Assembly: GCF_030684315.1 (NCBI RefSeq)
Contig: NC_081391.1
Coordinates: forward strand, 20,296,629 to 20,360,628
Length of the DNA stretch: 64,000 bases
From: Stegostoma tigrinum
Lineage: Eukaryota
Reading direction: 5' to 3'
Shown: positions 1 to 64,000 of the stretch, piece by piece
How the letters are laid out: each line of letters begins with the position of its first letter
Numbering within the stretch: the stretch's first letter is position 1
The notes under the pieces: generated by a model
Told to the model about the DNA's origin: nothing
Database searches by the model: none
What the model saw: only the letters and a program-made list of their open reading frames with translations
Made by a program: the position numbers and the translations under genes

Positions 1-149
1 CACATTTTATTATCTTGGATTCTGCAGCATCTGCAGTTCCCATTATCACTGTTTTGTTGTCCAGCCGGCTTGGGGGGAAACTGAGCACGTTCTGGCCTTT
101 TTAATTCGGCTTTCATATCTGCCCACTGCCACACGGTTATTACGGTGCT

Positions 150-753
150 GATGGTGACCATTCGGCCCATCGTATCCACCACCAACTCGCTGAGCGTTTC
201 ACCTCTTGCCATTCTCCTGCACTGTCCCTGTAATCTCCATGTTATTCCCTTTCAGATATCAGTCCTATTCCCTTTTGAATGCGTGAATTGAACCTGCCTC
301 CAACACACTCTCGGACTATACATTTCACACCCTATCCACTCGCTGTGTTGGAAGGTTTTTATTTTCGCAGATCACTTCAGCTTCTTTTGCCAATTTTAAA
401 CCTGTGCCTTCTTGCTCCTGACCCTTTCACAAATGGGAACATCGTGCCACTGTTTGTTCTTTCTGGATCCGTATTTGAGCCATTTGCTTTCCAGAGAGAA
501 GAGTTCCAGCTTCTCCAATATATCCTCACACCTGAAATTCCTCATTCCTGGAGCCATTCCAGGAAGCCTCCTCTGCACTGTCTCCAGTACGTCCACACTT
601 TCCTTCAGTGTGATGTGCAGAATGAGACACAGTGTTCCTGTTGGAGTCAAACTTAAGCAGGTTCAGCATAATCACCTTGCTCTTGTACACTTGCCCCTAC
701 TAATAAAGCTCAGGGCACTGCGAGCTTTGTAAACGATTCTCTTAAACAGTCCT
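150..753 (-). mobile_element. Old CR1 3' fragment (continues beyond 2100; copies at ~19240, ~43940, ~63005)
   Basis: Degenerate VDVLETVQRRLPGMAPGMRNF..LEKLELFSLE (CR1 ORF2 C-terminus). Confidence 0.7.
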
Positions 754-2100
754 CAGAGATAATGGGAACTGCAGGTGCTGGAGAATCTGAGATAACAAAG
801 TGTAGAGCTGGATGAACACAGCAGGTCATGCAGCATTTGGGCCTAGACCCTTCATCAGAAAAGGGAGATGGGGAGAGAATTCTGAAATAAATAGGGAGAG
901 GGGTAGGCGGACTGAAGAAGAATAGAGGAGAAGGTAGGTGGAGAGGAAAGTATGGGTGGGGAGGTAGGGAGGGGATAGGTCAGTCCGGGGAGGATGGACA
1001 GGTCAAAGGGGCCAGGTGAGGTTAGTAGGTAGGAAATGGAGGTGTGGCTTGAGGTAGGAGGAGGGGCTAGGTGAGAGGAAGAACAGGTTATGGAGGCTGG
1101 GACGAGCTGGGCTGGTTTTGGGATGCAGTGGGAGGAGGGGAGATTTTGAAGCTGGTCAAATCCACATTGATACCATTGGGCTGCAGAGTTCCCAAGCGGA
1201 ATATGAGTTGCTGTTCCTGCAACCTATGGGTGGCATCATTATGGCACTGCAGGAGGACCAGGATGGACATGTTGTCTCAGGAATGGGAGGGGGGAGTTGA
1301 AATGGTGCACGACTGGGAGGTGCAGTTGTTTACTGCGATCTGAGCGTAGGTGTTCTGCAAAGTGGTCCCAAGCCTCTGCTGCATTTCCCAAATGTAGCGG
1401 AAGCTACACCGTGTACAGCAGATGCAGTATACCACATTGGCGGATGTGCAGGTGAACATCTCTTTGGTGTGGAAAGTCATCTTGGGGCCTGGGATCGGGG
1501 TAAGGGAGGAGGTGTGGGGGCAGGTGCAGCACTTCCTGCGGTTGTAGCAGAAAGTGCTGGGTGTGGTGGGTTTGGACGGGAGTGTGGAGCAGACAAGGAC
1601 GTCGCAGAGAGAATGGTCTCTCCGAAAGCAGACAATGGTGGGGATAGAAAAATGTCTTTGGTAGTGGAGTTAGATTGTAGATGGCAGAAGTTTCGGAGGA
1701 CGATGCGTTATATCCAGAGGTTAGTGGTGTGGTATGTGAGGACTAGGGGATCCTCTCGGGGAAGTTATTGCGAGGGAGGTGTGTGAGGGATGAGTTGTGG
1801 GAAATGCGGGAGACACGATTGTGGACATTCTCGCCCACTGCAAGGGGGAAGTGGCGGTCCTGTAAGAACGAGGACATCTGGGATGTGCAGGAGTGGTATG
1901 CCTCTCCTTGGAGGAGATGGGGCAGAGGCAAAGGAATTGGGAATAGGGGATGGAGTTTTTGCAGGAAGGTGGGTCGGTTGAGGCGTATTACAGGTAGCTG
2001 TGGGAGTCGGTGGGCTCGAAATGGACATCGGTTTGTAGGTGGTTGCCTGCGATGGAGACAGAAAGTCCAGGAAGGTGAGGGATGTGTTGGAGATGGTCCT
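754..2100 (-). mobile_element. Penelope-like retroelement, 5'-truncated (RT C-terminus, GIY-YIG endonuclease, 3' terminal repeat)
   Basis: Minus-strand frames give FTCTSANVVYCICCTRCSFRYI.E and LIFRLGTLQPNGIN (GIY-YIG with Cys motif) plus LTFLD RT-thumb remnants. Frameshifted; nested in an old CR1. Confidence 0.85.
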
Positions 2101-3794
2101 TCCACCTTCAATGATGTAATGCAAATACACCATACAGTTCACTCACTCCTGCACCCTCTTTAGAAATGCACCTTTTATTTTGTATTGTCTCTACATGCTT
2201 TTCCCACTTTGAACTTCATCTGCCACTCGCTTGCCGATTCCACCAATATGTCTGTGCCCTTTTGAGGTTCGACACCATGGTCCTCACTTGAAGTTTCTTA
2301 TCATGTACAAACTCTGAAATTGCATCCTTTATACCAGGCTATATGTCATTAGCTAAGTTTAGAAAAGCCTGGCTCCTCCCCATAACCCATGGAACTCCAC
2401 TACAAACCACCCTCTCGTCCAAAGAGCATCCATTGGCATCACTTATGTTTCCAGTAATGCAGCCAACTCCATATCCCTGTCACTGCGCTGCCGTTCATTA
2501 CAGGGGCTTGAACATTGTGTGGCACTGTATTATATGTCTTTCGGAAGCCCACGTAGACCACACGAACAACAGCCCTCTCGCCTATCTCCTCAAAATACTT
2601 GTGCTAGATAGTTGAAAGTGATTTTCCTTTTGAGGAGATCTCGCATGGATCTCAAAAAAGATTCATATTCATCCATGTATCTATTACGCAATTTTCAACT
2701 CATCTCCATTACTTCCTATCTTCCACTCCCCAGCATCACTCATGGAAATGCCAGGCATCTACTCCATCACTTATCCCATTTGGAAACTGAATGAAAAGCT
2801 GATGCAAAAGGACATTGCATCTAGAAGTTCTTGCCTCTTCTCAGTGTTCATAATTTATTGCAGCTACTAATTTCCAATTTCAAAACAATTTCTCACACAG
2901 ATTTAAAAGATCCACTCCCCACCCAAGTCCCCTAACCTGCCATTTCCACATACATGCTGTATAGGTTGCTTGCCTTCTATTGATGGAGAGCTTAACAATG
3001 TTGGAGCTGAAAGAGTTTGCAAATAAGACCTCTCCTCCTCAGCAATTTCTGTACCCTATTCCCCTGCTGAGAGCTTCACTTCAGACAAACAAGAGGAAAA
3101 GAAGTGACCCAACCAATGATTGGCTGCTGCATACATGAAGCTATTGGGAGGTATGGAAGGGTAGGAGGAAATAAGAAGTAATGAGAAATCAGGGGGAAAG
3201 AGGGGGGTGGTGTTGAAGAAGAAAGAAGGAAGACAAAAAAATGCTTTGAATCCTACTCTGCTTCCTTTAAATCATTCATCTGCTAACCCTCAGTCCCCAA
3301 AAGAAACAAAACAAGTCCACAAGCTGCAGATGGGGGCAGCCTTTGCAGTCGGCAAACTTCGAAAGAGTTCACTTGACCCTTGCTGCTGTTGGAAGAAGGG
3401 CAGAGGAGGACAGAGGAAGCACCTAGTGTCTAATGTCGTCCGGAGAATAAAGTCATGTCACTAAGTGGTACACACCTGGAAGGCTAATGTAACGCTAAAA
3501 GGAAAGGGGAAATGCCTCATTTACAAATTTGCCATGAATAAAATGTACGTTCCATATGTGCATGAAATTTATGCTACCTTTAGAGGAAGATATAGAAGTG
3601 TGTGAAATTTCTATTGTGGATTTTTTCTGTCAAGTTACCTGGTTAGCTGTTGGTAATTTAGGTCGTTTAAAAAACAAAGATCCAAAATCCAGTTCCACAA
3701 AGACTTGTATTTCCATTTGGAATGGCAGACAGAAAAAGGTAAAGTGGGCATCGGAATTAAGTCACAAATGGACCAATTTCTTCTATGACCCCAC

Positions 3795-6028
3795 TCAGCT
3801 CAGTGAGAGGCTGTCAAACAGGTACTCTCCCATGCCATTGTCAGGGTCTCCCAGTCTCTTCAGGTTGGTGATGTGATCTCCCAGCTTCTTGATCATCTTC
3901 ACTTGCTCATCCAGGTAGTGCCTCTCCAGGAAGTCACACAGCTGGAACAAGGAGCCAGAATGTAATGTTAGAGCAGACACATCAACAATCACACCATTGC
4001 GCTTTTGCAGTGATAAGTGTGAACAAGTGCTGGTATTTGAGAGCAGCTTGCTCTCCAGAAACAATGAACAGACTGGAATAGCTTTATTTGCAACTTTGCA
4101 AATGCAGAAATGGTGACAGAAACCTGAGTTTACCCACCAGGGATCAAACTGCCATTTCACAGAATTGGGTGGAAGTTCTAAACACTTACGCCTCTCACCA
4201 AGTCAGCAAAGCACATATCAGTGACTGACATCTATGTTCAGGATGGCTGCTGCTCTCAAACACTGGGACAATAGCAAGCCTATGCTTGTAGAACAGGAAT
4301 AGCAGATTCCCATGTCACCTTGAGCTCCCTCGAGACATGCATCCCATCAGGAACTCACATGAGGGTCCGTGTGGCCAGAGGCGAGTTTGTGCAGATCCAG
4401 CAGACTCTGGTTCACATCCTTCTCCATCCGCAGAGCTCTCTGCATTGCCTCCAGACCATTGCCCCACTCATCCTGCTCTGGCTTCTGGAGGGAGAAAACA
4501 CAGTCATTAATGAGGTTAGAAGGTCCAAGACTCGTACAAAGGCAAGAAAAAGACGACATATGGTAATCTGTGCCAAATCCAAACCAAGGATTAATAACAA
4601 TTCACAATTCACAGGTGGTCATGGAGACCATTATCAGACATTTGATCCATCATTAAGAACTGCTGACAGATCAGGGCTAAAGACTGAAACATTGGGATGA
4701 AGTTACCTGTATTCAGGCTAGTCTACAGTAATGTATCAGTCTAAACTGTCATTGGGGCAAGTTCAGTGCTAAAACCCTTTCATTCTGATTTGTTGATCTT
4801 TCAGAAAAGGAAAGAATTAGCAAAACCAACTCACATCAAGCAGAGACTTTCTATCAAGACACCTCACTCATCTCAACACAAGATGTACAGGGGAGTCTGG
4901 AACACCAAGGCCATTGCACAAGCAAGAAACAACAATTTGCATTTACTACAAGAGATAGACCCCAACCTTGATGTCCTGCAGGAGAACACGGCCACCACGT
5001 TTATTCTGGAATGCCATCAGTTTCTCAGCATGTTCCTGTTCCTCATGGGACTGCTCCTTGAAGAACTCTGCAAAGTGACGGAGGGCAACATCATCCCGGT
5101 CAAAGTAAGAGAACTGTAAGCAGAAGGGAACAGAAGGCAAGACTAAAATTTCATCACCAGCTAAAAGGTAAAATAGTAAGCTACTTAACAACTGACTGTA
5201 TCACAAGTCACTTAACAAATAAACAGGTGACAATTGATCACAGCATTGATGTTACACATCATCTCCAGACAAACATTCCTCTCCTCCTTCCCCCACCACC
5301 CTACTCAAGTCAGCAACACTAGCTCCTCCCCAAAAGGAACCCAATAATTAGAGACTATAATCTAATCTAATACTGTAATTGCTTCATGGAAACATCCAGT
5401 ATTAAACATGGACATGAACATGAGACTTTTCCTGACACCATACACTTCAGAACATAAAAGACAGAGGAGGATGCTAACCAATTGTGCAGTAAGGCTCAGC
5501 AGTTAGCACTACTGCCACACAGTGCCAGGGACCAGGGTCTGATTAAAACTGTGCATGTGAAGTTCACACATGCTCTCCAAAGATGTGGGTTTCCTTTCAC
5601 TGCCCATATATGGGCAGATGATGTTGACCAGCTATGCTAAATTGCCCATAGTGGCCAGGGCAGGGGGGTTAGCCATGGGAAGTGCAGGGTCACAAGGGGA
5701 CAGTAGGTGGGAGTGCTCTTGAGATGGACTCAATTGGACAAGTGACCTATATCTACATTATGCAGATGCTAATGATGATTATGATACCCAGCCAAAGAGA
5801 ACCACTCTCAGAAGGAGTAATTTAGATTTCAACACTCTGCTTATTAAAGAGGAGAACTTCTAGGTATTATCAGATTTACATTTAAATGCATTGTCTCATT
5901 TTACAATGCAGACAATCAAGCCTCACCATGGAGAGGTAAACATAAGAGGAATAGAGCTCCAGGTTGATCTGCTTGTTAACAGCATCCTCACAGTCCTTGT
6001 GATAGTTCTGACACACTTGGGAAGCCAT
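3795..6028 (-). CDS. Ferritin subunit (M/'heavy chain B'-like), copy A1, 173 aa, 4 exons
   Basis: Exons 6028-5927 ([34 protein letters not shown]), 5113-4967, 4484-4359 and 3941-3795 (TGA). All introns GT..AG and phase 0; exon sizes 102/147/126/147 match vertebrate ferritin structure. Ferroxidase residues E27, Y34, E61, E62, H65, E107 and Q141 (human H numbering) are present. Confidence 0.95.
5485..5770 (+). mobile_element. Degenerate HE1-like SINE in A1 intron 1
   Basis: ggctcagcagttagcactactgccacacagtgccagggaccagggt...atgctaaattgcccatagt. Confidence 0.65.
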
Positions 6029-6097
6029 CTTCACTACTCCTGCTCACTATCACCTCAACACCTCCAGAACTGAACTCCTTTCCTACGAACTCTTTTC

Positions 6098-6226
6098 TTT
6101 ATACTCCTGGGTCATCCTGCAATCAACCAGGGAATGACACCACCAATGATGACAGCCAATGAGGAATTGGCATGCATCCAGGCACCAATGAGGGGAATGG
6201 GGTGGAGTGAGATACTCAGAGCCAAT
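6098..6226 (-). promoter_or_regulatory. Ferritin A1 core promoter: TATA box plus four inverted CCAAT boxes
   Basis: TATAAA at 6103-6098; ccaat (plus strand) at 6143, 6156, 6185 and 6222. The block is conserved across paralogs whose flanks differ. Confidence 0.7.
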
Positions 6227-6869
6227 CAGTTTTGAAATGGCAGCAAATCTGTGATTGGTCCCAGGAGCTGAAGGAAGCCTGAAGGTGACTGGGGGCCAAA
6301 AGCAATGTGTTGACTTTTATCTTGCTTCTGGAATGGGGTCAGGCCACTCGGCCTAACAGCAATTATGAATGGATATCAGTGGTTGGCATCATTAGCAACA
6401 GCCATATTCTATGAAATGACTGAAACAAAACTCACTCCAGGGCCAAAATCAGAGTAATATACTCCACATATAGTATATTCTGTACTGCATACAATATTGA
6501 CATAGCCTGTACATTCTAGTCCTCTCCCTCCATCGAGATGATGACTAAACTGCTGTGAGCCTTTTCAGTTCAATTTTGCTGCAGACTGTGAGTTTTTAAG
6601 TCATTTCTACACATGGTTTCCTAACTCTGTGCTTTTCTTCAGTTCCTAGCTCTGTTGCTTTGAAAAAACTCTCATTTATCTTGGTGCAAGTTTGCTTTTC
6701 CTCACATGTTATTGATGTTGTTGATAATATTCTGCCTGTTTATGGTACTATCGTGCCAACTAATAGAATGCCATCAGGAAGCGTGAGAGAGATCTCTATT
6801 CTTTTGTCAATGTCACATGGAAATATATGGACGTCAGAGGACCCTGTGGGGAAGAGACAGAAACATCGA

Positions 6870-7110
6870 AACCTAGAACACAAGGGCAGGCGGAGGCCAT
6901 TCAGCCGTTTGAGCCTGCTCCACCATTCTATATGATCATGGCTGATCCCAGCAAACCCAACAGTGTGTTCCTGCTTTCCCTCCATATCGTTCGATCCCTT
7001 TAGCCCCAAGCACTAGATCCAACAATTTGAAATCAATGCTTTGGTCTCAACTGTGTACCGTGGTTGCAGATTCCACAGGCTCTCCCACTGTCTTGGTGAA
7101 GAAATGTAAT
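6870..7110 (-). mobile_element. CR1 3' tail fragment (copy at ~50670)
   Basis: ggccattcagcc..gagcctgctccaccattc..atgatcatggctgatc is the reverse complement of the CR1 tail at 13275-13340. Confidence 0.7.
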
Positions 7111-8772
7111 AGCCCATCCATGACACCAGGTTACACACAAATTGCCGATCGACAGTCAGATACCGACCTGTTTCGGAGAGTCCACAGTCAGTGTGTATCA
7201 GTTTGCTGTTTGGGATGATAAGTATTTTGACTAAGTAACACATGCATTTCTGCATTGACTGGAGATTAATGAAGCTTAGGGCTTGACGAGTAAAGTTGCC
7301 AGCAGCAAGGAATCAGATGTCGCCCTGGCCAAAGATGTTTCACAGTTAGTGTCTGCGAAATGATTAGAACTTTTGGCAATCCTGGTGGGTTGATGCCAAT
7401 CTTATATGTAAACACCTGACTTACACACTGTCCCCCACGCCCTTGCAGAGTGAGCCTGAAGCAGATTTGTCCCAGACCCTGAATGCGGTAACAAGGTCCT
7501 TCCTGATCTGTTACTACTTAACATTGCAGCTGACAGAGACAGATGGGGATCAAGAGCAGAGGAAACATTCAACTGTGTTCTGAAGCGTCACCGTACTTGA
7601 AATGCTTACTCGGTGTCTCTCTCTCTCTCATTGGATGCTAGCGGACTAGCTGAGTTTCTCCTATAATCTGTTTTGTCTCCAGGTTGTCAACATCCACAAA
7701 TCTTCAGTCCCACTTGCAACGCTTGGAAATGCCCGACAGATCCGAACAAAGACTGTAGTCACAAGCGAATGACATTATCATTAAATGGTGAATGCAGAAA
7801 GTCACCTATGAATTATACTGCAACTTTGCATTCATTTCAGCTACTTTGGAACTAGTCTAACGATGACCACAAAGCTGTTGTCGGAGAAAGCCCACCTTAT
7901 CGACTCATGTCCTTGACCGATAGAGTGAGGATATGGAGTTAGGCCAGTAAAAGGAAGCAGCTTGTATTCTACAAGAGAAACCCAGTACAAGAGAAACCTG
8001 GGTCCCCTCAGGCATGAATTGAGCAAAGCTCCGATTGAGATATTAAGCATTTCCCTTTGCTTTTATTACCAAAGGATCAGAGTGTGGAGGCTGATACAGC
8101 GGCAAGAGTATCGCACACTGTGCCCCTAAGAATAACGTAATCCAAACTCTCCTGAGAGTAAGCTGGAATTTTTTTAAAATGAAAAATAAAGGCACTCTTT
8201 CATCTCCCTCATTTAAACTCTTACTTGCTAAGGTTTCAGAAGGATGTGCGTAGCTCTGATTGTTGAGCAAGACATGCAAGCAGATTGTCCAGTTAGAGCC
8301 TTGTGGCTCAAGTTAAGGGATACCCTAGCCAGTTTATGGCAAAGGAGAGGTTTAACCTCCGGCACAGGTCATGCACTAGCATTCGTTAGGCTGGAATGCA
8401 GTGGCTACTGAATGAAAAGAAAGCTGAACCAATTAAAGGAAGAGACAGATGTGCAGTCAGGTTTTCAGGAGCTGAGAAAAAGGCAGATGCACTAGTGGTG
8501 TGGAAGGAAGACCTGCAGGATTGTATTAAATGGCAGACAGGAGTCAAGGAAGCTGATGGCCTACATTCAGACCCCTGCCTTGTACTTCACTGTAGCCACA
8601 TCACGGGGCGGGGGGGGGGGGGGGAAGGTAAATGTTTGATGATCAGTCTAGGAATTAGTTACACAGGAGAACGTAGTTGAGTGAATATTTTATTTCCACA
8701 TGCAGCAATAGAGAAACCGATACAAATAATTCTGCTTTCATGTACAATAGTGAAGCAATTCCAAACTGCCAC

Positions 8773-10900
<2,128 letters not shown>

Positions 10901-10967
10901 CTTCACTATTCCTGCTCACTATCACCTAGACAACTCTAGCACTAAGCCTTTGTACCACAATCTCTGG

Positions 10968-11095
10968 TATTTATACTCCTGGGACATTCTACGCTCAACG
11001 AGGGAATGACATCACCAATGATGACTGACATTCCCTGAAAGCCAATTCGGAATCTCCCATGAATTTCGCCCCGCCTCTGCCCTCCCACCAATTAG
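10968..11095 (-). promoter_or_regulatory. Ferritin B1 core promoter
   Basis: TATAAATA at 10975-10968, TGACATCA (CRE/ATF-like), three CCAAT and a GC-box-like ccccgcc. Confidence 0.65.
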
Positions 11096-11369
11096 AGAGA
11101 GGGTGTGGGTGTATGAGGCAGAGCTGATCAGAGGTGCAGATTGTTGTCAAGTCTGGATGGTTATTCTGTGATTGGATCAGCAGTCGGTCATTTGGAATCT
11201 CCAATCTGCTGGAACTCTCTATCGGGTCATGGTTAGTTTGAACAAAAAACTAGATTTGGATTTGGAAAGCTTTTCTTTTTAAACTAAGCTTGTTGTGACG
11301 AACTGCGAGAGGTGCTCAATGAAGGAGAATCAGTTTCTGCTGGGATATTGGAGAGAAAGGTCGGAGATT

Positions 11370-12110
11370 GGTGGTAGTTCCTAGAAATTTGTAACAGAAA
11401 CAAACAGGACAAAGACAGAAAAGATGTTTCTGATGACCAATGCGCCCAGAACCAAGGGTCACTGTCTAAGGATATAGAGTAGACTGTTTGGGATTGAGAT
11501 GAGGAGAAATATCTTCAGCCAGACAGTGGGGAGTCTGTTGTATTGTCTGGGACAGGAAACATTTGAGGCCAAAAGACTGAAGGTTTTGAAGAGTTAGATG
11601 TAGCTGATAGGGCTATGGGGATCAAAGGGTATGGAGAGAGAGTGTGAAGATGGTACTGAGTTAAGGGATTACCCATGATCATGTGGGATGCCAGAGCAGG
11701 CTGGAAAGGCTGTATCAAAATGGTTCATAATTTTGAACATTTCAATCAGGTCATCTTTTAATCTTCTCTGCTCCAAGGAGATAAGGCCAATTTTTAAAAT
11801 CTTTCCTGGTATCATTCCAGCAAATCTCCTTTGCACAGTGTCCAGGGCTTTAATGCCCTCCCTTACAAACAGTGCCCAGAATTGAACACAATACTCTAAT
11901 GTGGTCTGACCAATGGTGTGTAGTGGTGAAGCATTACTTCTTTGCTTTTATACTCTCGGGCTCTCCTTAAAAACACAAGGTTCCTATAAGCCTTCTTCAT
12001 GACTGTTTCATCTTGCCTGGCCACCTTCAGGGAATTGTAGTTTTAAATCCTGAGGGCTCTCTGTTCCTGTACTCACCTTGACGTTGTTCCATTGAACCTG
12101 TATTATCTCT
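11370..12110. mobile_element. Old CR1 fragments (plus-strand 3' end, then a minus-strand piece); copies at ~38850 and ~55160
   Basis: agaaccaagggtcac..gagatgaggagaaat..gggatcaaagggtatgg on plus; cagaattgaacacaatactctaatgtggtctgacc on minus encodes VRPH.EYCVQFW. Confidence 0.65.
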
Positions 12111-12285
12111 TCATGTCTCCATGTTTCTTCGACCAAAATGCATTTCTTGCATTTTTTTGTGTTGAAATTATAAAGTGATTGCCAACATCAAATCTTACCC
12201 AATAAAAATCAAATGATCCTAATTCTGAAGTCTTCAACTGACCCCCCCCGCCCCCCCGCCCCGCCTGTGTTTGTGTGTCCACTAT

Positions 12286-13369
12286 ATGATGCAAAGAGTA
12301 GTGATAAACGGGTCCCCTTCGGAATGGCAGGCAGTGACCAGTGGGGTACCACAAGGTTCGGTGCTGGGACCGCAGCTGTTTACGATATATATGAATGATA
12401 TAGACGAAGACATTAAAAGTAGTATTAGCAAATTTGCTGATGACACAAAGTTGGGTGGCAGTGTGTAATGTGAGGAGGATGTTATGAGAACACAGGGTGA
12501 CTTGAACAGACGAGGTGAGTGGACGGATGCATAGCAGACGCAGTTTAATGTGGATAAATGTGTGGTTATACACTTTGGTGGCAGGAACAGGAAGGCAGAT
12601 TACTATCTCAATGGAGTCAAGTTAGGTAAAGGGCAAGTACAACGAGATCTAGGTGTTCTTGTACATCAGTCAATGAAAGCAAGCATGCAGGTACAGCAGG
12701 CAGTGAAGAAAGCTAATGGCATGCTTGCCTTCATAACAAGAGGAATTGAGTATAGGAGCAAAGAGGTCTTTTTGCAGCTGTACAGGGCCCTGGTGAGACC
12801 GCACCTGGAGTATTGTGTGCAGTTTTGGTCTCCAAATTTGAGGAAGGATGTTCTTGCTATTGAGGGAGTGCAGCGTAGGTTCACAAGGGCAATTCCCAGA
12901 ATGGCGGGACTATCATATGTTAAAAGATTGGAGCGACTGGGCTTGTATACACTTGAGTTTAGAAGGATGAGAAGGAATCTGATTGAGGCGTATAAGATTA
13001 TTAAGGGATTGGACACTCTGGAGGCAGGAAGCATGTTTCTGCTGATGGGTGAGTCCAGAACTAGAGGACACAGTTTAAACATCAGGGGAAGGCCATTTAG
13101 AGCAGAGTTGAGGAAAAACGTCTTCACCCAGAGAGTGGTGGATATATGGAATGCTCTTCCCCAGAAGGCAGTGGAGGCCAAGTCTCTGGATACTTACTAG
13201 AAAGAGATAGATAGAACTCTTAAAGGTAGTGGGATCAAGGGTTATGGGGATAAGGCTGGAACAGGATACTGATTGTGGATGATCAGCCATGATCATAATG
13301 AATGGTGGTGCTGGCTCGAAGGGCCGAATGGCCTACTCCAGCACCTATTGTCTATTGTCTACTGTCTGT
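12286..13369 (+). mobile_element. CR1-clade LINE, 5'-truncated, relatively young
   Basis: [41 protein letters not shown] and FTQRVV.IWNALP motifs; 3' (ctattgt)n tail; internal stops. Confidence 0.95.
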
Positions 13370-14318
13370 CCCTTCTGTGAAGAGGCTGTTTCTGACATTA
13401 TCCTGGACAGTTTAGCTTTAATTTGAAGATTCTATTTCCAATCCATACGCTCAGCCCTAGATGACCCATTGAGACGAAACAATTCCTCTCAATCTACCCT
13501 GTCAAATCCACTAATGCTCTTAAAACTTCCAAATACCGCCGGCTCTTAACCTTCCATACTGAGGGACTCGGGCAAGCTGCCATCATCATTTAACCAGCTC
13601 TTTATCTCTGAGTTGATTCTGGAAATTCTCTGCTGCACCATCTTTAGGCCCAACCTGCCAAAAATGATATCCCAGAGATGGTTGAACCAGAACTTGACAA
13701 TTTCATAAAAAACCTCCACCCAGAGGTGTGCAAATCCCTTAGAGATCAGGACTGACATTGAATTAATTTCTTTGTTCAGTGTTTTTATATCTCGTCTCTA
13801 GTTTCAATACATTTCTGTCCACTTGTCTCAGTTTCATTTTGATCATTAGTTTTGACAACCCAGCAGAAGATGTCCCCATTTCTAAAACACTCTGACTCAT
13901 CTTTCTTGGTCAGGAGTGGATAACTTCACACTTCCCCTTATTGAACTGTATCAGCCATTCTTCCCCACTCCATGGAAGTTTGAAACATTCTACTGTCATG
14001 ATAAAGTGCCACTTGATGTAATGCCATCAGCAAATATTTGAATTGTGGCTGTCCATTTCTTCATCTGTAACATTTATAATCCAAGGAAAAGCTAAGGCCC
14101 CAGTTTCTCTCCTTGGGGAAAGTAATGACATCTTGCTTTCTCTTTTATTACCTCATGGGGTGAACGTTTTGTTGGCTGGCCCAGCATTTATTGCATTTCC
14201 CTAATTATTATTGTCTTCTTGAATTGCTGTTGTCCATTTGGTGTAGGGAGATCCATAATGCCATTTTGGACAGAATTCCAGGATTCAGATGGTATGACTG
14301 TAGATTGAGTTTTGCCTC

Positions 14319-14525
14319 ATGAGCTTCATTGAGTATTTTGAAGAAGTGATGAAGAGCAATGATGAGGGCAGAGTGGTGGGCGTGATCTGCATGGACTGCA
14401 ACGAAGCGTTTTACAATGTTGCTCATAGTAAGCTGTTTAGCAAAGTGAGATCACATGGAATCCATGGAGAATTATCCATTTGGATACAGAAATGGCTCAA
14501 AGGTGGAGGGCAAAGGGTTCCGGTA
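14319..14525 (+). mobile_element. Old CR1 RT fragment (copies at 40733 and 58112)
   Basis: IEYFEEVMKSNDEGRVVGVICMDCNEAFYNVAHSKL..HGIHGELSIWIQKWL, a degenerate form of DVVYMDFSKAFDKVPH. Confidence 0.75.
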
Positions 14526-14527
14526 GA

Positions 14528-15260
14528 GGCAACAAAGTGCGGAGCTGGAGGAACATAGCAGGCCAGGCAGCATCAGAGGAGCAGGAAAGCTGTTGTTTCG
14601 GGTTGAGACCCTTCTACCGAAATTGGGAGGGGGGGGGAAGCTCAGAAATAAAGAGGAGGGGTGGGACTGGGAAGGTAGATGGGATGGTGATGGGTGAGTG
14701 CAGATAGGGGGTAGTCAGGAATGGCCAGTGAGGTGGGGGGGATGCAGATAGGTGGGAGAGAAGATGGACAGGTCAAAGAGGTGGGGATGAGAGGGAGAGA
14801 GGGGATTGGTCATGGGGTGAGGAGATTTTGAAGTTAATAAGGTCCACATTTAGTGTCGTGGGCTGTAAGCTCCCAAGGCAGAATATGAGGTGCTTCTCTT
14901 CCAGTTTGAGGATGACATTGGTGTGATACTGGAGGATGCCCAAAATGGACAGGTCATCCAGGAATGGGAGCGGGAGGGAAGTTAAAACATTTTGCGATTG
15001 GAAAACGTTGTTTTTTGTTGCACATTGAACACAGATGCTCTAGAAAAACTGTCTCCCTCATGTAGCGGAGGCCACATTGGGTGCAGCCGATACAACAGAC
15101 CAACTTGAAACATGTGCAGGTTATCCCTGTCTGATGTCGAAGGTTTGTTTGTTTTTCTTTTGTTTTGAATGGAGACACGTGGGAGGCGGTTAGGTGTAGC
15201 TGTTCCTACAGTTGTAGGGAACCGGGCTGGGGTTAATGGCGAGTACAGAGTGGATGAGGG
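14528..15260 (-). mobile_element. Older Penelope-like fragment, second family
   Basis: TCTCFKLVCCIGCTQCGLRYMRET..FLEHLCS..FPIAKCFN (degenerate GIY-YIG) and a related terminal repeat. Boundaries approximate. Confidence 0.7.
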
Positions 15261-15604
15261 AGTGGCAGGGATACCAGCGGAGAGGTACTCGGGTGTCCAT
15301 AGTAAGAGGGGCTATGCCTGCTTCTGTCAGTTATGTGGAACAGTCCCTCTTCTGCTGCTACACTGGCATTATCCCGTACCTCTTCCTTACTCATAGATTG
15401 ACAGTAAATAGCCAGCTACATTGCTGTGTGGGTGGTGAGTCAGCTGTCAGCCAACTGCTTTCCTTCCCTGAAAGGGTTAGAAAAACGTAGGACTGCTGAG
15501 AGTTGGCCTTTCAGCAAATTAAGTGGTGTCTCTTTTCTCTTCCACTCTTTCCCCGTCCTTTCGATCTCCTCTCTTCCCCCCTCCCTCCACCCCCTGCCCG
15601 AAGC

Positions 15605-15670
15605 CTGGATGCAATGCAGGGAACTCTGCAGAGAGAGAAGAAGGTGAACCAGAGTCTATTGGATCTCCAT
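15605..15670 (+). pseudogene. Inverted ferritin exon-3 fragment
   Basis: Plus strand reads [22 protein letters not shown], against [22 protein letters not shown] in exon 3. Preceded by a polypyrimidine tract. Confidence 0.8.
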
Positions 15671-16562
15671 GTCTGCAAATGTAGCTTTAATTGCACCAGC
15701 TGTCCCCAGCAGTTGATTGCTGGAGCCAGAACAGGAACTATGCCACATTTGTCCCACAAGCTACAAGGTGGGCATTGAGGATAGGAGACACTGTTACAGG
15801 AGAGAGCAGATTCCTCACTCAGTCTCCTACAGTGGAGACTTGTTAGAAAATCCAATTCCTTAGCTTGGGAAACTAGAACAGTGGTGTCTTGCTTGTTCAA
15901 AGAAGCATGCCAAAAAAATGCAATGCACGTGCCAGATGCTATTGCTGTTCCTTTTTTATTAACAAAGTATTTTTTTAATGCTTGGATTCTGCTAACCAAG
16001 TTAAATGAAGGTTACTAGCAAAACTGAGGTCTGGCAGCACCTGTGGATAGACTTCAGTTGAGGAGTCACCAGACTCAACCATTAATTGGTGTATCAACAC
16101 GTGCAGAGTGCCACCTACCCCCCTGACTCTAGCCGTTTGTATTGTGTTTGATCCCAGCTTTTAGGAAAGTTGGAGCATTGCTAGGGACAGGGCACCAGTT
16201 AAGTGGCTAACAGTTAGAATGGAGCAATTTTGGTGAAGCTATTGACTGGAGACTGCTCTTACAGAACTGTCACCGTGAGCACTGCTTAAAAGCCAAAAGC
16301 TTAACAGTTTGATTTCCACACCAATTACTCATTTAAAAAAATCTTTTGACTTTGGATTCAGAAACTGAACAAAAATTGCCAGGGCAAGCATTGATTCAAT
16401 GCAGAGAGCAAAAAGCCAAAGCGATTTAATAATCAGGTAATAAGCAGCCAAATAAGTGTAGTCAGATACATGGGCAATGTTTTCATTTTGTGCAGAGTGT
16501 GCAAAAAAAAAGTCATTCACTAGAACACCAGTGTACAACAAATGGAGTTGTTGAATCCTCAT

Positions 16563-18023
16563 TCAGCTCAGGCTGAGCCTGTCAAACAGATACTCTCCTT
16601 TGCCCTTCTGAGGGGCTCCCAGTCTCTTCAGGTTGGTGATGTTATCTCCCAGCTTCTTGATCATCTTCACTTGCTCATCCAAGTAGTGCCTCTCCAGGAA
16701 GTCACAGCTGGAAGACAAGACAAGTTAGTGGAATCCATTGAAGACATTTGGAAGTGACCCTCAATTCAGATTTAACAAATCAATACCATGTTGAGGGAGA
16801 GGGGCACTCTGGTGATGCGTTTGGACTGTTGTAGATTTAACAGTCTGCAGGAGGCAGTTATGAGACAATTGTATTCCCCCTCCCCACAAGAGTACACAAA
16901 CAGATCACTTTCAGGTTGGAAACATTCATCTTTCCTGGAATTTGATCGTCATCCTGGTAGTTTGTTGTTCGAAAGGCCATCAGCCCTACATGCTGAATTT
17001 AGCAGTGAAAGGCAAGGAAGCTTATTGGAGAGAAAGTGAGGAACTCACATGAGGGTCTGTGTGGCCAGAGGAGAGATTGTGCAGATCCAGCAAACTCTGG
17101 TTCACATCCTTCTCCTTCTGCAGAGCTCCCTGCCTTGCCTCCAGATCATTGACCATGGTCAGTCTTCTGAAGCGGCAGCGTGGGGGTGGATGGTAAGAGA
17201 CAAGACACATCACTTAAAATGCAAGAAACCAGTGAAAAAAGCAACAAGACCTCCATCTCATTAGGAGAGTGTACAACAGCTAAGAGATTATATCCAAAGC
17301 ATTAAAATGCTATAATATTCAGGGCTTAAAAAGCCTTCTTCAGGACAAAATGACATTTCATTAAACCCAATCTTGATGTCCTACAAGAGGAGCATGCACC
17401 CACATTCTGGAATGCCATCAGTTTCTCAGCTGTTCCCATTCCTTCGAGGAACAGTGCCATGAGAACTCAAAGTGACACAGGACAACATCTTCCCAGTCAA
17501 AAGTGAAAGGATTGTAAACAGGGAAACCCATTGGGGTTTGTTGTTAAAGATTCTTCTCTACTTGAAATGCTTCTTCAGTCAGGCCTGCAGGTTCTGGAAG
17601 GGAAAGCCTCCCTTGTAAATCACAACAAAAACAACACCAGAATAGATTGAGGTGTAGTTTCTTGCCTTGTGAAGCAGGAGGGAAGGGAGGGATCATCTTC
17701 CTACAAGTTGGGTCTTGAATATTTCATACTTGACACAAAATATTAAGTATTAAAATAAAACCTCAACATTCCAAAAGGCCATATGGGTAGGGAAAATGGC
17801 TCAGCTTCAGCAAGGAAACCTTCCAACACAGAACAGGATTCTCAGCTCTGGAGTGAACTAGCAAAGTTGATTAGTGAAGTATTGACAGCAAATAGAACTC
17901 AGGATTGTGATAGTGTTCCTCCCTCTGGGATGGAGGTCCAGGGTCGCATACGCTCTAGAGGTCAGACATATTATCTCTCAACAGATTAACACTATTCAAT
18001 AGAATAAGTCCAATTACATTGTA

Positions 18024-18063
<40 letters not shown>

Positions 18064-18347
18064 ACAGACATCCCAGGTCATACATCAGGATCAAACCATT
18101 AAAAGATTATTCACTTCTCAAGGTCAGGGAAAGGCCACAGAAGATTCTAAAATATGAATTGAATGATGCAGAGAGACCCTACACCCACAATACATTGAGG
18201 CCACAGCTTGAAATCTGAAATAAATCCAGAGAACACCACTGTCACCATGGAGAGGTAAACATGGGGGAAAGAAAGCACCAGGGTGATCTGCTTGTTAACA
18301 ACATCCTCACAGGCCTTGTGATGGTTCTGCCACACTTGGGACGGCAT
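16563..18347 (-). pseudogene. Ferritin pseudogene, copy C1
   Basis: Exon 1 at 18347-18246 is diverged (ITLVLSFPHVYLSM, E27 lost). Exon 2 (~17511-17372) has indels and its donor GT is mutated to AT. Exon 3 at 17166-17049 is 118 nt (frameshift). Exon 4 at 16707-16563 is 145 nt (2-nt deletion right after the acceptor). Confidence 0.9.
18030..18060 (+). repeat. (CA)n microsatellite
   Basis: About 15 CA units; absent at the paralogous site (~61825). Confidence 0.9.
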
Positions 18348-19139
18348 CTTCACTATTGCTGCTCACAATCACTTGGACAACTCTAGAACTGAGTCTCCCT
18401 CCCACAAGCTCTTGTATTTATACTCCAGAGACCATCCTGCACCAACCAGGGAATGACATCACTAACAATGATTGACAATCTCTGACAGCCAATCAGGAAT
18501 CTGCAAGAACCCAGTCACCAATGAACAGAGGAGGAGGAGAGTGGGGCAATGTGCTGAGACCCAGAGTCAATCAGAGATTTGGGTAACAGTCAGGTTGAGA
18601 TTATTATTCTGTGATAACGAGAGCACTTAGCCTCTCAAACCTGTCCCCTAATTCAACTGGATCGGTGCGAGTCTGAGTCTTCATTTAATACCTTTGCCTG
18701 GGTTCTGCATCGCATCATATTGCGAACTAGCACAGCTCAACAAATCAGTTTCGAAATGTCCAAGGGGCTTGCAGAATTTTGGGAGTGATACTGTAATGTT
18801 TGAGATTAAGCATCATCACTGATTACCATAGCTTTGATCTGAAGATTATTCCCCCTTTTCCAGGATTACTTCGCCACAGGAAACAGTACATTGTCTAACG
18901 GCACGATTAGATCCATTAATAATCCAAAGTACCTGGATAATATTCATTCTCGAGTCTTCCACACTCTTGCAAGGACAAGGCTAGTTGATGTAAACTGTAT
19001 TCATAACGTAACCAGCTTGGGGCTGAGAAAATGCTGGTGAATCTGTGCTAAGGTCCCTCAAATAACCCTGTCAGAGCTCAGCACAGCGCTCCAAATGTGC
19101 TCTGATGCCACTTCTATGCTGTTGTATTACAACCCATGC

Positions 19140-26042
<6,903 letters not shown>

Positions 26043-26109
26043 CTTCACTATTCCTGCTCACTTTCACCAGGGCAACTCCAGAACTCAGCCTCTCAGCCAC
26101 AAGCTCTTG

Positions 26110-26256
26110 TATTTAACCTCCTGGAACATCCTGCACTCAACCAGGGAATGACATCACCAATGATGATTGACAATCCCTGATAGCCAATCAGGCATCTCCA
26201 TGAATGCAGGAGCCAATGAAGGGCATGGGGTGGAATGAGATCCCCAGAGCCAATCA
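26110..26256 (-). promoter_or_regulatory. Ferritin D core promoter
   Basis: TTAAATA variant at the TATA position, TGACATCA, and four CCAAT at ~26157, 26184, 26213 and 26250. Confidence 0.6.
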
Positions 26257-26799
26257 GAGCTTTGGAACTGAGGCATATTTGGAACATTCAGTGATTGTCG
26301 CTGATGAACAGGAGGTGGATGTTCTGCCCTGTCCTGCCACCTAATTGTATCAAGCCTGGTCTGTTGCTTCCTTACACTCTTCCTACATTGGTCCTGTGTT
26401 CCTGTCACACCATGAACGAACGAACATCCAACTGTCTCACATCTGAGCAGTTTATTTGTTCCCAATATTTCTGGGAAAAAGATTGCAGAGTTCTGAATCC
26501 TTTTCCTGAGGAAATGATTCCTGGCACCTGCCCTGGATGGCCACAGCATAATGATGGCATTGTACTCCTTGGTCACGCTAAAATAATTTCTCTCCCTCTG
26601 GCTCCTCAAACCCGATTGTTATTTTCCAAACTCCAATTGTAGTCAGCCCTAAATCTTCATTACCCAAGTGAATGCAAGTACACTCTTTGCAAATTGTCCT
26701 CACAATTTAAGCCTGTTAGTCCTGGGATCGTTCTGGTGAATGCGCACTGTAGCGCGACGATGGTGTTGTTGCTGAGCTAGTCACAGAGAGGCTCGGATT

Positions 26800-27075
26800 A
26801 ACACCACGAGGGCAATAAGTGCTGACCTTAGCCAGCAATGCCCTCGTCCCATGAATGAACTGAAGAAAACTATCATCGATTGCCTTAGAAATCAATCTGG
26901 TTCACTGATATCTTTCAGGGAAGGAAATGGACTCCACGGCCTGTATATGACTACAGACCCACAGCAATATCACTGACTCCTAACTTGCCTCTGAGATGGT
27001 CAGAAACCTTTTAATTCAAGGGCAGTGAGAGAGGAGCGACAGGGCTTGGTCTTGCCAGTGACATTCTCCTCCCTG
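26800..27075 (+). mobile_element. Deu-domain (SacSINE1-like) SINE remnant
   Basis: ctggttcactgatatctttcagggaaggaaat...tgactacagacccacagcaat...aacttgcctctga. Recognised from memory of the consensus, not by search. Confidence 0.5.
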
Positions 27076-27177
27076 AAATCATTTCAAAAACACTTGCTCC
27101 AAGGCCGATATATCAGAACTGAATACTATTCTCCAGGTGGGGTTCACCCTACACTTTCCACCAGAGTAGCACAACCT

Positions 27178-27490
27178 TTCTGGTGGCTCGGTGATTAGTA
27201 CTACTGCCCCGGAGCGCCGCAGACCTGGGTTCAATCCCATCTTCGAGTGGCCGTTTGTGCATTCTCCCTGGGGCTGTGTGGGTCCCCTTCAGAAGCTCTG
27301 GGTTCTTCCCACAGTCTAAAGATGTGCACATCAGGTGGACTGGCCGTGCTATGTTGCCTTTAGCAAGCAGGCTAGGTGGGTTAGCCATGGGGAAATGGTG
27401 GGGTTACAAGGATGGGGTGGGCCTGGGTGCAATGCTCTTCAGAGGATCAGTGTGGGCTGAATGGCCTAGTTCCACACTGTAGGGATTCAC
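27178..27490 (+). mobile_element. HE1-like tRNA-derived SINE
   Basis: A-box ggtggctcggtgattag and B-box gggttcaatccc, V-domain-like core (tgcattctccc..gtgtgggt..cccacagtctaaagatgtgc) and a LINE-like tail. Confidence 0.75.
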
Positions 27491-28039
27491 TGATTTATAT
27501 TCCAGTTCCACTGCCTTGCAATGAACATTAAAATGCAATTAGCATTTTAAAAACATCTCATTTACTCTCTACAAGTTGTTAATAATTTCTGCACGCAGAT
27601 CCCCAAACACACTCTGCGCCTATTTATCTCCTCGCACTACACTATTTCAGAACACACTGATGTGTGTGTCTTGGTCTGAAGTACTCTTCCTCAGATTAAA
27701 TTCTACTGGTCAATATTGTCTATTTGCTTTATTAGTGCCATCTGGTTCTGTGTGGCAGAGGCAGGTTTATTATTGGCAGTGTTCAAGAGGCACTGGGTAA
27801 TTAAACAGGAACAACTTGCCAGTTTATAGGGAAAGGCAGAAGATTCACAGAAAGGGTAAAGTGCTCAGAGACCGAGTGCAAATGAGACAGTCTGATGGGC
27901 CGTCTTCTACAGTATGATAATGCTGTTGCGCTTCCATCAGGATGAGCTGGCTCACCTCCTCGGGAAACATGAAGACAACCAATGTGAATGAATTAACTAC
28001 CACTAGATCAAGGGCAGACTTTGAGACAAACCAAGACAT

Positions 28040-29375
28040 CAGTTGTTGGTAAAGTGTTGGAAAATGTTCCAAGAGATAGGATTTATAATCATCTAGAAAA
28101 GAATAATTTGATCAGGGATAGTCAGCACGGTTTTGTGAAGGGTAGGTCGTGCCTCACAATCCTTATTGCGTTCTTTGAGAAGGTGAGCAAACAGGTAGAT
28201 GAGAGTAAACCGGTTGATGTGGTGTATATGGTTTTCAGCAAGGCTTTCGATAAGGTTCCCCACAATAGGCTATTTACAAAATGTGGAGGAATGGGATTGT
28301 GGGAGATATAGCAGTTTGGATCAGAAGTTGGCTTGCTGAAAGAAGACAGGGTGGTGGTTGATGGGAAATGTTCATCCTGGAGACCAGTTACGAGCGGTGT
28401 ACCGCAAGGGTCGGTGTTGGGTCCACTGCTGTTTGTCATTTTTATAAACAGCCTGGATGAGGGCGTAGAAGGATGGGTTAGTAAATTTGCAGACGACACT
28501 AAGGTCGTTGGAGCTGTGGATAGTGACAAAGGATGTTGTAGGTTATAGAGAGGCATAGATAGGTAAGCTGCAGAGCTGGGCTGAGAGGTGGCAAATGGAG
28601 TTTAATGCGGACAAGTGTGAGGTGATGCACTTTGGTAGGAGTAACCAGAATGCAAAGTACTGGGCTAATGGTAACATTCTTGGTAGTGTAGATGAGCAGA
28701 GAGATCTCGGTGTCCATGTACACAGATCCTTGAAAGTTGCCACCCAGGTTGACAGCGTTGTTAAGAAGGCATACAGTGTTTTAGCTTTTATTAATAGAGG
28801 GATCGAGTTCCGGAACCAAGAGGTTATGCTGCAGCTGTACAAAACTCTGGTGCGGCCACACTTGGAGTATTGTGTACAGTTCTGGTCACTGCATTATAAG
28901 AAAGATGTGGAAGCTTTGGAAAGGGTGCAGAGGAGATTTACTAGGATGTTGCCTGGTATGGAGGGAAGGTCTTACGAGGAAAGGCTGAGGGACTTGAGGC
29001 TGTTTTCGTTAGAGAGAAGCAGGTTGAAAGGTGACTTAATTGAGACATAAGATAATCAGAGGGTTAGATAGCGAGAGCCTTTTTCCTAGGATGGTGACAG
29101 CGAGCATGAGGGGGCATAGCTTTAAATTGAGGGGTGAAAGATATAGGACAGATGTCAGAGGTAGTTTCTTTACTCAGAGAGTAGTAAGGGAATGGAACAC
29201 TTTGCCTGCAACAGAAGTAGATTCGCCAACTTTAAGTACATTTAAGTCGTCATTTGACAAGCATATGGACGTACATGGAATAGTGAAGGTTAGATGGGCT
29301 TCAGATTGGTATGACATGTCGGCACAACAGAGGGCCAAAGGGCCTGTACTGTGCTGTAATTTTCTATGTTCTATA
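28040..29375 (+). mobile_element. CR1/HER1-like LINE, 5'-truncated
   Basis: [42 protein letters not shown] and LVRPHLEYCVQFWS motifs; tail ttctatgttctat; frameshifts. Confidence 0.93.
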
Positions 29376-30081
29376 AACATCTATCCCACGAGCTCCAGAT
29401 TTAACCAGGAGCTGGAAAAAAAAAACCAAACCCCATTCTCTTCAAGTCTGCTATTAGAAGGTCAGAGTAGAAGCTGATATCTTTTTATATCAGCTCACTA
29501 AAGCCTTAATTTAGGGAGGGTGGGGGTCTTAGCCTTTCTAAAAGAGAAATGACTTGCTGCCTGCCAGATGTAGTGTAAGGGAAGTCAGGTGCTGAGCAAA
29601 AAAAACCCTAAATAGATGCTTCAAATGTGGGAAGCCTCTGAACATCTGAGGGATGAGTCAAGCTTTCCTCAAAAAGTAAATAGACACCACAAGAGTGCTA
29701 ATGACCTCTGGCTTTGAGAGATGATTTCAATATTTTATCAGTACTGCTGCAACATTTTGCTGAAGATAAACTTGGTTGCTCGTACTGCTGCAAACAAGGG
29801 GCAATTGCCCCATATATAGCCAAATGCTTGTCCACTCACTGACTCCAAGTATCTTTGGACAGTCATCCCTGTTGACATTATCCAGCTGGTCCAAGGAGTT
29901 GGACCAAAGTCAGCAAACCATATCCATGTTGTTGGGAATGGACAAAATCCTTGGAAGATATTGGATAGGCTTTGGGCTGCAGAATTACAGAAAGCTAGAC
30001 AGCTTTGGTTCAATGATTTTTATTTCATATTCCAGTACAAGCAAAAGAGAATGCAAGGACCAAGTGATTGTAAAATCCCAT

Positions 30082-32235
30082 TCAGCTGAGTGTGAGCCTG
30101 TCAAACAGGTACTCTCCCATGCCATTGTCAGGGGCTCCCAGTCTCTTCAGGTTGGTGATGTGATCTCCCAGCTTCTTGATCATCTTCACTTGCTCATCCA
30201 AGTAGTGCCTCTTCAGGAAGTCACACAGCTGGAGAAAGAAAAGAAATGTGTAGCTCACTGAGCAGAAAGCATCTTTGTACTTCAAATGCTCAGTGCTATG
30301 TGAATAGGTACATTTAACCTAAAGGACCAATGCCTTATCACCTTTAGACCAAAAAAGTGAAGTGCTCACATGAGGGTCCATGTGGCCAGAGGCGGGTTTG
30401 TGCAGATCCAGCAGACTCTGGTTCACATCCTTCTCCATCTGCAGAGCTCTCTGCATTGCCTCCAGACCATTGCCCCACTCATCTTGCTCTGGCTTCTGGA
30501 AGAAGGGTTTTGTTAGTCAGAAGCTGCTGATGGGAGTTTGTACTAGAACTGAAGGCTGTGCCTTTTATGGCTAAAAACACTTGTTCGGGTTCTCGTAGAG
30601 ATTGTTCTATTCAAAAGTTGATGGTGGCAGAGAGGGGGATAACCTGCCACATTCAGAATCAAAGCACACAAGGCACATGTGATGTTAGTGCTGGGAGCTT
30701 AAGAGGCTGATGTGGCGTTTGAAGTCAGTCACTCCCCCATCCAGATGGGAATTGCTGGTGTCAGTGTGTGAATTACTAGACTATTGTACTTCCTAGTCAG
30801 TCCCAGCTGCAAATAAGGGAATGCCACACAACATGTTGCATTCCCCTAAGTGACTCCAGCCCGGATGTTTCCAATGGTCAATCGTTTAAGACCACCAGGA
30901 TGACAGTGAAAAATCACTCGTCACTACAGCCCAATGAAGGGTCAAATTCCTTTGCTATTTGAGCATTTTAGAATTCAATTAAATTCTTAAACACCACCCT
31001 AACCATGTGGATGGAAACCTTGGTTAAAAACCCAGCAGGGGTCCTAAAACCATGAATTCAAGTCAAGTACATGTCATACAGAGGAGTGCTCATCTCAATC
31101 AATTGTTTCTGATCACTCCACAAGCTCCATTGGATGAAAAATCTATCAAAAACATTTCAGCCCATGCACTTGAATAAGTGCAGAATCAAAGATGCAGGAT
31201 ATCTAAAACACAGGCTTCTGTCAAAGTAAACCCTCAAGCTTTCCCCTTTTAAGTTAAAAGGGGGTTAAAAGTCCAACCTTGATGTCCTGCAGGAGGACTT
31301 GGCCTCCACGTTTATTCTGGAATGCAATCAGTCTCGCAGCATGTTCCCGTTCCTCATGGGACTGCTCCTTGAAGAACTGAGCAAAGTGATGCAGGGCAAC
31401 ATCATCCCGGTCAAAGAGAGAGAACTGTGGGGGGAAGGATTGGACAGAATTCAATTAAAGCAGACCCAGACATTCTAAGAGCCAAGGGCTTGGTTACTCA
31501 TTCTCTACCTGGCTTCAAGTTAGAGACTTGGAATTCTAGTCAAATATATTGGCCTCAGCTAGTTTGAAATCTAGTCACATCTGACCACATGCAAACCCCA
31601 TCCTTGTTTGGGGGATCATGTTAAGAAACAGTAGATGTTAACAGTCCAGAGACAGCAGTAATTTTTTGCTTAGCATTCCACTGACTCTACTTAATGCCAC
31701 AAAGACTTGCTTCCCTCACTAGTCAGGGAGGGGGTGCAGAAGAACCATCTGAACAGCCTAACATTACTAATCCACATGAAGAGTCAATGTCAGTTCAGGT
31801 AAGGAAGATCTAGTCAGTTTTGGGGGCAGTGAAAACAAGATTGATCAGCTAGTTTCTCACCTCAACATTCAGTTTTACCATTAAAGTAAGGAATTAGATT
31901 GCCTCTATGTAGAGAAAAATTCTTGTTGTCCAACCCACAGATTTGGCCATTTTAAAGAACATGACAGTCACAAATGAGACAACACAGACTTGTATCTCAA
32001 AATTTAATTGGCAGGGGAGGCAAAGGTTAGAATTAAATCTTAACTGACTGGTCACTAACACCAGAACTATTTGCACAGCATACAGTGAATTAGTAATAAC
32101 TTGGAAAAAGTACCCAAAAGATACAGCACTCACCATGGAGAGGTAAACATAGGAGGAATAGAGCTCCAGGTTGATCTGCTTGTTGACAGCATCCTCACAG
32201 TCCTTGTGGTAGTTCTGAGACACCTGGGAAACCAT
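30082..32235 (-). CDS. Ferritin subunit, divergent copy E, 173 aa (E134K, L120P)
   Basis: Exons 32235-32134 (MVSQVSQNY...), 31424-31278, 30495-30370 and 30228-30082. Open frame, canonical splice sites, AATAAA at 30024-30019. Confidence 0.9.
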
Positions 32236-32300
32236 CTTCACACCTACTTACAAAAAGCAAACTCAAACAACAGCCTAACCACACCTCCCACCATCTCTAG

Positions 32301-32450
32301 TATTTATGTAAATTGAAATCTGCATTCCAACAGGAAGTTATCACCAATAGTGCTTGGCTATTAGGGATTTCCAATCAGCAGGCTCCCATGAATACAGGCA
32401 TTAATTAGGGAGAGGTGCTGGGGGGAGCTATGTACAAAGCAGAGCCAATC
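32301..32450 (-). promoter_or_regulatory. Ferritin E core promoter (diverged)
   Basis: CATAAATA at 32308-32301, with CCAAT boxes retained at homologous spacing. Confidence 0.55.
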
Positions 32451-32649
32451 GGAGCAGTGGGAAACCAGCAGGTTTCAACAGTTTGGGCCATGGGAACAGG
32501 AGGAGACCATTCAGCCCCTCAAACCTATTTCAGTATATAATTGGATCTTGGCTGGTCTGCTTTTCAGTTCCATATGAACAACCTTCTTCCATAAAGCGGA
32601 ATCATAGAATCCCATCACAAATTCACCAAAGATCCTCAGATTGCACCTT

Positions 32650-33620
32650 TCAAGCAGATGACCATTTCCATCCAGACAGACAAGGGCAGCAGACACGTGA
32701 GAACACCACCAACTTCAAGCTCCCCTCCGAGCCACTCACCATCCCGACTTGGAAATATGTTGGCGTGCCTTCAGTGTCTCTGGGTGGAAATCCTGGAATT
32801 CTCTCTGTACGGCCATCGGGGTCGACATGGGCTTCATGAAGGCAGTTGAACCCCACCTTCTCAAGGGGAATCTAGCAATGTACAATAAATGCTGGCCCAA
32901 CCCATGACTGCCCTTGTCCCGCAAGTGAATACTCAAAAAAATTACAGTGCCGTAGGAGGCCATTTGGCCAATTGTGCTGCACCAGATCCATTGTGCTCAT
33001 CTCTTGCCATGTCCCTGCACATCACCACGATCACAAAAGAAAACCCAATGCTCTCTTCAAAGCTCTTCAAAGCTTCAATTGTATGTGCCCTCCCCACGTC
33101 TCCAGGCAGCACATTGCACATACTCTCCACATTCTGTGTAAAAATGTTTTTTTTCTCACTTTACCCTTGCTTTGTTTGCACATCACTTTAACTTTTTCTC
33201 TCGTTGACTCTATCAAATCAATTAATCAGCTTCAAATCTTAATAATAATTATTCCTTGTTCTTCTACACTCACAGGAACTTGAGGTTTTAAAAAATGTTG
33301 TTTTGGGATGTTGGCATCACTGGCGGGACGTGTATTTATTGCCCATCCCTGGTTTCCTCTTGAGAAGGTGGTGGTGAGTTGCCTTTGTGAACAGTTGCAA
33401 TGTCCATCTGGTGCAGATAGACTCAGATTGCCCCTAAGGAGAGAATTCCAGAAATCTGACTGATTTAACACTGCAGTAATGCTGAAGGGACGGTAATATA
33501 TTTCCAAGCCAGGATGGTGGATGGCTTGGAGGGGAACCTGCAGGGGGTGGTGTTCCCATGTATCTACTGCCCTTGTCTGAGCAGATGGAAGTGGATGTGG
33601 CTTTGGAAGGAGCTGTCAAA
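32650..33620. mobile_element. Two oppositely oriented LINE 3'-end fragments (~32650-32930 plus, ~33295-33620 minus)
   Basis: caccttctcaagggg..caataaatgctggccc versus tttattgcccatccct..cttgagaaggtggtggtgag. Confidence 0.55.
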
Positions 33621-34830
33621 ATACCTGAATTTCATCTTCAATGCAAATTGCCTTCATTGTTTAACCCTTTCGACCTGTTGTCATCCTGTGCTGCATTCCC
33701 TCACAGACTCATAGATCAAGACCTGAATACAGTATCATAGATATGCACTCGCTGGCATTTAATAAATGGTAGCAGAACTGTCCGATCAATAACATGGGGG
33801 CATCATTTTAAGGTGAAGAGCAGTAGGTTTAGAGGGGATTTGCCAAAAACATTTTTCACCCAGATGGTGTGATGGGAATCTGGAATGCACTGTGTGGGAG
33901 AGTAGTAGAGATGGGAAACATCACAACTTTTGAAACGTACATGGATGGGCACTTGAAGTGTCATTACACTCAAGGCTATAGGTGAAGTGCTAGAAAGTGA
34001 GATGAGTGTAGATAGGTCAGCACAGACCTGATGTCTATGGCCCGAATGTCGATCTCTTTGTAATCCAGACAATTCTGTGCCTGTCCACCAGCTCTTGCAA
34101 TTTCTGCAGATGGATCCCGTAACGTTATGGTCACCACCAATTCTGTTCCCCGAATGTCACAGTTTAGCTAATTTCTCTTTCTTGTTCCGAAGTGCATGGC
34201 CTCACTCTTCCTCACATTGAGGCCTGCCTGCTGCTGTTTGCTCATTCATTTCAACAATGGCTTGTTGCAAACTTTCAGATCCCATCCACACCATCCAATT
34301 TGTCGCTTAACTTTGTTTTGTCAGGAAATTTGGACATATATCTCTCGAGTCCTTCATCTACGTCAATCTGTCAATGTGAAACTGAAGCCCATGTGGAGAT
34401 ACCTGGGAGTGAGAGTCAAATTTTGTCAATCAAAGTTGGCAGCCATTCTGTCAGCCACCTTCCCCCTTCCCAATTCCCAACCCATGTCCAACAGTATCTT
34501 CCTATTGTACGTGCATGCATTTTTCCTAATTATGTCATGGATACTCGTCATTGGTGGAATTGATATTAGTTGCTTTGACTGTTCTCAAACTGATAGCATC
34601 AGTCCTCCAGGTCAGAGCTCCCCAATTCACCTTAGGGTTTGACGAGTTTGTAAATGAATATTTCTCCCTGTACATGATGTCGAATTAAATGACATCTGAA
34701 GGTTTGAAGCATCTCTCATCTGGTCCAGAAGAGGTCAGGGACACTGACACTGATCACAGCAGTTGAGGATATTACCCTGCACGAGATAGCCTGCAGCAAA
34801 TCTGCAAATCAACCAGTCACACTGGGAAAA

Positions 34831-34926
34831 CAGAGATAATGGGAACTGCAGATGCTGGAGAATCCAGGACAACAAAGTGTGGAGCTGGATGAACACAGCA
34901 GGCCCAGCAACATGTCAGGAGCACAA
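34831..34926 (-). mobile_element. Short Penelope terminal fragment with imperfect target-site duplication
   Basis: cagagataatgggaactgcagatgctggagaatcc...; flanked by acactgggaaaacaga and acactgggggaaacaga. Confidence 0.75.
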
Positions 34927-36255
34927 CACTGGGGGAAACAGACAGGATGCCTCTATCGGAATCCTATCACTCCCATTGCTGTTAAGTTTCATGTAGAGCT
35001 TTATCCGATCAAGCTCAGGAGCTCTATCATCCATTCCTTCTTCTGTAAGGAAGTTGTCTGTTGGATTTCTCTTAGATTTTAGAAAAAAAATATGAAAAGC
35101 AGTATCATCTCAGGATGAGAATCAATTCTTTTGGTATTTCCTGACACCAGCAAAATATAGTCCTTTCAATTTAGAGTGCAGGAAATTGTTGAAAAAATTG
35201 CAGCACGAGAATCTATGTCCAGTACCAGATTTAAGTCCTGCTTGATAATGTCTCACTTCTGCACCCCTGCCCTCCTCAGGACTGACTCTGAGCACTGCAG
35301 TATATGGAAAATGACTATTCAGTTAGTTTGCGACATCCAGGGTAAGCACCAGGATTCCTTACTCATTTAATTGCATGCTTGTGACAAAAAAAATGGGAGC
35401 CAGCGTTCACGTGGCGGACTCCCAGTGCAATGGCCACCTACCTCTGTACAACAGAGACTCTATCACTGGTGTGTCTCGCAAGCCCGCCGGCAAGCAGGCT
35501 GTTGTTTGGATAATGAGTGCTTTCCTGAAGTTTGGCAGTGGGCACAGTTGTTTGTCATAAACTCAGCTGTGTTAGCTGTTAATTGCCAGTGCCGAGGGCA
35601 GAAAGTAAAAGGAAGCATCAGCCCACCCACTATTAAACTTGGGGAAAAAAAAAGAGTTTTCTAACCACGTGCCAGCTGAAGCTATTTCACATGTGCACCA
35701 ACTACATTGCTGAGATGCTCGCTCGAGTCACATGTAGGCCAGATCAGGTAATGGTAGCAGATTTCACTCCTCAAGAAAGATTAGTCAAACAGAAGAATGG
35801 TAGATATGCAAAACTGTCAGATAGTAAACTGCCCTGATACACCGGCTGCCTCTTTAGGTCTTTTAGGATTCTGCAAACTCTCAGCTCACATTTGGAAGAA
35901 AGTTGAGCACTGGCTGCCAAACTTCAGTAAAGTAAGGAACTGCAAAAGCATGTTTAAGAGAAGTGTGGTGTAGTGACAGCATCCCTAGACCAGGGTGGTC
36001 AGATTTGAGCCCCACCTGAGAGGTGAATAACATCCAAAAATGAATTGATTAGCAGAGGGTTCAACTGTGTCAAAAGGTGACAGAAGCACCTGCCATACAA
36101 CCTAGATATGATGGATCTGAACAAAAATCAGTTGTTCAATTTCACTAAAAGTGTTTCTTCATTATGGAGATTTTATTTTCCAATTCAACAAGGGTAGATA
36201 AAGTTTCTAAAAGACTAAATCCATTTACAGCACTGATGGGATTCTAAAATCGCAC

Positions 36256-38453
<2,198 letters not shown>

Positions 38454-39735
38454 CACCTGGGACATCCTATGTTCAACGAGGGAATGACATCACCAATGAT
38501 GACTGACATTCCCTGAAAGCCAATTAGGAATCTCCCATGAATTTAGCCCCGCCTCTGCCCTCCCACCAATTAGAGAGAGGGTGTGGGTGGATTAGGCAGA
38601 GCTGATCAGAGGTGCAGATTGTTGTCATGTGGATGGTTATTCTGTGATTGGATCAGCAGTTGGTCATTTAGAATCTCAAATCTGCCGGAACTCTCTGTCG
38701 GGTCATGGTTAGTTTGAAAAAAAAAACTAGATTTGGATTTGGAAAGCTTTTCTTTTTAAACTGAGCTTGTTGTGACCAACTGCGAGAGGTGCTCAATGAA
38801 GGAGAATCAGTGTCTGAGCATGTTCTGCTGGGATATTGGAGAGAAAGGTAGGAGATTGATGGTATTTCCTAGAAATTTGTAACAGAAACAAACAGGACAA
38901 AGACAGGAAGGATGTTTCTGTTGACCAATGCGCCCAGAACCAAGGGTCACTGTCTAAGGATATAGAGTAGACTGTTTGGGATTGAGATGAGGAGAAATGT
39001 CTTCAGTCAGACCTTGGGGAGTCTGTTGTATTCTCTGGGACAAAAAACAGTTGAGGCTAACATACTGAAGGTTTTGAAGAGTTAGATGTAGCTGATAGGG
39101 CTATGGGGATCAAAGGGTATGGAGAGAGAGTGTGAAGATGGTACGGAGCTAAGGGATTACCCATCATCATATGGAATGTCAGAGCAGGCTGGAAGGGCTG
39201 TATCAAAATGGTTCATAATTTTGAACATTTCAATCAGGTCATCTTTTAATCGTCTCTGCTCCAAGGAGATAAGGCCAATTTTTAAAATCTTTCCTGGTAT
39301 CATTCCAGCAAATCTCCTTTGCACCGTGGCCAGGGCTTTAATGCCCTCCCTTAGAAACAGTGCCCAGAATTGAACACAATACTCTAATGTGGTCTGACCA
39401 ATGGTGTGCAGTGGTGTAGCATTACTTCTTTGCTTTTATACTCTCGGGCTCTCCTTAAAAACACAAGATTCCTATAAGCCTTCTTCATGACTGTTTCATC
39501 TTGCCTGGCCACCTTCAGGGAATTGTAGTTTTAAATCCTGAGGGCTCCCTGCTCCTGTACTCACCTTGACGTTGTTCCATTGAACCTGTATTATCTCTTC
39601 ATGTCTCCATGTTTCTTCGACCAAAATGCATTTCTTGCATTTTTTTGTGTTGAAATTAAAAAGTGATTGCCAACATCAAATCTTACCCAATAAAAATCAA
39701 GAGATGCTAATTTTGAAGTCTTCAACTGACACCGG

Positions 39736-39738
<3 letters not shown>

Positions 39739-39769
<31 letters not shown>
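39739..39769 (+). repeat. (TG)n microsatellite
   Basis: About 15 TG units; only a short tgtgtttgtgtgt at paralogous 12266 and 56057. Confidence 0.9.
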
Positions 39770-39771
<2 letters not shown>

Positions 39772-40939
39772 ACTATCCACTATCCTTTCTGTGAAGAGGC
39801 TGTTTCTGACATTATCCTGGGCAGTTTAGCACTAATTTGAAGATTCTATATCCGTTCCATACCTTAAGTCCTAGAAGACCCATTGAGAAGAAACAATTCC
39901 TCTGAATCTACCCTGTCAAGTCCATTAATGGTCTTAAAACTTTCAAGTACTGCCATCTCTTAACCTTCCATACTGAGGGACTCGGGCAAGCTGCCATCAT
40001 CATTTAACCAGCTCTTTATCTCTGAGTTGATTCTGGAAATTCTCTGCTGCACCATCTTCAGGCCCAACCTGCCGAAAATGAGATCTCCAGGGATGGTTGA
40101 ACCAGAACTTAACAATTTCATAAAAAACTCCACCCAGAGGTGTGCAAATCCCTTTGAGATCAGGACTGACATTGAATTAATTTCTTTGTTCAGTGTTTTT
40201 ATATCTCGTCTCTAGTTTCAATACATTTCTGTCCACTTGTCTCAGTTTCATTTTGATCATTAGCTTTGACAACCCAGCAGAAGATGTCCCCATTTCTAAA
40301 ACACTCTGGCTCACCTTTCTTAGTCAGGAGTGGATAACTTCGCACTTCCCCTTATTGAACTGTATCAGCCAGTCTTCCCCACTCCATGGAAGTTTGAAAC
40401 ATTCCACTGTCATGATAAAGTGCCACTTGATGTAATGCCATCAGCAAATATTTGAATTGTGGCTGTCCATTTCTTCATCTCGAACATTTATAATCCAAGG
40501 AAAATTTAAGGCCCCAGTTTCTCTCCTTGGGGAAAGTAATCACATCTTGCTTTTTCTTTTATTACCTCATGGGATGAAGGTGTTGTTGGCTGGCCCAGCA
40601 TTTATTGTACTTCCCTAATTATTATTGTCTTCTTGAATTGCTGTTGTCCATTTGGTGTAGGGAGATCCATAATGCCATTTTGGACAGAATTCCAGGATTC
40701 AGATGGTATGACTGTAGATTGAGTTTTGCCTCATGAGCTTCATTGAGTATTTTGAAGAAGTGATGAAGAGCAATGATGAGGGCAGAGTGGTGGGCGTGAT
40801 CTACATGGACTGCAATGAAGCGTTTGACAATGTTGCTCATAGTAAGCTGTTTAGCAAAGTGAGATCACATGGAATCCATGGAGAATTATCCATTTGGATA
40901 CAGAAATGGCTCAAAAGTGGAAGGCACAGGGTGCCGGCA

Positions 40940-41660
40940 GAGGCAACAAAGTGTGGAGCTGGAGGAACACAGCAGGCCAGGCAGCATCAGAGGAGCAGGA
41001 AAGCTGATGTTTCGGGCTGAGACCCTTCAGAAATTGGGAGGGGGAAGGGGAAGCTCAGAAATAAGGAGGAGGGGTGGGACTGGGGATGGTAGGTGGGATG
41101 GTGATGGGTGAGTGTAGGTAGGGAGTGGTCAGTGAGGTGGGAAAAGAAGATGAACATGAACAGGTCAAGGAGGTGGGGATTGGTCATGGGATGAGGACAC
41201 TTTGAAGTTAATAAGGTCCACATTTAGTGTCTTGGGCTGTAAGCTCCCAAGGCAGAATATGAGGTGCTACTCCTCTAGTTTGAGGATGACATTGGTGAGA
41301 TACTGGAGGATGCCCAAGATGGACAGGTCAGCCATGGAGTGGGAGGTGGGGTGGAAGTTAAAACATTTTGTGATTGGAAAGTGTTGTTGTTTGTTGCTCA
41401 TTGAGCGCAGATGCTCTAGAGAAACTGTTTCCCTCATGGTGGCTACATTGGGTGCAGCCGATACAAGAGACCAACTTGAAACAGGTGCAGGTGATCTGTG
41501 TCTGATGCCGAAGGTTTGTTAGTTTTTATTTTGAATGGAGACACGGGGTGGATGTGGTGGTGGGGCGAGGGGGTCAGGGAATGGTGTAGCTGTTCCTGCA
41601 GTTGCAGGGAACAGGGCTGGGGTTAATGGGGAGTACAGAGTGGATGAGAGAGTGGCAGGG
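40940..41660 (-). mobile_element. Older Penelope-like fragment (duplicate)
   Basis: Homologous to 14528-15260. Confidence 0.65.
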
Positions 41661-41949
41661 ATACCAGCATAGAGGTACTGGCGTGTCCACAGTAAGAGGG
41701 GCTATGCCTGCTTCTGTCGGATATGTGGAACAGTCCCTCTTCTGCTGCTCCACTGGCACTATCCCCTACCTTTTCCTTACTCAAAGATTAACAGTAAATA
41801 GCCAGCTACATTGCTGTGTGGGTGGTGAGTCAGCTGTCGGCCAACTGCTTTCCTTCCCTGAAAGGGTTAGAAAAGTTTAGAACTGCTGAGAGTTGGCCTT
41901 TCTGCAAATTAAGTGAAGTGTCTCTTCTACTCTGACCCGCCCCAACCGA

Positions 41950-42015
41950 AGCCGAGATGCTATGAAGGGAACTCTGCAGATAAAGAAGGTGAACCAGAGT
42001 CTCCCGGATCCCCTT
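41950..42015 (+). pseudogene. Inverted ferritin exon-3 fragment (more decayed copy)
   Basis: gatgctatgaagggaactctgcagataaagaaggtgaaccagagtctc, in the same flanking context as 15605-15670. Confidence 0.7.
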
Positions 42016-42953
42016 GTCTACAAATGTAGCTTTAATTGCACCAGCTGTCCTCAGCAGTTGATTGCTGGAGCAAGAACAGGGACTATGCCACGTTTGTCCC
42101 ACACGCGACAAGGTGGGCATTGAGGATAGGAGACACTGTTACAGGAGAGAGCAGATTCCTCACTCAGACTCCGACAGTGGAGACTTGTTAGAAAATCCAA
42201 TTCCTTAGCTTTGGAAACTAGAACAGTGGTGTATTGCTTGCTCAAAGAAGCATGGAGAAAAAGCAACTTGCATGCCAGATGCTATTGCTGTTACAGTCTT
42301 ATTAAGGAATATTTTGAATGCTTAGATTCTACCAGTAAAGTTAACAGAATATTACTGGCAAAACTGAGGCCTGGCAGCACCTGGGGACAGACTTCAGTTG
42401 TGGAGTCACCAGACTCAAACATTAACTGGTTTAATCAACACACATCCAGAGTTCCACCTGCACCTCCCCCGCCACCCGGCAAACCCCAGCAATTTCTATT
42501 TTGTTTGATCCCAGCTTTTAGGAAAGTTGGAGCATTGCTCGGGACAGGGCACCAGTTAAGTGGCTAACAGTTAGATAGAGTGGAGCAATTTTGGTGAAGC
42601 TATTCACGAGAGACTACTCTTACAGAATTTTCACAGTGAAGACAAGACAGATAGTGAGCATTGCGAACAAGCCAAAAGCTTAACAGTTGTGATTTCCTCA
42701 ACAATTACTCACTTCAAAAATTCTTCTGACTCTGGATTCAGAAGCTGAACAAAAATAGCCAGGGCAAGCATTGATTCAATGCAGAGAGCAAAAAGCCGAA
42801 GGGACTGAATAATCAGATAATAAACAGCCAAATAAATGAAGCAGTTACTCAAAGTCGTCAGATACATGGGAAATGTTTTCATTGACTTTTTTGTGCACTC
42901 TGCACTTGCACTAGAACACCAGTGTGCAACAGATGGAGTTGTTGAATCCCCGT

Positions 42954-43098
42954 TCAGCTCAGGCTGAGCCTGTCAAACAGATACTCTCCTTTGCCCTTCT
43001 GAGGGGCTCCCAGTCTCTTCAGGTTGGTGATGTGATCTCCCAGCTTCTTGATCATCTTCACTTGCTCATCCAAGTAGTGCCTCTCCAGGAAGTCACAG
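42954..43098 (-). pseudogene. Ferritin remnant (C-type exon 4 only)
   Basis: Near-identical to C1 exon 4, including the 2-nt deletion. Intron 3 runs to ~43412 and is then replaced by a Penelope-like end. Confidence 0.88.
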
Positions 43099-43412
43099 CT
43101 GGAAGACAAGACAAGTTAGTTGAGTCCATTGAAGACATTTGGAAGTGACCCTCAATTCAGATCTAACAAATCACTGCCATGTTGAGGGAGAGGGGCACTC
43201 TGGTGATTCATTTGGACTGTTGTAGATTTAACAGTCTGCAGGAGGCAGTTATGAGACAATTGTATTCCCCCTCCCCCCAGGAGTAGACAAACAGATCACT
43301 TTCAGGTTAGAAACATTCATCTTTCGTGTAATTTGAAAGTCATCCTGGTAGTTTGTTGCTCTGAAGGCCATCAGCCCTACTTGCTGAATTTAGCAGTGGA
43401 TGGCAAGGAAGC

Positions 43413-43843
43413 ACACAACCAGCCCAGCTCTTCCCCTCCACCCACTGCATCCCAAAACCAGTCCAACCTGTCTCTGCCTCCCTAACCTGTTCTTCCTCTC
43501 ACCCATCCCTTCCTCCCACCCCAAGCCACACCTCCATCTCCTACCTACCAACCTCATCCCACCTCCTTGACCTGTCCATCTACCCTGGACTGACCTATCC
43601 CCTCCCCACATCCCCACCTATACTCTCCTCTCCACCTATCTTCTTTTCTCTCCATCTTCGGTCCGCCTCCCCATCTCTCCCTATTTATTCCAGTTCCCTC
43701 CCCCCATCCCCCTCTCTGATGAAGGCTCCAGGCCCGAAACGACAGCTTTTGTGCTCTTGAGATGCTGCTGGGCCTGTTGTGTTCATCCAGCCTCACATTT
43801 TATTATCTTGGATTCCCCAGCATCTGCAGTTCCCATTATCACT
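43413..43843 (+). mobile_element. Penelope-like 3' end, distinct subfamily (its tail is also at 1-50)
   Basis: Pyrimidine-rich UTR, then ctgatgaaggctccaggcccgaaac...cagcatctgcagttcccattatcact. Confidence 0.85.
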
Positions 43844-44546
43844 GTTTTGTTGTCCAGCCGGCTTGGGGGGAAACTGAGCACGTTCTGGCCTTTTTAATTC
43901 GGCTTTCATATCTGCCCACTGCCACACGGTTATTACGGTGCTGATGGTGACCATTCAGCCCATCGTATCCACCACCAACTCGCTGAGCGTTTCACCTCTT
44001 GCCATTCTCCTGCACTGTCCCTGTAATCTCCATGTTATTCCCTTTCAGATATCAGTCCTATTCCCTATTGAATGCGTGAATTGAACCTGCCTCCAACACA
44101 CTCTCGGACTATACATTTCACACCCTATCCACTCGCTGTGTTGGAAGGTTTTTATTTTCGCAGATCACTTCAGCTTCTTTTGCCAATTTTAAACCTGTGC
44201 CATCTTGCACCTGACCCTTTCACAAATGGGAATATCATGCCACTGTTTGTTCTTTCTGGATCCGAATTTGAGCCGTTTGCTTTCCAGAGAGAAGAGTTCC
44301 AGCTTCTCCAATATATCCTCACACCTGAAATTCCTCATTCCTGGAGCCATTCCAGGAAGCCTCCTCTGCACTGTCTCCAGTACGTCCACTCTTTCCTTCA
44401 GTGTGATGTGCAGAATGAGACACAGTCTTCCTGTTGGGGTCAAACTTAAGCAGGTTCAGCATAATCACCTTGCTCTTGTACACTTGCCCCTACTAATAAA
44501 GCTCAGGGCACTGCGAGCTTTGTAAACGATTCTCTTAAACAGTCCT

Positions 44547-45894
44547 CAGAGATAATGGGAACTGCAGGTGCTGGAGAATCTGAGATAACAAAGTGTAGAG
44601 CTGGATGAACACAGCAGGTCATGCAGCATTTGGGCCTAGACCCTTCATCAGAAAAGGGAGATGGGGAGAGAATTCTGAAATAAATAGGGAGAGGGGTAGG
44701 CGGACTGAAGAAGAATAGAGGAGAAGGTAGGTGGAGAGGAAAGTATGGGTGGGGAGGTAGGGAGGGGATAGGTCAGTCCGGGGAGGACGGACAGGTCAAA
44801 GGGGCCAGGTGAGGTTAGTAGGTAGGAAATGGAGGTGTGGCTTGAGGTAGGAGGAGGGGCTAGGTGAGAGGAAGAACAGGTTATGGAGGCTGGGACGAGC
44901 TGGGCTGGTTTTGGGATGCAGTGGGAGGAGGGGAGATTTTGAAGCTGGTCAAATCCACATTGATACCATTGGGCTGCAGAGTTCCCAAGCGGAATATGAG
45001 TTGCTGTTCCTGCAACCTATGGGTGGCATCATTATGGCACTGCAGGAGGACCAGGATGGACATGTTGTCTCAGGAATGGGAGGGGGGAGTTGAAATGGTG
45101 CACGACTGGGAGGTGCAGTTGTTTACTGCGATCTGAGCGTAGGTGTTCTGCAAAGTGGTCCCAAGCCTCTGCTGCATTTCCCCAATGTAGCGGAAGCTAC
45201 ACCGTGTACAGCAGATGCAGTATACCACATTGGCGGATGTGCAGGTGAACATCTCTTTGATGTGGAAAGTCATCTTGGGGCCTGGGATCGGGGAAAGGGA
45301 GGAGGTGTGGGGGCAGGTGCAGCACTTCCTGCGGTTGTAGCAGAAAGTGCTGGGTGTGGTGGGTTTGGACGGGAGTGTGGAGCAGACAAGGACGTCGCAG
45401 AGAGAATGGTCTCTCCGAAAGCAGACAATGGTGGGGATAGAAAAATGTCTTTGGTGGTGGAGTTAGATTGTAGATGGCAGAAGTTTCGGAGGACGATGCG
45501 TTATATCCAGAGTTTAGTGGGGTGGTATGTGAGGACTAGGGGGATCCTCTCGGGGAAGTTATTGCGAGGGTGGTGTGTGAGGGATGAGTTGTGGGAAATG
45601 CGGGAGACACGATTGAGGACATTCTCGCCCACTGCAAGGGGGAAGTGGCGGTCCTGTAAGAACGAGGACATCTGGGATGTGCAGGAGTGGTATGCCTCTC
45701 CTTGGAGGAGATGGGGCAGAGGCAAAGGAATTGGGAATAGGGGATGGAGATTTTGCAGGAAGGTGGGTTGGTTGAGGCGTATTACAGGTAGCTGTGGGAG
45801 TCGGTGGGCTCGAAATGGACATCGGTTTGTAGGTGGTTGCCTGCGATGGAGACAGAAAGTCCAGGAAGGTGAGGGATGTGTTGGAGATGGTCCT
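44547..45894 (-). mobile_element. Penelope-like retroelement (duplicate of 754-2100)
   Basis: Same sequence and same junctions as 754-2100. Confidence 0.85.
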
Positions 45895-47583
45895 TCCACC
45901 TTCAATGATGTAATGCAAATACACCATACAGTTCACTCACTCCTGCACCCTCTTTAGAAATGCACCTTTTATTTTGTATTGTCTCTACATGCTTTTCCCA
46001 CTTTGAACTTCATCTGCCACTCGCTTGCCGATTCCACCAATATGTCTGTGCCCTTTTGAGGTTCGACACCATGGTCCTCACTAAGTTTCTTATCATGTAC
46101 AAACTCTGAAATTGCATCCTTTATACCAGGATATAAGTCATTACTTGACTTTTGTAAAGCCTGGCTCCTCCCCCTAACCCGTGGAACTCCACTACAAACC
46201 ACCCCCTTGTCCAAAGAGCATCCATTAGCATCACTTATGTTTCCAGTAATGCAGCCAACTCCATATCCCTGTCACTGCGCTGCCGTTCATTACAGGGGCT
46301 TGAACATTGTGTGGCACTGTATTATATGTCTTTAGGAAGCCCACGTAGACCACACGAACAACAGCCCTCTCGCCTATCTCCTCAAAATTCTTGTGCTAGA
46401 TAGTTGAAAGTGATTTTCCTTTTGAGGAGATCTGGCATGGATCTCAAAAAAGATTCATATTCATCCATGTATCTATTACGCAATTTTCAACTCATCTCCA
46501 TTACTTCCTATCTTCCACTCCCCAGCGTCACTCATGGAAATGCCAGGCGTCTACTCCATCACTTATCCCATTTGGAAACTGAACGAAAAGCTGATGCAAA
46601 AGGACAATGCATCTAGAAGTTGTTGCCTCTTCTCAGTGTTCATAATTTATTGCAGCTACTAATTTCCAATTTCAAAACAATTTCTCACACAGATTTAAAA
46701 GATCCACTCCCCACCCAAGTCCCCTAACCTGCCATTTCCACATACATGCTGTATATGTTGCTTGCCTTCTATTGAAGGAGAGCTTAATGTTGGAGCTGAA
46801 AGAGTTTGCAAATAAGACCTCTCCTCCTCAGCAATTTCTGTACCCTATTCCCCTGCTGAGAGCTTCACTTCAGACAAACAAGAGGAAAAGAAGTGACCCA
46901 GCCAATGATTGGCTGCTGCATACATGAAGCTATTGGGAGGTATGGAAGGGTAGGAGGAAATAAGAAGTAATGAGAAATCAGGGGGAAAGAGGGGGGTGGT
47001 GTTGAAGAAGAAAGAAGGAAGACAAAAAAATGCTTTGAATCCAACTCTGCTTCCTTTAAATCATTCATCTGCTAACCCTCAGTCCCCAAAAGAAACAAAT
47101 CAAGTCCACAAGCTGCAGATGGGAGCAGCCTTTGCAGTCGGCAAACTTCGAAAGAGTTCACTTGACCCTTGCTGCTGTTGGAAGAAGGGCAGAGGAGGAC
47201 AGGGGAAGCACCTAGTGTCTAATGTCGTCCGGAGAATAAAGTCATGTCACTCAGTGGTACACACCTGGAAGGCTAATGTAACACTAAAAGGAAAGGGGAA
47301 ACGCCTCATTTACAAATTTGCCATGAATAAAATGTACGTTCCATATGTGCATGAAATTTATGCTACCTTTAGAGGAAGATATAGAAGTGTGTGAAATTTC
47401 TATTGTGGATTTTTTCAGTCAAGTTACCTGGTTAGCTGTTGGTAATTTAGGTCGTTTAAAACACAAAGATCCAAAATCCAGTTCCACAAAGACTTGTATT
47501 TCCATTTGGAATGGCAGACAGAAAAAGGTAAAGTGGGCATCAGAATTAAGTCACAAATGGACCAATTTCTTCTATAACTCCAC

Positions 47584-49827
47584 TCAGCTCAGTGAGAGCC
47601 TGTCAAACAGGTACTCTCCCATGCCATTGTCAGGGGCTCCCAGTCTCTTCAGGTTGGTGATGTGATCTCCCAGCTTCTTGATCATCTTCACTTGCTCATC
47701 CAAGTAGTGCCTCTCCAGGAAGTCACACAGCTGGAACAAGGAGCCAGAATGTAATGTTAGAGCAGACACATCAACAATCACACCATTGCGCTTTTGCAGT
47801 GATATAAGTGTGAACAAGTGCTGGTATTTGAGCACAGCTTGCTCTCCAGAAACAATGAACAGACTGGAATAGCTTTATTTGCAACTTTGCAAATGCAGAA
47901 ATGGTGACAGAAACCTGAGTTTACCCACCAGGGATCAAACTGCCATTTCACAGAATTGGGTGGAAGTTCTAAACACTTACGCCTCTCACCAAGTCAGCAA
48001 AGCACATATCAGTGACTGACATCTATGGTCAGGATGGCTGCTGCTCTCAAACACTGGGACAATAGCAAGCCTATGCTTGTAGAACAGGAATAGCAGATTC
48101 CCATGTCACCTTGAGCTCCCTCGAGACATTCATCCCATCAGGAACTCACATGAGGGTCCGTGTGGCCAGAGGCTAGTTTGTGCAGATCCAGCAGACTCTG
48201 GTTCACATCCTTCTCCATCCGCAGAGCTCTCTGCATTGCCTCCAGACCATTGCCCCACTCATCCTGCTCTGGCTTCTGGAGGGAGAAGACAGTCATTAGT
48301 GAGGTTAGAAGGTCCAAGATTCGTACAAAGGCAAGAAAATGAAGACATGTGGTAATCTGTGCCAAATCCAAACCAAGGATTAAAAATAATTCACAATTCA
48401 CAGAAGATCATGGAGACCATGATCAGACATTTGATCCATCATTAAGAACTGCTGACCGATCAGGGCTAAAGACTGAAACATTGGGATGAAGTTACCTGTA
48501 TTCAGGCTAGTCTACAGTAATGTATCAGTCTAAACTGTCATTGGGGCACGTTCAGTGCTGAAACCCTTTCATTCTGAGCATTCTGATTTGTTGATCTTTC
48601 AGAAAAGGAAAGAATTAGCAAAACCAACTCATATCAAGCAGAGACTTTCTATCAAGACACCTCACTCATCTCAACACAAGATGTACAGGGGAGTCTAGAA
48701 CAGCAAGGCCATTGCACAAGCAAGAAACAACACAATTTGCATTTACTACAAGAGATAGACCCCAACCTTGATGTCCTGCAGGAGAACACAGCCACCACGT
48801 TTATTCTGGAATGCCATCAGTTTCTCAGCATGTTCCTGTTCCTCATGGGACTGCTCCTTGAAAAACTCTGCAAAGTGACAGAGGGCAACATCATCCCGGT
48901 CAAAGTAAGAGAACTGTAAAGCAGAAGGGAACAGAAGGCAAGACTAAAATTTCATCACCAGCTAAAAGAGTAAAATAGTAAGCTATTTAACAACTGACTG
49001 TATCACAAGTCACTTAAAAAATAAACAGGTGACAATTGATCACAGCATTGATGTTACACATCATCTCCAGACAAACATTCCTCTCCTCCTTCCCCCACCA
49101 CCCTACTCAAGTCAGCAACACTAGCTCCTCCCCAAAAGGAACCCAATAATTAGAGACTATAATCTAATCTAATACTGTAATTGCTTCATGGAAACATCCA
49201 GTATTAAACATGGACATGAACATGAGACTTTTCCTGACACCATACACTTCAGAACATAAAAGACAGAGGAGGATGCTAACCAATTGTGCAGTAAGGCTCA
49301 GCAGTTAGCACTACTGCCACACAGTGCCAGGGACCAGGGTTTGATTAAAACTGTGCATGTGAAGTTCACACATTCTCTCCAAAGATGTGGGTTTCCTTTC
49401 ACTGCCCATATATGGGCAGATGATGTTGACCAGCTATGCTAAATTGCCCATAGTGGCCAGGGCAGGTGGGTTAGCCATGGGAAGTGCAGGGTCACAAGGG
49501 GACAGTAGGTGGGAGTGCTCTTGAGATGGACTCAATTGGACAAGTGACCTATATCTACATTATGCAGATGCTAATGATTATGATACCCAGCCAAATAGAA
49601 CCACTCTCAGAAGGAGTAATTTAGATTTCAACACTCTGCTTATTAAAGAGGAGAACTTCTAGGTATTATCAGAATTACATTTAAATGCATTGTCTAATTT
49701 TACAATGCAGACAATCAAGCCTCACCATGGAGAGGTAAACATAAGAGGAATAGAGCTCCAGGTTGATCTGCTTGTTAACAGCATCCTCACAGTCCTTGTG
49801 ATAGTTCTGACACACTTGGGAAGCCAT
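47584..49827 (-). CDS. Ferritin subunit, copy A2, 173 aa, 4 exons
   Basis: Exons 49827-49726, 48913-48767, 48275-48150 and 47730-47584. Duplicate of A1 with an open frame; two Arg>Cys changes in exon 2. Confidence 0.95.
49285..49570 (+). mobile_element. Degenerate HE1-like SINE in A2 intron 1
   Basis: Duplicate of 5485-5770. Confidence 0.65.
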
Positions 49828-49896
49828 CTTCACTACTCCTGCTCACTATCACCTCAACACCTCCAGAACTGAACTCCTTTCCTACGAACTCTTTTC

Positions 49897-50026
49897 TTTA
49901 TACTCCTGGGTCATCCTGCAATCAACCAGGGAATGACACCACCAATGATGACAGCCAATGAGGAATTGGCATGCATCCAGGCACCAATGAGGGGAATGGG
50001 GTGGAGTGAGATACTCAGAGCCAATC
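49897..50026 (-). promoter_or_regulatory. Ferritin A2 core promoter
   Basis: TATAAA at 49902-49897 plus CCAAT boxes; duplicate of the A1 promoter. Confidence 0.65.
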
Positions 50027-52557
50027 ACAGTTTTGAAATGGCAGCAAATCTGTGATTGCTCCCAGGAGCTGAAGGAAGCCTGAAGGTGACTGGGGGCCAA
50101 AAGCAATGTGTTGACTTTTATCTTGCTTCTGGAATGGGGTCAGGCCACTCGGCCTAACAGCAATTATGAATGGATATCAGTGGTTGGCATCATTAGCAAC
50201 AGCCATATTCTGTGAAATGACTGAAACAAAACTCACTCCAGGGCCAAAATCAGAGTAATATACTCCACATATAGTGTATTCTGTACTGTGTACAATATTG
50301 ACATAGCCTGTACATTCTAGTCCTCTCCCTCCATCGAGATGATGACTAAACTGCTGTGAGCCTTTTCAGTTCAATTTTGCTGCAGACTGTGAGTTTTTAA
50401 GTCATTTCTACACATGGTTTCCTAACTCTGTGCTTTTCTTCAGTTCCTAGCTCTGTTGCTTTGAAAAAACTCTCATTTATCTTGGTGCAAGTTTGCTTTT
50501 CCTCACATGTTATTGATGTTGTTGATAATATTCTGCCTGTTTATGGTACTATCGTGCCAACTAATAGAATGCCATCAGGAAGCGTGAGAGAGATCTCTAT
50601 TCTTTTGTCAATGTCACATGGAAATATATGGACGTCAGAGGACCCTGTGGGGAAGAGACAGAAACATCGAAACCTAGAACACAAGGCAGGCGGAGGCCAT
50701 TCAGCCGTTTGAGCCTGCTCCACCATTCTATATGATCATGGCTGATCCCAGTGTTCCTGCTTTCCCTCCATATCGTTCGATCCCTTTAGCCCGAAGCCCT
50801 AGATCCAACAATTTGAAATCAATGCTTTGGTCTCAACTGTGTTCTGTGGTTGCAGATTCCAGAGGCTCTCCCACTGTCTTGGTGAAGAAATGTAATAGCC
50901 CATCCATGACACCAGGTTACACACAAATTGCCGATCGACAGTCAGATACCGACCTGTTTTGGAGAGTCCACAGTCAGTGTGTATCAGTTTGCTGTTTGGG
51001 ATGATAAGTATTTTGACTAAGTAACACATGCATTTCTGCATTGACTGGAGATTAATGAAGCTTAGGGCTTGACGAGTAAAGTTGCCAGCAGCAAGGAATC
51101 AGATGTCGCCCTGGTCAAAGATGTTTCACAGTTAGTGTCTGCGAAATGATTAGAACTTTTGGCAATCCTGGTGGGTTGATGCCAATCTTATATGTAAACA
51201 CCTGACTTACACACTGTCCCCCACGCCCTTGCAGAGTGAGCCTGAAGCAGATTTGTCCCAGACCCTGAATGCGGTAACAAGGTCCTTCCTGATCTGTTAC
51301 TACTTAACATTGCAGCTGACAGAGACAGATGGGGATCAAGAGCAGAGGAAACATTCAACTGTGTTCTGAAGCGTCACCGTACTTGAAATGCTTACTCGGT
51401 GTCTCTCTCTCTCTCTCTATGGATGCTAGCGGACTAGCTGAGTTTCTCCTATAATCTGTTTTGTCTCCAGGTTGTCAACATCCACAAATCTTCAGTCCCA
51501 CTTGCAACGCTTGGAAATGCCCGACAGATCCGAACAAAGACTGTAGTCACAAGCTAATGACATTATCATTAAATGGTGAATGCAGAAAGTCACCTATGAA
51601 TTATACTGCAACTTTGCATTCATTTCAGCTACTTTGGAACTAGTTTAACGATGACCACAAAGCTGTTGTTGGAGAAAGCCCACCTTATCGACTCATGTCC
51701 TTGACCGATAGAGTGAGGATATGGAGTTAGGCCAGTAAAAGGAAGCAGCTTGTATTCTACAAGAGAAACCCAGTACAAGAGAAACCTGGGTCCCCTCAGG
51801 CATGAATTGAGCAAAGCTCCGATTGAGATATTAAGCATTTCCCTTTGCTTTTATGACCAAAGGATCAGAGTGTGGAGGCTGATACAGCGGCAAGAGTATC
51901 GCACACTGTGCCCCTAAGAATAACGTAATCCAAACTCTCCTGAGAGTAAGCTGGAATTTTTTAAAATGAAAAAAAGGCACTCTTTCATCTCCCTCATTTA
52001 AACTCTTACTTGCTAAGGTTTCAGAAGGATGCGCGCAGCTCTGATTGTGGACAAGACATGCAAGCAGATTGTCCAGTTAGAGCCTTGTGGCTCAAGTTAA
52101 GGGAGACACTAGCCAGTTTATGGCAAAGGAGAGGTTTAACCTCCGGCACAGGTCATGCACTAGCATTCGTTAGACTGGAATGCAGTGGCTACTGAATGAA
52201 AAGAAAGCTGAACCAATTAAAGGAAGAGACAGATGTGCAGTCAGGTTTTCAGGAGCTGAGAAAAAGGCAGATGCACTAGTGGTGTGGAAGGAAAACCTGC
52301 AGGATTGTATTAAATGGCAGACAGGAGTCAAGGAAGCTGATGGCCTACATTCAGACCCCTGCCTTGTTCTTCACTGTAGCCACATCACAGGGGAGGAGGG
52401 GGGGGGAAAAAGGTAAATGTTTGATGATCAGTCTAGGAATTAGTTGCACAGGAGAACGTAGTTGAGTGAATATTTTATTTCCACATGCAGCAATAGAGAA
52501 ACCGATACAAATAATTCTGCTTTCATGTACAATAGTGAAGCAATTCCAAACTGCCAC

Positions 52558-54691
<2,134 letters not shown>

Positions 54692-54758
54692 CTTCACTAT
54701 TCCTGCTCACTATCACCAAGAAAACTCTAGCACTAAGCCTTTGTACCACAATCTCTGG

Positions 54759-54885
54759 TATTTATACTCCTGGGACATTCTACGCTCAACGAGGGAATGA
54801 CATCACCAATGATGACTGACATTCCCTGAAAGCCAATTAGGAATCTCCCATGAATTTCGTCCCCCTCTGCCCTCCCACCAATTAG
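54759..54885 (-). promoter_or_regulatory. Ferritin B2 core promoter
   Basis: TATAAATA at 54766-54759, TGACATCA and CCAAT boxes. Confidence 0.65.
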
Positions 54886-56076
54886 AGAGAGGGTGTGGGT
54901 GTATGAGGCAGAGCTGATCAGAGGTGCAGATTGTTGTCAAGTCTGGATGGTTATTCTGTGATTGGATCAGCAGTCGGTCATTTAGAATCTCCAATCTGCT
55001 GGAACTCTCTATCGGGTCATGGTTAGTTTGAACAAAAAACTAGATTTGGATTTGGAAAGCTTTTCTTTTTAAACTGAGCTTGTTGTGACCAACTGCGAGA
55101 GGTGCTCAATGAAGGAGAATCAGTTTCTGCTGGGATATTGGAGAGAAAGGTAGGAGATTGGTGGTAGTTCCTAGAAATTTGTAACAGAAACAAACAGGAC
55201 AAAGACAGGAAGGATGTTTCTGATGACCAATGCGCCCAGAACCAAGGGTCACTGTCTAAGGATATAGAGTAGACTGTTTGGGATTGAGTTGAGGAGAAAT
55301 GTCTTCAGCCAGACAGTGGGGAGTCTGTTGTATTCTGTGGGAAGGAAACAGTTGAGGCCAAAAGACTGAAGGTTTTGAAGAGTTAGATGTAGCTGATAGG
55401 GCTATGGGGATCAAAGGGTATGGAGAGAGAGTGTGAAGATGGTACTGAGTTAAGGGATTACCCATGATCATATGGGATGCCAGAGCAGGCTGGAAAGGCT
55501 GTATCAAAATGGTTCATAATTTTGAACATTTCAATCAGGTCATCTTTTAATCTTCTCTGCTCCAAGGAGATAAGGCCAATTTTTAAAATCTTTCCTGGTA
55601 TCATTCCAGCAAATCTCCTTTGCACCGTGGCCAGGGCTTTAATGCCCTCCCTTAGAAACAGTGCCCAGAATTGAACACAATACTCTAATGTGGTCTGACC
55701 AATGGTGTGTAGTGGTGTAGCGTTACTTCTTTGCTTTTATACTCTCGGGCTCTCCTTAAAAACACAAGGTTTCTATAAGCCTTCTTCATGACTGTTTCAT
55801 CTTGCCTGGCCACCTTCAGGGAATTGTAGTTTTAAATCCTGAGGGCTCTCTGCTCCTGTACTCACCTTGATGTTGTTCCATTGAACCTGTATTATCTCTT
55901 CATGTCTCCATGTTTCTTCGACCAAAATGCATTTCTTGCATTTTTTTGTGTTGAAATTATAAAGTGATTGCCAACATCAAATCTTACCCAATAAAAATCA
56001 AATGATCCTAATTCTGAAGTCTTCAACTGACCTCCCCCCGCCCCCCCCGCCCCGCCTGTGTTTGTGTGTCCACTAT

Positions 56077-57160
56077 ATGATGCAAAGAGTAGTGATAAAC
56101 GGGTCCCCTTCGGAATGGCAGGCAGTGACCAGTGGGGTACCACAAGGTTCGGTGCTGGGACCACAGCTGTTTACGATATATATTAATGATATAGACGAAG
56201 GCATTGAAAGTAGTATTAGCAAATTTGCTGATGACACAAAGTTGGGTGGCAGTGTGAAATGTGAGGAGGATGTTATGAGAACACAGGGTGACTTGAACAG
56301 ACGAGGTGAGTGGACGGATGCATAGCAGACGCAGTTTAATGTGGATAAATGTGTGGTTATACACTTTGGTGGCAGGAACAGGAAGGCAGATTACTATCTC
56401 AATGGAGTCAAGTTAGGTAAAGGGCAAGTACAACGAGATCTAGGTGTTCTTGTACATCAGTCAATGAAAGCAAGCATGCAGGTACAGCAGGCAGTGAAGA
56501 AAGCTAATAGCATGCTGGCCTTCATAACAAGTGGAATTGAGTATAGGAGCAAAGAGGTCTTTTTGCAGCTGTACAGGGCCCTGGTGAGACCGCACCTGGA
56601 GTATTGTGTGCAGTTTTGGTCTCCAAATTTGAGGAAGGATGTTCTTGCTATTGAGGGAGTGCAGCGTAGGTTCACAAGGGCAATTCCCAGAATGGCGGGA
56701 CTATCATATGTTAAAAGATTGGAGCGACTGGGCTTGTATACACTTGAGTTTAGAAGGCTGAGAGGGGATCTGATTGAGGCAGATAAGATTATTAAGGGAT
56801 TGGACACTCTGGAGGCAGGAAGCATGTTTCCGCTGATGGGTGAGTCCAGAACCAGAGGACACAGTTTAAACATAAGGGGTAGGCCATTTAGAACAGAGTT
56901 GAGGAAAAATGTCTTCACCCAGAGAGTGGTGGATATATGGAATGCTCTTCCCCAGGAGGCAGTGGAGGCCAACTCTCTGGATACTTTCAAGAAAGAGATG
57001 GATAGAGCTCTTAAAGGTAGTGGGATCAAGGGATATGGGGATAAGGCTGGAACAGGATACTGATTGTGGATGATCAGCCATGATCGTAATGAATGGTGGT
57101 GCTGGCTCGAAGGGCCGAATGGCCTACTCCAGCACCTATTGTCTATTGTCTACTGTCTGT
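56077..57160 (+). mobile_element. CR1-clade LINE (duplicate of 12286-13369)
   Basis: ORFs 56002-56325 and 56341-57063 encode RT and C-terminal domain fragments; same junctions. Confidence 0.95.
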
Positions 57161-58319
57161 CCCTTCTGTGAAGAGGCTGTTTCTGACTTTATCCTGGACA
57201 GTTTAGCTCTAATTTGAAGATTCTATTTCCATTCCAGACCCTACGTCCTAGATGACCCATTGAGACGAAACAATTCCTCTCAATCTACCCTGTCAAATCC
57301 ACTAATGCTCTTAAAACTTCCAATTACCGCCGTCTCTTAACCTTCCATACTGAGGATCTTCAGCAAGCAGTCATCATCATTTAACCAGCTCGTTATCTCT
57401 GAGTTGATTCTGGAAATTCTCTGCTGCACCATCTTTAGGCCCAACCTGCCGAAAATGAGATCTCCAGAGGTGGTTGAACCAGAACTTGACAATTTCATAA
57501 AGAACCTCCACCCAGAGGTGTTCAAATCCCTTTTGAGATCAGGACTGACATTGAATTAATTTCTTTGTTCAGTGTTTTTATATCTCGTCTCTAGTTTCAA
57601 TACATTTCTGTCCACTTGTCTCAGTTTCATTTTGACCATTAGCTTTGACAACCCAGCAGAAGATGTCCCCATTTCTAAAACACTCTGACTCATCTTTCTT
57701 GGTCAGAAGTGGATAACTTCACACTTCCCCTTATTGAACTGTATCAGCCAGTCTTCCCAACTCCATGGAAGTTTGAAACATTCTACTGTCATGTTCAAGT
57801 GCCACTTGATGTAATGCCATCAGCAAATATTTGAATTGTGGCAGTCCATTTCTTCATCTGTAGCATTTATAATCCAAGGAAAAGTTAAGGCCCCAGTTTC
57901 CCTCCTTGGGGAAAGTAATCTCATCTTGCTTTTTCTTTTATTACCTCATGGGATGAAGGTTTTGTTGGCTGGCCCAGCATTTATTGCACTTCCCTCATTA
58001 TTATTGTCTTCTTGAATTGCTGTTGTCCATTTGGTGCAGGGAGATCCATAATGCCATTTTGGACAGAATTCCAGGATTCAGATGGTATGACTGTAGATTG
58101 AGTTTTGCCTCATGAGCTTCATTGAGTATTTTGAAGAAGTGATGAAGAGCAATGATGAGGGCAGAGTGGTGGGCGTGATCTCCATGGACTGCAATGAAGC
58201 GTTTGACAATGTTGCTCATAGTAAGCTGTTTAGCAAAGTGAGATCACATGGAATCCAGGGAGAATTATCCATTTGGATACAGAAATGGCTCAAAGGTGGA
58301 AGGCACAGGGTGCCGGCAG

Positions 58320-59050
58320 AGGCAACAAAGTGTGGAGCTGGAGGAACACAGCAGGCCAGGCAGCATCAGAGGAGCAGGAAAGCTGATGTTTCGGGTTGAG
58401 ACCCTTCAGAAATCGCGAGGGGGTGGGGGAGGGGAAGCTCTGAAATAAAGAGGAAGGGTGGGACTGGGAAGGTAGGTGGGATGGTGATGGGTAAGTACAG
58501 GTAGGGAGTGGTCAGTGAGGTGGGAGAGAAGATGAACATGAACAGGTCAAGGAGGTGGGGATTGGTCATGGGATGAGGAGATGTTGAAGTTAATAAGGCT
58601 CACATTTAGTGTCTTGGGCTGTAAGCTCCCAAGGCAGAATGAGGTGCTACTCCTCCAGTTTGAGGATGACATTGGCGTGATACTGGAGGATACCCAAGAT
58701 GGACAGGTCAGCCATGGAGTGGGAGGCGGGGGGGATGGTAAAACGTTTTGTGATTGGAAAATGTTGTTTTTCGTTGCACATTGAGCGCAGATGCTCTCGA
58801 AAAACTGTTTCCCTCATCTAGCGGCGGCCACATCGGGTGCAGCCGATACAATAGACCAACTTCAAACATGTGCAGGTTATCCCCGTCTGATGTTGAAGGT
58901 TTGTTTGTTTTTTTATTTTGAATGGAGACACGGCGGGGGTGGGGGTTGCGGGTGGTGGTGCTAAGGTGTAGCTTTTCCGACAGTTGAAGGGAACAGGGCT
59001 GGGGTTAATGGGGAGTTCAGAGTGGATGAGGGAGTGGCAAGGATACAGGT
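58320..59050 (-). mobile_element. Older Penelope-like fragment (duplicate)
   Basis: TCTCLKLVYCIGCTRCG; homologous to 14528-15260. Confidence 0.65.
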
Positions 59051-59399
59051 GTAGCGGTACTGGGGTCCCCATAGTGAGAGGGGCCATGGGTGCCCTTACA
59101 AGCCTAAGCTATGCCTGCTTCTGTCAGATATGTGGAACAGTCCCTCTTGTGCTGCCAGACTGGCACTATCCCCTACCTCTTCCTTACTCATAGATTGACA
59201 GTAAATAGCCAGCGACATTGCTGTGTGGGTGGTGAGTCAGCTGTCGGCCAACTGCAAACCTTCCCTGAAAGGGTTAGAAAAGTTTAGAACTGCTGAGTGT
59301 TGGCCTTTCAGCAAATTAAGCGAAATGTCTCTTCTCTCTTCCACTCTTTCCCCCTCCTTTCTATCTCCTCTCTCCCTGCCTCCACCCCCTGCCCAAAGC

Positions 59400-59465
59400 C
59401 TGGATGCAATGCAGGGAACTCTGCAGAGAGAGAAGAAGGTGAACCAGAGTCTACAGGATCTCCAT
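59400..59465 (+). pseudogene. Inverted ferritin exon-3 fragment
   Basis: Reads LDAMQGTLQREKKVNQSLQDLH; duplicate of 15605-15670. Confidence 0.8.
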
Positions 59466-60356
59466 GTCTGCAAATGTAGCTTTAATTGCACCTGCTGTCC
59501 TCAGCAGTTGATTGCTGGAGCAAGAACAGGAACTATGCCACATTTGTCCCACAAGCTACAAGGTGGGCATTGAGGATAGGAGACACTGTTACAGGAGAGA
59601 GCAGATTCCTCACTCAGTCTCCTACAGTGGAGACTTGTTAGAAAATCCAATTCCTTAGCTTGGGAAACTAGAACAGTGGTGTATTGCTTGTTCAAAGAAG
59701 CATGGAAAAACATGTAATGCACATGCCAGATGCTATTGCTGTTCCTTTTTTATTAAAAAAGTATTTTTTTAATGCTTGGATTCTGCTAACCAAGTTAAGT
59801 GAAGGTTACTAGCAAAACTGAGGTCCGGCAGCACCTGTGGGTAGACTTCAGTTGAGGAGTCATCAGACTCAAACATTAACCGGTGGATGAACAAATGCAG
59901 AGTTGCACCTGCCCCACTGACTCTAGCAGTTTGTATTGTGTTTGATCCCAGCTTTTAGGAAAGTTGGAGCATTGCTAGGGACAGGGCACCAGTTAAGTGA
60001 CTAACAGTTAGAATGGAGCAATTTTGGCGAAGCTATTGACTGGAGCCTGCTCTAACAGAACTATCACCGTGAGCACTGCTTAAAAGCCAAAAGCTTAACA
60101 GTTTGATTTCCACAACAATTACTCATTTAAAAAATTCTGATGACTCAGGACTCAGAAACTGAACAAAAATTGCCAGAGCAAGCATTGATTCAACGCAGAG
60201 AGCAAAAAGCCAAAGCGATTTAATAATCAGGTAAAAAGCAGCCAAATAAGTGTAGTCAGATACATGGGCAATGTTTTCATTTTGTGCAGAGTGTGCAAAA
60301 AAAAAGTCATGCACTCGAACACCAGTGTACAACAAATGGAGTTGTTGAATCCCCAT

Positions 60357-62114
60357 TCAGCTCAGGGTGAGCCTGTCAAACAGATACTCTCCTTTGCCCT
60401 TCTGAGGGGCTCCCAGTCTCTTCAGGTTGGTGATGTGATCTCCCAGCTTCTTGATCATCTTCACTTGCTCATCCAAGTAGTGCCTCTCCAGGAAGTCATA
60501 GCTGGAAGAACAGACAAGTTAGTTGAGTCCATTGAAGACATTTGGAAGTGACCCTCAATTCAGATTTAACAAATCACCGCCATGTTGAGGGAGAGAGGCA
60601 CTCTGGTGATGTGTTTGGACTGTTGTAGATTTGACAGTCTGCAGGAGGCAGTTATGAGACATTTGTATTCCCCCTCCCCCCAGGAGTAGACAAACAGATC
60701 ACTTTCAGGTTGGAAACATTCATCTTTCCTGTAATTTGAAAATCATCCTGGTAGTTTGTTGCTCTAAAGGCCATCAGCCCTACATGCTGAATTTAGCAGT
60801 GAAAGGCCAGGAAGCTTCTTGGAGAGAAAGTGAGGAACTCACATGAGGGTCTGTGTGGCCAGAGGAGAGATTGTGCAGATCCAGCAGACTCTGGTTCACA
60901 TCCTTCTCCTTCTGCAGATCTCCCTGCATTGCCTCCAGGCCATTGCCATGGTCAGTCTTCTGAGGCGGCAGCGTGGGGGTGGATAGTAACAGACGAGACA
61001 CATCACTTAAAATGCAAGAAACCAGTGAAAAAAGCAACAAGACCTCCATCTCATTAGGAGAGTGTACAACAGCTAAGAGATTATATCCAAAGCATTAAAA
61101 TGCTATAATATTCAGAGCTTAAAACAGCCTTCTTCAGGACAAAATGACATTTCATTAAACCCAATCTTCATGTCCTACAAGAGGAGCATGCACCCACATT
61201 CTGGAATGGCATCAGTTTCTCAGCTGTTCCCATTCCTTCAAGGAACAGTGCCATGAGAACTCAAAGTGACACAGGACAACATCTTCCCAGTCAAAAGTGA
61301 AAGGATTGTAAACAGGGAAACCCATTGGGGTTTGTTGTTAAAGATCCTTCTCTACTTGAAATGCTTCTTCAGTCAGGCCTGCAGGTTCTGGAAGGGAAAG
61401 CCTCCCTTGTAAATCACAACAAAAACAACACCATAATAGATTGAGGTGTAGTTTCTTGCCTTGTGAAGCAGGAGGGAAGGGAGGGATCATCTTCCTACAA
61501 GTTGGGTCTTGAATATTTCATACTTGACACCAAATATTAAGCATTAAAATGAAGCCTCATCATTCCAAAAGGCCATATGGGTAGGGAAAATGGCTCAGCT
61601 TCAGCAAGGAAACCTTCCAACACAGAACAGGATTCTCAGCTCTGGAGTGAACTCGCAGAGTTTATTAGTAAAGTATTGACAGCAGATAGAACTCAGGATT
61701 GTGATAGTGTTCGTCCCTCTGGGATGGAGGTCCAGGGTCGCATACGCTCTAGAGGTCAGACATATTATCTCCAGACTGATTAACACTATTCAATAGAATA
61801 ATTCCAATTACATTGTACAGAAAAACACCCACAGACTTCCAAGGTCATTCATCAAGATCAAACCATTAAAAGATTATTCACTTCTCAAGGTCAGGGATAG
61901 GCCACAGAAGATTCTAAAATATGAATTGAATGATGCAGAGAGATCCTACACCCACAATACATTGAGGCCACAGCTTTAAATCTGAAATAAATCCAGAGAA
62001 CACCATTATCACCATGGAGAGATAAACATAGGAAAAAGAAAGCACCAGGTTGATCTGCTTGTTAACAACACCCACACAGGCCTTGTGTTGGATCTGCCAC
62101 ACTTGGGAGGGCAT
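60357..62114 (-). pseudogene. Ferritin pseudogene, copy C2
   Basis: Exon 1 at 62114-62013, degenerate exon 2 (~61305-61166) with AT donor, exon 3 at 60959-60843 (117 nt) and exon 4 at 60501-60357 (145 nt, frameshift). Confidence 0.9.
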
Positions 62115-63610
62115 CTTCACTATTGCTGCTCACAATCACTTGAACAACTCTAGAACTAAGTCTCCCTACCACAAGCTCTTGTATTTATACTCCTGGAAAA
62201 CATCCTTCACCCAACCAGGAAATGTCATCACTAACAATGATTGGTTGTCAGAGATTGTCAATCAGGAATCTGCAAGAACCCAGGCACCAATGAACAAGGA
62301 GAGGGGGTGTGGGGCAATGTGCTGAGACCCAGAGTCAACCAGAGATTTGGGCAACAGTCAGGTTGAGATTATTATTCTGTGATAATGAGAGCACTTAGCC
62401 TCTCAAGCCTGTTCCCCCATTCAACTGGATCAGTGCGAGTCTGTCTTTTCTTTGAATATCTTTGCCTGGGTTCTGCATCGCGTCATATTCTGAACTAACA
62501 TAGCTCACCAAATCAGTTTTGAAATGTCCAAGGGGCTTGCAGAATGTTGGGAGTGATAATGTTATGTTTGAGATTAAGCATCATCACTGCTTACCATAGC
62601 TTTGATCTGAAGATTATTCCCCCTTTTCCAGGATTATTTCGCCACAGGAAACAGTACATTGTCTAACGGCATGATTAGATCCATTAGGAATCCAAAGTAC
62701 CTGGATAATGTTCGTTCTTGAGTCTTCCACAATCTTTCAAGGACAAGGCTAGTTGATGTAAACTGTATTCATAATGTAACCAGCTTGGGGCTGAGAAAAT
62801 GCTGGTGAATCTGTGCTAAGGTTCCTCAAATAACCCTGTCAGAGCTCAGCACAGCGCTCCAAATGTGCTCTGATGCCACTTCTATGCTGTTGTATTACAA
62901 CACATGCTGTTTTGTTGTCCAGCCGGCTTGGGGGAAAGTGAGCACGTTCTGGCCTTTTTAATTCGGCTTTCATATCTGCCCACTGCCACACGGTTATTAC
63001 GGTGCTGATGGCGACCATTCAGCCCATCGTATCCACCACCAACTCGCTGAGCGTTTCACCTCTTGCCATTCTCCTGCACTGTCCCTGTAATCTCCATGTT
63101 ATTCCCTTCCAGATATCAGTCCTATTCCCTTTTGAATGCGTGAATTGAACCTGCCTCCAACACACTCTCGGACTATACATTTCACACCCTATCCACTCGC
63201 TGTGTTGGAAGGTTTTTATTTTTGCAGATCACTTCAGCTTCTTTTGCCAATTTTAAACCTGTGCCTTCTTGCTCCTGACCCTTTCACAAATGGGAACATC
63301 ATGCCACTGTTTGTTCTTTCTGGATCCGTATTTGCGCCGTTTGCTTTCCAGAGAGACAAGTCCCAGCCTATCCAATATATCCTCACACCTGAAATTCCTC
63401 ATTCCTGGAGCCATTCCAGGAAGCCTCCTCTGCACTCTCTCCAGTACGTCCACTCTTTCCTTCAGTGTGATGTGCAGAACGAGACACAGTATTCCTGTTG
63501 GAGTCAAACTTAAGCAGGTTCAGCATAATCACCTTGCTCTTGTACACTTGCCCCTACTAATAAAGCTCAGGGCACTGCGAGCTTTGTAAACGATTCTCTT
63601 AAACAGACCT

Positions 63611-64000
63611 CAGAGATAATGGGAACTGCAGGTGCTAGAGAATCTGAGATAACAAAGCGTTGAGCTGGATGAACACAGCAGGCCGAGCAGCATCTTAGGA
63701 GCACAAAAGATGACGTTTTGGGCCTAGACCCTTCATCAGAAAAGGGGGATGGGGAGGGAACTCTGAAATAAATAGGGAGAGGGGTAGGCGGACTGAAGAA
63801 GAATAGAGGAGAAGGTAGGTGGAGAGGAGAGTATGGGTGGGGAGGTAGGGAGGGGATAGGTCAGTCCGGGGAGGACGGACAGGTCAAAGGGGCCGGGTGA
63901 GGTTAAGAGGTAGGAAATTGAGGTGTGGCTTGAGGTAGCAGGAGGGTCTAGGTGAGAGGAAGAACAGGTTAGGGAGGCTGGGATGAGCTGGGCTGGTTTT
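63611..64000 (-). mobile_element. Penelope-like retroelement 3' end (cut by window edge)
   Basis: Same terminus (cagagataatgggaactgcag) and purine-rich tract as at 19844. Confidence 0.85.

Follow-up and report, generated by a model that had tools for sequence, protein, structure and literature searches.

A tandem ferritin array in the zebra shark as part of an elasmobranch ferritin cluster with a putative maternal role

The window analyzed here (the whole 64,000-nucleotide stretch of zebra shark DNA) held ten ferritin loci in tandem. With a confidence slightly on the favorable side, it is explained as a slice of an elasmobranch ferritin cluster that would provide iron-independent bulk ferritin for yolk iron in the ovary or oocyte. 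A huge shark ferritin array had already been reported, and the expansion itself is not new here; it is in print and visible in the public annotation of many sharks, and as a correction to the preliminary description it is not unexpected for this group.

Array layout and gene inventory

Exon-wise BLASTN and TBLASTN placed all ten loci on the minus strand, between positions 3795 (stop codon of the first A gene) and 62114 (ATG of the last psiC) (Table 1). Exon matches were well beyond chance (E-values 1e-17 to 1e-74), and the Pfam Ferritin family (PF00210) was matched on all four exons of gene D, with two of the four matches passing the curated threshold. A check of splicing upheld the six intact 173-residue genes of the preliminary description (A1, B1, D, E, A2 and B2); its four broken loci and its order A-B-psiC-D-E-psiF-psiC'-A-B-psiC were likewise recovered. 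Each intact gene had an ORF of 522 nt in exons of 102, 147, 126 and 147 nt, with GT-AG at all three introns, which is the four-exon layout of vertebrate cytosolic ferritin genes (described in PMC4117605).

Both window edges fell within the repeat, as had been proposed: positions 1-20233 matched 43794-64000 (96.1%), 62907-64000 matched 49-1119 (94.3%), and bases 1-48 matched 43794-43841. Repeat units started at 49, 19139, 43842 and 62907. The last of these opens with the A1/D/A2-type 3' flank, which implies another gene past the right edge; this flank was not specifically D-like (unique sites: 14 in A1, 27 in D and 22 at the edge). A strict 43.8-kb higher-order repeat fitted the adjacency of loci, but was not retained, as only 1.46 periods are visible, divergence is uneven and the right-edge flank lacks a specific likeness to D.

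Every ferritin exon in the window scored best to one and the same class. No L-type gene was found within the window, where a query of the Lys59 class (see below) scored below zebra shark protein P0014 at every full exon, and there were no flanking non-array genes. A tRNA scan gave no match, and an Rfam scan of the whole window none at gathering score; NCBIfam gave only sub-threshold bacterial ferritin matches, and Tandem Repeats Finder two dinucleotide runs alone. TE fragments and hybrid genes were frequent. The preliminary description did not include three fragments of exon 3 that lie inverted, on the plus strand.

Table 1. Features of the ferritin array, in window positions
Feature	Position	Strand	Details
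Long duplicate, copy 1	1..20233	.	Copy 2 at 43794-64000, offset 43,793
Gene A1, intact, 173 aa	3795..6028	-	Exons 6028-5927, 5113-4967, 4484-4359, 3941-3795
A1 promoter	6029..6260	-	TATA -75; inverted CCAAT -119, -132, -161, -198; no IRE
Gene B1, intact, 173 aa	8773..10900	-	Exons 10900-10799, 9900-9754, 9291-9166, 8919-8773
B1 promoter	10901..11210	-	TATA -75; inverted CCAAT -119, -146, -192, -305
Inverted exon-3 fragment	15605..15669	+	Two further: 41956-42010, 59400-59464
psiC pseudogene	16563..18347	-	Frameshifted exon 2, damaged exon-3 start, open exon 4
Gene D, intact	22930..26042	-	Exons 26042-25941, 24589-24443, 24271-24146, 23076-22930
D promoter	26043..26270	-	TATA-like -74; inverted CCAAT -119, -146, -175, -212
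Gene E, intact	30082..32235	-	Exons 32235-32134, 31424-31278, 30495-30370, 30228-30082
E promoter	32236..32460	-	TATA-like -73; inverted CCAAT -113, -140, -214
psiF pseudogene	36256..38620	-	Lacks ATG and exon 1 through a deletion; open exons 2-4, GT-AG splice sites
psiC' remnant	42954..43097	-	Exon 4 alone; upstream truncation within intron 3 near 43410
Gene A2, intact	47584..49827	-	7 nt and 4 aa differences from A1
Gene B2, intact	52558..54691	-	4 nt and 3 aa differences from B1
psiC2 pseudogene	60357..62114	-	Exon-2 frameshifts common with psiC; exon-3 start also damaged
Fourth unit, start	62907..64000	.	3' flank common to A1, D and A2

Exon uniformity and duplication history

Between A1, B1, D and E, exons were 91-97% identical and four-fold sites 5-16% different, and 16 of the 18 intron pairs scored no higher than shuffles. 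Near-identical exons lying between unalignable introns point to exon-confined exchange besides birth-and-death. The preliminary interpretation was supported in part: birth-and-death amplification of one subunit type is backed by the four dead loci out of ten, the single class and a mean dN/dS of 0.30, but does not by itself account for the exon pattern. GC3 was 0.65-0.69, and the low synonymous divergence could partly come from codon bias.

Gene D, as read from its sequence, is a hybrid, with an A-type 3' flank (92%) and introns unrelated to those of A. The deletion in psiF covered about 170 bp and left its B-type promoter in place; the pseudogene is a mosaic, A-like in introns 2-3 and B/E-like in exon 4. 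Processed-pseudogene origin was ruled out by the introns present in all copies, and cDNA-templated conversion was disfavored, as the 3' UTRs of A, B and E were not homogenized and the promoters were alignable. Over 20,114 aligned bases, the two copies of the long duplicate were separated by 597 substitutions (2.97%), besides 48 indel events; divergence per kb was 0.5-2.4% in the A-B part and 3-8% in the psiC part.

Protein features and selection

All six proteins kept the ferroxidase residues Glu24, Tyr31, Glu58, Glu59, His62, Glu104 and Gln138. The nucleation residues Glu54 and Glu61 were also kept in all six; these positions, and six of the seven ferroxidase positions (all but Tyr31), are defined in PMC4117605. 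The full M-chain residue set was thus present in every protein, although it is weakly diagnostic of class, since chimaera and skate H chains carry both residue sets. The loss of the ferroxidase centre typical of L chains was not observed. No signal or targeting peptide was found in the six proteins, whose 173 residues aligned with M ferritin from residue 1 and where no stretch of nine residues near the N-terminus had more than 4-5 hydrophobic ones. The subunits would be cytosolic and ferroxidase-competent, a part of the overall explanation that shares its slightly favorable confidence.

The A1 protein was 96.5% identical to P0014, which matched solved ferritins at 1e-82, with bullfrog M ferritin as best structures. 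Gene E was the most divergent intact gene, with Pro117 and with Lys131 where the other five have Glu. Mean dN/dS among A1, B1, D and E (given above) had a bootstrap range of 0.16-0.54, with higher values for E and recent pairs (0.73 for B1-E; 0.81 for B1-B2, on 4 differences).

Phylogeny and related ferritins

Array-type proteins formed, with 100/94 support, a clade of 24 sequences drawn from sharks and rays plus a single chimaera gene; it lay outside the clade formed by chondrichthyan FTH1 (100/99). The union of array and chondrichthyan FTH1 was rejected (p-AU 0.038, with AU groups named after the first tree). By these protein trees, the array genes are a cartilaginous-fish lineage separate from FTH1. 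The backbone was weak (86/47 in one tree, 89/68 in another), and the mammalian L chain was absent from the trees. On this weakly supported backbone, joining the array to the non-H class that chondrichthyans carry in low copy was not rejected (p-AU 0.31), and records of both classes were found on same-sized contigs in five species; the array lineage was probably derived from an M/L-type locus. The first, quick-search tree included 61 of 120 matches and the later ones 45 of 231 and 54 of 273 database proteins, after removal of records without a name, of fused or incomplete models and of most near-identical sequences.

Met141 was found in all 23 elasmobranch array sequences and in none of 35 others, and the window proteins had 69-76% identity to other chondrichthyan ferritin classes. 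In zebra shark, P0014 paired with A (100/94) and P0044 grouped loosely with B. Other sharks displayed a second multi-copy class, absent from the window, in which Lys59 takes the place of a ferroxidase ligand, a loss resembling that of L chains. Single protein clusters comprised 127, 138 and 180 records across shark orders; these counts mix species, isoforms and duplicates and are not copy numbers. White shark (Carcharodon) sequences fell inside the elasmobranch clade (95/92) and connect the window to the Greenland shark cluster, an orthology read from a protein tree that includes no Greenland shark protein, and not from synteny.

Promoters and search for iron-responsive elements

A TATA or TATA-like box stood at -73 to -75 in all eight promoters. 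Promoters combining TATA and multiple CCAAT boxes are common in general. Minus-strand 131-nt windows with at least three inverted CCAAT boxes occurred at seven places, all at ferritin promoters, although this interval was chosen after the boxes were seen and the promoters are paralogous rather than independent. The boxes were down to two in psiC. CCAAT clusters may be associated with oocyte expression, a link that one review on the subject does not mention. Cytoplasmic polyadenylation elements and poly(A) signals (e.g., AATAAA 79 nt 3' of the B1 stop) varied between copies and were not counted as evidence.

No IRE was found at E<=10 in the D-E region (25900-33500), with four chance Rfam matches only, and no IRE-type hairpin in the 1 kb upstream of the eight start codons, a search run without a shark FTH1 positive control. 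On the TATA-inferred start, the array genes thus had no detected 5' UTR IRE, a trait of H and M chains; as this start is derived from the TATA box, an upstream IRE-bearing exon is possible.

Comparison with known systems

The Greenland shark was reported to carry 155 + 179 ferritin copies in clusters common with white shark (Sahm et al., 10.1101/2024.09.09.611499). Those clusters resemble the window (ten loci in 64 kb, six intact) as large tandem arrays of mostly full-length copies, but the preprint labels its copies FTH1 or FTL by similarity, whereas the window class is not FTH1-orthologous. Its figure of 90% for the amino acids in common with human genes is more in line with coverage than with identity, as the window proteins reach 69-76% identity even to the other chondrichthyan ferritin classes. 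Its section 6 gives no phylogeny and treats neither promoters nor IREs nor conversion, which its supplements may do. It was the only literature found on the shark expansion, and subscription journals, later versions and supplements may cover more; a second Greenland shark preprint had no occurrence of ferr, fth, ftl or iron, and the main text of the Squalomix tandem-gene preprint none of ferritin or fth. Within this literature, the FTH1-separate lineage, ligand and dN/dS data, IRE absence, promoter, exon-confined exchange and Lys59 class were not found in print. RefSeq entries named ferritin heavy chain B-like or higher subunit-like in Stegostoma, Rhincodon and Chiloscyllium are 87-97% identical proteins, many per species on contigs of a single length; the names are automatic, and no exact window protein was seen in the set of representatives of the clusters.

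Amphibian and teleost M ferritins, bullfrog M being the best structure, share the ferroxidase centre, Glu54/Glu61 and four exons with the array, but have Asp, Ala or Ser in place of Met141, and the array proteins have 173 residues with a shortened tail. Salmon M genes carry an IRE (PMC4117605), unlike what was detected here. Tandem amplification is also seen in the hadal snailfish, with 14 copies of fthl27, and in the mouse, whose 7 clustered Fthl17 genes are expressed in early embryos; both are far smaller and lineage-restricted, and neither was placed in the present trees.

A proposed maternal bulk ferritin and its alternatives

In the favored explanation, units of 19-25 kb would duplicate through unequal crossing-over (maintenance being borne out in part). 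As introns diverge, exons would become the main shared homology, and crossovers and conversions would fall there, keeping the coding sequence uniform, creating hybrids (D, psiF) and letting some copies die. With their high copy number, strong TATA/multi-CCAAT promoters and lack of an IRE, the genes would yield bulk ovary ferritin whatever the iron level, most likely in the growing oocyte. The shells would oxidize and store yolk-delivered iron, shield yolk lipid from iron-driven oxidation through months of development and feed the embryo; co-assembly with the amplified Lys59 (L-like) class may occur.

Among the tissues proposed in the preliminary description, the ovary or oocyte was backed by published Greenland shark RNA-seq of the corresponding cluster, while erythrocyte, liver and immunity were without direct support. 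One sentence reports ovary-specific expression of the largest cluster, among the tissues sequenced, of which a legend mentions eight (10.1101/2024.09.09.611499). That preprint concerns another shark order. In spiny dogfish, ferritin is listed among liver-specific orthologues (PMC5568229). A parallel to the ovary role is offered by chondrichthyan-specific tandem yolk-receptor paralogues, which are restricted to the ovary (PMC10015161). Rays also make yolky eggs, yet four of five batoid members had altered ferroxidase ligands, which counts against a maternal role.

The shark ovary is enclosed by the lymphomyeloid epigonal organ (PMC5568229), so that whole-ovary RNA can be immune tissue, which weighs against the ovary reading. 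The array could then serve immune or blood-forming cells (epigonal, leukocytes), in iron withholding or protection from the oxidative burst. In fish, ferritin belongs to the acute-phase proteins (PMC4117605), and IRE-free control fits transcription-driven induction; this alternative was nevertheless judged unlikely, as the sole expression statement is one of ovary specificity among sequenced tissues (10.1101/2024.09.09.611499).

Copy number could also be, for the most part, a neutral side effect of a region that recombines readily, with few working copies and conversion from these keeping the rest intact-looking. The dead loci, hybrids and TE fragments, the raised dN/dS in E and recent pairs and the open exon 4 of dead psiC all agree with this, and conversion can mimic purifying selection. 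It was held improbable because CCAAT clusters are kept in four promoter classes amid diverged surroundings and decayed in psiC, large record numbers recur among shark orders, and A and B each have their own zebra shark counterpart.

General antioxidant gene dosage across tissues has been proposed for hadal snailfish fthl27, whose tandem copies show broad expression and reduce ROS in cells (PMC10746142), and the intact ferroxidase centres of the array would suit such a role. The tissue specificity reported for the shark cluster (10.1101/2024.09.09.611499) and the presence of the array in shallow- and deep-water, short- and long-lived sharks make this alternative quite unlikely for the array. 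Inflation by two haplotypes assembled in tandem is very improbable for the array, even if the low divergence of the A-B part means that A1/A2 and B1/B2 could be such haplotypes, since A2, B2 and psiC2 at most could be affected, the psiC part is more diverged, the mostly unrelated introns of A, B, D and E mark at least four intact genes as distinct loci, and many paralogues occur in independent assemblies of many sharks.

Significance

Prior coverage, as far as the sources go, amounts to one preprint paragraph and misleading automatic names, and the features described here can be tested as an explanation: no IRE found, a characteristic promoter, a residue next to the ferroxidase site that is particular to the lineage, homogenization limited to exons and a ligand-losing partner class. 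If confirmed, these features would offer a route for safe iron storage in very large, long-incubating vertebrate eggs, and they would speak against taking the number of ferritin copies in the Greenland shark as a longevity trait, since carpet sharks, catsharks, sawshark and sevengill shark show the expansion as well. More tentatively, and with clear doubt, the array may belong to a dedicated maternal system: a lineage predating the shark-chimaera split, freed from IRE/IRP, with tens to hundreds of copies, an oocyte-type TATA/multi-CCAAT promoter, more than 250 million years of exon-confined conversion and two complementary classes (ferroxidase-active Met141 and L-like Lys59) that remade the H/L heteropolymer independently. 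If true, ferritin would have in such a system its own equivalent of the multigene families of oocyte type.

Organization of the ferritin array

The window held a real ferritin array, belonging to the known shark ferritin cluster. Ten loci were found in this AT-rich stretch, all on the minus strand, with the order A-B-psiC-D-E-psiF-psiC'-A-B-psiC and the coordinates matching the preliminary description. Six were intact, GT-AG splicing of exons of 102, 147, 126 and 147 nt giving a 522-nt ORF. Four were broken: psiC and its counterpart psiC2 shared exon 2 frameshifts, psiF had lost its ATG and exon 1 while retaining a B-type promoter, and only exon 4 remained of psiC'. Positions 1-20233 were repeated at 43794-64000 (96.1% identity) and a common 3' flank began at 49, 19139, 43842 and 62907, so that the array consists of 19-25 kb units continuing past both window edges, as had been proposed.

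Coordinates of ferritin loci and repeats
Feature	Position	Strand	Remark
Ferritin A1	6028-3795	-	intact, 173 aa
Ferritin B1	10900-8773	-	intact, 173 aa
Ferritin D	26042-22930	-	intact, 173 aa
Ferritin E	32235-30082	-	intact, 173 aa
Ferritin A2	49827-47584	-	intact, 173 aa
Ferritin B2	54691-52558	-	intact, 173 aa
psiF, promoter side	38150-38620	-	promoter and TATA box kept
Inverted ferritin exon-3 fragments	15605-15669, 41956-42010, 59400-59464	+	downstream of each psiC
GIY-YIG match	20202-20594	-	weak, E 0.002, under cut-off
Relatives of GIY-YIG region	754-1141, 43432-43844, 44547-44934		one fragment at psiC' truncation point
LINE-like fragments	12332-13200, 28385-29477, 56123-57063	+	presumably CR1/L2-type
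LINE-like fragment	58112-58399	+	RVT_1 match 58112-58396, E 4e-6, under cut-off
Interspersed repeat, about 110 bp	25465-25573		12 further matches
Microsatellites (AC)15	18030-18060, 39739-39769		two

The deletion in psiF possibly left a splice donor in its leader; with promoter and TATA box kept, this locus may still yield non-coding or truncated RNA. The three exon-3 fragments accompanied the psiC flank against the direction of all genes; they may be left over from an old inversion or may give rise to antisense sequence. The GIY-YIG match suggested a decayed Penelope-like element in the common flank. Three copies of the short repeat, in both orientations, lay in intron 1 of D, and a partial one at the left window edge.

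The long duplicate carried 597 substitutions over 20,114 aligned bases, plus 48 indel events. Divergence per kb was 0.5-2.4% in the A-B part and 3-8% in the psiC part, stepping up from about 1.5% to 3-8% between 13000-20233 and 56800-64000. This jump and the three psiC flanks (13400-15600), about equidistant from one another, indicate that the duplicate is a mosaic. Only 7 coding bases separated A1 from A2 and 4 separated B1 from B2, close enough that these could be haplotype pairs. However, A, B, D and E differed mutually at 24-30 of 522 bases with mostly unrelated introns and are therefore not haplotypes, which makes inflation of the array by assembly error very improbable. The microsatellites could serve as markers for allelism of the units.

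Probable exon-confined recombination

Among A1, B1, D and E, mean identity of exons 1 to 4 was 95.6, 91.4, 96.8 and 96.8%, with 3-9 differences per 57-62 four-fold sites; codon bias (GC3 0.65-0.69) may contribute to this similarity. Ungapped identity dropped toward background within about 10-20 nt of the exon-intron junctions. Of the 18 intron pairs, 16 aligned no better than 60 shuffles, one was marginal and one, intron 2 of A and B, was clearly homologous. Gene D paired introns unlike those of A with a 3' flank of A type; psiF joined a B promoter to introns 2-3 resembling those of A and to an exon 4 that differed from B and E at two bases and from A at six. The pairing of young exons with old introns, the hybrid genes and the grouping of an ancient cluster by lineage indicate exon-confined crossover and conversion in addition to birth-and-death, the sole process named in the preliminary description.

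Relatives and origin

Exon 2 of D retrieved 1014 matches, the closest single-domain ones (90-96%) from zebra shark, whale shark and bamboo sharks; full window proteins reached at most 96.5% identity to the zebra shark protein P0014, which places the window among the carpet sharks. Array paralogues were many per shark species, apparently on one contig, and single 90% clusters held 127 (bamboo shark representative), 138 (sawshark) and 180 (sevengill shark) records, counts that mix species and records. The long "ferritin" models in shark annotation (P0001, P0003-P0008; exons 2-3 repeated in P0004, the one printed) are probably adjacent array genes that gene prediction ran together. P0145, an H ferritin of vertebrate type annotated as bacterial (903-bp contig), is probably database contamination and was left out.

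In a 58-protein tree, window genes fell inside a 23-row shark and ray clade (branch supports 95/92). One chimaera protein, P0252 of Callorhinchus milii, which carries Ala138, was its sister (24 rows, 100/94), so the array lineage predates the shark-chimaera split. Carpet sharks formed a group (93/87); in a quick tree of 67 rows the 19 carpet shark rows all grouped together (SH-aLRT 97), as did the 10 sawshark rows (84). Chondrichthyan FTH1 and the low-copy non-H class each formed a clade apart from the array. With groups named after the tree was seen and a weak backbone, AU tests rejected union of the array with FTH1 (p 0.038) but did not reject that with the non-H class (p 0.31). Apparent co-location of non-H and array members on a contig in five species suggests that the array arose at the M/L locus. 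Within the array clade, ray and skate proteins (P0110, P0253, P0247, P0264) had few records, unlike those of sharks, and ferroxidase ligands were altered in four of five.

A second multi-record shark class carried Lys59, a change we take as typical of L chains, and also Glu138 in carpet sharks. It comprised seven rows (P0257, P0271, P0266, P0269, P0265, P0267, P0256; 100/99) with clusters of 76, 45, 43 and 19 records, apparently on common contigs with the array class; none lay within the 64-kb window. It looks like an L-type partner.

Protein constraint and promoters

The ferroxidase ligands were retained in all six intact proteins, as were two nucleation glutamates, at positions taken from PMC4117605. 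The nearest solved structures were bullfrog M ferritins, and no leader peptide was found in window ferritins. All 23 elasmobranch array rows had Met141, adjacent to Gln138, and none of the 35 other rows did; position 141 presumably shapes iron transit to the ferroxidase centre. Gene E, the most divergent copy, had Lys131, in what we take to be the three-fold entry channel. Mean dN/dS among A1, B1, D and E was 0.30 (0.16-0.54, 200 bootstraps), reaching 0.73 for B1-E.

Array genes in the window had no Rfam match to an IRE, and no IRE hairpin pattern occurred within 1 kb 5' of the start codon at any of eight starts; five of five salmon H and M genes are described with an IRE in PMC4117605. A TATA box lay at -73 to -75 in every gene, which predicts a leader of about 45 nt. 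Counted over roughly 300 nt upstream of the ATG, inverted CCAAT boxes numbered 3-4 per intact gene (n=6), and 2 and 1 at the psiC copies. Four promoter segments contained 14 boxes where 0.81 were expected, a number that none of 20,000 random draws reached, for an interval picked post hoc and promoters mutually related. More telling, all seven minus-strand sites with three boxes per 131 nt were ferritin promoters, psiF among them. Such TATA/multi-CCAAT promoters are presumably oocyte-type, an assumption that one review did not confirm.

Functional implications

The Greenland shark is reported to carry 155 FTL and 179 FTH1 copies, over 85% of them full length; three clusters with synteny to white shark account for about 80%, the largest showing ovary-specific expression (Sahm et al., 10.1101/2024.09.09.611499); expansion and ovary lead were thus already published. 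Open-access papers and the main text of preprints yielded nothing on the lineage of the shark cluster, its lack of an IRE, its promoters or gene conversion within it. Smaller parallels are described for snailfish fthl27 (14 copies, PMC10746142) and mouse Fthl17 (seven genes, PMC2887969), and chondrichthyans have tandem, ovary-restricted yolk-receptor paralogues (PMC10015161).

The six intact window genes are constrained, of ferroxidase type and without detectable IRE, and they lie in a recombining array. If ovary expression, carried over from another shark order, applies here, we lean slightly toward gene dosage and escape from IRP repression allowing the oocyte to pre-load ferritin for yolk iron. 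The ovary signal being actually epigonal or immune expression is unlikely, as is a largely neutral copy number; general antioxidant gene dosage appears less plausible still. Pre-loaded oocyte ferritin would store yolk iron, lessen lipid oxidation and supply embryonic blood formation, and sharks might, more doubtfully, possess a two-class, IRE-free maternal ferritin system.

Follow-up and report, generated by a model that had tools for sequence, protein, structure and literature searches.

A tandem array of some 200 ferritin genes without a 5' iron-responsive element in the shark Stegostoma tigrinum

The window analysed here is a stretch of 64,000 nucleotides of Stegostoma tigrinum contig NC_081391.1 (C50:20296629-20360628; assembly of 3.2 Gb). 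Eight ferritin copies with an exon 1 (six intact, two pseudogenes) and one copy that has lost it lie within the window, all on the minus strand. In the copy termed A1, exon 1 (102 nt, 5927..6028, ATG at 6028) is followed by exon 2 (147 nt, 4967..5113), exon 3 (126 nt, 4359..4484) and exon 4 through the stop codon (147 nt, 3795..3941); exon 2 matches the Pfam ferritin entry PF00210 with 40 bits, above the cut-off (C50:20301592-20301735). The other intact copies occupy 8768..10975 (ATG 10900, TATA 10975), 22925..26116 (ATG 26042, TATA variant 26116), 30077..32308 (ATG 32235, TATA variant 32308), 47580..49902 (ATG 49827; nearly identical to A1) and 52554..54766 (ATG 54691). The pseudogenes are found at 16556..18422 (ATG 18347), with a promoter of the same type as A1, and at 60352..62189 (ATG 62114), while the broken copy at 36253..38503 retains a TATA promoter and exons 2 to 4. 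All eight copies possessing an exon 1 are devoid of a 5' iron-responsive element (IRE). Positions 1-20233 and 43794-64000 form a 20-kb duplication of 96% identity, a higher-order repeat whose period is about 43.8 kb. Between the ferritin copies lie reverse-transcriptase-like ORFs (12673-13200, 28595-29477 and 56464-57063), which we take to be LINE fragments.

The window sits inside a 1.57-Mb tandem array of four-exon ferritin genes at 19.99-21.56 Mb of C50. A survey of C50:19.98-21.63 Mb, in which an exon-1 match was counted if it covered at least 60% of the length, returned 202 matches: 199 in the array and three belonging to divergent genes past it. Four-exon chains were assembled from 194 exon-1 matches. 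Four exons and three introns with GT-AG ends are present in six of the eight window copies, and 100 of the 199 array copies are intact. The figure of 199 excludes copies without a recognisable exon 1 (exon-4 matches number 241), and an extra intact copy of array type lies outside it at 19.95 Mb. The strand switches within the array, for instance near C50:20.41 Mb. An unplaced contig of 267 kb (C216) is filled with copies of the same type with identical leaders; it may be an unplaced piece of the array or a second haplotype, and would shift the copy counts.

The array protein comprises 173 residues, is collinear with FTH1 from the first methionine and possesses neither a signal peptide nor a 42-aa insertion. 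Glutamate occupies position 59 in all 100 intact copies, which have introns and no N-terminal extension, and all seven ferroxidase residues (E24, Y31, E58, E59, H62, E104 and Q138) are kept in 99 of the 100. Six of these are the residues given for salmon (PMC4117605); Y31 is a further ligand. A second array at C50:13.38-14.07 Mb was IRE-less in the five stretches sampled, and its three modelled copies all carry Lys at 59 (position 62 in human) along with Glu at 138 (equivalent to Gln141Glu).

A TATA-like hexamer begins at -73 to -75 relative to the ATG in all eight window copies with an exon 1, in keeping with the initial annotation, which had placed a TATA box close above the ATG of every copy and deduced from it a leader of about 45 nt. 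In A1 the TATAAA box (6098..6103) has its first base, 6103, at -75. An initiator-like TTCAGTT (6068..6074) follows, with the predicted start A at 6071 (-43), 32 nt below the start of the TATA box, which defines a predicted 43-nt leader (6029..6071), IRE-less by scanning and folding. The proximal promoter (6143..6226) contains four inverted CCAAT boxes (ATTGG at -119, -132, -161 and -198). Across the array, a TATA-like hexamer was called in 160 of 199 copies and starts at -73 to -77 in 138. Of these 160 copies, 116 have a loose initiator-like motif 30-34 nt below the hexamer, and 73 have the strict form. Each of the 100 intact promoters has at least one inverted CCAAT; the density is 3.46 per 200 nt, compared with 0.39 in the DNA beyond. 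E-box motifs were not enriched in the array promoter, which lends no support to a FIGLA-type site. The upstream conservation profile rises modestly toward the ATG, a weak indication given that the pairs were picked for unlike distal DNA. An upstream ATG at -40 occurs in 12 of the 100 intact copies (for example, the C50:20010260 type), a few bases below the predicted start, and opens frames of 4 or 26 codons; two further intact copies have an in-frame ATG at -3.

Intronless copies elsewhere in the genome bear on the position of the transcription start. A junction-pattern search returned 63 matches, against 23 for the control, and of 16 loci tested five proved to be intronless ferritins, the other 11 not being ferritin. 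These processed pseudogenes (array-1 type in four cases, array-2 type in one) lie at C11:45821465-45821998, C43:36442535-36443073, C5:51546226-51546674, C2:16740144-16740652 and C2:140654454-140654683. The C43 copy begins at -43, exactly at the initiator A, and the C11 copy at -46/-48; both are collinear with the genomic DNA up to the initiator, beyond which their flanking DNA is unrelated and has no TATA. The C11 copy has a polyadenylation signal followed by a run of A. No convincing target-site duplication was found at either of these two long copies. The three shorter ones begin at -6, at -5 and internally, and none of the five reaches the TATA box. The retrocopies are the best independent evidence for a short leader, with the caveat that 5' truncation is frequent (three of five here). 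Their inheritance implies that such transcripts are present in germ cells or the early embryo. Contigs from four runs of other organisms, guessed to derive from RNA, cover the exons and bridge the exon junctions of the gene, leave 6096-6700 uncovered and cannot show the start site; they carry no weight here. Array leaders carry AG directly before the ATG. The pyrimidine tracts at leader AG sites are poor, with a median of 0.61 compared with 0.83 for 540 real acceptors, which speaks against an upstream exon; they reach the 5th percentile of real acceptors in 35 of 100 intact leaders, so that a splice acceptor here is a weak candidate with marginal tracts. From the TATA and initiator spacing and the ends of the two long retrocopies, we strongly infer that array mRNAs start some 43-48 nt above the ATG at a CCAAT/TATA/initiator promoter, close to the leader length first proposed.

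The absence of an IRE was assessed by several scans. No CAGTG occurs within 320 nt upstream of the ATG in any of the eight window copies, and the Rfam IRE model gave no match in the window at its gathering score and none at E<=10 over positions 3500-13000. In a descriptor scan that detected both control IREs, a canonical IRE-like stem was found in none of the 199 array copies within 300 nt of the ATG. The lack of a 5' IRE that the initial annotation had reported for all window copies is upheld by descriptor, Rfam and covariance scans and extends to the array as a whole. Over the leaders and the 2 kb above them, the range that it had proposed to scan, the descriptor gave no leader IRE and a canonical stem in a single copy of 199 within 2 kb. 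Relaxed, SELEX-type loop variants occur in one of 199 copies within 150 nt, above the TATA box, and in 70 of 199 within 2 kb, mostly at about -1050 to -1100. The accompanying claim that the leaders contain no CAGUGN is true of the window but not of the whole array: within 75 nt of the ATG the motif occurs in nine of 199 copies (one of the 100 intact), and the CAGUG(A/C/U) form in six (none intact). None of the occurrences in these nine copies forms an IRE stem with a C bulge and CAGUGH loop.

A strict scan of 1.65 Mb on both strands returned five matches, four of them antisense with a mismatch and one perfect and in sense, which lies on the M/L-type gene at C50:21609327. A covariance model trained on the two IREs of this genome (FTH1 and the M/L gene) was run over 954, 890 and 109 kb (about 1.95 Mb); scores above 20 bits were confined to the two IREs used for training, the next best match reaching 19.6 bits (E 0.45). 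With filters off, the best score in the window was 13.2 bits, against 46 bits for the training IREs. The leaders had also been described as free of an evident hairpin. This agrees with the four of eight window leaders that were folded, none of which beat its shuffles (z -1.39 to +1.12), but folding alone is a weak test because the FTH1 IRE itself reaches only z -1.39, the M/L-gene IRE reaching -4.6. A cap-proximal IRE with a C bulge, a 5-bp stem and a CAGUGH loop is absent near every array ATG. The lack of a rare motif is by itself not beyond chance; the telling contrast is with two IRE-bearing paralogs in the same genome.

These paralogs have near-identical perfect IREs. One, on C20, is taken to be the FTH1 gene, and the other, a single gene on C50 about 55 kb past the end of the array, is read as M/L-type. 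The C20 gene adjoins a bestrophin gene, as FTH1 does in human. Of the 1.5 million candidates in an Rfam IRE search across the genome only 82 were scored, hence the genome holds at least two IREs. Three aconitase-family loci were found, two of which share an exon layout and are read by us as IRP1 and IRP2. Since two IRE-bearing ferritins and IRP1/IRP2-like loci are present, the IRE/IRP circuit appears intact in this animal.

Three single-copy divergent ferritins near the array are likewise IRE-less, and IRE loss may be a common fate of ferritin duplicates. A single L-like ferritin with a TATA box (C50:21570741-21580354, minus strand; Lys at 58, Gln at 62) lies between the array and the IRE-bearing gene. 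A four-exon gene with a GC-rich promoter follows (C50:21591488-21601910, plus strand; exon 1 at L018:1488-1757). It possesses an N-terminal extension of about 56 aa that abounds in Arg, Leu and Gly, lacks acidic residues and is conserved in proteins of whale shark and bamboo shark. The first exon of a neighbouring gene is 80% identical to a whale shark protein and 69% to one of bamboo shark. The gene with the extension is possibly a mitochondrial ferritin of independent origin that contains introns. The third, from C50:21659128 onward on the plus strand, is about 50% identical to A1, has no IRE match and, over the exons covered (1 to 3), has apparently altered ferroxidase residues.

Both arrays have a common module of CCAAT, TGATGTCATT and TATA, whereas FTH1 and the M/L gene are without it. 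In a midpoint-rooted tree of 27 rows, confined to this genome and including 19 of the 100 intact copies, arrays 1 and 2 form a clade (support 99/94) whose sister is the IRE-bearing M/L gene (95/83). As to an FTL-type neighbourhood, C50 has a TIP49 gene at a distance of 1.4 Mb from the array and a Bcl-2-family gene at 4.8 Mb; glycogen synthase was not found on this contig in a strict first-pass search. Because FTH1 and the M/L gene both have the IRE, the simplest history is a single loss in the ancestor of the arrays, and it is likely, judging from tree and promoter, that this loss accompanied the new promoter and preceded amplification. The leader might conceivably be an eroded parental IRE, an idea given no weight here: the parental IRE region aligns to array leaders slightly better than shuffles (11/500; 9/400) and random genomic 80-mers (56/1478) do, with p of about 0.02-0.04, but other upstream windows score higher. 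A leader HMM gave no match to the parental IRE, and an empirical null for this comparison was contaminated by real promoters and discarded.

We consider it probable that the array represents some 200 IRE-less genes that keep their ferroxidase residues, derive from one duplicate of the adjoining IRE-bearing M/L-type gene and serve as a bulk iron store of the ovary or oocyte, their translation predicted to be free of IRP1/2. When iron is low, IRPs keep ferritin mRNAs that carry an IRE from being translated (PMC11719527). On this established biology, low iron could hardly block translation of array mRNAs. Because these mRNAs would be translated at any iron level, output would very likely follow promoter activity and copy number, as the initial annotation had proposed. 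Expression is probably ovarian, as suggested by the retrocopies and by a Greenland shark cluster if orthology is assumed. Cytosolic cages without a signal peptide, laid down before iron arrives, could then take up the metal and render it harmless in provisioning a large, yolk-rich egg.

An alternative is that the IRE vanished as a by-product when one duplicate came under a tissue-restricted promoter with a short leader, and that the array has since expanded and contracted through unequal crossing-over, selection on dosage or on IRP escape being slight. The pseudogenes that make up about half of the array, the 20-kb duplication in the window and the IRE-less single-copy neighbours are all consistent with it. 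Over 500 non-independent pairs from 87 distinct sequences dN/dS is 0.35; it is about 1 among the 31 youngest pairs (dS <0.03), which together with the broken copies fits drift, but 0.23 in older pairs (dS 0.1-0.2). The latter value, the near invariance of the ferroxidase residues and the existence of large clusters in Greenland and white shark (bioRxiv 10.1101/2024.09.09.611499) speak against such passive loss, which we consider unlikely. Less probable still is an IRE-free array inducibly transcribed for somatic stress or immune defence against ROS and ferroptosis, in the manner of hadal snailfish fthl27, whose 14 mostly tandem copies are broadly expressed and lower ROS (PMC10746142). A CRE-like TGA(T/C)GTCA in 26 of the 100 intact promoters would accord with inducible transcription, but the sole shark expression statement found is of ovary specificity (the same preprint) and the retrocopies indicate germline transcripts; ferroptosis is only alluded to in PMC13701976. 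That IRPs still control these genes, whether from a distal transcription start, from a non-coding exon further upstream or at a non-canonical leader site, a reading for which one might cite the AG with its marginal tracts, the relaxed motifs clustered at one distal site and the weak likeness of the leader to the parental IRE region (p ~0.02-0.04), is very improbable, as no IRE-grade match is available for splicing anywhere in the array, no C-bulge/CAGUGH stem was found and the retrocopies run collinear with the genome up to the initiator.

The reading as an IRP-independent ovarian store can be set beside known ferritins. The Greenland shark has 155 FTL and 179 FTH1 copies, with clusters also in white shark, the largest cluster being ovary-specific (bioRxiv 10.1101/2024.09.09.611499). 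Like the present array, these are hundreds of shark copies in few clusters, many of them full length, although over 85% of Greenland shark copies are full length compared with about 50% intact here, orthology being assumed. In the main text of that preprint, the word 'iron' does not occur and the IRE is unmentioned. All five salmon isoforms (H1, H2 and M1-M3) have a 5' IRE (PMC4117605); they share with the array four exons and three introns, Glu24, Glu58, Glu59, His62, Glu104, Gln138 and Glu at 54 and 61, but the array is IRE-less and numbers about 200 copies. Snail yolk ferritin of Lymnaea and Biomphalaria has no 5' IRE, exists beside separate soma ferritins and supplies iron to the egg, the role suggested for the array; it is, however, a single gene whose secreted product has a signal peptide and an insertion of 42 aa, both lacking in the 173-aa array proteins (PMC10799875). 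Schistosome ferritins are IRE-less according to a cited title. FTMT is also without an IRE but is an intronless mitochondrial retrogene, and FTHL17 is expressed in germ cells, numbers six copies in mouse and bears Glu62Lys, as in the second array; FTHL17 is ferroxidase-dead, whereas the main array has kept its ferroxidase residues and introns (PMC13010531, PMC7760355). Hadal snailfish fthl27 resembles the array as a tandem amplification of an intact fish ferritin, but has 14 copies expressed in most tissues, and 'IRE' does not occur in the text of that paper (PMC10746142).

The initial annotation had presented the amplified family as an undescribed system. This may hold for IRE loss in a shark array but not for shark ferritin expansion, ovary expression or IRE-less ferritins such as FTMT and yolk ferritin, which are known already. 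Neither IRE loss in shark ferritin arrays nor their common promoter was found in print, most subscription papers lying beyond the search. A second Greenland shark genome report is said to describe a ferritin expansion, and oocyte ferritin isoforms have reportedly been found in Xenopus. We raise only tentatively the broader proposal that sharks might possess a second complete ferritin system outside IRE/IRP control: a ferroxidase-active array of more than 200 genes would share one germline CCAAT/TATA promoter with a ferroxidase-dead array (Glu62Lys), and their H-like and L-like products would co-assemble and pre-load the giant egg with iron. It would be a dosage-driven, intracellular vertebrate counterpart of invertebrate yolk ferritin.

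In vertebrates a 5' IRE is regarded as a hallmark of the cytosolic ferritin genes (PMC4117605), and the great majority of ferritin genes in this vertebrate genome are without one. The shark ferritin expansion has so far been discussed in longevity genomics; an IRE-less and likely ovarian array suggests egg provisioning instead. The locus is a natural example of a gene family that exits a post-transcriptional circuit and then amplifies, with the regulated parent gene still adjoining.
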